From Planctomycetota bacterium (GTDB lineage: Bacteria; Planctomycetota; UBA1135; UBA2386), in NCBI GenBank assembly GCA_965228735.1, contig OZ245838.1:1920001-1984000 (forward strand): a stretch of 64,000 nucleotides of DNA. Direction: 5' to 3'. Of this stretch, positions 1 through 64,000 are shown piece after piece. A program made the position numbers and the translations under genes. Every line of letters starts with the position of its first letter. The stretch's first letter is position 1. The notes below the pieces were generated by a model, which had not been told where the DNA came from, did not search any database, and saw only the letters and a list, made by a program, of their open reading frames with translations.

Positions 1-1187
1 AAGAGGTTGGGCAGGTCTGCGGCCTGCTCGCGTGCTTCGTCAGACAGCTCTAGTAGCGCGACTACGTCGTAGGCCCTGCCCCCGGCCGCCGTTGAGTTCG
101 TCGCCACCACGATGCCCCTCTTGGTGTCGGAGTTGACGACGGCAGAAACGAGAACCGCGCCGGCAAACTTGATTCGCTCGCCGCGAGGTTCGTCGCTGTA
201 CACGAAGACATACGCACAGTCGTTCGTGATCCACCTGAAGTACTGCACCGACCCGTCCTCCGCGTCGCGAGCAGCCCGGTGCATCAGCTTGCCCATTTCA
301 ATTCGACGGGACCGAGTCAGGTCAGACAGGAGAACAATTGCCGCGGCCACATCAGCTTTGGTTCCGGCTTCGTTCCACTCTTGCTCAGGGTCTCGCTCGT
401 GCATTCGAGCGATCACGTCGTCGACCAACAGCCCATACTGCCGATCCGGAGAGTCTCGCAACTCGCCAGAGAGGAGTGAGTGGGCGTGGCCCATCGTCTT
501 GCGCAGGATCTCGCCGTCGATATCGGGCCGGACGCGAACGAGCCAATCCGGGAGTTCGACCAACACCTGACTGACGAACGAGAACTCGTCATGCACGCGG
601 GCGACGACGCCGGACAACACTAGGTCCTGGCGCAACCCCAGATACCAGAGCAGGTCACCCGCGGTGTCCATCCGCGTTGCAAGCTCGATGAAGTCTCGCA
701 GCGACACCACGTGGACCGGGAACCCAACATCGGCCAGCTCCGGCTCCATCTCGCTCGCTACGAACGGTGTATCGTCCGGCATATCGATCACGATCAACCC
801 GAACCGAACGGGGTAGCAGTCCGGATCGAAAGGCATTGGGCCGAGAGTGTCGCTCACGACCTCGGGAACAAGGCGCTCGCGCAGCATGCGCTCGCCATAG
901 GTGACCTGCTTCAGTGCCTTCTTGAGGTTCTTCCGAGCCCAGCCCGTCCCTGCACGCTCGCCAGTCTGCGCCTTGCATTGCACGAAGAGCGCGGTGTCGT
1001 CGAAGAGCACGAGTCCATCTGCCAGCTCGCCCTTGCCCCCTTTTCCAGGCTGCTCGCGAAACACGAAGTCGCGAAAGAACGCTGCCTCCAGAAGCCAGTT
1101 CGTCAGCTTTTCTTCATACTTGCCGTCGGCACGCTCGGGCGGTGCCGACATGTTGAAGCGGCGCCACGGCTCCTCTTCGATGACCAT
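1..1187 (-). CDS. PD-(D/E)XK (NERD-like) nuclease-fold protein, partial (runs off the left edge; absent from the ORF track)
   Basis: Manual translation from ATG 1187 gives 395 stop-free codons to the edge (MVIEEEPWRRF...YEEKLTNWLL...GELADGLVLFDDTALFVQCKAQ...). The E...D-x(11)-QxK pattern fits the restriction-endonuclease-like fold. Confidence 0.6.
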   Translation of the reverse strand, partial: MVIEEEPWRRFNMSAPPERADGKYEEKLTNWLLEAAFFRDFVFREQPGKGGKGELADGLVLFDDTALFVQCKAQTGERAGTGWARKNLKKALKQVTYGERMLRERLVPEVVSDTLGPMPFDPDCYPVRFGLIVIDMPDDTPFVASEMEPELADVGFPVHVVSLRDFIELATRMDTAGDLLWYLGLRQDLVLSGVVARVHDEFSFVSQVLVELPDWLVRVRPDIDGEILRKTMGHAHSLLSGELRDSPDRQYGLLVDDVIARMHERDPEQEWNEAGTKADVAAAIVLLSDLTRSRRIEMGKLMHRAARDAEDGSVQYFRWITNDCAYVFVYSDEPRGERIKFAGAVLVSAVVNSDTKRGIVVATNSTAAGGRAYDVVALLELSDEAREQAADLPNL

Positions 1188-1268
1188 TGGCCCATCGTGA
1201 CCCTCTTGCCAACCAGTGTCGATACCGGGGGGCATTTCGGTAGCCGTGCGACCCAACGGTCTACGGCA

Positions 1269-1724
1269 TCATTCAAAGAGCAGGGGGCGCATCCGCGTGT
1301 AGAGACGCGTCAGCTCGTAGAGGCCGTCCCCGGATGCCCTTCTAAAGTCGGCGACGCCACCCTGGTCGTGGTCGGAATCGAACACGCTGTGCCAACCGGA
1401 TCGCTCGTCGACGATCACGGGTCCGGGCGCGTCTGAGAACTGGTCGGCCGTTATGTCGACGACCAAGTCGCCCCGCTGTAGCCACGAGTGGCACCACCAG
1501 TCTCCGCCGTAGGGCCTCTGACTGTTGACATACTCGAAACCGGAGATGCCGCTGTCCACGAGATACGCCCCAAGCAGCATCGTGGCATCGCCACACGCTC
1601 CGTGGGGGAAGTCGCGCATCTGAACCGGTAGCTGCGCGGGCGGCACCTCGGGAACCGTCTCGTCGAGCACGCGCCGCATCCGATGCGCGAGGTCCTCGAT
1701 CTGCTGTCGCTCAGGATCAGTCAC
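1269..1724 (-). CDS. Small papain/transglutaminase-like protein (putative Cys-His-Asp triad)
   Basis: GTG 1724 lies just past the upstream stop. Motifs: FPHGACGD, HSWL, VDITADQF. Confidence 0.65.
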   Translation of the reverse strand: MTDPERQQIEDLAHRMRRVLDETVPEVPPAQLPVQMRDFPHGACGDATMLLGAYLVDSGISGFEYVNSQRPYGGDWWCHSWLQRGDLVVDITADQFSDAPGPVIVDERSGWHSVFDSDHDQGGVADFRRASGDGLYELTRLYTRMRPLLFE

Positions 1725-1725
1725 T

Positions 1726-1938
1726 TCACGGCCTGCGCGGATCGTAGAGCCGGGCAGCCTGCTCGTCGGCCGCCTTGACCCCGTCGGCGCCGCACTTCCG
1801 CATCCACGCCTCGTAGGCGGAGACGGCGTCGTGCATGAGCGGGTTCTCCTCGTCGGGCACCCGGTCAACGCCGATGCGGCGGGTCAGCTCGTCGAACGCC
1901 TCGATGTGCTCGGGACCGGTGTCGTTGGTCATGCCCAA
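1726..1938 (-). CDS. Small hypothetical protein (70 aa)
   Basis: Protein-like composition; its stop lies 1 nt before the GTG of the next gene, as in an operon. Confidence 0.5.
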   Translation of the reverse strand: MGMTNDTGPEHIEAFDELTRRIGVDRVPDEENPLMHDAVSAYEAWMRKCGADGVKAADEQAARLYDPRRP

Positions 1939-1980
1939 GGATTGTCGCGACGGCGCGATCGATCGCCACTCGGGGCCGCG

Positions 1981-2020
1981 ATCTGGTCGGGGCGTCGATT
2001 TGGTCGACTATCTGGTCGGC
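1981..2020. repeat. Short direct repeats (ATCTGGTCGG x2, TTTGGTCGAC), candidate integrase arm-type sites
   Basis: Three TGGTCG-core repeats ~60-100 bp before the att-like tmRNA fragment. The role is inferred from position only. Confidence 0.35.
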
Positions 2021-2079
2021 TTTCGATCACCCGGTGTCGTAACGTCAAGCGCGCACGCGGCGTGCGGCAAGTCTGACCA

Positions 2080-2105
2080 GGGTTCGATTCCCGCCGCCTC
2101 CACCA
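2080..2105 (+). other. Duplicated tmRNA (ssrA) 3' end, att-site-like fragment
   Basis: GGGTTCGATTCCCGCCGCCTCCACCA is a T-arm plus acceptor 3' strand (CGCCTCC-ACCA, would pair GGGGGCG with G3-U70). The outer T-stem pairs and the 5' part of tmRNA are missing upstream. Confidence 0.8.
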
Positions 2106-2282
2106 TTCTTCAAAACGACCTGATTGGTCCGTTCCAGTCCGGCCGAGTTCGGAAGTTTCTTTTAAAGAAGCGCTTCCTTGCTCGGCCGGCTCACTTTCAG
2201 AGTCCGACGAATTCCGAGACGAACCGCTGGCGGTTGCAGACTCAGATATCCGTTCGAGTATCTGCGGTCGATCCGCCATCTG

Positions 2283-3645
2283 GGGAGTGTGCGATGAACG
2301 GTGTATTCGCGTGACGGCTGGTGGGATCCTTTGACCCGTAGGGAGCCCACCGATGACCCCGAAGAAGAATGACCGCCACCGAATCCCGGACGAGCTGATC
2401 GACCAGCTCCTCGCCAACTACGAGAAGCCAGAAGACCTGACAGGAAAGGACGGCATCCTCAAGGAGCTGACGGCCCGGCTGCTCGGCCGAGCCCTCGAAG
2501 GCGAGATGACCGAGCACCTCGGCTACGAGAAGCACGCACCGCGTGCCGAGGGCACGAGCAACGCGCGCAACGGATCACGCAGCAAGACGATCAAGGTCGA
2601 GGACGGCGAGCTCGAGATCGAGGTGCCGCGCGATCGCGACAGCACGTTCGAGCCCGAGATCGTCAAGAAGCGCCAGAGACGCTTCGCGGGCTTCGACGAG
2701 AAGATCCTGGCGCTCTACGCCCGCGGCATGACCGTCCGCGACATCCAGGCCACCTGGAGGAGCTGTACGGCGTCGAGGTCTCGCCATCGCTGATCTCGAG
2801 CGCCACGTCGGCGGTCCACGAAGGCGTCCTGGCCTGGCAGAGCCGGCCGCTCGAGCCGGTCTACCCGATCGTCTTCCTCGATGCGCTCGTCGTGAAGGTG
2901 CGCGACGAAAGCGTCGTCCGAAACAAGTCGGTTTACCTGGCGATCGGCGTCACGCTCGACGGCCGCCGCGAAGTCCTCGGGATCTGGATCGAGCAGACGG
3001 AGGGCGCGAAGTTCTGGCTGAAGGTCATGAACGAGCTGAAGACGCGCGGCGTCCAGGACATCCTGATTGCGTGCTGCGATGGCCTGAAGGGCTTCCCGGA
3101 CGCGATCGAGCACGTGTTCCCGCAGGCCACCGTGCAGACCTGCATCGTGCACATGATCCGGAACTCGCTGCGCTTCGTCAGCTACAAGGATCGCAAGGCC
3201 GTCGCCAAGGACCTCAAGCCGATCTACACGGCCGCCAACCGCGAAGCGGCCGAGGCAGCGCTGGATGCCTTCGACAAGAAGTGGGGCCGCCGCTACGAGA
3301 TGATCACCTCGTCCTGGCGAGCGAACTGGGAGCGTGTCGTGCCGTTCCTCGACTTCCCGCCCGAGGTCCGGCGCGTGATCTACACGACCAACCAGATCGA
3401 GGCGCTCAACTCGAGCCTGCGCAAGCTGCTGCAGTACCGCGGCCACTTCCCGGACGACAAGTCCGTCACCAAGCTGCTCTACCTCGCGCTGCGTCGCTTC
3501 GAGAAGAAGTGGACGCGTGCGCTCTGGAATTGGAGCGCCGTCCTCGGGCAGCTCGCTATCTTCTTTCAAGGCAGGATACCTGCCCTGTAACCGTGACCTC
3601 ACTCCGCCAGCTGGTCGCCGTTTACACCGTTAGCTGCACACTCCC
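2283..3645 (+). mobile_element. IS256-family insertion sequence
   Basis: TIRs: left GGGAGTGTGC-gatg-AACGGTGTA, right (reverse complement) GGGAGTGTGC-agct-AACGGTGTA. The 8-bp direct repeat GCCATCTG is at 2275-2282 and 3646-3653. Confidence 0.95.
2353..3590 (+). pseudogene. IS256 transposase with a 1-nt frameshift near 2750
   Basis: N-part: RNG...IEVPRDR..FEP...LYARGMTVRDIQ. C-part: YPIVFLDA, CDGLKG, QTCIVH, YTTNQIE. Adding one C (GCC[C]AC) restores DIQAHLEELYGVEVSPSLIS. Confidence 0.9.
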
Positions 3646-3675
3646 GCCATCTGCGTCGGAGTCGCGGAGTCCGAC

Positions 3676-3903
3676 TCAACGTCCACCTTTCCAGTCCTCG
3701 AATCCCGCCCTGGCACGTTCCGCAAAACGCCGAAGATCACGGAGCGCACGACTCCCACCCAGCTCCGCCAAGGCGCACTCGACGGCGGCAGCCAGGGAAC
3801 TGTGGTGCTCCATGCGTGCCTGGAGCTGCGACAACAGCCCTAAAGCCTGCACCTGATCACCGGCTCTAATGGCTAGTTCAAGATCTTCAAGAAGCTGCTC
3901 CAC
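3676..3903 (-). CDS. Possible small helical hypothetical protein
   Basis: GTG-started 75-aa amphipathic helical segment (VEQLLEDLELAIRAGD...) divergent from 3986. Confidence 0.3.
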   Translation of the reverse strand: MEQLLEDLELAIRAGDQVQALGLLSQLQARMEHHSSLAAAVECALAELGGSRALRDLRRFAERARAGFEDWKGGR

Positions 3904-3985
3904 TGCTCGCCTCCGGCTCGTGTAGCCTTCCCATTGGGAGAGTAGAAGGAAGCGTGGCGAACAGCCAGCTAAAGGAGCAGACGAA

Positions 3986-4681
3986 ATGTCGAAGAAGGAA
4001 GGCAATCTAGTCCTGCGATTCCCCGCCGTCGATTCAGCGGACCCGGACGCCAAGGACATCGCAGAGTTCATAATGCTCTTCCGTGGCGCATACGTCGCCG
4101 CCAAGAAGCTGCGCAGCAGGCCCCGGCACCCCTCCCCCGACAAACTGCGATCGGTCATCGAGAACCTGAGCGCCGAGGAGATCGAAGCACTATTCGACGA
4201 GGGGCCAAGACCCGGTGCGCTCCGCATCCGCCGCGTCTCGCACGAGAGCCCGATCGAGATCGAGCTGATCGGGCTTCTCACGCAACTCGTGTGGGCCGTC
4301 ATCTTGCTCGGCGGGACCGTCACGGTCGGAGTAGCCAAGGTCGAGCTGCCGAGGGGCATCCTGGAGACGATCGCAACGCTGACACGGCTGTTCGCTCAAC
4401 GTGCCAAGACCCAGGTCGCCTACGGTCCCCGCGACCGCACGGTCAAGCTCACGAAGGAGCAACTCGCGGAACTCATGAAGCACGATCCTTCGAAGAGAAC
4501 GCGAGGTGGGTTCCAGCGATTCCTGATCAGCCTCCAGTTCCGGGTAGACCGCCGCACACGTGAGTTGACGCTGTCCCCTGCGGACATAGACATCATCCTG
4601 CAGTACGGCTCGCAGCCCAGTAGTGGCGGTTGGCAACGCAGCATCCGCCGGATCTTCGACACGCACTTCGACTGGAACTAA
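3986..4681 (+). CDS. Hypothetical protein with central hydrophobic segment and C-terminal GGFQ...GGWQ domain
   Basis: AAGGAG RBS. Hydrophobic stretch LIGLLTQLVWAVILLGGTVTVGV. C-terminal ...DPSKRTRGGFQRFLISLQ...ELTLS..DI..ILQYG...GGWQRSIRRIF. Confidence 0.8.
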   Translation: MSKKEGNLVLRFPAVDSADPDAKDIAEFIMLFRGAYVAAKKLRSRPRHPSPDKLRSVIENLSAEEIEALFDEGPRPGALRIRRVSHESPIEIELIGLLTQLVWAVILLGGTVTVGVAKVELPRGILETIATLTRLFAQRAKTQVAYGPRDRTVKLTKEQLAELMKHDPSKRTRGGFQRFLISLQFRVDRRTRELTLSPADIDIILQYGSQPSSGGWQRSIRRIFDTHFDWN

Positions 4682-4765
4682 CCCCTGCATGACCACGATC
4701 GCGGCAACCCCGGAGGCCGCCAGAACGGGAGTGCATGTCCAAGCTCGTGCGGTAAGGTCAAGGTC

Positions 4766-5752
4766 ATGCAGAGGGCTAGCGGCGCAAGCGACCTGATCCA
4801 AGTCCTACGCGGAGACTGCCGCGAATGGATGCGGGCGCAGCGTGCCGGCTCGATCCGCTGCATAATCACGTCGCCGCCCTACAACCTCGGTATCGACTAC
4901 GGGTCTTACGAGGACAGTCAGCCGCGCCGGGACTACCTGAAGTGGCTCGATCAGATCTTCGGCGACATCGCGAGGGTGATGCACCGCGAGGGGCACTTCT
5001 TCCTCAACCTCGGCTACAGCAACACCGACCCCTGGGTCGACTTCGAGGTCGCAGCCGTCGCCCGCAAGCACTTCGTGCTGCAGAACCGGATCACCTGGGT
5101 AAAGAGCATCTCGATCGGCGACGAGACCTACGGGCACTTTAAGCCGATCAACTCCCCGCGCTTCGCCAACGTGACCAATGAATTGATCTTCCACTTCACG
5201 AAGTCGGGGAACGTCCCGGTCAACCGCCGAGCCATCGGGGTCCCTTACAAGTGGAAGTGCAACCTCGACAAGCGAGGTCGGATTCGTGGACGCCTCGCCA
5301 AGGCCCACGGGTTTCGGAACTGGCGAGAGTTCGACGCAAGCGCTTCCGACGCGCAGCGTAAGGAACTTCAAGACGAACTCGAAGCCCGCGTCCAGCGGGT
5401 CGGCGACATCGAAGACAAGCGATGCCGGGGCAACACCTGGTTCGTCCCCTACGACACGATCCGTGACCGCGAGTTGGACAGGGGCTCACATCCGGCCACC
5501 TTCCCAGTCGCCCTCCCCGAGATGTGCATCCGCTTCGCCGACTGCAAGAAGGGCACACTCGTCTACGACCCGTTCGCAGGAAGCGGAACGACACTCATCG
5601 CAGCACGGGATCTGGGCATGAGAGGAGTCGGAACCGACATCGATGAGCGCTACGTGTCCTACGCTCTCGACCGCCTCAAGCAGACCCAACAGGACAGGAT
5701 CCGCAGCCGAGGCGCCCACACGAACGGGGCGCATCAGCTCTCCGGCGAGTAG
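4766..5752 (+). CDS. Beta-class N4-cytosine/N6-adenine DNA methyltransferase (no cognate endonuclease recognised)
   Basis: GDC, TSPPYN (motif IV) before HPATFP and DPFAGSGTT (motif I), i.e. beta-class order. Confidence 0.92.
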   Translation: MQRASGASDLIQVLRGDCREWMRAQRAGSIRCIITSPPYNLGIDYGSYEDSQPRRDYLKWLDQIFGDIARVMHREGHFFLNLGYSNTDPWVDFEVAAVARKHFVLQNRITWVKSISIGDETYGHFKPINSPRFANVTNELIFHFTKSGNVPVNRRAIGVPYKWKCNLDKRGRIRGRLAKAHGFRNWREFDASASDAQRKELQDELEARVQRVGDIEDKRCRGNTWFVPYDTIRDRELDRGSHPATFPVALPEMCIRFADCKKGTLVYDPFAGSGTTLIAARDLGMRGVGTDIDERYVSYALDRLKQTQQDRIRSRGAHTNGAHQLSGE

Positions 5753-5904
5753 CCCGATCGCTTGGCGGCGTCGCGGGGAGGCTACGTGCCGCTGGCAACT
5801 AACCCCGAGTGCGTCTGCTTTGGGGTTCCATTGAGCGTGGGCCTCTCGATGACAAGAGTTCGGTCCCATCCGCACCCACGGCGAGACCGCTTCGCCCGAC
5901 CCCG

Positions 5905-8178
5905 TCACTTCACGACCGGCACCGACAGACGACGTGTGCTCTCGAACTGCGAGCCGTTGAGGATCCAATCCTGGAAGTGCAGGGTCGTCGGCGGGAGCCA
6001 CTCGGGCAGCGGAAACCGCCACACCACGTCGTCGCCGACCCGGAAGCCCATGTTGCCCAGGTAGGCCGGACCCGTGTCGATCAGCAGCCGACATCCCGTG
6101 AGCACGCCCGGGTTCACGACCGGCAGGTCCGCCGCGGCGAGCGAAACCGCCAGGAAGTGGCCGGCGCTCGCCGGGAGCTGCACGCGCACGCCGCTGAACT
6201 CCGCGCCGATCTGCTGGTTGCCGGCCCAGGTTATCGGAGCCGGGTTGCACCCGGCCCCGCCGTTGCTCCAGGGCGCGGGCGTCGCGTACTCGAGCGTGTG
6301 GCCGTACTGACGGGTGAACGACCCCGACCGAACGCCGTAGAAGAACAGCGTCTCGCTGTCGTCCCGCTTGAACGTGCACGCCGGCGGCGTCGTCGACTGA
6401 CCGGCCACGCCGTTCAACGTGAATGGGCCTTCGGTCGGCGCGCCGTTGAATCCGACGCGCACACCATAGGCGCCGTTGACCGGCGCGAGACTCGTTCGAT
6501 AGGCCGCGACGAAGTGCGACTGATCCCACTCGTCGATCGACATCGCGGAGGGTTCGAAGATGCGATTCGTGGCGCTCGCGATCGTGACCGTCGGATAGTC
6601 GGGTGACGGCGCAGTGGTGTCGAATCGCTCGATGCGGAGCTCCTTGCCGAGCGCCCCGCTGGTGCTCGGCGTGCTCGCGACGTCGACCGTCGAGAACGCG
6701 ACGGCGAAGCGACCCCACACGCCGGCGATGACGGGCGCGAGCTGATGGTGGGAGTTCGCGATCGCGATGTCGGGACTCCACGCCCCGAGGACGTTGCCGT
6801 TGATGTCGTACAGCTCCGCGACGACGACCCAGGCGTCACCGGGCACGCCGGACCTCCGCAACTGGAACGCGCAGGCCCAGCGGTTGTCGCCGCCACTGAC
6901 CTGGTTCACCGCCGGGCGTTCGCAGTCCAGGTTGCCGAAATCATGGATCTCGAACGTCGGCGAGAACGCGACCGTGCCGGACGTCGACAAGGTCGCGCCG
7001 CGGATCGCGCTGTCGGGCACGTTCGCCAGGTGGCCAGCGGAGTTCGAGTTGTCCTCCCGCTGGAAGACGACGAAGGCTCTCGGGTCCCACCCAGCACCGA
7101 CGTCCGGTCGCCAGTCGTTGTACCCCGATGGCGGGATCAACGTGACGACGGCCGGCGAGAAGGTCGTCGATCCGGCGGGATGCACGTGGGCCTGGATGAA
7201 GCTGCGGCGGATCGGATTGTTCATGAAGTAGCGCCGATACACGAGCGCCCAGCGTTGGCTGGTATGAACGAACGCGCAGCTGATCGCGTCGGTGTCCCAC
7301 GACGAGCTCAGGTCGCTGAAGACGATCGATCCGTTCGTGAAGTCATCGTCGAAAACCGCGCCGTAGACATCGTCGTCGAACTGCGAAGCCGCTCGCGTAT
7401 ACACGGTCATCACGTTCGAGCTCAGCGATCCGAGCTCGTGGCCAATGTCGTTCTGGCCGCCCTGCAGCGTGGACGAGAACAGCCAGACGCGACTCAGCAG
7501 CGGATCGACGGTCACGGGCAGCTGCGCCTCCGCGAGCCAGCTTCCCGGCACGGTCAGGGTGATCTCGCCGCCGCGATACCCGGTCGTGACGAGCACGTGC
7601 CGGCCGCTCGCATCGAAAGCGAACGCCTCGCCATAGCCGACGACCGGTCGCCCCGCGGCGTCCGAGAACGTCAATGACCGATGCGCCGCGGTGACGTCGT
7701 CGCTGACGAGCGCGCTCGTGACCGCCCCTCGCACGACGAGGTCACCCGCGGCGGGCCGCTCGCTGACGACGAACGACTGCTCGAGCCCGCCCACCATCAC
7801 GTCGTAGGCCTCGGTGACGTTGCCGAACCGGTACTCGAAGCGGAAGTCGTCGTGCCACTGCCGTGGCGGTCCGGAGCCCTCGAGGAGTTCGACCCCGCCG
7901 ACCGCGACGGACAGGGTCCGCCACGACCACGGCTGGTTGTGCGGGTAGTCGGCGCCGAGGTACGGCACGAACGTCATGCCGTCGTGGAACGATGCCTTGA
8001 AGGTATTGCCCGCGCCCCAGGTGCCGTATGCGACCCCTTCGGCGCCTGCCCCCGTGTGGATCGGAGTGCGGAGCGGCGCCACGGGGCGGCCGGTTCGCGC
8101 CCGGTCGGGTGCCGTCTGGGCATCAGCGATTCCTGCGAGCGCGAGGCACGCCAGGACTTGGAATGCGAGGTGATGCAT
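5905..8178 (-). CDS. Large secreted protein with shared two-Cys C-terminal domain
   Basis: Signal peptide (..GIADA/QT), beta-rich body, C-terminal GAGC...LTGC...LP...FQDW. Confidence 0.8.
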   Translation of the reverse strand: MHHLAFQVLACLALAGIADAQTAPDRARTGRPVAPLRTPIHTGAGAEGVAYGTWGAGNTFKASFHDGMTFVPYLGADYPHNQPWSWRTLSVAVGGVELLEGSGPPRQWHDDFRFEYRFGNVTEAYDVMVGGLEQSFVVSERPAAGDLVVRGAVTSALVSDDVTAAHRSLTFSDAAGRPVVGYGEAFAFDASGRHVLVTTGYRGGEITLTVPGSWLAEAQLPVTVDPLLSRVWLFSSTLQGGQNDIGHELGSLSSNVMTVYTRAASQFDDDVYGAVFDDDFTNGSIVFSDLSSSWDTDAISCAFVHTSQRWALVYRRYFMNNPIRRSFIQAHVHPAGSTTFSPAVVTLIPPSGYNDWRPDVGAGWDPRAFVVFQREDNSNSAGHLANVPDSAIRGATLSTSGTVAFSPTFEIHDFGNLDCERPAVNQVSGGDNRWACAFQLRRSGVPGDAWVVVAELYDINGNVLGAWSPDIAIANSHHQLAPVIAGVWGRFAVAFSTVDVASTPSTSGALGKELRIERFDTTAPSPDYPTVTIASATNRIFEPSAMSIDEWDQSHFVAAYRTSLAPVNGAYGVRVGFNGAPTEGPFTLNGVAGQSTTPPACTFKRDDSETLFFYGVRSGSFTRQYGHTLEYATPAPWSNGGAGCNPAPITWAGNQQIGAEFSGVRVQLPASAGHFLAVSLAAADLPVVNPGVLTGCRLLIDTGPAYLGNMGFRVGDDVVWRFPLPEWLPPTTLHFQDWILNGSQFESTRRLSVPVVK

Positions 8179-8642
8179 CCTGCCCTAGGGCGGGACTCGC
8201 GCCGATCTGACCGCCCGCGCCCTGATTTTTCGGGCTCTCCTGAGCTGAATGGGCGTGCGACGCAGCCAGGCAAGCGACTCCCGCGCGCAGGAGTGCTTCA
8301 TCGTCGCGGGGTTGGCGACGCCCGCCGAGCCCAGGCCACGCCCCCATCGCTTTCCACGCAGTCACGGCTTGCCGCTGCGAGGGACACGCTTGTGACGGTT
8401 GCCGCATTGGCCGCGGGCCGCACCCGGACCTTGCTCCCGGTAAGATGGCCTCGCCGGGCAACCGGTGATCCTCAAGCATGGATGTGCGGCACCGTCGATC
8501 TCGCGATCGGCGGTGCCGTTTTCACCGGGACCCGGCCGAGACGTGAGTAGGACGTTCGGGGCCTAGATGAGGATCCCTTGAATCCATGCTTTCTGACCGG
8601 CCGGGAAGATCGCATTGGGTGCCCCCGGTCGCTCGGCGAGGC

Positions 8643-9011
8643 TCAGAGGAACCACCGCAGCAACCGCGCGATCGCGTGAAGGGCGTGACCGACGCCCGAA
8701 TCACCTCGAACCAGATACGCAGCAGCTGCGCAGAAGAGGAGGAAGACGAGCACGCGAATCACGTTCTTCGTCGGCGAGTCGCTGTCTTCGGCGGCCTCGG
8801 GTTCGGGCACCGGCATCGCGAAAGGTCGTGGCTGCGGCGTGAATCCGAGCCCGACGACTCCGACCAGAACCAGCAAGACCACCCCGAGGGTGACGAAGCC
8901 GATCCCAGCACCGCACACCAGCGCCAGAACGACGGCCAGGATCAACGCGACGACCACGAGGACGACGAGCGTCCGGCGAGTCGCCTGAGCCTCGGTGCGC
9001 TCCTTCGACAC
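8643..9011 (-). CDS. Small multi-pass membrane protein
   Basis: Three strongly hydrophobic segments; GTG 9011 chosen as start. Confidence 0.6.
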   Translation of the reverse strand: MSKERTEAQATRRTLVVLVVVALILAVVLALVCGAGIGFVTLGVVLLVLVGVVGLGFTPQPRPFAMPVPEPEAAEDSDSPTKNVIRVLVFLLFCAAAAYLVRGDSGVGHALHAIARLLRWFL

Positions 9012-9117
9012 GCGCAGCAGTGTCGGCGCTTCCTCGTGAACGGAACAGCCCCAACGGCCCCGAATCGGCGCGTCGCAGCCCACCCGAGGGCTAGCCTGCA
9101 GCACCCCGACCACCGCC

Positions 9118-9498
9118 ATGCGCCGCAGAGAACCGAAGCCGAAGACGCGCAAGCCGACGCCACTGCCGGCTGACCTGCAGGCGTTTCTCGCCGAAGTCCA
9201 CGGCCGGATCGAGGCCGGGGACGAGACCACGCTGGTCGAGTCCGACGACTTGCTGCAGTGCGCGAACGCCTACGGCGGTCGCTGCGTCGGCGGCAACGGT
9301 GAGTTCGGGTTCACCTACTTCCCGGAGTCCAGCGCCCGCCCGGGATGGGAGTTCGTGCTCACCGCCGCGGAGATCGGCCACATCGCACGCCGCGCCGTGA
9401 CGCAGCTCGAGCTGTGGTGCTGCGAAGCGCCCGGCTGCACGTTCCGTTCCTCGCTGCAGGACGACACGTGCCGTGTGCACGACTGGGTCGACGAGTAA
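9118..9498 (+). CDS. Hypothetical protein with C-terminal Cys/His cluster (possible Zn site)
   Basis: ...WCCEAPGC...TCRVH; protein-like composition. Confidence 0.6.
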   Translation: MRRREPKPKTRKPTPLPADLQAFLAEVHGRIEAGDETTLVESDDLLQCANAYGGRCVGGNGEFGFTYFPESSARPGWEFVLTAAEIGHIARRAVTQLELWCCEAPGCTFRSSLQDDTCRVHDWVDE

Positions 9499-9565
9499 CT
9501 GCGCAGCAACTAGACCGTTCCCGAGTGCGACCGTGGCCGGCGGCACGGCGGGCGACACCGACGTC

Positions 9566-12064
9566 TCAGTTCCCCACGATCATCCTGGCCGCATCCGACA
9601 TCACCGCGCCGGCCTGGTTCGCTGCCGAGTCGAGAACCACGCACTGACTGTAGAGCGTCGTGCCGAGATAGGAGACGCTGCTCGGGATCGCGATCCCCCA
9701 CGTGGCGACGTTGTTCTGGCCGACGAGGAACGTGACGCGGTCGAGGCTGACGGACAGCGCGCAGCCGGCAAGACCGAACGGATCGAGCAACAACGGCAGC
9801 GACCCGAGGAGCGAACTCGTGTCGCTGAAGCCCACGACCAACAGGCCAGCGTCCTGCGGCATGTTCGTGACCTGGGCCGTCATCGTCGCGCCGAGCCGGG
9901 GCGGCTGAATCGCGACGTTGCCGGGCACGCCGAGGGTGCCGCCGCAGCCGGTCGCGAATGTGGAGTAGATCGGCAGACAGGTCTCGAAGCGGGCGGCTGC
10001 CGGACTCACGACGCTGCCGGCTCCCGTGAACCAACCGCCGGCAACGACGTCGCCGCCCGGAGTCACGACCAGCGCGTTCACCGCGGGCGAAGGCGAGAAC
10101 CAGCCGGCGACGCCGGTGTCGAGCGGCGACCAGGCGGTGCCGTCCCAGCGCGCGACGTAGTCGGCCGCGACGCCGCCAGCGGTCGTGAACCAACCGCCCG
10201 CGACGAGTTCGCCGCTCGGCAGCGCCGCGAGGGCGAGGACCGGCGAGAAGTAGGGTATCGCGCCGGTGTTCGTGCCGCCGCCGAGCGCTGACCACGTGAC
10301 GCCGTCCCAACGCGCCACGTGATTGGCGGGAACGCCACCCGCCGCCGTGAAGAAGCCGCCGACCGCCAGGTCCCCGTTCGACAGGACCGCGATCGCCTCG
10401 ACGACACCGTTGACCCCGGCGCCGAGCGCGGACCAGGCGTTGCCGTCCCAACGCGCAACACCGTTCGCCGGAGCTCCCCCCGCCGTCGTGAAGCTGCCGC
10501 CAGCCACGACGTCGCCGTTGTCGCTCGCCGCGAGCGCGAGCACGGGGGAACTCGTCCCCGCCCCCAGGGCCGACCAGGCGCTGCCGTCCCAGCGCGCGAG
10601 GTGATTCACGGTCAGCCCGCCGGCCGTCGTGAAATCGCCGCCGACGATGAGGTCGCCGTTGGGCAGGACCGCGAACGTCCGGACCGCGCCGTTCGTGCCG
10701 ACACCGAGCGGCGACCAACCGACCCCATCCCAGCGCGCGATGTGATTCACCGGGAGGCCACCGGCAGACGTGATCGCGCCTCCGGCGACGAGGTCACCGT
10801 TCGGCAGGGACGCCAACGCGAACACCCAGCCGTGCACCCCCGACCCGAGCGCAGACCAGCCGCTGCCATCCCAGCGCGCTACGTTGTCGCCGGTCACGGC
10901 ACCGTTGAGCCAGCCGCCCGCCACGACGTCGCCATTCGGCAGCGCCGCGAGGGCCCAAACGACCTGATCGAACCCCGCGGCGAGGGCAGACCACGTGCTA
11001 CCGTCCCAGCGCGCAACGTTCTTCGCAGGAACCCCACCGGCAGCACTGAACGCGCCGCCAACGATCAGTTCACCGGTCGCCAGAGTCGAGACCGTCCACA
11101 CTGAAGAAACGGCGATCCCCGCGCCGAGGGGCGACCATCCGGTCCCGTTCCACACTGCGATGCCGTCGATGGCGACGTTGCCCACCTGCCCGAACGTGCC
11201 GCCGGCCACGACGTCGCCGTTCGGCAGCGTCGTGAGCGCATACACGCCGTTGGTCGGACCAGCGCCCAATCCCACCCAGGAGCTGCCGTTCCAACGCGCA
11301 ACCCCGCCGGTCGGCAAGTTGGGTCCGCCCGCCACGACGTCACCGTTCGGCAGGGCGGTAAGCGCACGAACCGAGCCGGTCAGCCCGGGGCCGAACGCCG
11401 ACCAGTTCATGCCGTCCCAGCGCGCCACGTTGTTCGCCCCGAGTCCGCCGGCCTGCGTGAAGTTCCCGCCGACCACGATATCACCGCCGGGAAGCCGCAT
11501 CAGCGCGTGCACGGTGCCGTTCACGCCAGCCGCCAGCGGCGACCAGGCGGTCCCGTTCCAACGCGCGACACCATTCGCCGGCAAGCCGCCGGCCGTCGTG
11601 AAGCTGCCGCCGACGAGGACGTCACCGCCGGGCAGCGTGATCAGCGCGTTCACGTCGCCGTTCGTCCCGGCCCCGAGCGCAACCCAACCCGTGCCGTTCC
11701 AACGCGCGATGTGATTCGCGCTCACCCCGCCGGCCGTCGTGAACTGCCCCCCGGCCACGAGGTCACCGTTCGCCACCGCCGCCACCGCGAACACCGAGCC
11801 GTCCAGGCCTGCGCCGAACGCCGACCACGCGCCGGTCGCCGGATCCCAGGCCGCGAGATCGTCGCCGCGGATCGTTCCGGCCGCCCAGAACCGGCCGCCC
11901 ATGACGAGCCGCGAGGCGGCCGGCCCCGGGCCATCGGGGTCCCACATCGCCGTGGCGTGCACCGCGCCGTTGACGCCCGGAAGACCGCCCATCGAGGTCC
12001 ATTGGTCGCACTGAGCCGTGACGACGGAGGCGGCGGTCAGGGCGCAGGTGACGAGGAGGCGCAT
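9566..12064 (-). CDS. Secreted beta-propeller-repeat protein with shared two-Cys C-terminal domain
   Basis: Signal peptide MRLLVTCAL...AQ. More than 12 repeats of ~49 aa (V.AL..LPNGD.V.GG.FT.AGG..AN..ARWDG..WS.LG.G). Confidence 0.9.
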   Translation of the reverse strand: MRLLVTCALTAASVVTAQCDQWTSMGGLPGVNGAVHATAMWDPDGPGPAASRLVMGGRFWAAGTIRGDDLAAWDPATGAWSAFGAGLDGSVFAVAAVANGDLVAGGQFTTAGGVSANHIARWNGTGWVALGAGTNGDVNALITLPGGDVLVGGSFTTAGGLPANGVARWNGTAWSPLAAGVNGTVHALMRLPGGDIVVGGNFTQAGGLGANNVARWDGMNWSAFGPGLTGSVRALTALPNGDVVAGGPNLPTGGVARWNGSSWVGLGAGPTNGVYALTTLPNGDVVAGGTFGQVGNVAIDGIAVWNGTGWSPLGAGIAVSSVWTVSTLATGELIVGGAFSAAGGVPAKNVARWDGSTWSALAAGFDQVVWALAALPNGDVVAGGWLNGAVTGDNVARWDGSGWSALGSGVHGWVFALASLPNGDLVAGGAITSAGGLPVNHIARWDGVGWSPLGVGTNGAVRTFAVLPNGDLIVGGDFTTAGGLTVNHLARWDGSAWSALGAGTSSPVLALAASDNGDVVAGGSFTTAGGAPANGVARWDGNAWSALGAGVNGVVEAIAVLSNGDLAVGGFFTAAGGVPANHVARWDGVTWSALGGGTNTGAIPYFSPVLALAALPSGELVAGGWFTTAGGVAADYVARWDGTAWSPLDTGVAGWFSPSPAVNALVVTPGGDVVAGGWFTGAGSVVSPAAARFETCLPIYSTFATGCGGTLGVPGNVAIQPPRLGATMTAQVTNMPQDAGLLVVGFSDTSSLLGSLPLLLDPFGLAGCALSVSLDRVTFLVGQNNVATWGIAIPSSVSYLGTTLYSQCVVLDSAANQAGAVMSDAARMIVGN

Positions 12065-12238
12065 GGGTTTGGAATAGTCCGGGTTCCGGGCCAACGTCAC
12101 GCCGTTCTCGGGTCGGCCGAGTCTCGGCGGTCCGAGGCGATCGACTGGGCCCCCGGCCGCCGAACCGCAGCCACGCGAACGGAATCCACCCTCCGCCGGT
12201 ATCCTCTGACAGCGCCCTCACCCGCCACCCAACACCCC

Positions 12239-13063
12239 ATGAGCTACTTCGCCGACGAACCCGACCTCAACGATCCCACGCACTGCCAGGTCACCGAACT
12301 CGAACGGGACGTCGAGATCGCCGACGGGGTCACCGTCGAGCGCCGCAGCGTGCTCCTGCTGTCCGCCGCCGCGGTCGGGGCGATGCTGACCGGCTCGCGC
12401 ACCGTGCGCGCCCAAGACCCGAGACCACAGAACCCGAAGCCACAAGGCCCCGAGGCAACACCGTCGAACGGGCTGACCTACGAGGAGTTCCTCGCCGAGG
12501 TCCTGCCGCAGTCGCGCCAGCTGCTCAGCAACGCGGGCAAGGGCGAGAGCGCCTACCTGATGACGGTCGCGGCCGCGATGCTGCGCATCCGCGATCACGA
12601 AGCGCCTCTACGCCAGACGATGCAGGCGTTCCGCAAACAGCACGCGACCGATGGCGAACGATTTCCGCTGTCGGCCATGGCGATGAAGCTCGGCGCCGGC
12701 AAGGGCTTCAAGCATCACGATCACCTCGACTACAACGGCGTGATCCTCGGCATCGAGGGCGAGGTCCGGATCCGCAACTACGACTTCGTCGGCGAGGCGC
12801 CGGCGCTGGATTCGGAGAAGACGTTCGAGATCCGCGAGACGCGCGACGAGCTGATCCTGCCGGGCGGGATCTCGACGCTCGGCAGCAAACGGAACAACGT
12901 CCACGACCTCGTCGCCGGCAAGGAGGGCGCGCGCGTCCTCGACGTGTTCACGTTCTTCAGCAAGCGCGCGACGTCGCGCTGGCTCGACGTCGAGCCCGAG
13001 CCCGTCGACGCCGAGCGCCGCGTCTACGAGGCGCGCTGGCGGCCGCGGCGTCGCCGGCGCTGA
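12239..13063 (+). CDS. Tat-signal cupin, PCO/ADO (thiol dioxygenase)-like
   Basis: ERRSVLLLSAAAVG...VRA/Q signal. Cupin motifs HHDH...GEVRIRNYD...NNVH...ARVLDV resemble the PCO/ADO HxH...GNxH...AVLDV arrangement. Confidence 0.7.
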   Translation: MSYFADEPDLNDPTHCQVTELERDVEIADGVTVERRSVLLLSAAAVGAMLTGSRTVRAQDPRPQNPKPQGPEATPSNGLTYEEFLAEVLPQSRQLLSNAGKGESAYLMTVAAAMLRIRDHEAPLRQTMQAFRKQHATDGERFPLSAMAMKLGAGKGFKHHDHLDYNGVILGIEGEVRIRNYDFVGEAPALDSEKTFEIRETRDELILPGGISTLGSKRNNVHDLVAGKEGARVLDVFTFFSKRATSRWLDVEPEPVDAERRVYEARWRPRRRRR

Positions 13064-13065
13064 CG

Positions 13066-13497
13066 ATGCGGTTGCTCTGCTTCCTCGCGAAGCGCTTCCA
13101 CTGGCAGAGCTTCAGCAAGACGCTCGAGCAGGTCGGGAACGCGCCGCTCCCCGATGTCGACGTCGATGACGGGTTGGCGAACTGCGTCGTCGTGTTCGCG
13201 CACGCCGAGGCCGCGGACGAGCCCGAGGAGGCCCGGAAGCGCGTGTTCAAGCACACGCTCAAGCACGTCAAGTGGCTCGCGAACAAGCGCGACCTGCGCC
13301 ACGTCGTGCTGCACTCGTTCACCCACCTCGGCGCCACGAGCTCGACGCCGGAGTTCGCCCGCACGTTCCTGGACGATCTCGCGCAGCGGCTGACCGACAC
13401 GGGCTACGTCGTCAAGACGACGCCGTTCGGCTACTTCTGCGAGTGGAGCCTCGATGTGTTCGGCGAGAGCCTCGCGAAGGTCTACAAGCAGATCTGA
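13066..13497 (+). CDS. Free-standing archaeal-type threonyl-tRNA synthetase editing domain (tRNA-Thr_ED, DTD-like fold)
   Basis: 143 aa. MRLL start, VVLHSFTHL (cf. YPFAHL), TPFGYF (cf. APFGYY), GESLAK (cf. GHPLAE). Confidence 0.8.
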   Translation: MRLLCFLAKRFHWQSFSKTLEQVGNAPLPDVDVDDGLANCVVVFAHAEAADEPEEARKRVFKHTLKHVKWLANKRDLRHVVLHSFTHLGATSSTPEFARTFLDDLAQRLTDTGYVVKTTPFGYFCEWSLDVFGESLAKVYKQI

Positions 13498-13568
13498 GAG
13501 GCGTGGCGGGCGGCCGCGCCGTTGACTTCGGGGCAGTCTACCCGTCGCATCGGGGGCAGAATCGACCG

Positions 13569-14159
13569 ATGGCCAAGCACCTCCGTTACCCCACTCTCGT
13601 CGCCCTCCCCACCCTCCTGTTCGCGAGCTGCCAGAGCGGCCCGATCGACAACGCCTGGGCGTTGCGCGCCAGCAAGGTCGAGGCCGCCGTCGACGGCAAC
13701 GGGCGGTTCGTCGAGGTCGAGTATCACATCTCGCCGGACCTCGTTCCGGTGGCCGTTCGCGGCGCGATGTCCGACCTCCGACCCGGCACGACGATCGACG
13801 GCGCCGAGTACGAGATCGAGAACGGCGCGACGTTCTACGAACTCACGGGCACGCATGACGGCCGCGGCGTCGCGGCGATGTTCTCGGCGGCCGGCGAGCT
13901 ACACGTTCTCGAGATCCAGATCGACCCGAGTTCCGAACCCGCGATCACGCGCGCGGTCCTGCGGCGCTGGCCCGGCGGGACGGTACAGGCGGTCGAGGAG
14001 GTCCGGGACGGCGAACAGCTGCTCGTCGCCTATCACGTCGACCTCGAGTTCGAGGGCCGCGCGCTGAAGGTCACGGTCGATCGCGACGCGAACGTCACCG
14101 CGGCCGTGCGCGAGATGGAGGCCGAGCTCGAGGTGCCGGTCGAGCTGCCGAAGCTGTAG
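13569..14159 (+). CDS. Lipoprotein with PepSY-like repeats
   Basis: Lipobox LFAS/C and two VP.AV...-E.E....YE..-type repeats. Confidence 0.65.
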   Translation: MAKHLRYPTLVALPTLLFASCQSGPIDNAWALRASKVEAAVDGNGRFVEVEYHISPDLVPVAVRGAMSDLRPGTTIDGAEYEIENGATFYELTGTHDGRGVAAMFSAAGELHVLEIQIDPSSEPAITRAVLRRWPGGTVQAVEEVRDGEQLLVAYHVDLEFEGRALKVTVDRDANVTAAVREMEAELEVPVELPKL

Positions 14160-14174
14160 CGGGCGCCACGGCGA

Positions 14175-17039
14175 CTATCGCTCGTGCTCCTGCGCCAGGG
14201 CCCGGATCCGCGGATCCGAGTCGAGCACACCCTCATGCACGAGTAGTCCGCACCGCCACAGCCCCGGATCGCGCGAAGCAAGCGCTCGATATGCCGCGAG
14301 TCGGACACCGGCGTCCACGTGCAACGTCTGATGGACGACGTCACGCTCGAGAGCCGTGGACCACGTCGGCTGTTCGGCGGCCAACTCGAGCGCGCTGCGT
14401 CTCGTCACCGGCGACCCGGCCAAGAACCCGGCCAACTGCTCCTGTCGCAAGGCCGGGTAGATCTCACGGATCGTAGCCTCGTCGACATCGATACCGGCCA
14501 GGGCAACTTCCGCCGGCCGCACCCTCGGTGAAGCTCGCAGACGCGCGGCAGGATCCAGCCTGAGCTGGGCCGCCACCAGAATCGGACTCGGATTGGTCGA
14601 GCCTTTTCGTCCACTCGCGGGCAGCCGATCGGTCAGCCCCCCCAGGTTCGGGATCGGCAGGTTGGCGAGCAAAGCGGCTCCGACGACCGCCGCCAAGGCC
14701 CGCGACTCCGACTGACCGAGCTGCCGTTCGACGACCTCGGCCGCGATCTCGCGCCCCGCCTCGCCGAGTGCGCTCGAACGCCGAATCACTGCGAGCCCGA
14801 CTTCGAGCGCGGTAGCCGCACCCAACGCTCGCAGCGCGCGCAAGTCGTCGGCCGGCGACGAAGGCGACGCGCGCGCGATGCTCCCGGCAAGCCCGGGGCC
14901 CCATTCGTCCGCCGTCGCGCGATCGGCTGGGAGAATCGCCGCCAGTTCCGGGAGCGAGCGGAACGAGTTGCCGAGTGCGCGAACCGCAAGTTCCTTGGGC
15001 ACCTGGCCCCCGCTGGCCAGCGCGATCAGGCGTTCCCAGCGATCAGGGCTCAGCCCGGACAACGCCCAAGCGAGGTCCTGACGTCGCTGCCCACCAGCAC
15101 GCCATTCCCGAACGAGCACATCGGGCGCGAATACGCCGACCGCCTGGACTGCATGACGGTCGCACCCAGTCTGAAGCACGTGTTGCGCCCGCTCAGCCGG
15201 CACCACATCGAGCCGCCTGAGATCCAGCAACAACGAATGGCGCTCGTCCTCGCCGGCGAGTGCCTCGTCGTATGCCGGCAGCACCTCTTCCGGCACGCTC
15301 ACGAACAGCGCCCGGATCGCGGCCGGGATGAGCACCGATTCCGGATCGGATGTCGGGGCGAACCCCAATCCCGCTCCGCCCAGACGTGGATGCAGCAACT
15401 TGAACAGCCGCTTCGCCTCCGGCGGCGACAACGCTGGCGCGAGGCGAACGACGCACTCGAGCAGCAACCGGCGGTGCGAGGCCGAGGTGTCCAGCGTGTT
15501 CGGCATGCGCGCTCTGCGAGGCCGGTTCTTCGCCGCCAACGCGGACTCCAACGCAGCCATCAGCGGCTCCGCGAGGGGCGTGGCATGGTGCGATGCAGCC
15601 GTGAACAAGGCCTGCGAGGGCCGGTTGGCGGGCGGCCCCACCGGAGGCGGCCCCATCATGCAGATCGTGGACCGCGCGCGAGCGAAGAACAACCGCGCCC
15701 GATCCTGATCGAGCGCGTCGACCGCGATCGCGACGAGTCGATCGAGCAACGCGGAATCCGCCGTCTGCGCGAGCAGCCGATCGGCCAGTATGGCCGCGGC
15801 ATCCTCGACCCGCGCGTCGCCGTGATCGAGCAACGCGAGCACGATGCCGGCCGAACGCTGCGCCACCGCCAGCGGCATCGTGTCGAGCTGCGCGAGCGCG
15901 TGCATCGCACGCACGGTGACATCGCCGGTGTCCGCGTTCGCGGCCAGGCCGAGCACCGTCCGGTAGTGCTCCGGGTGCAGCTCCGCGGCCTGTCGGAAGT
16001 ACTCCGTTGCCAGTTGGAACTCTGGCGTCGGCGCCCGCACCCGCGATCCACTTGCCCCGCTTGGCCCCGGCTTTCGCCCCTTCGGATCTGGATCCGGCGG
16101 AACCCGCTCTGCTGCCGCAAGGAACGCTCGTGCGAGGCGCCGCCGCGCCGCCGCCGGCAGCGCACCCTGCGTCGTCGATCGCACCATCGCCCCCGCGGGC
16201 GACCGCCCGGCGTCGAGCGCACGCGCCATGCGTCGCGCGGTCCGCTCGTTGAGACCGAGACGCGGGATGTGCGTTTCCTCGCCGAGCATCGCGACGATCT
16301 CCGGTCGCTGCTCGTACTTCAGCAATCGTCGAAGCGCCCAACTCGCCCGCGCCCGCACGCGGTCGTCGGGGTCCGCGAGGGCACCACGCAAGACGAACGG
16401 GCTCACGCGGTAACGATCGTTCGCGACGAACGCCCACACGTGAAAGGCAGACTGCTCCCGGGCGACCGCCGTGCACGCCTCCACCTGCTCGATCTGCCCA
16501 GTGGCCGCGGCCCGGTAGAGCGCCCGTCCGGACGCCTGCAGCCGAGCGTCGCGATGGCGCAGCCAGGATTCGAACACCGCAGGCACCGCCTGCGCAGCCA
16601 CGAACTCGAAGTCCACGCGCTCGTCCGCGTCCGCAGCCGCGTGACGTGCGACCGACTCATCGTGAAACCACTCGCACTTCGCGAGCACGCTCGCCCAACG
16701 CCGGCGACACTCCGGTCGCTCGTCCCACGATGCCCAGATCTCGGTCCGGCGCGTCGCCAGCGCCGCCACGACGCGATCCCTCGACCCCCCTGGCAAGTCC
16801 GCCCGTCGCGCGGCGACCGCCACGAACAGGTCGTCGAGCGCCGCAGCCGCGACGAGTTCGCGCAGATCGGTCTGATCGAAACGCGAAGCCGCAGCGACCA
16901 CACGAACCCCGAGATCCATCTGCTCCGCCGAAGGCTCCTGCGCGAGCGGCTCCTGCGCGATCAGGCAGATCGAACCCGCCAAGGGCAGCCAACCAGCGGC
17001 GGCCAGCGCGACGTTCTGCCAGACTCGTCCCACGCTCAT
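14175..17039 (-). CDS. Large secreted alpha-helical (HEAT-like) protein, paralogue 1
   Basis: Signal peptide; LADPDDRVRARASWAL HEAT-like motif; colinear similarity to 17127-19931. Confidence 0.8.
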   Translation of the reverse strand: MSVGRVWQNVALAAAGWLPLAGSICLIAQEPLAQEPSAEQMDLGVRVVAAASRFDQTDLRELVAAAALDDLFVAVAARRADLPGGSRDRVVAALATRRTEIWASWDERPECRRRWASVLAKCEWFHDESVARHAAADADERVDFEFVAAQAVPAVFESWLRHRDARLQASGRALYRAAATGQIEQVEACTAVAREQSAFHVWAFVANDRYRVSPFVLRGALADPDDRVRARASWALRRLLKYEQRPEIVAMLGEETHIPRLGLNERTARRMARALDAGRSPAGAMVRSTTQGALPAAARRRLARAFLAAAERVPPDPDPKGRKPGPSGASGSRVRAPTPEFQLATEYFRQAAELHPEHYRTVLGLAANADTGDVTVRAMHALAQLDTMPLAVAQRSAGIVLALLDHGDARVEDAAAILADRLLAQTADSALLDRLVAIAVDALDQDRARLFFARARSTICMMGPPPVGPPANRPSQALFTAASHHATPLAEPLMAALESALAAKNRPRRARMPNTLDTSASHRRLLLECVVRLAPALSPPEAKRLFKLLHPRLGGAGLGFAPTSDPESVLIPAAIRALFVSVPEEVLPAYDEALAGEDERHSLLLDLRRLDVVPAERAQHVLQTGCDRHAVQAVGVFAPDVLVREWRAGGQRRQDLAWALSGLSPDRWERLIALASGGQVPKELAVRALGNSFRSLPELAAILPADRATADEWGPGLAGSIARASPSSPADDLRALRALGAATALEVGLAVIRRSSALGEAGREIAAEVVERQLGQSESRALAAVVGAALLANLPIPNLGGLTDRLPASGRKGSTNPSPILVAAQLRLDPAARLRASPRVRPAEVALAGIDVDEATIREIYPALRQEQLAGFLAGSPVTRRSALELAAEQPTWSTALERDVVHQTLHVDAGVRLAAYRALASRDPGLWRCGLLVHEGVLDSDPRIRALAQEHER

Positions 17040-17126
17040 GACCCGATGATCGCAAGTCCCGAGCGTTCCGCAAGGGGCGCGGCGGTCACCGCACTGGGCG
17101 AGGGAGCAACGAGTGTGGAATCGCGT

Positions 17127-19931
17127 CTACCGCCTCTGCTCATGCGCAAGGGTCCGGATCCGCGGATCCGGGTCGAACGCGCCCTCGTGCACGAGCAGTC
17201 CGCACAGCCACAGCCGAGAATCACGCGTTGCCAACGCGCGGTACGCCGCCAGGCGAACGTCGGCATCCACGTGCGAGGTCTGGCGAACGATCCCCTGCTC
17301 GAGCCGTTCGGGCCACACCGCGAACTCGCCGGCGATCGTCAGGGCGCTGCAGCGAGTCGCATTCGATCCGGACAACAGACGACGCAACCACTCGACGCGC
17401 AGGTTCGGATAGATCTGGCGCAGCGTCGGCGCATCGACGTCGATGCCCGCGAGTGCGATCTCATGGGGCGTCGGCGGAATCCGCGCGTGCAGTCGCTCCT
17501 TCGGTCGTGCTCTGAGCTCGGCGGCGTTCGCGACCCTCCTGGCCTCGCCTCGCGCCGGCGAACCGTCGTTCCGCAGTCGCTGCAACAGCAACGGCAAATC
17601 AGGCAGCGGCAGGTTCTGCTCGAGCGCGCACCGTACGACCGCGGTCAGTTCACGCACGTCGACTTGTGCGGTCTGCCGCTCGACGACTTCGGCAGCGAGC
17701 GTGCGCCCCGCGTCACCGAGCTTGCCCGCGCGCCGGATCACCGCGAGGCCGACGTCGAGCACGGGTGAGACGCCGAGGACGCGCAAGGCCTCGAGGTCCG
17801 CCGCGGCGCTGGATGGTCGCGCCCTCGCGATCTGCTTCGCGAGATGGCGCCCCCAGAGTTCGACCGTCGTCAAGCTGGTCGGCAACAACGCGGCAAGCTG
17901 CGGCAGCGAACGCACGTCGTCGTCCAATGCGGCGACGACGAACTCCCGCGGCAGCACGCCGCCCTCCGCGAGTGTCACGAGCCGGTCGGACCGGCCCCTG
18001 CCGCGATGCCGCAGCGCCACCACAGCCGTCCGCCGCCGCTCACCGCCCGCGCGCCACTCTGCCGCGAGTTCTTTCGGCGCGAACAAACCGACGGCCGCGA
18101 GCGCGGCCTGGTCTCTCCCGGCATCGAGCACGTAGCGGGCACGGTCGGCGGGCACCTCGTCGAGCGTGCCGAGGTCCCGGAGCATGGCTCGACGCGCATT
18201 CGGTTCCGCGAGCATCGCGTCATACGACGACAGCAGTTCCGGCGGCACGCTGACGAAGAGGCCACGCATCGCGGCCTTCGCGAGTTCGAGCTCCGGGTCG
18301 TAATCGTGCTCCGCACGCGCCTCGCCAGCACGAACTCTCGGCATCACCAGCCCATGCAGTCGTTTCGCGTCCTCCGGCGACAGCGATGGGGCCGCTTGTG
18401 CGGCGCAGTCGAGCAGGAAACGCGATTCATAGCTCCGATTCTCGACACCGCGGCGAGCGCCCTGCCGGGCCAATCCGCGGGTCAGCGCATCTACCAAAGG
18501 GGCACCGATTGCACGCGGTCGCAGCCTGGCCAAGGCGTAAACGGCCTGCGACGCCAGGTTCGCGGGCGGCCCCACCGGCGGTGGCCCAACGCCGCAGAAG
18601 GCGAGTGTCGCGGCGAACGCCAGTTCGCCTGGTTCGTGCTCCAACGCTCCGACGGCGATCTCGGAGAGCCGGCGCCGCAGCGCGGGATCGTCGTCGATCG
18701 CCAGCGCCCGTGAAGCCAACTCCGCCGCGGCGACGGCCACACCGGCGTTCTCGTGATCGAGCAATGCGCGAACTACGCCCGACGAACGCCCCGCGACCTC
18801 CGGCGGCATCCGATCCAGGGAGATGAGACCTCGAAGCGCGCGTGCCGTCACGGCCGGGCTCTCGGCATTCACCGCGAACGCGAGCACCGCCATGAACTCT
18901 TCGGGGTGGAGCCGCGCCGCCGCCGCGAACCACTGTACCGCGGCGTTGTCCCGCTGCCGCCGTACCAGCTCCTTCAGCGTCCCCTGGGCCCGACCCGAAC
19001 CATCCACGACAGGGACCCTGGCCGCCGCCGCGATCAATGCGCGCGCCAGTTCACGGCGGACCGGTTTCGACAAGACGGCTGGCGATTCGAAGCCAGGAAC
19101 GAGGACCGTTAGCGTGCCGGCCTGCAGCTCGCGGAGCAAGCGGCGCGCCACCTCGTCGTTCAGCCGCGGGGGCGGCTCGATCTCGCTACCGAGCAGACGC
19201 GAGACCTCGGCCGGCGGCTCCCACTTCATGAGCCGACGCAGCGCCCAGCAAGCGCGCGCGCGCACGTGCGCGTCACCGTCGAACAATGCATCGCGGAGCA
19301 CGAACGGGCTGAGGCGGGGGAACCCGTTCCATACATGGGCTCGCACGAGGAATGCCGAACGCACGCGCGCCACGGCCGTGCAGTCGTCAGCATGAGCAGC
19401 CTGTCCCGCAACCGCCGCCCGATAGAGCGCGTGGCCGGACGCCCGCAGCCGGTCGCTCGGCGTGCGAAGCCAACGCTCGAGCAGCACGGGCGGGGCGTGC
19501 TGCGCCACCTGCTCGAGGTCGGCCCGCTCGCGCGCGTCGGCGTTGCTGTGCATCGGGACGACGGCAGACCAGAACCACCGACTGTGCGCGAGACCACGAG
19601 CCCAGGCCGATCGACGCTCCGGCCGCTCGCCCCAGGCTCGTTCGATGTCGGGCTGCCGCGCGGCCAGCGCCTGCTCGACGTTGCTCCATGCGCCCCAGTA
19701 GGACAACTCGGCCTGGTGCTCCGCGACGACAGTGAGCAACTCGTCGATCTCGGTTGCGTCACACAGTGACTGCAGATCCGTATCCGTGGTCGCCCCTCGC
19801 GCAGCGAGAAGGAGTCGGCCCCAGAGTTCCTCCTCCTGCGCCGGCAGTCGAACGAACCCACCGGCAACCAGGAGCACACCGAGCACCCGCCCGATGCTTC
19901 GATCGAAGCCTCGCCCGCTCATCACGGCCAT
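17127..19931 (-). CDS. Large secreted alpha-helical (HEAT-like) protein, paralogue 2
   Basis: Shares GPPPVGPPAN..SQA, SPFVLR.AL and CGLLVHEG..D.DPRIR.LA with its neighbour. Confidence 0.8.
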   Translation of the reverse strand: MAVMSGRGFDRSIGRVLGVLLVAGGFVRLPAQEEELWGRLLLAARGATTDTDLQSLCDATEIDELLTVVAEHQAELSYWGAWSNVEQALAARQPDIERAWGERPERRSAWARGLAHSRWFWSAVVPMHSNADARERADLEQVAQHAPPVLLERWLRTPSDRLRASGHALYRAAVAGQAAHADDCTAVARVRSAFLVRAHVWNGFPRLSPFVLRDALFDGDAHVRARACWALRRLMKWEPPAEVSRLLGSEIEPPPRLNDEVARRLLRELQAGTLTVLVPGFESPAVLSKPVRRELARALIAAAARVPVVDGSGRAQGTLKELVRRQRDNAAVQWFAAAARLHPEEFMAVLAFAVNAESPAVTARALRGLISLDRMPPEVAGRSSGVVRALLDHENAGVAVAAAELASRALAIDDDPALRRRLSEIAVGALEHEPGELAFAATLAFCGVGPPPVGPPANLASQAVYALARLRPRAIGAPLVDALTRGLARQGARRGVENRSYESRFLLDCAAQAAPSLSPEDAKRLHGLVMPRVRAGEARAEHDYDPELELAKAAMRGLFVSVPPELLSSYDAMLAEPNARRAMLRDLGTLDEVPADRARYVLDAGRDQAALAAVGLFAPKELAAEWRAGGERRRTAVVALRHRGRGRSDRLVTLAEGGVLPREFVVAALDDDVRSLPQLAALLPTSLTTVELWGRHLAKQIARARPSSAAADLEALRVLGVSPVLDVGLAVIRRAGKLGDAGRTLAAEVVERQTAQVDVRELTAVVRCALEQNLPLPDLPLLLQRLRNDGSPARGEARRVANAAELRARPKERLHARIPPTPHEIALAGIDVDAPTLRQIYPNLRVEWLRRLLSGSNATRCSALTIAGEFAVWPERLEQGIVRQTSHVDADVRLAAYRALATRDSRLWLCGLLVHEGAFDPDPRIRTLAHEQRR

Positions 19932-19967
19932 GATCTTCGACCGCTGTCCGAGCGCAAGGACCCGGGG

Positions 19968-20540
19968 CTACGGGACAACCCCTGCCGCCCAACCCTGTAC
20001 GTCAGGCACCACGGCGGCCAGCAGCTTCCGCACCGCGCGGATCCGCGACTCGTACAGATTGCTGTTCGCCAGCTCCCAACCCGACTCGCCGGCGTTGGAG
20101 TCGATCTCGTAGCTGCGCTCGAAGACCCGCCCGTCGTGGTCGATCGTCAGCTGCGCGTCGATCGTCAGCTGATGATACGACGGGCGATAGTGCGTGCCGC
20201 GGAACGCAAACGTCACGTGCACCGGCTCTGGGTCGGCCTTGCGCCCCTCGCGCATCGCCGCGAAGACTTCGAGACGAACGAGCTCACTGCGCAGCAGCTC
20301 CCCGAACTCGATCTGCTCCTCCGCTCCGAAGTTGGTCGTCTCGGACGGCAGCCTGTTGCCGCCGAACGGCACGATGACGGGCACCTCACTCGTCGCCACG
20401 CCCTTGACGAGCTGCAGCGTGGCGTCGACGCCGGTTCGCACACTCGGTTCGGCATCGAGCTTCACCGTGTCGAACGGAATCGGCGCGACGCAGCTGGCGA
20501 CCAGGGCGAAGAACAGGACGGGAGTTCGGACAACGCGCAC
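19968..20540 (-). CDS. Hypothetical lipoprotein
   Basis: Lipobox LVAS/C after a hydrophobic stretch. Confidence 0.7.
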   Translation of the reverse strand: MRVVRTPVLFFALVASCVAPIPFDTVKLDAEPSVRTGVDATLQLVKGVATSEVPVIVPFGGNRLPSETTNFGAEEQIEFGELLRSELVRLEVFAAMREGRKADPEPVHVTFAFRGTHYRPSYHQLTIDAQLTIDHDGRVFERSYEIDSNAGESGWELANSNLYESRIRAVRKLLAAVVPDVQGWAAGVVP

Positions 20541-20591
20541 AGCAGCAGTGCAGCGACAGTTGAGCAAACGCGCAAGGCGCCTGCCGCAGAT

Positions 20592-23306
20592 TCAACGAAG
20601 CGTCCGCGCCGGCCGCAGCCCCAGGTCGGCGATGTTCGTCCACTTGCTACGACGGTCGCGCTTCGCAACGCGCAAGTCCTGGGGTCGCGTCAGGTACGCA
20701 CCGCCACGAAGCTGCCGAAAGCCGGGATGGCCACCACTGTGCCGACCGTCCCCTGCGGCGTGCGGCACGGAGTACCCGACCGGGGTATCGAGGCACCATT
20801 CGCCGACGTTGCCGAGCATGTCGTGCAGTCCGAACGCGTTCGGGCGATAGCTGCCGACCGGGGCGACGTGCACGACGCCGTCGTCGAGAGCCCACGCCAC
20901 CGGGTTGGAGGCCGCGGTCGACGGCTCGTGCTGCATGTAGACCCGGTCGTAGCAGTTCACGGCGCCGGCCAGCGACGCGGGGTCGTCGCCCCACGGGTGA
21001 ATGGTGCTCGAGCCGGCTCGGGCCGCGTACTCCCACTGCGCTTCGGTCGGCAGCGTCAGTCCGAGCGCGCGGGTGACCTCGTCGCAGCCGACCCAATGCA
21101 CCGTTTCGACCGGATCGCGCGGCCCGAAATCGTTGAAGTCGTCGTGCGTGCCGCGCAACTGCCCGGCTCGGCGGCCCGTGAAGAACCGCCACTGCGCCTT
21201 CGTCATCTCGAACTTGGAGAGCAGGAACGGGTCGAGTTCGACCTCGTGAACGGGCCGCTCGATCGAAACGGACCCCGGATCGACGTTCGCCGATCCGGGC
21301 GGGTGACCCGCGTCCGGCAGCCGCGCTCCCATCCAAAACCGACCACCCGGCAACAGCACGAAGACGAGGCCCACGTCGTCGGTCAGGACCAACTCGCCGT
21401 CGTCGTCCCGTTCCGCAATTCGTCCCGTCTGCGGATGCCCGAACTCGTGGTATCCGGTCCGCGGATCGCGACCGAGCGGGACGAGCCCGATCTGCGGGGC
21501 GATCGCCAGGCCACCGTACCACGGACTGGTCTCGAGGTTCGCGATGTCCGCGACCACCTGCGACCAGAGCTCCGCGTGCTCGTCGATCGTGATGCGCGCC
21601 AGCCGCGGCACGATCTCCAACCACCGCGCCACCGTGTGGAGTGATCCCGACTCGGGATCCGAGAACTCGTCGCAGAGCGCGAGCACCCGAGTCAGGCTCT
21701 CGTGCTCCCATTCGTCCGCCGGGTCGGCGAAGCGCCATGGCTGCCCCACTTCGGCATCGATCTCGGCCAGCCGTCGTTCGAGCGCGGCGATCTCCTGCCG
21801 CTGCGCCGCCGTGGGAGTCGCCCCGAGTTCGGACCGCCGATGGTCCAGCCGGTGGCCGAGCTCGCGGCGTTCGTCCCAGGTCGGATGGCGCCGGCGATGC
21901 CGCTCGATGTCGGCCGCGACGTTGACGAGCGCCCGCCGGCGAACGGCTGCGAGCGCGCGGGCGTGCAGCGGCCGCCGCGCGACAGCCGCGCGCCCCTTCG
22001 CGAGCCAGACGCGCAGTGTGTCGGCGTCCGAAACGCGCGCCGCCGGGAGGTGGGCGAATTCGTTCTGCAGTTGCTCGATCAAGCGCCCATCGGCCAGTCG
22101 CCGGAGATCGCCCACGGTCTCGTCGAGCGCCCGGTTCTGCCGCAGCGTCGCCACGAACGCCACCACCACGGTGATGAACAACGCCGCCCCGAGTCCGGCC
22201 GGCAGCGGGTTGCGGCGCACGAACTTGCGGAGCCTGACCCACGCCGATGCCGGCCGCGCGACGATCGGACGATCGGCGAGCACGCGCCGCACTTCCGCCG
22301 CGAGTTCGGGCACCGAGTGGTAGCGGCGGCTCGGATCCTTGTCGATCGCCGTGGCAAGGACGACCGCGAGATCACCACCGAGGCGGCGATCGCGGCGTCC
22401 CAGCGGCACCGGCTCGGTCTCGACGATCGTGCGGGCCGCGGTCGCGACGTCGCGCCCGTGGACCTCGAACGGCAACTGGCCCGTGAGCAACTCGTAAGCG
22501 ATGACCCCGAGCGACCAGACGTCACTGCCGACAGTCACCTCGTCGCGACGCCCCTACACCTGCTCGGGGCTCATGTAGGCGAGCGTTCCGACCATGCGGC
22601 CGGCGTCGGTCAATCTCGTGCCATTGGCGCCGTCGCCGTCGATCGCACGCGCCACGCCGAAGTCGAGCACCTTGGGCTCGCCCGCAGCGGTGACCAGGAT
22701 GTTGTCCGGCTTGAGGTCCCGATGGAGCACACCTTTGTGATGGGCATGAGCGACGGCGTCGCAGATCGCAACGAACAGCTCGAGACGTTCGCGTCGCCCG
22801 ATCCGACGTTCGTCCACGTACTCGTCGAGCGGCTGCCCCTCGACGTACTCCATGGCGAAGAACGGCGCCACCCCGTCGCCGTCGCGATACGTTCCGGATC
22901 CGAAGACCTGCGTGATGCCCGGGTGCTGCAGGCTCGCGAGCGCCTCGACCTCGTACTCGAAGCGCCGCGCCAGCCCGGGCACCGTTCCGGCCCGCATGAC
23001 CTTCAGCGCGACGCGGCGGTTGGGTTGATCCTGGATCGCCTCGTAGACCACCCCCATCCCGCCGGCGCCGATGCGGCGCACGATCGTGTACTCGGCGATC
23101 CGCCCCGGCACCGCATTGCACTCGATCGCCATCGGCGTCGCCCCGATCACGTCGACCTCGGCATGGGCCAACAAGGATCGCACTTCGGCGAGCAACTCCG
23201 CGTCCGCGCCGCAACGTTGCTCGACCCAGGCCGCTCGCGCCGCGCGGTCGACGTCGAGCGCGGCGCTGACGACGTCCCAGGCCGTTCGGAACCGGCGGGC
23301 ATCCAT
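20592..23306 (-). pseudogene. Ser/Thr kinase-TM-FGE/SUMF1-domain fusion interrupted by one in-frame TAG (22554-22556)
   Basis: IGAGGMG, VALK, HRDLKPDN, DFG, then YMSPEQV*GRRDEVTVGSDVWSLG in the same frame. C-terminal FGE motifs LPTEAQWEYAAR and GLHDMLGNVGEW. Confidence 0.85.
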
Positions 23307-23310
23307 GCCG

Positions 23311-23883
23311 CTACTCCGCCTCGTCGGGTCGGAGCTCGCGCGCGAGCCAACCGCGCGCGATCGCGAGGTCCTTGTCGATCGTTCGTCGCGACACACCGAC
23401 GACCAGCGCGATCTCCTCACCCGTCATGTTCGCAAACACGTGCATCTCGAGAACGCGAGCCGGCCGCGGGTGCAGCCCGGCCAGCTGCTCGAGCAGGTCA
23501 TCGACGGCCAGAACGTCGAACGCGCGGTCGGGCACGGCCACGTCGCCGACCGTGATCGCGGCGCGCGGACCACCGCGCTTCTGCGCGTTGCGGCGGCGGG
23601 CATGATCCACGAGGATCTGACGCATCAGCCGAGCCGCCACGGCGGCGAACTTCGCCTTGTTCTCGAAGCCGCGCGCTTCGGCTCCGGCGAGCCGCACGTA
23701 GGCCTCGTTGACGAGCGCCGTCGGCTGGATCGACTGGGCGCGCTGCTCCCGCTCCAACAGCCGCGCCGCGAGATCGCGCAGCTCGTCGTAGACCAGGGGA
23801 ACGAGCTCCTCGGCCGCGCCGTCCTCGCCCGCGACCAGCAGATCGAGCAATCGATGCGTTCTGGCGTGTGGGGAATCGGACAT
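23311..23883 (-). CDS. ECF sigma factor, kinase-associated (TIGR02999-like) type
   Basis: LVPLVYDELR.LA, QPTALVNEAYVRL, MRQILVDHAR...KRGG; directly upstream of the kinase. Confidence 0.9.
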   Translation of the reverse strand: MSDSPHARTHRLLDLLVAGEDGAAEELVPLVYDELRDLAARLLEREQRAQSIQPTALVNEAYVRLAGAEARGFENKAKFAAVAARLMRQILVDHARRRNAQKRGGPRAAITVGDVAVPDRAFDVLAVDDLLEQLAGLHPRPARVLEMHVFANMTGEEIALVVGVSRRTIDKDLAIARGWLARELRPDEAE

Positions 23884-23998
23884 GCGGCGCGAGGCTCCAG
23901 GGCATTGTGCGCCGAATCGGCCGGGTTCGTGATTTCCGCTGCGCTTTTTCCGGGCCCGCGGCCGCATTGGGGGCGACGCCGACCCAACGGAACCCGAC

Positions 23999-26110
23999 AT
24001 GCCGATCTCTCCCGACCCGCGTAGCGCCCGCCGCCTCTCCCTGCACCTGCTCCCCTTGATCCTCGTCGGCGCGACAAGCTGCAGCGGCAGCGGTGGCTCG
24101 GCCCCACCCGCACGACACCCAGAACTCGCGATCGGCTTCCCCTCCGACGGCGCGGTCACGACCGCCCCGCAGGTCACCGTGCGTGGCATCGCATCCCAGC
24201 CAGTCACCGCGGTCGTCGTGGACGGACTGGCCGCGAACACCGCCGACGCGTTCCAGAACTGGCAGGCGATCGCGCAGCTCGGGCAGGTTCCGCGCCGGCT
24301 GGCGATCGAGTTCCAGACCGATCCCACGAGCCCCTTGTTGCCCGCAACGACCCTCGGACTGCGGCGGGTCGGCGGCTTGCTCGAAGCCCCGACCAGCATG
24401 GCGTTCGGCCCCGGGGGCCAAGCCGTGGTCTTCGACGACGCGATCGGCGCGCTGCTCGAGATCGACGTGCCGGGTGCCGGCAATCGCGTGGTCAGCGACG
24501 CCGAGCGCGGCACGGGCCCCGCACTCGGCAGCATCGGCGACGCGGTCTACGATCCGACCGGCACGGCGATCTACGCCATCGCCCCCCCGGATCGGGTCTA
24601 CGAGATCGACGTCGCCACCGGCAACCGAACGCTGTTACCCGATCCGACGACGGCCGGGTTGTTCTGGAACCCCGGGGCGCTCGCGCTCGACGCCGCCCGC
24701 AATCGTCTGCTCGTCGCGGGCGGGTTCTACAACGATCTGATCGCGATCGAACTCGATGCCGCGAGCCGCGGTCGCAGGACGCGCGTTTCGGGCAACGGTG
24801 CCGGGTCGGGGATCGCCCTGCGGCGGCCGGAGGATCTCGCGGTCGACGAAGTCGGCTCCCGCGCCCTCGTCGTGTGTGAGGACACGCAGAACGTCATCGC
24901 CATCGACGTGGTCGACCTCGGGCTCGGCGTCGGCCACCGCGAAGAAGTGCGCGGTGGATTCATCGAGCCGAGCGGGATCGCGATCGACCCGCAGACGCAA
25001 CGCGTCTACGTCGTCGACACCGGCAACAGCGCGCTGTACGAGCTGCCGAGCCTGGGCGGGTTGCGCATCGTCGCGGGCGGGTTTCAGAGCGCCGGCAACG
25101 GCCCGACGCTGATGCGACCGCGACGGGTCGACTTCGCACCAGGAGCCGTGAAGGCGACCGTTCTCGACACGACGGGCAACGCGCTCGTCGACGTCGACGT
25201 GGACTCGGGCGACCGTTCGATCCGTCACCGCCCGGGCGCGGCGACCGGCCCCGAGCCGATCGCACCCCGCGGCATCTGCCGCGACGTGGCGGCCCAGCGC
25301 GCCCTCCTCGTCGACCGCGCCCGCGCCATCGTCCTGGCCATCGACCTCGTGACCGGCGAACGCACCGTCTTCTCGAGCGGGCAGGTCAACTCGAGCGTCG
25401 GCACCGGCCCCGGGTTCGAGGCCCCGGCGGCGATCGCGCTCGACCCGACCCGCGGCCGGGTTCTCGTGACCGACCTCGATCACGTCATCGCCGTCGACCT
25501 GGTGAACGGCGATCGCACGGCCTTGACCGGAGCGCTCAGCGGGCAGGTGCCACCACAAGAGTTCGTGCATCTCGACATCGACGACGGTCAGACCGCGCTG
25601 CTGGCCACGGCAACGGAGCTGTGGACCCTCGACCTCGAAACCGGCCTGGCCGAGGTCGCGAGCTCGAGCATCCGCGGTGCGGGCGCCGTGTTCACCTCGA
25701 TCCACGGCATCGCCGCCGACCCGACGAACCGTCGCGCGATCGCCCTCGCGACGACGGCCACGGGCGACGGCCTGTTCGGCGTCGACGTGACCACCGGCAA
25801 CCGAATCCAGCTGTCCGGCGCCACGGTCGGCGGCGGTCCGCCGCTCAGCAGCGCACAGGCTCTGACGTACGATGCATCGACTGGCCTCGCGTGGGTGAAG
25901 AACGACACCAGCATCCTGACCGTTGCGACCGGCACGGGCGTCCGATTCGAGATCGCCGGGCCAGGTCGGGGCAACGGGCCGGCGCTGAGCCATGCCGCGG
26001 CAATGTGCTTCGGCGCGACGAACGACACCCTGCTCGTCAGTGCGAGCACGATTGCCGGGGTTCTCGCGATCGACCGACCGAGCGGTGAGCGCGTGTTGAT
26101 GTCACGGTGA
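23999..26110 (+). CDS. Lipoprotein with Ig-like domain and NHL/YncE-like beta-propeller repeats
   Basis: Lipobox GATS/C; repeats of ID..TG.R..SG...G.GP....P..IA.D. Confidence 0.8.
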   Translation: MPISPDPRSARRLSLHLLPLILVGATSCSGSGGSAPPARHPELAIGFPSDGAVTTAPQVTVRGIASQPVTAVVVDGLAANTADAFQNWQAIAQLGQVPRRLAIEFQTDPTSPLLPATTLGLRRVGGLLEAPTSMAFGPGGQAVVFDDAIGALLEIDVPGAGNRVVSDAERGTGPALGSIGDAVYDPTGTAIYAIAPPDRVYEIDVATGNRTLLPDPTTAGLFWNPGALALDAARNRLLVAGGFYNDLIAIELDAASRGRRTRVSGNGAGSGIALRRPEDLAVDEVGSRALVVCEDTQNVIAIDVVDLGLGVGHREEVRGGFIEPSGIAIDPQTQRVYVVDTGNSALYELPSLGGLRIVAGGFQSAGNGPTLMRPRRVDFAPGAVKATVLDTTGNALVDVDVDSGDRSIRHRPGAATGPEPIAPRGICRDVAAQRALLVDRARAIVLAIDLVTGERTVFSSGQVNSSVGTGPGFEAPAAIALDPTRGRVLVTDLDHVIAVDLVNGDRTALTGALSGQVPPQEFVHLDIDDGQTALLATATELWTLDLETGLAEVASSSIRGAGAVFTSIHGIAADPTNRRAIALATTATGDGLFGVDVTTGNRIQLSGATVGGGPPLSSAQALTYDASTGLAWVKNDTSILTVATGTGVRFEIAGPGRGNGPALSHAAAMCFGATNDTLLVSASTIAGVLAIDRPSGERVLMSR

Positions 26111-26200
26111 CCGGATCGGTCACCGGTGCCGCGGATCCACGCTCCCCGCCTCGTTCACCGGGATCCGACCGTCGCGCACATCGACCAGCACCCGTTCCGC

Positions 26201-27910
26201 TCAGCGCTGCCGTCGACCGCGGCGAGACTCGAAGGCACCCGCGTCCGGACGCGCCCCCCTTCGTTCGCCGTCCATGTCGTCGGCCACCGGGGCGGGCTTG
26301 CCATGATCGATCGCCGGCGAGCCCGGTCGCGGGCGCCAGTCCGTCGGTGAGGTGAATCGCGGGTCGACGCCGACGAGGTTTCCCGACTCGTCGTAGAGCG
26401 CGGCGTTGCCGTGCGCGATGACCGCGTTGTCGACGTTCGGGGCCCACATGAGGCAGTTGCGGATGGGAACCGGGTCACCCTCGTGCGCGGCGACGCTGCC
26501 CAGCCGGAAGTTGCCAACCGACTCGTTCATCGTGTGCGCGGTGCAGTGATAGATCGCACAACCGGCGGGCACCTGGCCCTCTCCGCGCTTCTGGATCTGC
26601 ACCCCATAGCGACTTCGCCGATCCGTTGCGTCGACGCCGAACGTGCAATTGCGCACGGTCATCTGCCGCCCCCATAGCATGATCGCCGTAGCAGTCCGGT
26701 CTCGCAGCGTGAACCGGCAGCGCTCCACGATGACGTCCCGGACCCGTTCATCGCGAGAGGGACTCGCGGTACCGAAGCCGCATCCCCAATCGCTCGTGAC
26801 CTCGATCCGGCAATCGCGGACCACGATCTCTCGACTGACGTCATCCGGATCGCCACCGAACGGTCGCGAGTGGGCCTTGATCACGTGCTTCTTCGCGCCG
26901 GAGCCAGCGAGCTCGCACCCGGACACCACGAGGCGCTCGGAATACGGGAAGCGCAGGACGTGCTGCTTCATCGGCTCCCGGCTCACGATGCGGCAATCGA
27001 GCCATGCGCCGCCGCGCGCGCTGAAGTAGCAACCGTACTCCCAGCTGTCCACGAACTCACAGTTCGCCACCGTTGCGTTGGAGTGCGTATCGACATCGAA
27101 GTAGTCCGGCACGCTGTCGCCCCACGACACCGCGGTCTCGAATCCGGTCCCGCGACAACGGTAGAGCAACACGTCCTCGATGCGGTAGCCGACCCCGAAC
27201 AGGTCGCCCGGCGTCTCGGCCGACGAGCGGAACGTGATGTCCGTCACCCGCAGATCCCTGCACTCCACCCGCCTGCCGCTGCCGAAGACCAGCAGCGCCC
27301 CGCCGTGGTTTGCCACGACGACCGGGTTGTTGTCGCAAAGACCACGGCCGTCCGCACGCGTGCCGACCCCGAACGCCCCCAGGATCCACGGTCCCGAGCC
27401 ACCCGAGACGGATGCCCGAGACGTTGCGGTGAAGGTGTCGCCCCGCGCCAGGAGGACGCGCTTGCCCGCCTCGAGGTGCGCGATCACCGTGTCGAAGGAC
27501 GACGTCGTTACGCGTTTCGCGCGGGCCGGTGCGCCCTGGAAGTCCTTGTCGTTCGAGCAGACGACCGTGTCCTTCCCCGCGAACACCTCGTTCGGGTCGG
27601 CAACGGTGATCCGCGTCGTTGCTGAAGAACTCCCGCCGCCTGGTCTGGTGACGGTCAACGACACCGTGTAGCGGCCCGGAAGATCGAAGACGTGCGCCGC
27701 GACGGGACCGGACGAGTCGCCGCCGTCGCCCCACTGCCACGCATAGTGCAGGTCGTGGAACGGGCGCTGCACGCCGTCGGCCGTCGTCCCGATCGCATGG
27801 AAGTGGACGGCCAGCGGCGCGACACCCGACGTTCGGCTGGCGGTCAACGAAACCGTCTGCGCTCCAACCGTGACGGCGAAGCAGAACAACGCCAGGGCAG
27901 CGCGCACCAT
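26201..27910 (-). CDS. Secreted PKD-domain + parallel beta-helix protein
   Basis: SGVAPLAVHF...YAWQWGDG...HVFDLPGRYTVSLTV (PKD), beta-helix repeats, SPAIDHG...D.DG.RR...PDAGAFE tail. Confidence 0.85.
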   Translation of the reverse strand: MVRAALALFCFAVTVGAQTVSLTASRTSGVAPLAVHFHAIGTTADGVQRPFHDLHYAWQWGDGGDSSGPVAAHVFDLPGRYTVSLTVTRPGGGSSSATTRITVADPNEVFAGKDTVVCSNDKDFQGAPARAKRVTTSSFDTVIAHLEAGKRVLLARGDTFTATSRASVSGGSGPWILGAFGVGTRADGRGLCDNNPVVVANHGGALLVFGSGRRVECRDLRVTDITFRSSAETPGDLFGVGYRIEDVLLYRCRGTGFETAVSWGDSVPDYFDVDTHSNATVANCEFVDSWEYGCYFSARGGAWLDCRIVSREPMKQHVLRFPYSERLVVSGCELAGSGAKKHVIKAHSRPFGGDPDDVSREIVVRDCRIEVTSDWGCGFGTASPSRDERVRDVIVERCRFTLRDRTATAIMLWGRQMTVRNCTFGVDATDRRSRYGVQIQKRGEGQVPAGCAIYHCTAHTMNESVGNFRLGSVAAHEGDPVPIRNCLMWAPNVDNAVIAHGNAALYDESGNLVGVDPRFTSPTDWRPRPGSPAIDHGKPAPVADDMDGERRGARPDAGAFESRRGRRQR

Positions 27911-27989
27911 GACCGCGAGCATACCGCGGAGTGAAGTTGCGCGCTCGCTGCTCCGGCGAGAGCAGCCGCGACCTCGGCGGTCGACGCCG

Positions 27990-29288
27990 TCAGCGATCCG
28001 CATCACGCGACCGCCGATACCCGGCGAGCGTCGTCTCCAGATGCGCATGCAGCGGCGCCCGCCGTGCCTTGTCGATCTGCACGCCGCGCGGCAACCGGCC
28101 GCGGGTCAGCCCCTGATGCAGCCGCCGCAGCACGCGCGCGCGCAGTGGCTCGGGCAGGGCCGCGAACGCCCGCGAGTGCACCATCGGCGAGAGTGGATAC
28201 TCGAACGTGCGGTCCCCGAGGTCGAGCCGGCCGAGGCGCATGCCGTCGGCGCCTGCGGGCCACAGCGACTCGAATGCGCGCGCGAACGTCGGGTCCGACG
28301 CCGCGCCGAGCCCCGCGAGCGTCATCTCACCGCCGAGGAACAGATCCCGCGTGATGTCGTGGGCCAGCGTTTCGAGGATCTCGGCGGTCCGTTCGCGCAG
28401 ACCGGTCGTGCCGTCGACCGCGTTCATCGCCCGATCGTCCGCGAGCAGACAGCGCACCTGCAGGCTGGCGCGGATCATCCGGTTGTGCACCGTCACCTGC
28501 TGTTCGAGCGCGAGCAGCGCGCCGATGTCGCTCGTCGCGGCGAGGTAGTCCGCGGCCTCGAACTCGGAGAACGCCCGCAGGTCGTTCGCCGGCGCGCTAT
28601 CGACGCGCCAACGCCCGTCCTCGTCGCGCGCGGCGATGCCGTTGCCACGGTGCGCGCCGTCGAACCGGCCGGTGACGAGCCAGCCGCCCCACCGGTGTTC
28701 GTGCGGCGTGCGAATCGTCACGCTGTCCTCGCCCGCGCTCGCGATCGGGTTGCCGTCCTCGTCGGGAAACACCGACCGCAACAGCAACCCGGGCTCGTCG
28801 TGCGTTCGTGATCCGGCGTGACAACGCAGACACGAGTCGTTGCGGCGCAGCACGGCCGGCTCGTGCGGGGCCTGCGGCAGTTCGTAGAACACGAGCCCGA
28901 GTCGGGCGTCGCTCGCCGCGATCTCGAGATTGTGCGCCCCCGGCGACCACGCGACGTAGACGTCGGGGCCGAAGTAGAGCGCGCGCGGCGACGCGGGCGA
29001 GATGCGATGGCGTTGCAGGCTGGTCTTGCTGAAGACCAGGACCTGGCTCGACTCCGGCACGGCGAGCTCGCGGAGCAGCGCCCGCAGTCGACCGCTCGCC
29101 CCCGCGGCCTCGAGCTGGACGTCCCCGCTCTCGATCCGGCGGTTGAGCGCGGTGATCGCGTTGTCGTCCGCGGCCCGGCGATAGCCGACGGCGCGGCGCG
29201 TGTGGAAGGCCTGCGTCAGCACCGCGTCCGCCGACACGAGGCAGGCCCCGATCATCAGGGCGAGGAGCCGGTTGGGTGGCGGAGGCAC
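27990..29288 (-). CDS. Secreted protein with one CxxCH heme-c motif
   Basis: Signal peptide, SQVLVFSKTSLQ, CLRCH, RWGGWLVTG. Confidence 0.75.
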   Translation of the reverse strand: MPPPPNRLLALMIGACLVSADAVLTQAFHTRRAVGYRRAADDNAITALNRRIESGDVQLEAAGASGRLRALLRELAVPESSQVLVFSKTSLQRHRISPASPRALYFGPDVYVAWSPGAHNLEIAASDARLGLVFYELPQAPHEPAVLRRNDSCLRCHAGSRTHDEPGLLLRSVFPDEDGNPIASAGEDSVTIRTPHEHRWGGWLVTGRFDGAHRGNGIAARDEDGRWRVDSAPANDLRAFSEFEAADYLAATSDIGALLALEQQVTVHNRMIRASLQVRCLLADDRAMNAVDGTTGLRERTAEILETLAHDITRDLFLGGEMTLAGLGAASDPTFARAFESLWPAGADGMRLGRLDLGDRTFEYPLSPMVHSRAFAALPEPLRARVLRRLHQGLTRGRLPRGVQIDKARRAPLHAHLETTLAGYRRSRDADR

Positions 29289-29342
29289 GATGATTTCAAT
29301 CTACCCGGACCCTGCCGGCGGCGCATCCGGAGCGCGACGGCG

Positions 29343-30371
29343 TCACGCGCCAGCCACGGCCTGGCCGCTCCCGGCCGAGTCCGCCTGATCCGACATGCCG
29401 CCCATGGGGTCGTTCGAGTCCGTTCCCGGGGTGATCTGGCCCGGGGTGATCTGGCCCGGGGTGATCTGGCCCGGGGTGATCTGGCCCGGGGTGATCTGGC
29501 CGAGCGTGATTCGGCTCGCGGCGATCTCCCGGAACGCCGGCAGCAGCTCCGCCAGGCGCTCGGGGTTCGCCGCGACGAACAACCTGGCATAGTGGCGACC
29601 GGCACGTTCCTGGCTCGCGTCGAGCCCGGCGCTTTCGAGCACGTCGACGATGCCGCGCTGCTCCTCCTGGTCGAAGAACCGCCGCTGTGGCAGCAACACG
29701 TCGTCGACCTCACGCGTCACCAGCCCGAAGCGCTGGAGACAGCTCGCGATCGGTGCGGGGTCGAAGACCCGGAGCACCGTGAAGAGGAACACCGCGTCGC
29801 GCGCACCGTCGCCGAGTTGCCGCAGGAGCACGTCGATCGTGCGCTCCGTCACGTAGCCGATCGCACCGGTCGCCAGCAGCAGATTGACGGGCCGGACCCA
29901 CTCGGCATCGTCGGGCGCCAGTGCCGCGCCATCCCCTTCGAGGTCCGCGACGATGCCTCGATCGAGCAACCCGACGCGCTGCGCGAACCGAACGGCCGGG
30001 GTCGAGACATCGAGCCCGATGCACTCCATGTCCACCGCGAGACGGGCCGCAGCCAGGCCGGCGCGCGTCGCCTCGACTGCCGCCTCCGGTTCTCTCGGCC
30101 CGTGAATGGCGAAGTAGCGCGCGAGTTCGGCGAACGACAGACCGTGCCGCACGGCCGCGGAGTTGATGCCGTAGCTGCAGCCGATGTCGAGCATGCGAAC
30201 GCGGGCATCCCAGCGCCGCAGCAGGCCCGCGGCAGCCACAACGAACGGGCGCGCCTCGTCGCAGATGCTGTAGTCGAGCTTCACGAGCTCGCCAAAGTAA
30301 CCGTGTGGCGTGGGCTGCGTGTAGATGTCGTCGAACGAGGCCTTCGCGTCGTTGGCGGGATCGGTGTTCAT
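29343..30371 (-). CDS. Class I SAM-dependent methyltransferase
   Basis: MLDIGCSYGIN motif I; KASFDDIY.QP.P..YF N-terminus; (ITPGQ)n tail. Confidence 0.85.
   Translation of the reverse strand: MNTDPANDAKASFDDIYTQPTPHGYFGELVKLDYSICDEARPFVVAAAGLLRRWDARVRMLDIGCSYGINSAAVRHGLSFAELARYFAIHGPREPEAAVEATRAGLAAARLAVDMECIGLDVSTPAVRFAQRVGLLDRGIVADLEGDGAALAPDDAEWVRPVNLLLATGAIGYVTERTIDVLLRQLGDGARDAVFLFTVLRVFDPAPIASCLQRFGLVTREVDDVLLPQRRFFDQEEQRGIVDVLESAGLDASQERAGRHYARLFVAANPERLAELLPAFREIAASRITLGQITPGQITPGQITPGQITPGQITPGTDSNDPMGGMSDQADSAGSGQAVAGA
29425..29499. repeat. 15-bp tandem repeat CCCGGGGTGATCTGG x5 (encodes QITPG repeats)
   Basis: Five perfect copies plus a degenerate sixth, read directly. Confidence 0.95.
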
Positions 30372-30724
30372 CGGGTCGCGCAAGGGTCGGAGGAACGAAC
30401 TCTGGAGAGCGGCGAACTAGAGAACGCCATCGTGACGCAACACGCCGAGCAGTGCCGACGGACATCGCCAACCGCAACGCTCACGCATCGCGGCGACCGG
30501 CCGACGCGCTCGCGCGCCGGCATTCTCGTCGTCAGCCGCAACGCCTCGCAGCTCCACCCCGAAACTCGCCCTGGGCGATCGGGGAAGCCGCACGTCGCGC
30601 GAAAAAGTCTCTCGGCTCCCAGCATCGCACATGACATCCGCATTGCAAGAACTGCTCGTTCCCGTCGCGCCGTGGTAACGTCGAGCTCATCGGCACGCAG
30701 ATCGTGGCGCGTCGATTCGCGCTC

Positions 30725-32056
30725 ATGATCGCAACGCCCGAATCGACCAGTTCGACAGCGACCGGCACGCAGACCATCGACTCACCGACTGCCCCGGCAG
30801 TGGCGCGACCGCGCTTCGCGGCCATCGCAACGACGAGCGCAATCGCGGCAGCCGTCACGTTCATCGCGCTGTGGCTCACGCTGCGCAAAGGCCTCGCGGT
30901 CGGCCCCGATGCGTGGACCTACTGGGGTGCGTCGATCGCACTGCTCCAAGGCGAAGGCTACGTGAACGCGCACGGCCTGCCCGTGCAGAGCTGGCCGCCG
31001 CTCTACGCGACCTGGCTCGCGGCAGTGCAGTCGGTCTTCGGCGTGTCGATCGCGAGCGTGCGGCTCGCGGACTGCATCACGACGGCGGTCGCGGCGGCGG
31101 CGTTCACGGCCTGGGCCCTGCGCCGCGGCGCGAGTGCGACGAGCCGGCGCTGGCCGGTCGCCGTGTTCGTGGCCGCGCTCCTCGTGCTGCAGGTCCGCGG
31201 GCTCTCGCCGAACGCGCTCGTCCTCGCGCTGCTCGGCATGCTGCTGCTGGCCCTCGACCGTCTCGGCGCGGTTCGGCGCGTCGGCCCGCGACTGCTGCTG
31301 ACCACCCTCGCGAGCCTGCTCGCGGCCGGCATGTGCCTCAGCCATCACATCGCGCTCGCGCTCGTCTTGTCCGTGCCGCTGATCGTGCTCCATCCTCGTC
31401 GCCGCGCCCCCCTCCCGACGCGCCTCGTCACCGCGGCCGTCATCGTCGGTATCGCGCTCGCGACGTGGTGGAGCGTGCGGATCGCGCTCGGACAGAGCGA
31501 CAGCCATGGCTTCCTCAACAGCAACCGCGAGCTGTTCGACACGCTGTGGTACGCCACGCGCCAGGTCGGTCGACTGCTCGCGCCGTTCCCGATCGGGATC
31601 ATCACGTTCGCCCTGCTGCTCGGTGCACTCGCCCGGCGAACGCGCCAGCCCGATGCCGTGCTGTTCACCGGCTGCGCGCTCTGCGGTGTGCTCGGCATGT
31701 TCCTGCTCGTCCACGTCGCCGACCCGCCGGGCGCCCGCTTCATCGGCTTTGCCCCGCTCGTCGTCGGCGCCTTCGGAGTCGCGCTCGCGACCCGCATCGA
31801 GTCCCCCAAGCGCCGCTGGCTCGTGCTCGCCCTGCTCGTGCTGCCGCCGAGCGTTCGCGGCGCCCTGCACTTGCACGGCCGCGAGCAACCGACGAACGTC
31901 ACCCCGGACGGCGGCGTCGTCTTCGTGCCGCCGGAAGCAGCGCTCGACTGGCAGCGCCCCGCCGGCACCGAGCTCCCGGATGACCGCATCACGGTGACCG
32001 CGCCGCTGTTCACCTGGGAACGCGAACGCCTCGATCGCGGCGAAGGCCGCCGGTGA
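30725..32056 (+). CDS. Polytopic membrane protein, GT-C (ArnT/PMT-like) glycosyltransferase-like
   Basis: TM1 followed by GPDAWTY..., WPPLY motif, about 10 TM segments. Confidence 0.65.
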   Translation: MIATPESTSSTATGTQTIDSPTAPAVARPRFAAIATTSAIAAAVTFIALWLTLRKGLAVGPDAWTYWGASIALLQGEGYVNAHGLPVQSWPPLYATWLAAVQSVFGVSIASVRLADCITTAVAAAAFTAWALRRGASATSRRWPVAVFVAALLVLQVRGLSPNALVLALLGMLLLALDRLGAVRRVGPRLLLTTLASLLAAGMCLSHHIALALVLSVPLIVLHPRRRAPLPTRLVTAAVIVGIALATWWSVRIALGQSDSHGFLNSNRELFDTLWYATRQVGRLLAPFPIGIITFALLLGALARRTRQPDAVLFTGCALCGVLGMFLLVHVADPPGARFIGFAPLVVGAFGVALATRIESPKRRWLVLALLVLPPSVRGALHLHGREQPTNVTPDGGVVFVPPEAALDWQRPAGTELPDDRITVTAPLFTWERERLDRGEGRR

Positions 32057-32094
32057 GCCAGGCAGGCGCAGGCCGTGCGGACTACAATCACGGC

Positions 32095-33885
32095 ATGCGG
32101 CTCCTGACCCCTCTGGCTGCGCTTCTGCTCGGGATCGTCACCGCCATCGCGCCAGCACTCGGGCAGCGCGCGCCGTGCACGGGCACCGTGACGGTGCCGG
32201 GCGGCGAACCGCTGACCGGCGCGGTCGTCACGTTCTGCCAGGACCCGGCGCAGCGGCTCGGGAACGAACCCGATCGGGTCGAGGTGCGAACCGACGAGAA
32301 CGGACGCTACGAGGCGATGCTCCGTCCCGGCTCGAGCTACGCCGGTTGGGCGATCGGGCCGGCCGTGAAGAACGGTCAACGCTGGGTGACGGGGCTCTTG
32401 CTCGCGGGCGCCGCGGGGCGCCCGTTCGATCTCGTCGCGGAGCGGCAGGCGCGACCGCACGAGGTCGAGCTCTGCGGCGTCGATCGCTGGCGCACGTTCT
32501 CGCCGCCCGCGGTTCGCGTCCTGCTCGGCGGTCAGTTCCGCTGCGGCCACGATCTGCCCGTGAACGGCGATGGCAAGGTGGTGCTCGGGCCGTGGCCCGG
32601 TCACGACGCGGTGCTCGCGCTCGTCGACGACAAGCGGCAGCCGATGTGCGAGAGCCAACGGCTGCACGCCGGCGTCCTGCGCGCCCACTTCCCGTTCGCG
32701 CACGACGTCGAGCTGATCGCGACGGATCTCGACGGCACGCCGATCGCAGGGGCCGAGGTCCACGTGCGGGACGATCAACGCAGCGAGTTCACGCGCACGT
32801 GGGCCGGCCAGCGGCGCGCGACCGCACCCGTCCCGGCACCGCTGTGGCAGGAATGGCGCTACGTCGGGCGCACCGACGCGGAGGGCTCCTGCCGCCTGTC
32901 GATCCCGCTCGCGACGCGCAAGGCGGATCGGAACGTCGCCCTGCTGGTGTCGGCGGCTGGCCATGCGCACGGCATGGCGGGCCTGAGCAACGGCGAGCCG
33001 ACGACCGGATCGGACCGGGTGGACGGCGGGCTGCGCTTCGTCGTCGAACTGCCGCCAGCCGACCCGCGCGACCTGCTCGTCATCGGCGCCGATCCCGGGC
33101 TCGAGGTGGAAGTCTCCACGTCGGTTCGGCTCGTCGGCAGAGCCGCCGCCTCGGCCTGGCAGCACGAGTATTGGCAGCAACCGCGGAACCTGGGCAGCGC
33201 GACCCCCGCCGTCGGTCCGCAGGACAGCATCTCGCACTGCCGAGTCCGGGCCCGGCGCTCCGAGGGCGACGCTGCACCGCCGCGGATCTGCGTCGGCACG
33301 GAGTGGCGCAGCGACCAGGACATCGAGTTCGACCTCGGCAAGCTCGTGCGCCGCACGCTCGTACTGCAGGACGAGAACCAGAACAACGTCCCGTTCGCGC
33401 ATGTCTGCATCGCGCTGCGACCCGATCCACCGGCCCGGTTCTTCGCCGTTCACGATCGCTGCATCGCGGACGCGAACGGCCGCATCGAGCTCTGGAGCAC
33501 CGACGCGGTCTGGGACGTCGTCGCCGTCGCAGGCCACCGCTGGTGCTGGTATCGCATCCCCATCGGCGACCGGCGCGCCGAGCACACGCTGCAGCTCGCA
33601 GCCGCGCCGACCGCGAACCTGCTGATCGTCGACGTCGACGGCCTGGCCGTTCCCGGCGCCCGGTTCGACGCGCAGCTCCGCACGCGGGGCCGGCCCGAGG
33701 ACCTTCTCGTGCGCGAGACCGCGATCTCCTGGCTGCGGCACGCCGCGAGCGGACGTGACGGCTCGCTCACCGTCCCGCTCCTCGGCGCGGAGCTGCGCGA
33801 GGTGCGCATCGCGCGCGGCGGGCTGCGGTCCTGGCGCACGAACATCGGACCGAACACGCAGCAGACCGAACTGATCCTGCACTGA
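32095..33885 (+). CDS. Secreted protein with carboxypeptidase-regulatory-like (CarboxypepD_reg) domains
   Basis: Signal peptide; repeats G.P..GA.V ... TD..G. Confidence 0.7.
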   Translation: MRLLTPLAALLLGIVTAIAPALGQRAPCTGTVTVPGGEPLTGAVVTFCQDPAQRLGNEPDRVEVRTDENGRYEAMLRPGSSYAGWAIGPAVKNGQRWVTGLLLAGAAGRPFDLVAERQARPHEVELCGVDRWRTFSPPAVRVLLGGQFRCGHDLPVNGDGKVVLGPWPGHDAVLALVDDKRQPMCESQRLHAGVLRAHFPFAHDVELIATDLDGTPIAGAEVHVRDDQRSEFTRTWAGQRRATAPVPAPLWQEWRYVGRTDAEGSCRLSIPLATRKADRNVALLVSAAGHAHGMAGLSNGEPTTGSDRVDGGLRFVVELPPADPRDLLVIGADPGLEVEVSTSVRLVGRAAASAWQHEYWQQPRNLGSATPAVGPQDSISHCRVRARRSEGDAAPPRICVGTEWRSDQDIEFDLGKLVRRTLVLQDENQNNVPFAHVCIALRPDPPARFFAVHDRCIADANGRIELWSTDAVWDVVAVAGHRWCWYRIPIGDRRAEHTLQLAAAPTANLLIVDVDGLAVPGARFDAQLRTRGRPEDLLVRETAISWLRHAASGRDGSLTVPLLGAELREVRIARGGLRSWRTNIGPNTQQTELILH

Positions 33886-33933
33886 CTTGGCCTCGCCCTG
33901 CCCTGGGCGGTTCGCCGTCGCTACAGTGCCGCG

Positions 33934-35175
33934 ATGCCGAGTCGCCGCACGTTCCTCACCGCGTCCGCTGCCGGAGCAGCGGGCAGCCTGCTCGCGGCGT
34001 GCCGCGCGACCGCGAACGAGATCGACGACCTGCCGCGCGGGCGACCACGGCGCAGCGACTACACGCTCGATCCGGCGATCGCCTACCTCAACCACGGGGC
34101 GATCGGCACGACCCCGGCCGTCGTCCAACGCGCGCGGCAGCATTACCTCGATCTCTGCGAGACCAACCCGGCGCACTACATGTGGAACGAGCCGTGGCAG
34201 GAGCCGCGCGAAGAGGTGCGCCGGGATCTCGCGGCGCTGATCGGCTGCGGCAGCGACGAGCTCGCGATCACGCACAACACGACCGAAGGGTTCAACGTGC
34301 TCGCGCAGGGGCTGCCGCTCGCGAAGGGCGACGAGGTGTTGTTCAGTTCGTGGAACCACGCGGGCGCGTCGATCTGCTTCGACCACGGCGCCCGGCGGCG
34401 TGGCTACGTCGTGCGGCGGCTCGAGCTCGACCTCGAGTTGGGCAAGACACTCACCCCCGAGGACTGCATCGAGCGGCACGTCGCGGCCTGCACCGACCGG
34501 ACGCGCCTCGTCGTGCTGCCGCACATCGACAACCTCGTCGGCTACCGCACCCCGGTCCGCGAACTGACGCGGGCGCTGCGCGACCGCGGCGTCGAGTTCG
34601 TCGCGGCCGACGGCGCCCAGGCCGTCGGCATGATCCCCGTCGACATCGGCGAGCTCGGCGTCGACTTCTACGCGGGCAGTCCGCACAAGTGGCTGCAGAC
34701 GCCGAAGGGGCTCGGGCTGCTCTACGTGCGGCGGGATCTGCAGAACACGCTCGAACCGATGTGGCGCACCTGGGGCCAGCAACGCTGGGCCGGCAGCGCA
34801 CGCGTGTTCGAGGACTACGGCACCCGCAACCTCCCCGAGGTGCTCGCGCTCGGCGACGCGGTGCGGTTCCACCGGCGCACCGACGACATGACGCGCGCGA
34901 ACGCGCTGCGCGCCCTGCGAGAACTCGCGCAGGAGCTCGCCGCGGCCCACCCGCGGACCGAGTTCGGCTCGCCGACCTCGTTCGAACGCGGCAGCTCGCT
35001 GTTCGCGGTCCGGGTCCGAGACACCACGACGCAGGAGCTCGGCGAACGCTTCGCGGCCGCGGGCATCGTCGTGCGGCTCTTCCCGGCGAACGCCGACGTG
35101 CGCGTCCGCGTCTCGCCCAACCTGCTCAACGATGAGCAGGATCTGCGCCGGTTCTTCGCGGCGCTGCCGGCCTGA
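33934..35175 (+). CDS. Tat-exported class V PLP aminotransferase (isopenicillin-N-epimerase/cysteine-desulfurase-like)
   Basis: SRRTFL signal, YLNHG, NTTEG, DGAQ, SPHKWL (PLP lysine). Confidence 0.9.
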   Translation: MPSRRTFLTASAAGAAGSLLAACRATANEIDDLPRGRPRRSDYTLDPAIAYLNHGAIGTTPAVVQRARQHYLDLCETNPAHYMWNEPWQEPREEVRRDLAALIGCGSDELAITHNTTEGFNVLAQGLPLAKGDEVLFSSWNHAGASICFDHGARRRGYVVRRLELDLELGKTLTPEDCIERHVAACTDRTRLVVLPHIDNLVGYRTPVRELTRALRDRGVEFVAADGAQAVGMIPVDIGELGVDFYAGSPHKWLQTPKGLGLLYVRRDLQNTLEPMWRTWGQQRWAGSARVFEDYGTRNLPEVLALGDAVRFHRRTDDMTRANALRALRELAQELAAAHPRTEFGSPTSFERGSSLFAVRVRDTTTQELGERFAAAGIVVRLFPANADVRVRVSPNLLNDEQDLRRFFAALPA

Positions 35176-35198
35176 GACTCGGCAGCGACGGATGGCGA

Positions 35199-36305
35199 TC
35201 AGTTGCCGATCAGGCCTTCTTCACCGTTCGACAACGCGAACCCCGCGGCGTTGCCCGCCGTGAACGCGATGCTCTGCACCGTGAGCCGCACGCCGACGAA
35301 GGCCGGCCCGGCCGGGATGTTCACCGGCACGACGGTCGTGCCGTTGACCGCTGGCGCCACGGCCTGGTTGAGGATCGACCCGAGCGGGATGTTGATGTCG
35401 CATCCCGGCGCCGGGTAGTTGAGCGTCGTCACCGGCAGCGGCGGGTCCTGCCGGCCGAGCGCGAAGTAGGTCACGGCGAGCGGCGAGCTCGCGTCGACTC
35501 CGGTCGTCGTGAGCTCCCACGTGTTGCCGACGAGCGGCGGCATCGTGCTCGCGAGCGTCAGCCCATCACAGCCGGCGCCGAACGACTCGGTCGAGGCGCA
35601 CCCCGTGCCGCCCGGCGTGTGGATCACCGTCCACCCCGCCGGCGACGGCTGCATGAGGATCGAATCGTTCCCCATGTCGAACGACTCCGCCGTCGTGAAC
35701 TCCTCGAACGTCGTGAGATCGGTCGTGACCGGGCTCGTCGAGAAGTCGACGCTGGCCGGCAGCGCGGCGGGCGTTCCGGGCGAGACCCCGATGACGCCGG
35801 TCTGCGACGTCTGGTACGTGGAGTTGTTCGTCACGTTCGGCCCGTAGACGAACTCGATGTTGCCCGAGTCGAACAGCTTGAGCTGGAACGCCATCTGGTT
35901 GTTCGGGATCCCGAAGCTCTCGACGTCGACCCACGTGACGGTGCAGACCGTGCCCTGCGCATCGATATAGACGTCACCGATGATCGTGAGGCCCGGGATC
36001 GTGTCGCTCCAGAACGGGCAGATGACCGGACCGTTCTGGACGAGGCTCGCCGCCGCCGGCGTGAACACGAGCGGCGACGCCGCCGGCAACGCGGGCTGGC
36101 CGTTGTCCGTGAGGAAGCAGATGCCGTGATCGGAGACGTGGATCTCGTTGTACGTCGCGCCGGCGAACGGGAAGTTGAAGCCGATCGGGTGGGGACCGTT
36201 GATCGAGTCCTGCACGATGGCGATCGGTGCACCGGGCGGCGTGATGCACTGCGCGCACACGACGGACGAGAGGAACAGAGCAGCCAGGATCGGCGACGTA
36301 CGCAT
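35199..36305 (-). CDS. Secreted protein (nidogen-like N-part) with shared two-Cys C-terminal domain
   Basis: IGFNFPFAG..Y...VSDHG, ICPFWSD, FQLKL...GNIEFVY; C-terminal FGAGC...PGC...IP...G....Q...SNG...IGN. Confidence 0.8.
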   Translation of the reverse strand: MRTSPILAALFLSSVVCAQCITPPGAPIAIVQDSINGPHPIGFNFPFAGATYNEIHVSDHGICFLTDNGQPALPAASPLVFTPAAASLVQNGPVICPFWSDTIPGLTIIGDVYIDAQGTVCTVTWVDVESFGIPNNQMAFQLKLFDSGNIEFVYGPNVTNNSTYQTSQTGVIGVSPGTPAALPASVDFSTSPVTTDLTTFEEFTTAESFDMGNDSILMQPSPAGWTVIHTPGGTGCASTESFGAGCDGLTLASTMPPLVGNTWELTTTGVDASSPLAVTYFALGRQDPPLPVTTLNYPAPGCDINIPLGSILNQAVAPAVNGTTVVPVNIPAGPAFVGVRLTVQSIAFTAGNAAGFALSNGEEGLIGN

Positions 36306-36467
36306 GGGAGTGATTCGCGAGGGGCAGGGCGGTGCGCCCTTGGAGCGGCGAGCAGTGTAGCTCGCGTCATGGGACCGTGTTAGGCCCCCCGTTCACGCCC
36401 GGCAGTCGACTCGGCGCCCGTTCTACCCGACCGCAACCGCGTTGGCCGCGAGCGCGGCGGCGGGGAT

Positions 36468-37967
36468 TCAGCCGCGCCGATGCCGCTGCCAGTCCGCGAC
36501 GACCGCGTGGTCCGCGCCGCCGCGGCGCCGCAGGAACGTCATGCTCGCGGCCGCAAGGGCCGGACGGCACGCGGGATGTGCCGCCGTGAGTTCCTCGAGC
36601 GCGGCGATCGTGACCTTGTAGTCGTGATCGTGCACGGCCTTCCGCGCGAGCAGGCCGATTGCGCGTTGACGAAACACGCGCGGATCGGCGATCGCCGAAC
36701 CCGCGAGTTCGCGCGCTCCGGCTTCGCTCGAAGCGGCAAACGGGTCGCCCGTCCGACCCGCTGGCGCGCGGGCGACGCGCAGGTCACGCGGTCCACGCGC
36801 CAACAAGAAGTCGCGGAACAGCACCATCCAATCCGCGGCCTGCAGCAGACACAGCCGACGCGTCGACTCGTCGTTGGTGATGCGACAGCCGCGCCACAAC
36901 GCGTTCACGGACGTGACCGGATGCATGCCGGCAATGTCGTCGTGGCGCATCGCGAGCTCGAACGCGGTGAGTCGGATGCCGTCCCACACCGCACGCTCGC
37001 CGACGCCCCGCTGCAGGTGCAGGACGACGGCCGGGGCGGCATCGGCGAGCGTCGCGTCGCGCAGTTGTTCGAGCAGGCGGAAGCTCTTGTCGGGATCGTC
37101 GGAACCGCGCTGCCAGCCCGCGGGGATCCCGGCGATGCGCTCGCGGTTCTGCTCGAATCCCGCGAGGATGCGCCGGCTCTCGTCGTCGGCGAACCGGCCG
37201 TAGGGATTCTGATCGAGCACGCCGCGCACGAGCGAACGCGCGCCGGCCTGACCGAGCCGCCAGCCGAGATCCTCGAGCGCGCGGAACGTCTGCACCGCGA
37301 AGATCATCTTGTGGCCGATGATCCGGAAGTCGCGCACGGCCCACGGCCACAGCAGCTCGAAGAACTCGCGCATCGAGAGCTCGCCGTGGAGCATCGTCGC
37401 GGCGCGGTCACCGGCGGGCTCGTCCCACTTCTGCATGGCGCCTTCGAACGCGGCGATGTGCTCCGCGCGCGTGCCGCCGTCCTGGGCCGGCGGCGGCGGC
37501 ATCACCCAATCACCGCCATCGCCGCTCTCGTCCCGCCGCACGCTGCGCTTCACCCGCTGCAGATGGAAGAGCACGGGCAACGCGCGTTCCGCAGCGGGCA
37601 GCTCGGCCACGGCGACCGCGGCGGACGCCACCATCATCAACGCGTGCACCTGGCCGCCGATCGGACTCGGGTCGATCTCGCGCAGACCGGCGAGGTAGGC
37701 CGCGGACAGGATGTCGCGCTCGGTCCAGTCACCGTCGAGCCAGCCGAGCGCCTTGCTGCTGAGTTCGTCCGCGTCGGTCGCGAGGATCTCGTCGGCGAGC
37801 CGATCGAGCTCGCCGGCAACCTCCGATCGTTCGAGATCCCGATCCGGACCGACTCCTTCGAGCGCTTCGAGGCGGGCGAGCGCGCGCGCCCGCGCCGCGG
37901 TCTCCGAGCTGCACGCAGCTGCGGCACCACCGGCGACGACACCGCGCAGGAAGCTGCGTCGTTGCAT
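36468..37967 (-). CDS. Tat-signal helical hypothetical protein
   Basis: MQRRSFLRG signal; His motifs VHALM, GHKMIF, MHPVTSVNAL, HDYK. Confidence 0.75.
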   Translation of the reverse strand: MQRRSFLRGVVAGGAAAACSSETAARARALARLEALEGVGPDRDLERSEVAGELDRLADEILATDADELSSKALGWLDGDWTERDILSAAYLAGLREIDPSPIGGQVHALMMVASAAVAVAELPAAERALPVLFHLQRVKRSVRRDESGDGGDWVMPPPPAQDGGTRAEHIAAFEGAMQKWDEPAGDRAATMLHGELSMREFFELLWPWAVRDFRIIGHKMIFAVQTFRALEDLGWRLGQAGARSLVRGVLDQNPYGRFADDESRRILAGFEQNRERIAGIPAGWQRGSDDPDKSFRLLEQLRDATLADAAPAVVLHLQRGVGERAVWDGIRLTAFELAMRHDDIAGMHPVTSVNALWRGCRITNDESTRRLCLLQAADWMVLFRDFLLARGPRDLRVARAPAGRTGDPFAASSEAGARELAGSAIADPRVFRQRAIGLLARKAVHDHDYKVTIAALEELTAAHPACRPALAAASMTFLRRRGGADHAVVADWQRHRRG

Positions 37968-38121
37968 GGTGCCGATTCTACTGCGACCTCGAGGGGAACG
38001 TTCCGCGGCCGGGCAGAAGACCCGATCAGGCGAGCGCCGTGAGCACAGCCGGCATGAACTCGGGGCGATCGTCCGGCTTGCGCGAGTTCGGCATCGTGAG
38101 GACTGCACGTGGATCGCCGCG

Positions 38122-38619
38122 TCAGCGATGGCGCATCTGCAGCTTGTCGGCCTTCTCGCGCAGGTGCTGCCGCTTGTCGTGCGTCTTCCGCCCGCGACCG
38201 ACGCCGACCGTGACCTTGGCGTAGCCCTTGCTGCCAAAGTAGACGCGCAACGGCACGAGAGTCATGCCTTTGATCAGCGCCTTGGTGCGCAGCTTCTCGA
38301 GCTCGCTCTTGTGCAGCAGACACTTCCGCCGGCGCGTCGGCTCGTGGTTCTGCACGTTGCCGTGGCTGTACTCGGGGATGTTCGCGCCGATGAGCCAGAG
38401 CTCCTCGCCATCGAAGCGGGCGTAGGCCTCCTCGAGGCTGACCTTGCCGGCGCGCAGACTCTTGACCTCGGTCCCGCGCAGCACGAGGCCGCACTCGTAG
38501 CGCTCGGTGATCTCGTAGTGGAACCGCGCCTTGCGGTTCTCGCCGACGAGGATCTCCTTGCCGCCAGCGGCCCCCGCCGCCGTCGCCTGCTTGCTCTTGT
38601 TCTTGCCGCCCTTGGCCAT
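38122..38619 (-). CDS. smpB: SsrA-binding protein
   Basis: NRKARFHY, GLVLRGTEVKSLR, NHEPTR.RK.LLHK, GRKTHDKR. Confidence 0.97.
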   Translation of the reverse strand: MAKGGKNKSKQATAAGAAGGKEILVGENRKARFHYEITERYECGLVLRGTEVKSLRAGKVSLEEAYARFDGEELWLIGANIPEYSHGNVQNHEPTRRRKCLLHKSELEKLRTKALIKGMTLVPLRVYFGSKGYAKVTVGVGRGRKTHDKRQHLREKADKLQMRHR

Positions 38620-38722
38620 GCTCCGTGGAACCTCGTGGGGGAAAGCTCGGACAACCGCCGGCCTTTGGCAAGGATCCCCTTGCATCGCCTGAGGCCGTGG
38701 TTACTTTCCTCAGCCCTCACCT

Positions 38723-38811
38723 GCCCAGGTGGCGGAATTGGCAGACGCGCTAGGTTCAGGTCCTAGTGGGATTAATATCCCATGGAGGTTCAAGTCCTCT
38801 CCTGGGCACCA
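38723..38811 (+). tRNA. tRNA-Leu (anticodon CAG)
   Basis: GCCCAGG...CCTGGGC-ACCA acceptor; anticodon arm CTAGG-TTCAGGT-CCTAG; long variable arm; GTTCAAGTC T-loop. Confidence 0.97.
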
Positions 38812-38822
38812 TTTCCTCTCTC

Positions 38823-38867
38823 CTGGCCCCTCTATCTGGCCCCTCTCTCTGGCCCCTCTCTCTGGCC
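38823..38867. repeat. 13-bp tandem repeat CTGGCCCCTCT(A/C)T x3.5 after tRNA-Leu
   Basis: Read directly; resembles the tRNA 3' segment CCTCTCCTGGG. Confidence 0.85.
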
Positions 38868-38921
38868 GGCAGCTTCGGGGCGTCGCGAGATCGAGACGGG
38901 TCGCGAGAGACGGAGCGTGTG

Positions 38922-40142
38922 ATGACTCTTCGAACGGAGCTCAACCACGACATCCCGGTCGCCCGACCCGGCGAGTTCGCGCCGCTGTCCCTCGGCCCCG
39001 CGCCCATCGGCCCCGCTTCGGACGGTACTCCGAACGGTGAACTCACGGTCGACCCGCCCGTCGTGCTCGCGCCGATGGCGGGCGTCACGAACGCGCCGTT
39101 CCGGTCGCTGTGCCGGCGGTTCTCGAACGACCGCTGCCTCTACGTGAGCGAGATGATCACGGCGCGCGCGTTCGTCGAAGGGCACGCCCGCACGCTCAAG
39201 CTCGCCTCGTTCGGCAGCGACGAGGCGACCAAGAAGAGCATCCAGCTCTACGGCACCAACCCGCGCACGCTGGCCGAGGCGACGCGCGTGCTCGTCGAGG
39301 ACTGGGGCGTCCACCACATCGACATGAACTTCGGCTGCCCGGTGCGCAAGGTCACGGGCAACGGCGGCGGCGCGGCGATCCCGGCGCGACCGAGTCTGCT
39401 GCGGCGCATCGTGCAGAGCGTCGTCGCGAGCGCGGGCGACGTGCCGGTGACGATCAAGTTCCGCAAGGGCATCGACGACGACCTGCTGACCTTCCTCGAC
39501 GCGGGCCGCATCGGTGAGGAGGAGGGCGTGCGCGCCGTCGCGCTGCACGCGCGCACCGCGGCGCAGCTCTACGCCGGCGACGCGGACTGGGACGCGATCG
39601 GCGAGCTCAAGCAGGCGGTGACGACGATCCCCGTCCTCGGCAACGGCGACATCTTCGAGTGCTGGGACGCGCTGCGCATGCTGCGCCACACCGGGTGCGA
39701 CGGCGTCGTCGTCGGCCGCGGGTGCCTCGGCCGACCGTGGCTGTTCGGCGAGCTCTGCGCGGTGCTCACGGGGCACGAGCCGCCGCTGCCGCCCGACTCC
39801 GGCGGCGTCGTCGACACGCTGCTCGAGCACGCGCGCCTGCTCGTCGAGTTCTTCGGCGAGAAGAACGGCATGCAGCAGATCCGCAAGTTCACGGGGTGGT
39901 ACCTGAAGGGCTTTCCGGGCACCAAGAAGCACCTGCCCGCACTTCACCTCGTGAAGACCTACGCGGAACTCGCGGCCGCGGTCGAGCCGATTCCACGCGA
40001 CCTGCCGTACCCGGAGAGCGCGCTGCGCGCCCGCCGCTGCAAGGGCGGCCGCACGCAGGTCGTCGCCCTGCCCCAGGGGTTCCTCACCTGCGCCGACGAC
40101 GACCTCGTCGTCGACGACCCGGAGTTCATGGACGGCGGCTGA
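38922..40142 (+). CDS. dusB: tRNA-dihydrouridine synthase B
   Basis: LAPMAGVT, IDMNFGCP, VTIKFR, LHART, GNGDI, GRGCLGRPW. Confidence 0.93.
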   Translation: MTLRTELNHDIPVARPGEFAPLSLGPAPIGPASDGTPNGELTVDPPVVLAPMAGVTNAPFRSLCRRFSNDRCLYVSEMITARAFVEGHARTLKLASFGSDEATKKSIQLYGTNPRTLAEATRVLVEDWGVHHIDMNFGCPVRKVTGNGGGAAIPARPSLLRRIVQSVVASAGDVPVTIKFRKGIDDDLLTFLDAGRIGEEEGVRAVALHARTAAQLYAGDADWDAIGELKQAVTTIPVLGNGDIFECWDALRMLRHTGCDGVVVGRGCLGRPWLFGELCAVLTGHEPPLPPDSGGVVDTLLEHARLLVEFFGEKNGMQQIRKFTGWYLKGFPGTKKHLPALHLVKTYAELAAAVEPIPRDLPYPESALRARRCKGGRTQVVALPQGFLTCADDDLVVDDPEFMDGG

Positions 40143-40214
40143 GAGGCCCCGTTCGGCACCCGGGCCTGCCAGCATGAACCCAATACCGTACGGCTAGGTC
40201 GCGGTACCGTACGG

Positions 40215-41507
40215 CTAGGTCGACTGGTTGGCGCGGATCTCGACGGTCGCGCCGCGGGGCAGGATCTCGAAGAGTTCGGCGATGTCCGGCGCGTACATCC
40301 GGATGCAGCCCATCGACGACATCGTGCCGATCGTCTCCGGCATCGGCGTCCCGTGCGCGCCGAAGCCGATGTAGGACGGGTGGCCGAACTTGATGAAGTA
40401 CTCGCCGAGGATGTTGTCCTGGTGGCCGTACGGCAGAACCCGCCCGTCCGGCGCGGTCCACTGCGGGCGTGGCTGCTTCGCGATCACGTCGAACGTCGTC
40501 ACGGGCGTCTTGTCGTTGGCACCGAGTCCGACCCAGTAGAGCCGCAGCAGCGTGTCGCCGACGTAGAGCCCGAGCGAGAAGCTGCGCTTCTCGACGATCG
40601 CGCGGATCGGCGCGACCGGCACCTTGAGGCGCTGACCAACCTGGATCGCGTTCTTGTTGTGGATGCGGTTGAGGGCCGCGATCGTGCCCTCCTCGACCAT
40701 GACGCCCTCGCGCCGGAATCGACCGGCGATGCGGTTGAGGCTGTCGCCGCTCTTGACCGTGTAGGACCGCGCGCCCGCGACGTTCTGCGGGTCGCAGAGC
40801 CAGCGGTCGGCGCGGATGCGATACTGCGCGTAGGCGCGATCGACCGCGGCGCGGGCGTCGGCGTCGTGCTTCCTGATGTGCCCGCGCAGGCAGAGTTCGA
40901 GATAGCGCGAGCCCGCGGCGACGGCCTCCGGATCGGGCAGCTTCATCGCCGCCTCGAACGCGCGGGCACCGAGCTCGCGACCGGTCGGCACGTGCAAGAA
41001 CGTGTTGTGCGTGCCGAGCCGCGCGAACAGCTGCGCGAACGTCGTCTCGGGCTGCAGCGCGTCACCCTGCAACGCACCGAGCAGTTGCTGCGACGGCCCG
41101 GCCAGCAGGCGCCCGGATTGCAGGGCGATCCACGCCTGCTCGACCGCCGCGGGTTCGCGGGCCTGGATGCGGGCGAGCAGCTCCTGCAGCGCCTGTTGGC
41201 CAGCAGCGTCGAGCGCCGCGGGCGCGGGGGTGGCGGGCGGCGCCGCGTTCTCGGCACCGTCAGCCGCGGCGTTCGCGGTCGGCTGCTGGGGGCTGCCACG
41301 CCCGAGCAGTTCCGAGAAGCCGGAGGTCTGCATGGTGTTGCCGCCAGCAGCCGGCCCACCCGGAACCTGACCGTTCCGATGCGCGCCGCTGTCGTCCACC
41401 ACACCGCCAACCGGATCACCTCCCGCCTGTGCCGTGGGCACGAAGTAGGAGTCATAGATCCACCAACAGACTGCCGCCAGCAGTCCGAGTACCAGTATCT
41501 GTCGCAT
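40215..41507 (-). CDS. Membrane-anchored LysM + L,D-transpeptidase (YkuD) protein
   Basis: YTVKSGDSL..IA (LysM); GAHGT...SMGCIRM catalytic motif. Confidence 0.92.
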   Translation of the reverse strand: MRQILVLGLLAAVCWWIYDSYFVPTAQAGGDPVGGVVDDSGAHRNGQVPGGPAAGGNTMQTSGFSELLGRGSPQQPTANAAADGAENAAPPATPAPAALDAAGQQALQELLARIQAREPAAVEQAWIALQSGRLLAGPSQQLLGALQGDALQPETTFAQLFARLGTHNTFLHVPTGRELGARAFEAAMKLPDPEAVAAGSRYLELCLRGHIRKHDADARAAVDRAYAQYRIRADRWLCDPQNVAGARSYTVKSGDSLNRIAGRFRREGVMVEEGTIAALNRIHNKNAIQVGQRLKVPVAPIRAIVEKRSFSLGLYVGDTLLRLYWVGLGANDKTPVTTFDVIAKQPRPQWTAPDGRVLPYGHQDNILGEYFIKFGHPSYIGFGAHGTPMPETIGTMSSMGCIRMYAPDIAELFEILPRGATVEIRANQST

Positions 41508-41553
41508 AACCGCCTCCGTGGGCGAGCGTACCCGATACGGGTGGGAAATCGAG

Positions 41554-41751
41554 AGGCTCCGCACCGCCATCACCGTCGGCGGAGGTCGGTTGAACCCTTG
41601 TGCTCAGGTGGGCTCCCCCCGGAGTGCCCAGGATGCGGGCGGGCAACGCCTCCCGCTCCCGGGGAAACTCACGAGGTCGGATCCCGGCGCGTGTTCATCG
41701 GTTCAACTTTATTGACCCGCGCTCAGCAACGAGTGCTGCAGTGCGGAGCCT
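41554..41751 (-). ncRNA. ssrS: 6S RNA
   Basis: About 198 nt. Terminal stem AGGCTCCGCAC/GTGCGGAGCCT; internal TTGAACC...GGGA...CCCACCTG...GGGTTCA hallmarks on the minus strand; intergenic. Confidence 0.75.
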
Positions 41752-41898
41752 TCGACAGGGGGCATAAGTCTACCCCGGGGAAAGCCCAATGCTACGCGTC
41801 CGGATCTCGGGAAAGCGTCGCCGAAACTTCCACGACAACTTCACTTGCGCCCGCGTCACGGCGAGTTCCGGGTCACTCCCACCGGCTACTCCCAGCGG

Positions 41899-42942
41899 CT
41901 ACTCCCAGCGGTTCTGGGCGATCGCCGCGAGCACCCGCTCTCCCGCCGCCAGCGCGAGCACGCCGTCCTCGCCGCTCACCCGCGGGCGGGCCCGCTCGCG
42001 GACGCAGCGCAGGAAGTCGGCGAGCTCGGCGCCGAGCGGGTTGCCTTCGCTGAGCTCGAGGTTCTTCACCTTGAGCAGGCCATCGAAGACGAACTTCCAC
42101 AGGTCGCCGACCTCTTCGCGGTCGATGCTCTGCAGATCGAGCTTCTCGAAGTCCCAGCCCGGCGTCTTCTCGACGACGAGTCCCTGCTGGGTCTGGAAGT
42201 CGAGGCTCGCGTAGCCCTGCTTGCTGAACACGCGCATCTTGCGCAGCGGCTTGAGCGCGACGCGATTGGCCGTGAGGTGCGCGACCGCGCCGTTCTCGAA
42301 CTTGATGATCGCGGACGCCATGTCCTCGGCCGGCGTGAACACCGCGCCGCCGAACGCCTCGACCGAGCGGATCGGGCTGTCGACGAGCGCGAGCACGAGA
42401 TCGAGATCGTGGATCATCAGGTCGAGCACGACGCCGATGTCCGTGCTGCGGAACGAGAACGGCGCCAGGCGCTGCGACTCGATGTAGCGGGCCTCCTTGC
42501 CGATGTGCGCGATCCCCTCGAGCGCCGGGTTGAACCGCTCGACGTGCCCGACCTGCAGCACGCGATCGTGCGTCTCGGCAACCTCGACGAGCGCCTGCCC
42601 GTCCTCGACGGTGCGCGCGATCGGCTTCTCGACGAGCACGTCCACACCGTTCTCGAGGAAGAACGTGCCGACCTCGCGATGCAGGCTCGTCGGCACGACG
42701 ACGGAGACGGCGTCGACCGCCCCCACGAGGTCGCGGTAGTCGCGGTGCACAGCACAGCCGTAGGTCTCCTCGGCCAGCGCGAGCGCCTTGGCATCGGTAT
42801 CCGCGACGGCAACGAGCTCGCACTCGTGGGCGAGCGTGCCGAACAACCGGGCGTGGTGCCGGCCGAGGTGACCGACGCCGACGACCCCGACGCGCAGCCG
42901 GTCGCCCGATTCGCGACCGTCGCCGCCCTGAGGCTCCGCCAC
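41899..42942 (-). CDS. Gfo/Idh/MocA oxidoreductase, GnnA-like (UDP-GlcNAc 3-dehydrogenase)
   Basis: GVVGVGHLG..HAR, VEKP, QVGHVERFNP, VVLDLMIHDLD; GTG overlaps the lpxC-fabZ stop. Confidence 0.85.
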   Translation of the reverse strand: MAEPQGGDGRESGDRLRVGVVGVGHLGRHHARLFGTLAHECELVAVADTDAKALALAEETYGCAVHRDYRDLVGAVDAVSVVVPTSLHREVGTFFLENGVDVLVEKPIARTVEDGQALVEVAETHDRVLQVGHVERFNPALEGIAHIGKEARYIESQRLAPFSFRSTDIGVVLDLMIHDLDLVLALVDSPIRSVEAFGGAVFTPAEDMASAIIKFENGAVAHLTANRVALKPLRKMRVFSKQGYASLDFQTQQGLVVEKTPGWDFEKLDLQSIDREEVGDLWKFVFDGLLKVKNLELSEGNPLGAELADFLRCVRERARPRVSGEDGVLALAAGERVLAAIAQNRWE

Positions 42943-44276
42943 TACGCGTCCACCAGCGTGAACTTCAGTTCGGCTTCGGCGACGAGGCGGCCGCCGACCT
43001 TGCAGCGCGCGCGGACGTGGCCAACCTGCGGCCGCGCGCGGATCGTCTCGACCTCGATCCGCAGCTGGTCGCCCGGCACGACGGCCCCGCGCAGCTTGAC
43101 CTTGTCGATGCTCCACAGCACCGCGAGCTTGCCCGTGTTGTCGAGCTTGCGCAGCAGCAGCAGGCCCGCGAGCTGGGCCATCGCCTCGAGCTGCAGCACG
43201 CCCGGCATGATCGGCTGCTCGGGCCAGTGCCCCTGGAAGAACGGCTCGTTGATCGTGACGTTCTTGATCGCCGCGGCGCGCTGGAAGCCCTCGAGCTCGA
43301 TCACGCGATCGATCATGAGGAACGGATACCGATGCGGCAGCAGGTTGAAGATCTGCCGGATGTCGAGGCCGGACACGACCGGCGCCTCGCCCTCGGCCTG
43401 CTCGCGCTCGCGCTCCTCCTGGATGCGCTTGACGAGCGCCATGTTGAGGCTGTGGCCCGAGCGCGTCGCGATGATGTGGGCGTCGAGATCGCAGCCGATG
43501 TTCGCGAGGTCGCCGACGAGGTCGAGGATCTTGTGGCGCGCGAGCTCGTCGTCCCACTGCAGCGCATTCTTCTGCGGACCATCCGGCCCCATCACGAGCG
43601 TGTTGTGCGTCGTCGCGCCCTTGCCGAGTCCGGCCGCGCGCAGCGACTCGACCTCGTGCTCGAACACGAACGTGCGGGCCTTGGCGATGTCCTGCTCGAA
43701 CGCGTCGGGCGTGAGCTCGAACATCGCGATCTGCCGCGTCTTGTGCGTCGTGCCGTTCTTCGCCTCGTAGTCGAGGTGATACTCGACCGACAGGCGACCC
43801 GAACCCGGCAGCGCGACGAGGCTGGCGTTGCCCTCGCGCACGTAGATCGGCTGCTGCACCGCGTAGATCTGGCGCGGCGACTTGAGCTCCACCGTGCCGC
43901 TCTCGCGCAGGCCGGTGAAGAACTCCATCGCGGAACCGTCGAGACCGGGCACCTCCTCGCCGTCGATCTCGACCGACGCGTTGTCGATGCCGAGCGCGTA
44001 GAGCGCCGCGAGCAGGTGCTCGCACGTGTAGACCTCGGCCTTGCCGTCCTGGATGCACGTGCGCCGCTGCCGCGCCTTCATGTTGGCACCGTCGGCGCGC
44101 ACGACCGGGTTGTCGTCGAGGTCGGTGCGCACGAACGTCACGCCCGTGCCGGCCTCGGCGGGCCGCACGACGACGCGGGTGTCCTTGCCGGAGTGCAGCC
44201 CGACGCCGCGATACTCGACGGGGCTCTTGAGCGTGCGTTGGGGCCGCGCGGGCGGCGCTTTCGGTTCGTTGGTCAC
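42942..44276 (-). CDS. lpxC-fabZ: Bifunctional LpxC/FabZ fusion
   Basis: LpxC: GVGLHSG, TCEHLLAAL, P.LDGSA, RHKILDLVGDL. FabZ: LPHRYPFL, EPFFQGH, MPGVLQLEAMAQ. Confidence 0.95.
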   Translation of the reverse strand: MTNEPKAPPARPQRTLKSPVEYRGVGLHSGKDTRVVVRPAEAGTGVTFVRTDLDDNPVVRADGANMKARQRRTCIQDGKAEVYTCEHLLAALYALGIDNASVEIDGEEVPGLDGSAMEFFTGLRESGTVELKSPRQIYAVQQPIYVREGNASLVALPGSGRLSVEYHLDYEAKNGTTHKTRQIAMFELTPDAFEQDIAKARTFVFEHEVESLRAAGLGKGATTHNTLVMGPDGPQKNALQWDDELARHKILDLVGDLANIGCDLDAHIIATRSGHSLNMALVKRIQEEREREQAEGEAPVVSGLDIRQIFNLLPHRYPFLMIDRVIELEGFQRAAAIKNVTINEPFFQGHWPEQPIMPGVLQLEAMAQLAGLLLLRKLDNTGKLAVLWSIDKVKLRGAVVPGDQLRIEVETIRARPQVGHVRARCKVGGRLVAEAELKFTLVDA

Positions 44277-44283
44277 GGGCGAA

Positions 44284-45096
44284 TCACTTGCCGGGGATAC
44301 CACTGGCGCCGCCCTTCGAGTTGGCGGGCGATGCCTTCTTGTCGCTACCGGTCGCGCCGCCCTTCTTGGGGTTCTGCGTGCCGTTCTTTCGGGCGTTGGC
44401 GGCGTCGAGCTTCTCGCGCTCCTTGCGCGGATCGTAGACGCTCAAATACTTGATGAGCGCCGGCGTGAGGTCGACCGACGAATCGGCGAACCAGACCGTG
44501 CGTTGCGCGAAGCGGCGCGCCTTCTCGCGCGTCGAGTCGGGCTCGCCGACCTTCTTCGCACCGATATCGAGCGAGTCCTGGGCCCGCAGCACGATCGTGA
44601 TGCCGTTGTCCTCCGCGACCTTCTTGATCGCGAACTCGAGGTCCTCGAACAGCCGCACCTCGAGCTCCTGCGCCTTGACGTTGAACTGCTGGCGCAGGAA
44701 GTCGGCCAGATCCTTCTGGTCACGCTGCCGCGACTGCAGCTCGAACTGCATCTCCGCGTACTTCGGCGCTCCCGGCTTGAGGATCCGCAGGCTGGCGATG
44801 AGTTCGTCGATCTTCTGGCTGCGCTGATCGAGCTGCGCCGTGAACTGCTCCGAGAGCTTCTGCAGCTCGGCCTCTTCACGGCGCGCCGTCGGGTAGTTGG
44901 CGATCGCCTTGTCGAGGTCGACGACACCGATCGTCACTGCCGGGATGGCGACCCCCACCTTCGGGGTAGCGGCCTTCGGGGTAGCGGGCGACTTCGACGC
45001 CTCCCGCACCTCGGCCTGAGCCGGCAGCGCCCCCCCGAGCGCACCCGTCAAGCTGATCAGCAATCCGACGAACGTACCGCGGCGTAAATGGACCAT
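44284..45096 (-). CDS. skp: OmpH/Skp periplasmic chaperone
   Basis: Signal peptide, IGVVDL, coiled coil, I..VA...G.TIVL, DLT..LI; lpx context. Confidence 0.8.
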   Translation of the reverse strand: MVHLRRGTFVGLLISLTGALGGALPAQAEVREASKSPATPKAATPKVGVAIPAVTIGVVDLDKAIANYPTARREEAELQKLSEQFTAQLDQRSQKIDELIASLRILKPGAPKYAEMQFELQSRQRDQKDLADFLRQQFNVKAQELEVRLFEDLEFAIKKVAEDNGITIVLRAQDSLDIGAKKVGEPDSTREKARRFAQRTVWFADSSVDLTPALIKYLSVYDPRKEREKLDAANARKNGTQNPKKGGATGSDKKASPANSKGGASGIPGK

Positions 45097-45165
45097 GCGG
45101 GGAAGGAAAGTAGCGGATGGGCCACCCGAAGGCCATCGCGGAGGTGCCAGTCCGCGGGATCGCCG

Positions 45166-46398
45166 TCAGGCCGTCGCGCCGATGGCCTGCCGCAGATCCC
45201 CGAGCAGCTCATCGGGATCCTCGAGCCCGACCGCGAGCCGCACCATGCCGTCGGCGATTCCTGCGGTCTGGCGCTCGGCCGCGGTCAGCGCCGCGTGGGT
45301 CGTGAACGCCGGGATCGTCGCGAGGGTCTCGATCCCGCCGAGGCTCGCCGCGCGGGCGATGACCTGCAGCCGATCGAGCAACGCCTTGGCGCGTTCGACG
45401 CCGCCGTCGACGGCGAACGCCAGCAGCGCGCCGCCGCCGCCCGTCATCTGGCGTTCGACGAGCTCGCGGTCCGGGTGCCCCGGCAAGCCGGGATACGTCA
45501 CGGCCGCGAGCTGCCCCTGCGCCACCATGCCCTGCAAGCCCTCGGCGACCGCGAGCGCACCCTGCTGCTGGGCCTGCAGCCGCAGCCGCAACGTCGGCCA
45601 GCTGCGCTGGATCAACCACGCCGGATCCGGCGCGAGCACGCCGCCGGTGTGGCGCCGGAACATCTCGATCGGGCCCAGCAGCGCGTGCGGGCCCGCGACG
45701 ACGCCGGCGAGCACGTCGGAGTGGCCGCCGAAGAACTTGGTCGCGGAGTGCGCGATCAGATCGACGCCGAGCGCCCGCGCGGACTGGATCGGCGGCGGCG
45801 CGAACGTGGCGTCGAACAGCGTGATCGCCCCGGCCTCGCGGGCCAGCGCGGTGATCGCGGCGATGTCACACAGCCGCAGCGTCGGGTTGATCGGCGACTC
45901 GAACACGACCATCTTCGGAGGCACCTCGGCTGGCCGCTGGAAGAGCGCGCGTAGGCCGTCGAGATCGAGCGAGCTGAAGCGGTCGACCTGCACCCCGAAG
46001 CGCGGCAGGTCCGCCGTCGAGAACGCCGCCGTGCCGCCGTAGATCTCGTGCGCGACGAGCACCCGATCGCCCGCCGACAGATGCGCCGACATCGCGGCGG
46101 AGATCGCGGCCATGCCGCTCGCGAAGCCGACCGCGCCGGCCGTGCCCTCGAGTTCGGCGACGAGGCCCTCGAACGCGCGCAGGTTGGGATGCCCGAGGCG
46201 CTGGTAGAACGCGGCGTCGGACTCGCCCGCGCCGACCGCGCGCAGGGTCTCCGCGTCGGGTTGCGCCGTCGTGCTGCTGCGATCGAGCACGGGGGCGAGC
46301 GGACCGACGGGCGCGTGCCGCGGGCTCGGCGTGCCGTAGAGCGGCGGCGTGGCGCCGGGATGCTCTGGCTGTGCGGACTGTTCGGAATCGGCGGTCAT
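45166..46398 (-). CDS. Cys/Met metabolism PLP enzyme (cystathionine gamma-synthase/methionine gamma-lyase family)
   Basis: YQRLGHP, FASGMAAI, ESPINP, DATFA, HSATKFFGGHSD, SLGGIETL, RLAVGLED. Confidence 0.93.
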   Translation of the reverse strand: MTADSEQSAQPEHPGATPPLYGTPSPRHAPVGPLAPVLDRSSTTAQPDAETLRAVGAGESDAAFYQRLGHPNLRAFEGLVAELEGTAGAVGFASGMAAISAAMSAHLSAGDRVLVAHEIYGGTAAFSTADLPRFGVQVDRFSSLDLDGLRALFQRPAEVPPKMVVFESPINPTLRLCDIAAITALAREAGAITLFDATFAPPPIQSARALGVDLIAHSATKFFGGHSDVLAGVVAGPHALLGPIEMFRRHTGGVLAPDPAWLIQRSWPTLRLRLQAQQQGALAVAEGLQGMVAQGQLAAVTYPGLPGHPDRELVERQMTGGGGALLAFAVDGGVERAKALLDRLQVIARAASLGGIETLATIPAFTTHAALTAAERQTAGIADGMVRLAVGLEDPDELLGDLRQAIGATA

Positions 46399-46447
46399 CG
46401 CAGTATCATGCCGCAACCGACGCCACGTCCGCACCGTCATCTCGCCA

Positions 46448-46867
46448 GTGCCGCTCCCGTCCCGCTCCCGGATCCGAATCGACGCGCGTGTGCAGCAGCA
46501 GCTGCTGCGCCGTGCGCGCGTCTGCCAGCCCCGCGAGATGGTCGCGGTCCTGACGGGGAACGGGGAGCACGTCACCGCGTTCGAGGAGCTGCAGAACCGC
46601 GCGACCGACGCGGACCGGTTCGACGTCGATCCGATCGAGTTCCACGCCGCGGTCGCGAACGCCGAAGCCGCCGGACGCGTCTTCCTCGGGTTCGCCCACA
46701 GCCACCCCGAGGGGCCGTCGCGGCTCTCCGACACCGACCGCCGCGAGCTCTGGCGCGACTGCGTGCAGGTGCTCATCGATCCGCACGGCGATCTCGCGGC
46801 GTTCCGCCTGCGCGGTCCGGGTCGCGCCGCGGTCGAACGCCTGGCCGTGCTCGGCGAAGCGTCGTGA
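46448..46867 (+). CDS. JAB/MPN (Mov34) metallopeptidase, Mec-like
   Basis: PRE...; HSHPEGPSRLSDTD JAMM motif. Start uncertain. Confidence 0.85.
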   Translation: MPLPSRSRIRIDARVQQQLLRRARVCQPREMVAVLTGNGEHVTAFEELQNRATDADRFDVDPIEFHAAVANAEAAGRVFLGFAHSHPEGPSRLSDTDRRELWRDCVQVLIDPHGDLAAFRLRGPGRAAVERLAVLGEAS

Positions 46868-47259
46868 CCGGGCCCGCGATCATCGGCATCGGGGTCGACA
46901 CGGTCACGATCGCGCGCATCGAGGAGCTGGTCCGGCGCGGCGGCGACCGGTTCCTGAATCGCGTCTACACGACCGCAGAGCAGGACTACTGCCGGGCACG
47001 CCATCGGCCCGGCGAGTCGCTGGCCGCGCGGTTCTGCGCCAAGGAAGCCGTGATGAAGTGCCTCGGCACGGGCTGGGCGCAAGGCGTCACGTTCCGCCAG
47101 ATCGAGGTGCGGCGCGACGGGGCCGGCGCCGTCACGGTCGCACTCACGGGTGCGGCGCAGGATCGCGCCCGCGCACTCGGGATCGGACACGTGCATCTCA
47201 GCCTCACCCACGACGGCACGACGGCCACCGCGTTCGCGGTCGCCGAGCGCGGATACTGA
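46864..47259 (+). CDS. acpS: Holo-ACP synthase
   Basis: IIGIGVD, LAARFCAKEAVMK, HLSLTHD. Confidence 0.95.
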   Translation: MTGPAIIGIGVDTVTIARIEELVRRGGDRFLNRVYTTAEQDYCRARHRPGESLAARFCAKEAVMKCLGTGWAQGVTFRQIEVRRDGAGAVTVALTGAAQDRARALGIGHVHLSLTHDGTTATAFAVAERGY

Positions 47260-48462
47260 TGCCATCAGTGTGGATTTGACGGATTCCCAGCCGATTCCGC
47301 ACCTGCCCATTGCACGACCCCGGAGGGCCTTTCGCGCCATCCGGAGTCAGCAATGAAGTTCATCCCGCCGCGATGCCCCTATCCCGACTGCGAACAGTTC
47401 GCGCAGCCAGAGCCACGGTTCTTCGTGCGCTACGGCTACTACAAGCCGCGATGCCGAAGGTGGCCGGTCCCAAGATTCCGCTGCCGGAGCTGCGGGCGGA
47501 CGTTCTCGCGCCAGACGTTCCGGCACGACTACCGCGACAAGCGCCCGGAGTGCAACGTCCCGTTGTTCAAGCTACTCACGAGCGGGTGCGGACTGCGCCA
47601 GGCCGGGCGGCAACTCGAGCTGGACGTGCACTCCGTCCAGCGGAAGTTCCGCAAGATCGCGCGGACGTGTCGCTGGCTGCATCGCAACCTGTGCTGGCGA
47701 CTTCCGGCAGGTCGGACGTTCGTGTTCGACGAGGAGGAGACGTACGAGAAGGCGTCGATCAAGCCGCTGACGTTGCCGATCCTGATCGACCGCGACACCT
47801 ACTTCATGGTCGCCACCATGGTTGGGCCGATTCGGCGGCTGGCCCCGAGCGGGACCGGCCGCCGTCGCCAGCAAGAGTCACTCGAGCGCCGCAATGGGCG
47901 TCGTCGAGACCGGAGTCGGCGATCCGTGCAGGCCGTGCTCACGGAGCTCCGCAGTCGAGTCGATGGCGGTGCGGTGCATCTCCTCAGCGACGAGAAGGCG
48001 ATGTACTCGCGCCTCATCCGGATCGTCTTCCGTGACGGCGCGACGCACGACACGACGCCTTCGACCCAAGCACGAGGCACGTTCAACCCGCTGTTTCCGA
48101 TCAACCTGACCTTGGCAATGAGTCGCGACAACTGCGGAAGGCTGCGGCGCGACAGCTGGCTGGTCACCGAGAAGCGCCGCTGCCTTCAGTTTCAGATGTG
48201 CATGTTCGTGGTCTACCGGAACTACGTGCGGGACCGTCACAACCACGACGCTCCGGGCGACACGCCAGCGGTCTTGCTCGGACTCGTCGACCGCGCCCTG
48301 CGTGCCGACGAGGTGCTCCGCTGGCGCCAGGATTGGCGGCGATCGAGCTGCCATCCGATGAGTCGATCCGGGCTGCGCGAGGTTGCGTAGACGGACGAAG
48401 GTTCGTTAACCCCTCCCACCCGACGAGTTGCCGGTGTCTGACAACACTCATGGCATCAGTAT
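47253..48462 (+). mobile_element. IS1-like/unclassified insertion sequence
   Basis: IRs: left ATACTGATGCCATCAGTGTGG, right (reverse complement) ATACTGATGCCATGAGTGTTG. The outer TA may be a target duplication. Confidence 0.8.
47353..48390 (+). CDS. Transposase with N-terminal Zn ribbon + HTH and RNase H-like domain (IS1-like)
   Basis: CPYPDC...RFRCRSCGRTFS, LRQAGRQL HTH, FDEEETYE, SDEK, RLRRDSW; bounded by IRs. Confidence 0.8.
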   Translation: MKFIPPRCPYPDCEQFAQPEPRFFVRYGYYKPRCRRWPVPRFRCRSCGRTFSRQTFRHDYRDKRPECNVPLFKLLTSGCGLRQAGRQLELDVHSVQRKFRKIARTCRWLHRNLCWRLPAGRTFVFDEEETYEKASIKPLTLPILIDRDTYFMVATMVGPIRRLAPSGTGRRRQQESLERRNGRRRDRSRRSVQAVLTELRSRVDGGAVHLLSDEKAMYSRLIRIVFRDGATHDTTPSTQARGTFNPLFPINLTLAMSRDNCGRLRRDSWLVTEKRRCLQFQMCMFVVYRNYVRDRHNHDAPGDTPAVLLGLVDRALRADEVLRWRQDWRRSSCHPMSRSGLREVA

Positions 48463-48572
48463 TGCGCCCGTGCGACGGGCGGGTCGGGTGCCGGATCGCA
48501 GCCGCGTCTCGATGCTGGACCGGCAGGTGTACCGATCTGCAGCAATCGCAGCCAGGCACCGAAGAAGCCGAG

Positions 48573-49559
48573 GTGAAGGGCCTCTCGATCCATGCCGGCG
48601 TAGCGCTCCTGCTCGGGGCGTGCGCGAGCACCCCGGCGGCGCCGGGTGCGGACTGGACGAACGCGCCGTTTTCGACCCATGTCGATCTGCCCCCGGCGAT
48701 CGCGGCGGCCGTCCTCGCCGGCGCCGTCCGAGACGTTCTCCCGCTCGCCGATCCGGAGCCGTACGCGGGCGGTGCGCCCGCGACGCGCCTCGCGCCCGAC
48801 GAGTTCGAGGTGACCTACGACTGCCGCGCCGACAGCTGGCTGCCGGCCGCGCGGCACCGCATCCAGCAATGCCGGATCGATCATCCGGTGCGAGTCACCG
48901 CGACCGGCCGGCTGACGGGCTACGGGCTGCGGGCGGATCGCTCGTTCCGCCTGCGCGTGTCCGCCGATCGCAGCGCCAAGTCCAGCGTCGTCAGCGGCGA
49001 GTTCCCGACGCGACTCGCCGACATGCTGCGCGCAGCGCTGACGCAGCGGCTCGCAGCCCGTCACGAGGCCTGCGCGACGACGCGGGCGCTCGCGCTCGCA
49101 AACGAACACGCCCGCGCCGGCGAACTCGACTACGCGCGGCACTACCGCAGCTGCGCCGGCCTCGCGACCGCGGACCCGACGCTCCGCGCCCACGTGGCGC
49201 GCGCGATCCAGGTGCCGGCGACGAGCGACATGGCCCGCCGGCAGGCCCGCGACCACATCGCGGCCGAGGACTTCAGGGCGGCGCGCGCGCTGCTCCACAC
49301 GGCGCGGCGCGCGGGCGCCGATCCGGCGCGCGACTACGAGCTGCTGTGGCAGCTGCATCGCCGCGACGAGGACCGGCGGTTCGCGTTCGCATCGGCGCTG
49401 CTGCTGCGCGAGTACGATCGGCTCGGCCGCGGGAACGCGGCCGCGATCGCCGAACTGCAGGCGCAGGACCTCGCGGACCTCGTCGAGCGCACGCTCGGAC
49501 TCGACCCGAGCTACCAGGCGATCTCGCGCCGGCAGCCCCAGCCCCAGCCACCACGTTGA
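48573..49559 (+). CDS. Hypothetical lipoprotein with C-terminal TPR-like helices
   Basis: GTG start, lipobox LLGA/C. Confidence 0.65.
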   Translation: MKGLSIHAGVALLLGACASTPAAPGADWTNAPFSTHVDLPPAIAAAVLAGAVRDVLPLADPEPYAGGAPATRLAPDEFEVTYDCRADSWLPAARHRIQQCRIDHPVRVTATGRLTGYGLRADRSFRLRVSADRSAKSSVVSGEFPTRLADMLRAALTQRLAARHEACATTRALALANEHARAGELDYARHYRSCAGLATADPTLRAHVARAIQVPATSDMARRQARDHIAAEDFRAARALLHTARRAGADPARDYELLWQLHRRDEDRRFAFASALLLREYDRLGRGNAAAIAELQAQDLADLVERTLGLDPSYQAISRRQPQPQPPR

Positions 49560-49598
49560 CGTCGCCACGCTGACGCCACCGCGCTGACGAGGCGAGGG

Positions 49599-52500
49599 TC
49601 AGAGCCCGCGGGCGCGAACCTGGACGCGGTGCACGGCGATCTCCTGCCGCGGGTAGAGCAGCAGGTTGGCCGGCGCCTTGGCCTGCAGAGCGCGCCGGCC
49701 CCGCAGCAGCTCACGGCCCTCGAACAACACCTGCACGGCGCCGCTCGCGGCCGTCCACGAGGCCTCGACGACGATCGTCAGTCGATGTTGCGCGCCCGGG
49801 ATCGCCATGACCCGCGGCCGGTCGAGCACGCCGCGCAGCGCGCGTTCGAACGCCTTCTGACTGGCCTCGCGCTTGCGCGGATCGCCGTCGACGAACGCCG
49901 CATGCACCGCGTTGTCCGGCCCGACGACGACCGCGATCGCGAGGCCGCGGAACTGCACGAGATACCAGCGCTGGTCGACCTCGACCGGCGGCAGCGCGAA
50001 ATCGATGTGCAGCGTGGTGTGCGTCGTGCCCGACCGCCGCAGCGGCACGCCGGTCGCACACTCGAGCACTTCGAGATGCATGTCACTCCACGGCCGCCCG
50101 CCGCCCACGAACTCGACGACGCCGTCGCGCAGCGACCAGCCCTCCTTCATGCCGGGCGCGAGCTGCGCGCCGCTCGCGGTCATCTGAGCTGTGACCGCGT
50201 TGTCCTCCTCGTCGATCGCCGTCCGCACCTCGGCGCCGGCCGGCGCCGAATCCGCGATGTCGGCGCGCACATCCTCCTGCCGCCGGGCGAGCTGCAGCCA
50301 CCGTTTCGCGGTGCGCATGTGGTTGCGCTCGGAGCCGCTGCGGTCGTTCTCGCTGACGAGCTCGTCGAACGTGATGATCGCACGCTCCAGCTCACGCAGC
50401 TCCCCGGTCTGCCGGGCCCGCGCCAGCGCCTCGCGCATCTGCGTCAGAGCCCCCGCGCGATCGACGACGGTCTCGCGCCGCTCGCCCCGCACGCGGCGGA
50501 TGCGGGGGGCGATCTCGCCGAGCACGAACGCGTCGTCGACCGACTGCAGCAGCTGGTCGAAGCCCGCGAACTCGTCGCCGACGAGGCGGAACACGAGCTG
50601 GCCGAGCGGCGCCACGCCAGCCGGCAGGCCGGCGTACGGGTCGGAGTCGATGCGGCGGGCGGCGCGCTCGAACTCCGAGAACCGGAACTCGCTGAGCGTC
50701 GCCGTGCGGGCCGGCTCGCCGAGCGCCTGCGCGAACAGCACGGGCCGGCCGCCCTCGTCCTCCACGCGCAGTTCGACCACGAGACCGGTGCCGCGGTGCG
50801 GGAACGCGATGACCGGCCGCGACGACTTCGCGAGCGTCGCGAGCAGCGCGGCCTCGACGGCCGCGGCCGCCTGCACCGCCTGGCGGTGCTGCGCGAGCTC
50901 CGCGCGCGCGGAGTCCGACTCCGCCTCGAGGTCCGCGAGGATGGCCAGGCTCGCCGCGGCGTCGCCCTGACAGAGCGCGCGCCACGCGAGATCACACCGA
51001 TGATCGAAGCGCTCCGCCGCGCGCGCGTCGGCCGCGAGACCGACGAGTTGACGCACCTCGCCGAGCATGCGTTCGACATCGGGCCACGGGTTGGCTTCGT
51101 CCCGAAAGCGCAGCGAGGCCGGCCAGACATCGAACAGCCCGAGCCGGAACTCGAGCACCCGACCGAGGATCGCCGCCGGATCCGCGCCGGCCGCGAGTCG
51201 ATCCTCGAAATGCCCGACGACGGTCGCGACCTCCTGCCGCAGCGCGTCGGCGACCGCGGCCTCGGCGCTGTCGATCGCGGGCCGCGCCACGCGCCAACCC
51301 TGTTCGCACCGTTCCGCGGCCTGCTGGGCGACGGTCTCGCCGAGGCGTTCGACCGCGGGCACCCGAACGCCGTCACAGAAGCTCGACAGCGCGCGGCTCC
51401 AGAGGCGGCGCGCGCCCGTGTAGTCCCCGGCCTGCAGTCGCTCCGTGACCCGATCGACGAGGTCCGTGGCGAGATACTCGTCGAGCCGCTGCAGCAACTC
51501 GGCGTCGCGCTCCGCGAGCTGCTGCGCGACGTCCCGCCGCAGACCCTCGAGCGGCGCGGTGTCGAGCGTCAGCGGGAACTCGCTCGGCAACAGTCCGACC
51601 TCGGCATAGACCGCGCGCGCCAGCTGCTCACGTTCGAAGTCCGCCATGTCGGGCCAGGTGTCGGGAGCCCGCAACCACGCCGTCAGTTCACTCCAGCCCG
51701 GGCCCGTGAACTGCGCGCTCGCGCGCACGACCGCGGCCTTCATCGCGTTGAACTCGATGGCCTCGAGTTTCTGCACCTCGAGCGCCCGGCCGGCCGGCAG
51801 CGTCTCGCCGAGCGGTCCACCGAGCGCCCGCAGGTGCTGCCAGCGGGCGCCCGGTGACCCGAGTTCGTCGAGCTTCTCCTCGAGCTCGGCGATGAACGAG
51901 TCCGACGCGGCGATCGCCGCGCTCTCGCCCCGCAGCTGCATGCCGATCCAGACGGCGCCGCCGAGCAGCAGCACGAAGAGCACGGCGGTCGCGAACCGTC
52001 TCGGGATCTCGACGCGACGGTCACTCTCGCCCTGCGCCAGGCGTTCTTCGTCGACCTGCGGCGGCAGCTCGCCCTCGAGTCGCTCGAGGTCGTCGAGCAG
52101 CTCACGCGGCGTCTGGTAGCGCACGCGCAGGTCCTTCGCCAGGAGCTTGCGGATGACGAGCGACAAGCCCTCGCTGACCGCCGGGTTCTCCTCGTTGGGC
52201 GCGATCGGCGGGTCGTTCAGCACCTTGGTGATGAGCTCCGCCATCGTGTCGCCGGTGAACGGCGGCACGCCCGTGGCCATGTGATACAGCGTCGCACCGA
52301 GCGAGTAGAGATCGCTGCGGACGTCGACGTCCTGCGGATTGCGCGCCTGTTCCGGCGAGATGTACTGCGGCGTCCCGACCGTCGCGCCGTCCCGGGTGAG
52401 CGTCAGGTCGGCGGGGCCCTTCGCGAGCCCCATGTCCGTCAGCTTCACCTTCTCGTCCTCGTCGATGAGGATGTTGCCGGGCTTGATGTCACGGTGGATG

Positions 52501-52886
52501 ACGTTGTTCTCGAACGCGTGATCGAGCGCCTGCGCGACCTGCGTCGCGACCTCGAGCACGTATTCCTCGGGGAATACCCCCCACTCCGAGAGCATGCCGC
52601 GCAGGCTCTTGCCCTCGACGAACTCCATCACGAAGAAGTGATAGCCGCCCTCCTCGCCGAGATCGTAGCCGGTGACGATGTGCGGATGGTTGAGCGATGC
52701 GACGATCCGCGCCTCGCGGCGCAGTCGATCGACGTAGCGGCTGTCGCGCGCGAGCGACGGCTTGAGCACCTTGAGCGCGACGATGCGGCCGAGCTTCTTG
52801 TGGCGCGCCTTGAACACCGTTCCCATCGCGCCCGCGCCGACGCGATCGAGGATCTCGTAGTCCTGGAACGGCTGCGCGAACGTCAT
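49599..52886 (-). CDS. Membrane Ser/Thr protein kinase with large extracytoplasmic region
   Basis: VGAGAMG, VALK, HRDIKPGN, DMG, GTPQYISPEQ, TM segment. Confidence 0.92.
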   Translation of the reverse strand: MTFAQPFQDYEILDRVGAGAMGTVFKARHKKLGRIVALKVLKPSLARDSRYVDRLRREARIVASLNHPHIVTGYDLGEEGGYHFFVMEFVEGKSLRGMLSEWGVFPEEYVLEVATQVAQALDHAFENNVIHRDIKPGNILIDEDEKVKLTDMGLAKGPADLTLTRDGATVGTPQYISPEQARNPQDVDVRSDLYSLGATLYHMATGVPPFTGDTMAELITKVLNDPPIAPNEENPAVSEGLSLVIRKLLAKDLRVRYQTPRELLDDLERLEGELPPQVDEERLAQGESDRRVEIPRRFATAVLFVLLLGGAVWIGMQLRGESAAIAASDSFIAELEEKLDELGSPGARWQHLRALGGPLGETLPAGRALEVQKLEAIEFNAMKAAVVRASAQFTGPGWSELTAWLRAPDTWPDMADFEREQLARAVYAEVGLLPSEFPLTLDTAPLEGLRRDVAQQLAERDAELLQRLDEYLATDLVDRVTERLQAGDYTGARRLWSRALSSFCDGVRVPAVERLGETVAQQAAERCEQGWRVARPAIDSAEAAVADALRQEVATVVGHFEDRLAAGADPAAILGRVLEFRLGLFDVWPASLRFRDEANPWPDVERMLGEVRQLVGLAADARAAERFDHRCDLAWRALCQGDAAASLAILADLEAESDSARAELAQHRQAVQAAAAVEAALLATLAKSSRPVIAFPHRGTGLVVELRVEDEGGRPVLFAQALGEPARTATLSEFRFSEFERAARRIDSDPYAGLPAGVAPLGQLVFRLVGDEFAGFDQLLQSVDDAFVLGEIAPRIRRVRGERRETVVDRAGALTQMREALARARQTGELRELERAIITFDELVSENDRSGSERNHMRTAKRWLQLARRQEDVRADIADSAPAGAEVRTAIDEEDNAVTAQMTASGAQLAPGMKEGWSLRDGVVEFVGGGRPWSDMHLEVLECATGVPLRRSGTTHTTLHIDFALPPVEVDQRWYLVQFRGLAIAVVVGPDNAVHAAFVDGDPRKREASQKAFERALRGVLDRPRVMAIPGAQHRLTIVVEASWTAASGAVQVLFEGRELLRGRRALQAKAPANLLLYPRQEIAVHRVQVRARGL

Positions 52887-54910
52887 GAGGCGGCCGAGTC
52901 GTCCTGACCGCTGTCCGCTTCGGCGTCGGCGTCGTCGTCCGCGGTCGGGCGACCGCTCGCATCGAGCTCGTACTTGTCGATCTTGCGCTGCAGGGCGAAG
53001 CGCGACAGACCGAGCAGCTCGGCCGCGCGGCTCTTGTTCGACTGCGACCGCTCGAACGCCTTTTGGATCTCGCGGATCTCGAGCGCCTGCACCATGTCGG
53101 GCAGCGTCGTGTTGCGTTCGCTCGGCAGCAGCCCGTCGTCGTGCAGCCCGAGCCCCGGCCCGGTCTTGCCCTCGCGCACGTGCTGGCTCAGGTGCGACTC
53201 GAGGATCACGCCGTCGCAGAGCACCGATGACCGCCGGATCTCGTTCTGCAGCTCGCGCACGTTGCCCGGCCAGGTGTACTGCACGAGGCGCTCCATCGCG
53301 TCCGGGCTGATGCGCACGCGCGAGCCGTTCTCGTTCGTCAGGTCGACGAGGAAGCGCTTCACGAGCTGCGGCACGTCCTCGCGCCGATCGCGCAGCGGCG
53401 GCAGCTGCACGGGCAGGACCGCGAGCCGGTAGTACAGGTCCTCGCGGAACTCGCCGTCGCGGACCATCGCTTCGAGGTTCTTGTTCGTCGCGCAGATGAG
53501 CCGCACGTCGACCTTGAGGGTCTCGCGGCTGCCGAGCGGTCGGACCTCGCCCTCCTGCAGCACGCGCAGGAGTTTGGTCTGCAGGTCGAGGTGCAGGTCA
53601 CCGATCTCGTCGAGGAACAGCACCCCGCCGTCGGCGGTCTCGAGCAGACCCTTCTTGCTGCTCGTCGCGCCGGTGAACGCGCCGCGCACGTAGCCGAACA
53701 GCTCGCTTTCCAGCAGCGCCTCGGGCAGCGCGGCGCAGTTCTCGCTCACGAACGGCTTGCCCGACCGGTTGCTGTTGGTGTGGATCGCGCGCGCGACGAG
53801 CTCCTTGCCCGTGCCCGACTCGCCGGTGACGAGCACCGGATCGTCCGCGTCGATGTACTTGTCGAGCAGCCCGAACACGTTCCGCATCGCGCGACCCGTG
53901 CCGACGATCTGGCGGTAGTCGTACTTCGACTTGTGCACGAGGCTCTGCGTGCTGATCTCCTCCTTGATCTGCGACAGCTCGCTCGTCTTCTCCGCGAGCT
54001 GCCCCTTGAGCGCCGCGTTGAGCTGGTCGACGCGCTCGAGCGCCGCCGTGAGCTCGACCTGCTTGCCGCGCAGCTCCTCGAGCGTGCGGGCGTTGACGAT
54101 CGCCGTACCCGCGTGATCCGCGAGCGACAGCAGCAGCGTCTTCTCGCGTTCCTGGAACACCTGCTGCTGGAGCCGGTTGTCGACGTAGAGCACGCCGGAG
54201 ATCTCGCCGCGGCAGCGGATCGGGATGCAGAGCACCGACCGCAGGCGCAGATCGGCGACCGACTGCAGGTCGCGGAAACGATCGTCCTCCTGCGCGTTGG
54301 TCGTGAGCTCCGGGATGCCGGTCTCCATCACGCGCGTCGCGATCGTGCGCGAGATCTTGAACTCGGGCGACAGCACCTCCTCCTGCGCGAAGTTGCGCGC
54401 GACCTCGACCGAGTGGTCGGCGTCCTTGCCGAGGATCAGGAAGCCGCGTTCGGCGCCCGCGATCTGGATCGCCGAGTCGACGATCTGGGTCAGCAGCCGC
54501 GTGAGGTCCTTCTCGTCGTTGAGCGCCCGCGCGATCTCGAGGAACGTGACGATGTCGTGGCCGCCGCGGGCCTCGGCGCCCGGCTTGGTCTCGTCGACCG
54601 ACGCGTTCTCGACCGCCGGCAGCTGCAGCTCGACCTCGTACTCACCGAGCGCGAACTTCTCGCCGACCTTGAGCTCGGTCCGCAGCACGGGGCGGCCGCG
54701 GATCTTGGCCGGGTTCTGGGCGCCAGCGTCGACGAGCGCAAACACCCCGTCGATGCGTTCGACGCGGCAGTGCTGCCGCGAGACGAGGCGGTCGGGCAGA
54801 TAGAGATCGCACTCCCGCGACCGCCCGATCGTCACGACATCCTGGTGGAACGCGTGCGTCTCGGACTTCTCGTCGCGGGTGACGACTAGGAGGAAGGGGC
54901 CTTCGGACAT
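52883..54910 (-). CDS. Sigma-54 enhancer-binding protein, FHA-GAF-AAA+-Fis HTH
   Basis: IGRS...VSRQH (FHA), GAF, GESGTGKE, GAFTGA, FLDEIG, WPGNVREL, NKSRAAELLG. Confidence 0.95.
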   Translation of the reverse strand: MSEGPFLLVVTRDEKSETHAFHQDVVTIGRSRECDLYLPDRLVSRQHCRVERIDGVFALVDAGAQNPAKIRGRPVLRTELKVGEKFALGEYEVELQLPAVENASVDETKPGAEARGGHDIVTFLEIARALNDEKDLTRLLTQIVDSAIQIAGAERGFLILGKDADHSVEVARNFAQEEVLSPEFKISRTIATRVMETGIPELTTNAQEDDRFRDLQSVADLRLRSVLCIPIRCRGEISGVLYVDNRLQQQVFQEREKTLLLSLADHAGTAIVNARTLEELRGKQVELTAALERVDQLNAALKGQLAEKTSELSQIKEEISTQSLVHKSKYDYRQIVGTGRAMRNVFGLLDKYIDADDPVLVTGESGTGKELVARAIHTNSNRSGKPFVSENCAALPEALLESELFGYVRGAFTGATSSKKGLLETADGGVLFLDEIGDLHLDLQTKLLRVLQEGEVRPLGSRETLKVDVRLICATNKNLEAMVRDGEFREDLYYRLAVLPVQLPPLRDRREDVPQLVKRFLVDLTNENGSRVRISPDAMERLVQYTWPGNVRELQNEIRRSSVLCDGVILESHLSQHVREGKTGPGLGLHDDGLLPSERNTTLPDMVQALEIREIQKAFERSQSNKSRAAELLGLSRFALQRKIDKYELDASGRPTADDDADAEADSGQDDSAAS

Positions 54911-55138
54911 GCCGTGCAAACTGCGTAGCCCGGCGGCGACGGGGAGTAACGCCGGGCCCTGGGGTCACCTGACAGCGTAACCGCTTCGGAAGGCCGGGGT
55001 ACGATCCGTTTCGCCCGACCGTCCCAAGGCTCGCCGCCGGCCGCCGATTTTCGCGCCGGCCCCGCCAGCCCCGGCCCGGCGCGGTTGCCGGGAACAGGGT
55101 GTCAGCCGCTCGCGCGATCGATACCCTGCGGTCGACCG

Positions 55139-55912
55139 ATGCTCGCCCACCGCTACGGCCACAACGTCCACCTGTTCGACGACCCGTTCCTGCTGTCCCT
55201 CCTGGCGCGGATCGGCAGCCCGGAGGTCGGCCCGACGCAGCTGCCGAAACTCGTCCGCACCGCGTATTCGCGGCTGGTGCAGGAGGTGCTCGCGCGCGAG
55301 TTCCCGCGCAAGCGCCAGCGAGTTCCGACCCGGATGACGGCGGTCGAGCCGCGCGCGATCTACGACGGGCCGGTCCTCGATCGCGAGACCAGGCTCGTGC
55401 TGTGTGCGGTGATCCGGGCCGGAATCCTGCCGGCGCAAGCGTGTTTCGAGTCCGCGCTCGAGGTCCTCGACCCCGAGCTCGTGCGGCTCGACTTCCTCAA
55501 CATGTCGCGCATCACCGACGACGACCAGCACGTCACGGGCGTGCGCCTCGACGGGTCGAAGATCGGCGGCGACGTGGCCGACTCGGTCGTGCTGCTGCCC
55601 GACCCCATGGGCGCGACGGGCGGGACGATCTGCCGCGCCGTGGAGGTCTACAACGAGCTGCCGGGCGGCGCTCCCCGCGCGTTCGCCGCGGTGCACCTGA
55701 TGATCACGCCCGAGGCCATCCGCCGCATCACGGCGATGCATCCGGAGGTCCGCATCTACGCCGCGCGCCTCGACCGCGGCCTGTCGTCGGAGCGCGCGCT
55801 CGCGAGCGAGCCCGGCGCGTTCCCGGACGAAGAACGCGGGCTCACGGACATCGATTACATCGTGCCGGGTGCCGGCGGCATGGGCGAACTGCTGACGAAC
55901 AGCTGGGTCTGA
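55139..55912 (+). CDS. upp: Uracil phosphoribosyltransferase
   Basis: VIRAG, DPMGATGGT, YIVPGAG. Confidence 0.85.
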   Translation: MLAHRYGHNVHLFDDPFLLSLLARIGSPEVGPTQLPKLVRTAYSRLVQEVLAREFPRKRQRVPTRMTAVEPRAIYDGPVLDRETRLVLCAVIRAGILPAQACFESALEVLDPELVRLDFLNMSRITDDDQHVTGVRLDGSKIGGDVADSVVLLPDPMGATGGTICRAVEVYNELPGGAPRAFAAVHLMITPEAIRRITAMHPEVRIYAARLDRGLSSERALASEPGAFPDEERGLTDIDYIVPGAGGMGELLTNSWV

Positions 55913-55988
55913 CCCAGGAGTCCCGCCACCGCGCGGAAAACGACGATTTCGCGTAGCATGAACGCGCTGCCGGCGGAAGGCAGCCCAG

Positions 55989-58814
55989 ATGATCCCGCAG
56001 CGACTCAAGGCGAGACTCGGCAAACCCGACCGGCTCCTGCGGCGGTTCTGTCGCACGGGTGACCCCGCGGCGCTCGGCGCGCTCTTCGATCACGCGGCGC
56101 CGGAGCTGCTGCGGGTCGCGGCGTGGCTGTCCGGCAGCCGCACGGATGCGGAAGATCTCCTGCAACGCACGTTCGTGACCGTCATCGAGCGGCGCGAGAA
56201 CTACGACAGCAAGCGCGCGGCGCTGCCATGGCTCTGCGGCATCCTCGGGAATCACGCCCGCAAGCTGAAGGACAAGCGGGCGCGCGAGGTGCGACACCAC
56301 CGCCACCTCGTGACCGAGGCGAGCGACGGCTCCGTGACCCTGACGGATCCGTACGACACGGCCGCCGAACGCGAGGTCGTCGCGGTCGTCGATCGCCTGC
56401 GGCAGGAACTCGACTCGCCGTACCGCGAAGTTCTCGATCTGCACCTCGGGCGTGGACTCGGCCCGGCCGAGATCGCGGCGCGCCTCGACCGTCCACCCGG
56501 CACGGTGCGCACGCAACTCGTGCGCGGCCTCCAGCGCCTGCGCGATCGCATGCCGCTGTCGATGTTCTCGCCGGTCGCGGCTGTCGCGATGCTCAGCGGC
56601 ACCGAGGCGGCGGCGCAACTCACCACGATCCGTGACGCGGTCATGCGCGTCGCGGAGGCCGCGCGGCCACCCGGCCCGGTGCCGGCGAGCGGACCGTTCG
56701 GCCTGTCCGGCGCGCTGCCCACGGTCGCGGCGATCGCGACCGTCGCCGTGATCGGCGGCGGCATCGCGGCCTACCTGGGATTCGGTCGGTCGACGACCGA
56801 ACCGGCGCCGACCGGTCCGGCGGTCGACGTCGCCGCCACGACGCCCCGGAGCGCCGCGACGACGCCGGGCGCACACCTCGATCGCGCGGCCGCCGGTCGA
56901 GCCCCGACGGTCAACCCACTGGCCGCGAACGCGGGCGCCGCCGCCGCGACCGGGCGCGATATCACGGTCCGCGTCGTCGACGACGCGGGCGCCCCCGTGC
57001 CCGCCGCCGAGCTCTGGCTGTCCGAGCCCCACATCGCGACGCGCGGGGCGAGCATCGGCCCGAGCGACGCCGCCGGCTGCCGGAAGCTGACCTTCGACGC
57101 CGCCCGCTTCGTCGGCGCGCGCCACCCGAATCACGTGCGGTCCTATCTCGCCCTCGTCGATCCGGCGACCGCGGGTGACACCGTGACGATCGCGCTGCGC
57201 GGCGGCAGCGCGCCGTTCCGCGGTCGGGTGTTCGATGCCGCGGGCGCGGCGCTGCCCGGCGCGACGATCGCGCTCGGCCCGCCGGGCGGCTGGCGCTTGA
57301 CGAACTCACCGCACCAACGCACGGTCTACCCGCCGCGCGCGGCCGCGACGACGGACGCGACCGGGCGCTTCGCGGCGTTCGGGCTCGAACCGGGCCCGTC
57401 CGACCTCGAGATCCGCGCCCCGGGGCACGCGCCGCTCGCGCTCCGGGTGCAGGTTCCCGAACCCGCGCGCACATTGCCCGAGATGACGTTCCGCCTGCAG
57501 CGCGGCGCGACCATCGCCGGGCGCGTCCGCCACCTCGACGGTTCGGCCGCGGGTGGCGCGAGCATTACCGCGATCGACTCGGACGGCCGCCAGACGCACA
57601 CCACCGCGGACGCCAGCGGCGACTTCGCGGTCGACGGCCTGGCCGCGGGCCAGCACGAGGTGCGCGCAGCGGCAACGACGGCCGCCGCGACCGAAGCGAT
57701 GGCGCATGCGGACCTCGAGACCCGGCTCGGGGGGACGACGCGCTGGCACGCGACGTTGCACCCGACCCGCGAGATCCACGGTCGCGTCGTCGGACCCGAC
57801 GGCGCGCCGGTCGCCGGCGTGCAGGTGCTGGCGGGCGAACCGACGATGGAGGCCGGCATCGCCGGAGCGACGACGGCGGTCGACGGTCGATTCGCGGTGA
57901 CGACGACGGCCCGCCGCGCCCGGACGGGCACGCTCTACCTCCGGCGCGACGGTGCGCCGATCGCGGTGCGACGCGACGTGATCCCGGCCCCGGGCTCGGC
58001 CGCGGCCGGCAGCGAGCTCGTCATCGAACTGTCGGCCGACGAGGCCCCGACGTCGACGCTCCGCGGGCGATTCGTCGATCCGTCGGGTCGACCGATCGCC
58101 GCCTCGATCTCGGTCACCAACCACGCGTTCACGGTCGGTTGGTACGCGTTCACGAACCCGGGGACCGGGACGTTCCGACTCGGCCCGCTGCGCCCCGGCA
58201 GCTATACGCTGATCTTCGAGGCGAAGGGCTACGGGCGCGTGCCGGTGCGGGCGCTCGCCGCCGCGCCCGGCGAGAGCCGCGATCTCGGCGACATCGTCGC
58301 GCAGCCGGCCGGCTCCGTCGAGCTCACCCTCGCGGGCGCGAGTTCGGGCGAACGTCGACTCGTCAAGTTCGCGCGGCGGGACGGCGTCGTGTCCCACGTG
58401 TTCACGGACGGGCGGCCCGTTCGCGCGGAACTCGCGCCGGGCGACTACGTGGCGAACATCGCGCTCGGCGATGGCGCCGGCAGCAGCGTCGCGTTCACCG
58501 TCACGGCCGGAACCACCACTGCCGTCACGCTGCCGTGCACGACGAACCACCTGCTCAGCGTGCGGTGCTCGTTCGCGCGGGCGGCCGGACCCGCGGGGCG
58601 GCGGCTCGACATTCGCATCACGGATGCAGCCGGCAACCTCGTCGACGCCCACGAGCTGGCCTGCACGACCGCGGCGACCGCCGAACTCAAGGTCCACCTG
58701 CCGCCGGGCGAGTACCGGCTCGACTGCCGGTGCACGGCCGGACTGGCGGCGACGGCGAACGTCTCGATTCGGTCCGGTGGTCAAGCCCCCATGCGACGGT
58801 TGCAGCTGCGCTGA
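55989..58814 (+). CDS. ECF sigma factor fused via TM to CarboxypepD_reg-like extracytoplasmic repeats
   Basis: DAEDLLQ..F, PWLCGI, EIAARL..PPGTVRTQL.RG; TM; G.V....G.P..GA repeats. Confidence 0.88.
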   Translation: MIPQRLKARLGKPDRLLRRFCRTGDPAALGALFDHAAPELLRVAAWLSGSRTDAEDLLQRTFVTVIERRENYDSKRAALPWLCGILGNHARKLKDKRAREVRHHRHLVTEASDGSVTLTDPYDTAAEREVVAVVDRLRQELDSPYREVLDLHLGRGLGPAEIAARLDRPPGTVRTQLVRGLQRLRDRMPLSMFSPVAAVAMLSGTEAAAQLTTIRDAVMRVAEAARPPGPVPASGPFGLSGALPTVAAIATVAVIGGGIAAYLGFGRSTTEPAPTGPAVDVAATTPRSAATTPGAHLDRAAAGRAPTVNPLAANAGAAAATGRDITVRVVDDAGAPVPAAELWLSEPHIATRGASIGPSDAAGCRKLTFDAARFVGARHPNHVRSYLALVDPATAGDTVTIALRGGSAPFRGRVFDAAGAALPGATIALGPPGGWRLTNSPHQRTVYPPRAAATTDATGRFAAFGLEPGPSDLEIRAPGHAPLALRVQVPEPARTLPEMTFRLQRGATIAGRVRHLDGSAAGGASITAIDSDGRQTHTTADASGDFAVDGLAAGQHEVRAAATTAAATEAMAHADLETRLGGTTRWHATLHPTREIHGRVVGPDGAPVAGVQVLAGEPTMEAGIAGATTAVDGRFAVTTTARRARTGTLYLRRDGAPIAVRRDVIPAPGSAAAGSELVIELSADEAPTSTLRGRFVDPSGRPIAASISVTNHAFTVGWYAFTNPGTGTFRLGPLRPGSYTLIFEAKGYGRVPVRALAAAPGESRDLGDIVAQPAGSVELTLAGASSGERRLVKFARRDGVVSHVFTDGRPVRAELAPGDYVANIALGDGAGSSVAFTVTAGTTTAVTLPCTTNHLLSVRCSFARAAGPAGRRLDIRITDAAGNLVDAHELACTTAATAELKVHLPPGEYRLDCRCTAGLAATANVSIRSGGQAPMRRLQLR

Positions 58815-58867
58815 CCAATTCGGACCCGGGCGTTACTCCGCATCTCGCGCGCCATAGTATCCGTGAC

Positions 58868-59500
58868 GTGGATGCCCATCAGATTCGCTCCGACATCGCG
58901 CTCGCGCGCCGCGGTGAAACCGAGGCGCTCGACCGGGTGCTGAAAGCCCTCGAGTCGCGACTGCGCGCGGCAGCGACCAACCGACTCGCTGGTCATCTGC
59001 GGGCCCGCATGGGCACCTCCGACCTGCTGCAGTCGACGATGCTCGACATCGCGAAGAACATCGGCGATTTCCGCGGCGAGAACGCGGACCAGCTGCTCGC
59101 GTGGTCGGGGCGCATCATGGACAACAACCTGCGCGACCGCGCCCGCTTCTTCGGTCGCCAGCGGCGACGCGGCGAACACGGCGCCGAGGTGCCGCCCGAC
59201 GCGGTCGCTTCGGGCCCGACGCCGAGCTTCGAAGCGATGCGCGTCGAGCACATCGAGGCGCTGTATCGCGCGCTCTCCGAGCTGCCCGACGACTACCAAC
59301 AGATCCTGCAGCTGCGTGAGTTCGAGAAGCGCGAGTACGACGAGATCGCCGCGACGCTCGATCGCTCGGAAGGCGCCGTTCGGATGCTGATCTCGCGCGC
59401 TCGCGCCGCGCTCTACGTCAAGCTCGACCGCATGCTCGGTGACGACGACGACGGCAACCGCAGTGGCGGCCCCGACCGCGATCGTGGCGATGCCGGCTGA
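58868..59500 (+). CDS. ECF sigma factor, kinase-associated (TIGR02984-like)
   Basis: LRARMGTSDLLQST, TPS..A, LPDDYQQIL.LR, EIAATL.RSEGAVR..ISRAR. Confidence 0.88.
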   Translation: MDAHQIRSDIALARRGETEALDRVLKALESRLRAAATNRLAGHLRARMGTSDLLQSTMLDIAKNIGDFRGENADQLLAWSGRIMDNNLRDRARFFGRQRRRGEHGAEVPPDAVASGPTPSFEAMRVEHIEALYRALSELPDDYQQILQLREFEKREYDEIAATLDRSEGAVRMLISRARAALYVKLDRMLGDDDDGNRSGGPDRDRGDAG

Positions 59501-62297
59501 GCCCAAGGGCGGGTCCGGCCCGTCCCGCCCCGACGACGAGGCCCAGTTCGAGACCCAGCTCGAGCAGCTGCTCGAGAGCTGGTTCCTGCGCCTCGAAAAC
59601 GGCGAAACGCCCGCACCCGACCCGACGGCGCACTGCGCCGAGCATCCGCACATCCTCGCCGCGTTCCTGCGCGTGCTCGGCCATTCGGAAGCCGTCGAGC
59701 ACATGCTCGGCAGCGGCAAGCCCGAGAGCGACCCGGACCGTTCGATGCCAGAACGGCTCGGCGAGTTCGAGGTGCTGCTGCCGATCGGCAGCGGCGGCGC
59801 GGGTAACGTCTACCTGGCGCGCCAGACCTCGCTGCAGCGGCTCGTCGCCCTGAAGGTCCTGCGCCCGAGCGGCGACCTGCGCAGTCGTCAGCGACTGCGT
59901 CGCGAGGCCGAGGTCGCGGCCTCGCTCGAGCACCCCGGGATCGTGCCGATCTACGGCGTCGGCGAGGACGGCGACCGCGCGTGGATCGCGATGAAGTGGC
60001 TCACCGGTCCGGCGCTCGACCAGGTCGACGCGCCGCTCGACAGCAAGCGCGCGGCGACGATCGTGGCCGCGGCCGCGCGCGCGCTGCACGAGGCCCACAC
60101 GGTCGGCATCGTCCACCGTGACATCAAACCGTCGAACCTCGTCCTCGATCAGGAGAGTCCGTGCATCGTCGACTTCGGCCTGGCCCGCGACGGCGACCAG
60201 ACCGTACGGACGACGCTCGAAGGCCACGTCGCGGGCACGCTGCTCTACATGTCACCGGAGCAGCTCAGCAGCGGTGGCGGCTCGACGACGACGCTCGACG
60301 CGCGCACGGACATCTACTCGCTCGGCGCGACGCTCTACGAGCTGCTGGCCGGACGCCCGCCGTTCGAGGAGGACCTGCCGGCCAAGGTCATCCACCGGAT
60401 CCTGTACAGCGAACCACCGGCGCTCGAACGGATCGCCGGCATCGACCGCGACCTCGCGACGATCACCGGGCGCGCCCTCGACAAGGACCGCGAACGCCGC
60501 TTCTCGAGCGCGCTCGCGATGGCCGAGGACCTCGAGCGCTACCTCGCGGGCGAGTCGATCCTCTCGCGACCCGTCGGCCTGACGACGCAGCTCGTTCGAT
60601 TCACGCGCAAGAACCGGCGAGCGACGATCACCGTAGCCTGCGCCGGGCTCGTCGCGATCGTGCTCGCGATCGTCCTCGCCTGGAACGTGCAGCAGCAGAG
60701 TCTCACGCGCGCGGCGACGCTCGCCGACGTCGCGACGCGCATCGACAGCGGCGAACTGCTCGTCGCGCGCGGCCTGCTCGCGCCGCTCCTGGCCGAGGAC
60801 GGCGGCGACGCCGAAGACCTGAACGAGCTGCACGCCCGACTCGTGGCCTGCGAGCGCCTCGAGGACCTGCTCGACCAGGTGCAGGCGTTGCCCGAGGACA
60901 CCATCGGCCCGGAGCTCGAAACGGCACTGGCCGGCCTCGTCGACGACGACCTGCCCGCCGACCGCCGCCTCGCCGCGCGTTTCGTGCGGCCGCTCGGACT
61001 CGCGCTCGCCGGCAAGGTCGATGACGCGATCCCGCTCGCCCGCGCGCTGCCCGAGGGTCGCGCGCGCACGGCGCTGATGCTCGCATTCGGCGGCCACGAG
61101 ACCTGGGACCTGCCGGCGAGCGACGACTCGGCCGATCCGCCGCTCGAACACCTGTTCACGGTGCTCGCGATGCGGTTCGCGAACCGCCCCCTGCCCGAGC
61201 GCCGGGCCGAGATCGATCGCGGCCGAGCGATCGCGTTCGGCGATCCGCGCCTGCGGCTGCAGCACGCGATCCAGTACATCAACGACGACGAGCACCGGCT
61301 GGCCTACGAAGCCCTCAGCGGCGTGCGGCGCGACGGCTCCTACCCGCTCATCGTGCGTCGCCTGCTCATGCGCGAGGCCGTCTGGGTCGATGACCCGGTC
61401 GCGGCGAGATCGCACCTCGACGCGTTGCTGCGCGACTTCCCGCGCGCGAGCTGGTCAGCGTTCGAATCGGCCAGCGTGCTCGAGACGCAGTACTGGCTCG
61501 ACGTGGTCGATCCCGACCTGCTCGCGTGGGCGCGCGACCGATGGCCCGAGAACTGGCTCATCGCCGTGGTCGCGGCCCGAGAACTCGTCACCTCGGACTG
61601 GCAGGCTGCTGCCGCGTTGCTCGCGGACACCGACCAGTTCGCTCGCAACCCCGATCAACGCGAAGAATCGGTACTGCTGCGGCTCTACGCCCTCGCTGCC
61701 CCGCTCCGGAGTTTCTGGGCGCCGACCCAGACCGAGCCGAGCACCGACGAGGCCGAACGGCTCGAGGAACTCGAGCAGGCAGCTGCCGACTTCGCCGAGA
61801 CGGCCACCGATCCCGAGCGCATGGTCGCCGCCAGGATCGTGCAGTCCCGATCCCGGCTCGCTCGCGGCGACTGGGAAGGCGCATTCGCCACGCTCGAGGC
61901 GATCACCGTGGACCCGGCGCCCGAGAAGACCCTCGAACTCGGCATCCACGCGCACAACTGGTTCGCGCACGAGACCCGCAGGGTGCAGGCGTCACCGTGG
62001 GGCCTCGCGATGCTCGAACGTGCCGAGGCGACGTACGGCGGCCGCTACAACCAACGGATGCGCGCGCTCCAAACGGTGTTCGCCGAACTGCTCTCGTCGA
62101 TGCCGAGTCGCCAGCGCATTCTCGGTCGTCCGAGCCGCGCGCTGGCCTACCTGCTGCATGCGGAGTTCTCGCTGTTTGCCCGCGATCCGGACGCCGCTCG
62201 CGAGTCCGTCGAACGAGCGCGTCCGCTCATCTCCCCCGAACTGGACTCGGGCGAGTCGGGCATGCTGCAGATCATCGAACGCCTGTTGTCACGCTGA
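59490..62297 (+). CDS. Membrane Ser/Thr protein kinase with helical C-terminal region
   Basis: IGSGGAG, VALK, HRDIKPSN, DFG, GTLLYMSPEQ, TM; overlaps the ECF stop. Confidence 0.92.
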   Translation: MPAEPKGGSGPSRPDDEAQFETQLEQLLESWFLRLENGETPAPDPTAHCAEHPHILAAFLRVLGHSEAVEHMLGSGKPESDPDRSMPERLGEFEVLLPIGSGGAGNVYLARQTSLQRLVALKVLRPSGDLRSRQRLRREAEVAASLEHPGIVPIYGVGEDGDRAWIAMKWLTGPALDQVDAPLDSKRAATIVAAAARALHEAHTVGIVHRDIKPSNLVLDQESPCIVDFGLARDGDQTVRTTLEGHVAGTLLYMSPEQLSSGGGSTTTLDARTDIYSLGATLYELLAGRPPFEEDLPAKVIHRILYSEPPALERIAGIDRDLATITGRALDKDRERRFSSALAMAEDLERYLAGESILSRPVGLTTQLVRFTRKNRRATITVACAGLVAIVLAIVLAWNVQQQSLTRAATLADVATRIDSGELLVARGLLAPLLAEDGGDAEDLNELHARLVACERLEDLLDQVQALPEDTIGPELETALAGLVDDDLPADRRLAARFVRPLGLALAGKVDDAIPLARALPEGRARTALMLAFGGHETWDLPASDDSADPPLEHLFTVLAMRFANRPLPERRAEIDRGRAIAFGDPRLRLQHAIQYINDDEHRLAYEALSGVRRDGSYPLIVRRLLMREAVWVDDPVAARSHLDALLRDFPRASWSAFESASVLETQYWLDVVDPDLLAWARDRWPENWLIAVVAARELVTSDWQAAAALLADTDQFARNPDQREESVLLRLYALAAPLRSFWAPTQTEPSTDEAERLEELEQAAADFAETATDPERMVAARIVQSRSRLARGDWEGAFATLEAITVDPAPEKTLELGIHAHNWFAHETRRVQASPWGLAMLERAEATYGGRYNQRMRALQTVFAELLSSMPSRQRILGRPSRALAYLLHAEFSLFARDPDAARESVERARPLISPELDSGESGMLQIIERLLSR

Positions 62298-62620
62298 CCG
62301 CCGTGACTCTGGTGTCGGGTGCCAGAAGTTCGTATTCGGCGGCGCTCGAGGACGTTGCGCGCCTGCTCCGATCGCGGCATCGACAGGCGGCACCGCGGCC
62401 TCAACCCCCGCCGCAACCGCCGGTTCGGCGGCGGCCATGCAGCAGGCGCCCAGCAGGCACGGTTGCGCTGCGCGGGATCGGCGCCATCCGCCTGCCCTCG
62501 ATCGGTCCGCGCAGTGCCCTTGACCGCTCTGCGCAGGGTGTTTAGCGAAGAACGAAGCAGCGCCGGTTCGACGTTCGGACCATCACGGCGCCGCGCCACC
62601 GCTCCCTCAGTCTCACTGCC

Positions 62621-63607
62621 ATGCTCAGAACCTCGCTTCGCACCGTCGTAGCCGCGCTGCTTGCGCTGGCGCTCCTGCAGAGCGCCATCGTCGGCCAGAC
62701 CTACTTCCACATTCCGTCCGACACCCCCGCCACCGGCACGTGCAACGTGTTCCCGTGGGGCCAGTCGAGCACCCGCCACCAGCACATCGTCACGGCCGCC
62801 GAGCTCGGCAACGCCGCCACGACGATCAACGACATCGCGTACGCGGCGTGCAACAACGGCACGTTCACGTGCTCGCAGATCCTGATCCGGATGGATCACT
62901 ACACGGGCACGACACTGAACGGAACGTTCGCCTCGAACCTGTCGGCGAACCCGACGACCGTGCTCAACGCGACCAATTGGAGCTACCCGTACGCCCAGCA
63001 CACCTGGGTCGACGTCGGCCTGACGAACCCGTTCAGCTACGACCCGTCGCTCGGCAACCTCGTGATCGACATCGAGTTCTGCGGCGCGTCCGGCGGCAAC
63101 TCGTTCCATCGTGACATCTCACCGCGCTGCTGGAGCAACGGCGGTCCCTGCCCGTCGAACGCGTCCGGCACGGCCGCGATCGGCGCCCTCAAGGTGCGGG
63201 TCTCGACGGGCACCGACGGCAACCACTCGGTGTACGGCCAGGGATGCGGCACGCCCGCGCTGACGCTCTCCGGTTCGGGCATCCCGAACATCGGCGCCAA
63301 CTCGACGACGATCCTGAGCAACGGCACGCCGTCCGCGCTTGCCGCCTACGGCGTCGGCCTGTTCTCGGCGAACACCAGCCTTGCCAGCATCGGCGCACCG
63401 GGCTGCACGATGTACACGAACCCGATCGCGACCGTGCTCGTGGCGCTCGACGGCTCGGGCACCGCGCCGCCGTTCGACATTCCGATTCCGAACAACGCGT
63501 CGTTCGTCGGCGTCATGCTCTACACGTCGGGGGCCTCGGTCGACCCGCCGCAGAACGCCGCGGGTCTGACCACGGCGAACGGCATCGAGACCAGGATCGG
63601 CATGTGA
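62621..63607 (+). CDS. Secreted protein with shared two-Cys C-terminal domain
   Basis: Signal peptide; C-terminal YGQGC...P.IG...GAPGC...IP...FVG...NAAG...NG...IG. Confidence 0.85.
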   Translation: MLRTSLRTVVAALLALALLQSAIVGQTYFHIPSDTPATGTCNVFPWGQSSTRHQHIVTAAELGNAATTINDIAYAACNNGTFTCSQILIRMDHYTGTTLNGTFASNLSANPTTVLNATNWSYPYAQHTWVDVGLTNPFSYDPSLGNLVIDIEFCGASGGNSFHRDISPRCWSNGGPCPSNASGTAAIGALKVRVSTGTDGNHSVYGQGCGTPALTLSGSGIPNIGANSTTILSNGTPSALAAYGVGLFSANTSLASIGAPGCTMYTNPIATVLVALDGSGTAPPFDIPIPNNASFVGVMLYTSGASVDPPQNAAGLTTANGIETRIGM

Positions 63608-63673
63608 CGCCGATCGACGGCCGCGGCGCGCCTGCGGTCGTCGCGCAGCGCCGAACCGCTGCCGGCCAGCGCG

Positions 63674-64000
63674 CTACTGACCGGCGCCCTGCGGCGTTCC
63701 GTGATCCACGATCACGTCCGCGACCTTCTCGAACGTCGGGTTGAGATCGTCGCGGGCATGGACCTCGCCAGAGTCGACCGTCGCATCCAAGAACACGCAA
63801 TAGCGCCCGGGCTCGTCCTCCAACGGCGCGGGATAGGCCGGGAACTCGACGACACCACCGCCCTTTCGGGGGAACCGGAGAACGAACCCGGCAGCCGCGT
63901 GCATCGCGGTGAAGTAGACGCGCGAGTTCGGCAGGAGCGGCTCGGCTTCCAATTCGTTGAAGCCATACCCGAGCTCGCCGTAGCGAATGATGATCTTCGC
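63674..64000 (-). CDS. Hypothetical protein, C-terminal part (start beyond the window)
   Basis: Open frame from the right edge (AKIIIRYGELGYGF...) to TAG at 63674. Confidence 0.55.
   Translation of the reverse strand, partial: AKIIIRYGELGYGFNELEAEPLLPNSRVYFTAMHAAAGFVLRFPRKGGGVVEFPAYPAPLEDEPGRYCVFLDATVDSGEVHARDDLNPTFEKVADVIVDHGTPQGAGQ

Follow-up and report, generated by a model that had tools for sequence, protein, structure and literature searches.

An all-beta tail domain on exported proteins of Planctomycetota, probably a docking module retained on the mature protein

The window, a 64,000-nucleotide stretch of a Planctomycetota genome (G000 below; contig OZ245838.1, assembly GCA_965228735.1), contains four genes whose products differ in body and end in a shared domain (Table 1). 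The open reading frames and motifs listed in a first-pass annotation of this DNA are all present, and by eye all four proteins start with a hydrophobic signal peptide, after which comes Gln, in agreement with the export proposed there. The shared pattern described in that annotation is found in all four tails, with one conserved residue replaced in the 62621 gene. Coordinates 9566-12064 represent an ATG start within a longer GTG frame that ends at 12100. Pairwise phmmer comparisons (Z=1) give E values of about 1e-6 among three of the tails and 5e-4 to 0.02 for the 5905 tail, which bears out the earlier view that the tails align and that this one is more divergent; an iterated HMM scores the four genes at 5.7e-13 to 3.9e-26 and finds no fifth carrier within the window. 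The passenger at 5905..8178 belongs to a family of 25 linked carriers within this genome, and that at 62621..63607 to a jelly-roll family whose paralogs have the tail domain as an insertion.

Table 1. Carrier genes and tail domains in the window
Feature	Coordinates	Strand	Remarks
Exported protein, 757 aa	5905..8178	-	No Pfam match
Tail domain, divergent subfamily	5908..6285	-	iE 5.7e-13; 7-member group, SH-aLRT 99
Exported protein, 832 aa, Rax2/DUF5122 beta-propeller passenger	9566..12064	-	
Tail domain, 134 aa	9569..9970	-	Modelled all-beta Ig/FnIII-like sandwich, pLDDT 97.6
Exported protein, 368 aa	35199..36305	-	Passenger without Pfam match
Tail domain	35202..35594	-	iE 2.1e-19
Exported protein, 328 aa	62621..63607	+	Passenger of jelly-roll family (E 2.7e-9)
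Tail domain	63221..63604	+	iE 2.7e-22; Ser in place of conserved Gln

The HMM was built from the four window tails and iterated on the six-frame open reading frames of G000. At a cut-off of iE<1e-4 it detects 298 tail domains, the best reversed decoy being 0.023, and 272 of the 298 (about 91%) lie at the very C-terminus, 10 aa or less from a stop. Between 298 and 370 of the roughly 5,315 G000 genes carry the domain, which occurs in 66 of 301 genomes of the phylum, and the family comprises 33,053 protein clusters at 50% identity. Its cargo is varied and includes peptidases, a sulfatase, di-haem peroxidases and propellers. In a quick tree of 63 tails, where support is low, the nearest neighbour shares the passenger in 47 cases; this suggests that tails mostly follow their own passenger, with some reshuffling.

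The domain appears not to have been characterised before. Neither the four window tails nor 82 domains have a real match in Pfam or NCBIfam, and the same is true of PDB sequences (best E 0.19) and plasmids; Foldseek returns nothing at E<=0.001 for the modelled tail. All 30 of 30 ESM Atlas matches are unnamed and from Planctomycetota, and a word-index search with the domain profile, a low-sensitivity method, yields only three proteins. Literature listings and the openings of abstracts, a body of text outside subscription journals and bioRxiv supplements, contain no paper on it. The family is very large and nameless, and the greater part of the extracellular proteome in a widespread uncultured lineage bears it; it can therefore serve as a ready predictor of surface enzymes.

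Structural modelling predicts a tail of about 125 residues folded as an all-beta, Ig/FnIII-like sandwich. The model matches generic Ig/FnIII domains (best Z 8.4, rmsd 2.4, 87 residues aligned); a match to CBM56 (Z 7.6, rmsd 2.8, 87 aligned) is tied with unrelated Ig folds, and no T9SS CTD is among the best 50 matches. The two cysteines of the family (Cys9 and Cys70 in the 9569..9970 tail) co-vary, and the disulfide that had been proposed is probable, yet the pair is dispensable: 64 of 292 domains lack both residues. Mean column identity is just 21%, and the best-kept residues, Gly, Pro and Gln, look structural. No binding patch is evident in the profile.

The expectation that the domain would always be C-terminal does not hold. 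In 25 of 295 carriers it is non-terminal: 12 have 34-45 aa downstream of it, and 13 have it in an N-terminal or internal position. The extension in the carrier at G000:2282327 is kept in 119 of 120 homologs. In an AlphaFold model of this carrier (pLDDT 96.3), residues 1-333 align to single jelly-roll domains, and the tail, at about residues 173-300, is a conserved insertion inside the passenger fold. A profile of the 119 extension sequences matches one paralog only, 5088276, immediately ahead of its tail (E 1e-7; next match 0.032), and does not match the window's 62621 gene; with a 10-sequence passenger profile the extensions were not above shuffles. No cleavage-like motif was found ahead of the domain. 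Cleavage of the tail is made unlikely by the inserted copies together with the N-terminal and internal ones, and the tail is likely kept on the mature protein rather than being a signal that is cut off. The C-terminal bias also fits a sorting signal. The annotation had suggested a lineage-restricted sorting or anchoring module, and in this it stands, as the domain is on diverse signal-peptide proteins and in the slot that anchors and sorting tails occupy elsewhere; the strictly terminal, cleaved signal of the T9SS or PEP-CTERM kind is weakened by the non-terminal copies, and a retained attachment domain is favoured.

Carriers have 0.5% Lys, compared with 2.7% in other signal-peptide proteins, and this composition suggests a surface location. 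Among the 430 proteins of such composition, 330 carry the tail. A lipobox pattern occurs in 8 of these 330 but in 26 of the 100 non-carriers; lipid-anchored proteins are mostly without the tail, although three probable lipoproteins nevertheless have it. A transmembrane segment was found in 5 of 296 carriers.

One genome of the same order, G027 (91% complete, fragmented, the sole genome of its family), has no match to two tail profiles and is the only tested genome of the order without the tail. It has 39 matches to the type I dockerin family PF00404, compared with 0-4 in each of 29 tail-bearing genomes and none in G000. All five of its FG-GAP proteins end in a dockerin (three by PF00404, two by eye). 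Two neighbouring genes on G027:C59 share 49% and 51% identity with the neighbours G000:5452388/5455415; these syntenic orthologs end in the tail in G000 and in dockerins in G027 (the first by PF00404, the second by eye). The tail thus fills the dockerin slot on orthologous proteins. Among 120 DUF7948/SBBP homologs, two end in this tail, and the others end in dockerin, Por_Secre_tail-like/FlgD domains, TIGR03437-named tails or membrane anchors. It should be pointed out that the swap stands on one fragmented genome, which may be mis-binned despite the similar GC of dockerin and housekeeping loci (0.47-0.52), and that many of the genomes without the tail lack dockerins as well.

The dockerin is a binding module. 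Like it, the tail is a terminal module on many diverse exported proteins that have no membrane segment. The two differ in that the tail is a 125-aa all-beta sandwich without calcium loops and the dockerin a helical twin EF-hand; there is no profile similarity (probability 0.04), and no cohesin was found for the tail. The cohesin family PF00963 was not found in five genomes including G027 and G000, by a search whose control was positive in 3 of 14 and which divergent receptors would escape. The swap and the inserted copies bear on the role of dockerins in bacteria without recognisable cohesins. Non-cellulosomal planctomycete dockerins have been discussed in terms of a proposed 'planctosome' (PMC6461901).

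By analogy, the tail is best read (probability about 0.55) as an Ig-like module that is likely retained and likely docks non-covalently to a cell-surface receptor shared by its carriers, in the role that the dockerin has in a relative. Export would be by Sec, with signal peptidase I cutting before Gln, as a heuristic count of the sequences suggests. The protein would then fold in the periplasm, in most cases with one disulfide, and cross the outer membrane, probably via a type II secretion system, as no other suitable route was found; a gspD-E-F cluster is common to G000 and G196. The uncleaved tail may then bind the shared receptor; if the dockerin is a guide, a protein scaffold is likelier here than a glycan. 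Proteins with a lipid anchor mostly dispense with the tail. The dockerin swap and the inserted copies sharpen 'sorting or anchoring' into the claim that the tail stays on and binds something.

A weak receptor candidate is a conserved Ig-stalk propeller lipoprotein present in 60 of 61 genomes of the order; it is intact in the tail-free G027 and was not found in the tail-rich G029. Perhaps, though this is doubtful, a clade of uncultured Planctomycetota possesses an undescribed surface-display system. The all-beta dockerin analogue, borne by up to 7% of all genes, would attach hundreds of enzymes and adhesins to one lipoprotein scaffold, for which this lipoprotein is the candidate, and one lineage would have swapped its whole tag set to true dockerins with no recognisable cohesin. 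The machinery that phylogenetic profiling was expected to reveal did not come to light among the genes profiled. With E<1e-20 as the cut-off, one Ig-stalk lipoprotein family (X; G000:2569111 and 2572632) is present in G027 and 20 of 21 tail-rich genomes, and in none of 24 others, and a second (Y) is distributed similarly, more weakly; both track the clade, but as they persist in G027 they may mark lineage only. Profiles over 46 genomes led to the rejection of three further candidates: a 1,222-aa unknown protein (absent in 7 tail-rich genomes, weak in 2 more), a 788-aa unknown protein (occurs in G027, G063, G206 and G288) and a secretin pair (in 42 of 46 genomes). No single-gene partner among those profiled tracks the tail perfectly.

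The tail may instead be an uncleaved export handle, a folded tag that is read in the periplasm by a type II-like machine and has no role after secretion. This is unlikely, even though the tail is on almost every soluble protein with an extracellular composition, its C-terminal bias is strong, G000 has seven secretin genes, and Por_Secre_tail-like domains are in the same slot of homologous passengers elsewhere. The secretin systems tested are phylum-wide and occur in G027 too, and therefore none of them is a dedicated machine with the distribution of the tail; the exchange with dockerins also suits docking better.

Less likely again is a tail that needs no dedicated receptor, its ligand being a substrate or a matrix polysaccharide, or the tail assembling with itself into a lattice at the surface. 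Ig/FnIII sandwiches do include carbohydrate-binding modules such as CBM56, no cohesin-like partner was found, and no single gene profiled tracks the tail perfectly. The profile has no conserved aromatic surface pattern that stands out, however, the cargo is too diverse for one substrate, and the tail is complementary to lipid anchors.

A further alternative is a T9SS-like route, in which a sortase-like protease would cleave the tail and join the cargo covalently to the envelope. The T9SS type A CTD (PF18962/TIGR04183) resembles the tail: it is Ig-like and as a rule terminal, its cargo, as in Bacteroidota, is processed by signal peptidase I (PMC5445135), and it is in the same slot on DUF7948/SBBP passengers. 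Gln at +1, as in the carriers here, is usual in T9SS cargo. The tail is longer, has a cysteine pair and is also inserted or N-terminal, and PF18962/TIGR04183 match none of 82 tail domains at E<0.05 (Pfam, NCBIfam). SprA, by TIGR04189 and PF14349, was found in 0 of 5 genomes, though controls were silent too, and by eye there is no SprA-sized barrel among 19 proteins of at least 1,300 aa. The 1,027 genes common to G000 and G196 include 194 with a signal-like start, and the 137 of these scanned contain no T9SS family. The lineage does have C25 proteases, but they were rejected as a partner for want of co-distribution: of 76 genomes, they occur in 36 of the 51 that bear the tail and in 15 of the 25 that are poor in it, and they were not found in the near-closed G013 and G022; the G000 and G196 copies have no more than a short match in common. 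With the position of the tail and the lack of a cleavage-like motif added to these results, this route is very improbable.

TIGR03437, the Solibacter C-terminal domain, likewise recurs on a great many exported proteins of one lineage, in a phylum other than Planctomycetota, and is not known to have a function. It is named on homologs of the same DUF7948/SBBP passenger, yet it matches 0 of 82 tail domains in NCBIfam and has an hhalign probability of 0.12 in a small test of 7 sequences. The sorting signals PEP-CTERM, GlyGly-CTERM and MYXO-CTERM resemble the tail in being found near the C-terminus in many copies per genome (PMC1569441). They consist of a short motif, a membrane helix and a basic tail, an architecture that the planctomycete tail does not share; it is a folded soluble domain.

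The four window genes whose products end in the same tail domain, an unnamed two-cysteine domain, belong to a real, very large and unnamed domain family. Their signal peptides and the motifs quoted in the first-pass annotation are all present, and the check proposed there, a genome scan with an HMM from the four tails, gives many matches in the source genome, G000 (105 domains in the first pass). Iteration brings the count to 293–298, with 0 reversed decoys below 0.01, and a more sensitive C-terminus search finds 357, then 370, carriers among 5,315 genes called with our own codon model (0 decoys below 0.1). The domain is present in 40 of 41 relatives and in 66 of 301 genomes of the phylum, five of these with one match only. 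At 50% identity 33,053 protein clusters contain it, C-terminally in 149 of the best 150; source labels read uncultured Planctomycetota. The lineage may be linked to OM190/Saltatorellota. The distant genome G196 has 30 copies (26 C-terminal), or 39 by sensitive search. Many exported G196 proteins end in tails that look like the domain on inspection by eye, but are shorter, contain no cysteine and score under the profile threshold.

No named family was found for the domain in the sequence and structure libraries searched, Pfam and NCBIfam included; precomputed Pfam annotation is empty for 120/120 proteins of one homolog listing, and the literature searched yielded no description. No mention of secretion or of C-terminal domains was found in bioRxiv 10.1101/817700, and bioRxiv 10.1101/2023.11.21.568195 proved to have no bearing on the question. 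The domain has ~125 residues and a mean column identity of 21% (82 copies), with Gly27, Pro96 and Gln109 conserved in at least 90% of these. Its AlphaFold model is all-beta (pLDDT 97.6), and its structural matches are of a generic kind, to Ig, FnIII and macroglobulin domains with Z up to 8.4. Both cysteines occur in 184 of 292 copies, one in 44 and neither in 64; the co-occurrence odds ratio is 24 among related copies, whose kinship overstates its significance. This mostly both-or-neither pattern fits the GC-GC disulfide proposed earlier, but as an optional feature.

A permissive signal-peptide rule is passed by 237/296 carriers vs 1,538/3,792 other G000 proteins, and by 219/296 vs 748/3,792 when Gln or Glu is required after the cleavage motif; many failing carriers have a signal peptide when read by eye. 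Gln directly follows the signal peptide in most carriers genome-wide; a Gln in this position in exported proteins is the Gln rule of Bacteroidota. Cargo among 68 sampled carriers includes Kelch and Rax2-type propellers, S8, M14 and trypsin-like peptidases, beta-lactamase-like proteins, a sulfatase and di-haem peroxidases; at a cut-off of 1e-8, roughly half of the sample matches nothing in Pfam.

An unlikely possibility is a cleaved sorting signal, as in type IX secretion, where PorU cuts the CTD and cargo is joined to A-LPS (PMC5445135), or the PEP-CTERM signal (PMC1569441). Membership tests place the tail domain outside the T9SS CTD, CTERM and dockerin families. A SprA search gave 0 matches, with control searches likewise silent, and no T9SS family is among the 137 exported proteins common to G000 and G196. 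The two genomes share a gspD-E-F cluster, and this points to type II secretion as the probable default export route. The C25 protease was rejected as a partner, its distribution not following the domain.

Position also argues against cleavage. The domain is terminal in 270 of 295 classified carriers; 12 have 34–45 further residues and 13 an N-terminal or internal domain. The extension after the domain in G000:2282327 is retained in 119/120 homologs, and its profile matches the passenger end of paralog 5088276 directly before the terminal tail domain (E 1e-7). The front-part profile matches 5088276 and the window's 62621 gene; the matches end 42 and 38 residues, respectively, before the tail domain begins. 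The inserted form, modelled at pLDDT 96.3, aligns over residues 1–333 to single jelly-roll domains (e.g. 3gbw, Z 7.9, rmsd 3.2, 134/161 aligned) and over residues ~173–300 to Ig folds. Taking the domain out of this architecture would split the passenger. Because of this insertion and the non-terminal copies, the domain is probably not cut off from carriers, and we infer no cleavage in vivo.

The tail domain trades places with anchors, and most likely works like dockerin (probability about 0.55). Among 120 DUF7948/SBBP passenger homologs, two end in the tail domain; others end in dockerin, TIGR03437-named tails, membrane anchors (by eye) or nothing, and two have Por_Secre_tail-like or FlgD ends under the Pfam cut-off for PF18962. 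A recurrent tail of no named family, marked by a GDWDG-like motif, closes many of these homologs (P0151-P0270) and may be a further anchor. Carriers are Lys-poor and rich in Gly/Thr/Ser/Asn, making up 330 of 430 G000 proteins of that composition; a lipobox pattern occurs in 8/330 (~3 real by eye) vs 26/100 non-carriers. In an expanded family of Big_5 and glycine-rich lipoproteins, paralog 1245429 has an internal tail domain instead of a lipobox. G027, which alone among the order's tested genomes lacks the domain, has 39 dockerin matches vs 0–4 in 29 tail-bearing genomes. All five FG-GAP proteins of G027 terminate in dockerin. Two adjacent G027 genes, orthologs of G000:5452388/5455415, bear dockerin where G000 bears the tail domain; this swap evidence comes from one fragmented genome.

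The planctomycete cohesin-dockerin 'planctosome' is itself hypothetical (PMC6461901), and cohesin (PF00963) was not found in the five genomes searched, G027 included. A Big_5-stalk/beta-propeller lipoprotein is a candidate scaffold: the family is in 60/61 genomes of the order, nearly confined to the tail-bearing clade and G027, and, G027 aside, in 20/21 tail-rich vs 0/24 tail-poor genomes. It is unchanged in G027 and may be only a lineage marker.

Locations of carriers, neighbouring genes and other features
Feature	Location	Remark
Short carrier	G000:C1:864546-865034 (L228)	144 aa; signal peptide and tail domain only
ECF sigma factor, Ser/Thr kinase pair	window 58868-62297	by eye; just upstream of carrier 62621
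Second such pair	window 20592-23850	by eye; kinase apparently split, two frames near 22540
Two-piece transposase, DNA methyltransferase gene	window 2353-3590 and 4829-5752	by eye; next to carrier 5905
Shorter G196 tails, examples	L147:17371-18438, L081:17536-18477	
G027 dockerin loci	L236, L244, L248, L254, L255, L258	
Big_5/glycine-rich lipoproteins	G000:C1:2418666, 2655148, 2657890, 2695762, 5165994 (L221, L223, L224)	
Big_5-stalk/beta-propeller lipoprotein	G000:C1:2569111-2575790 (L222); L065:14581-17526; L256	no family name
Best Omp85 match	G000:C1:2878387-2879346 (L162)	one in-frame TGA
Pilin-like cluster	G000:C1:1397583-1414788; L045	1,735-aa pseudopilin-like protein, no Pfam or NCBIfam match, conserved in G196
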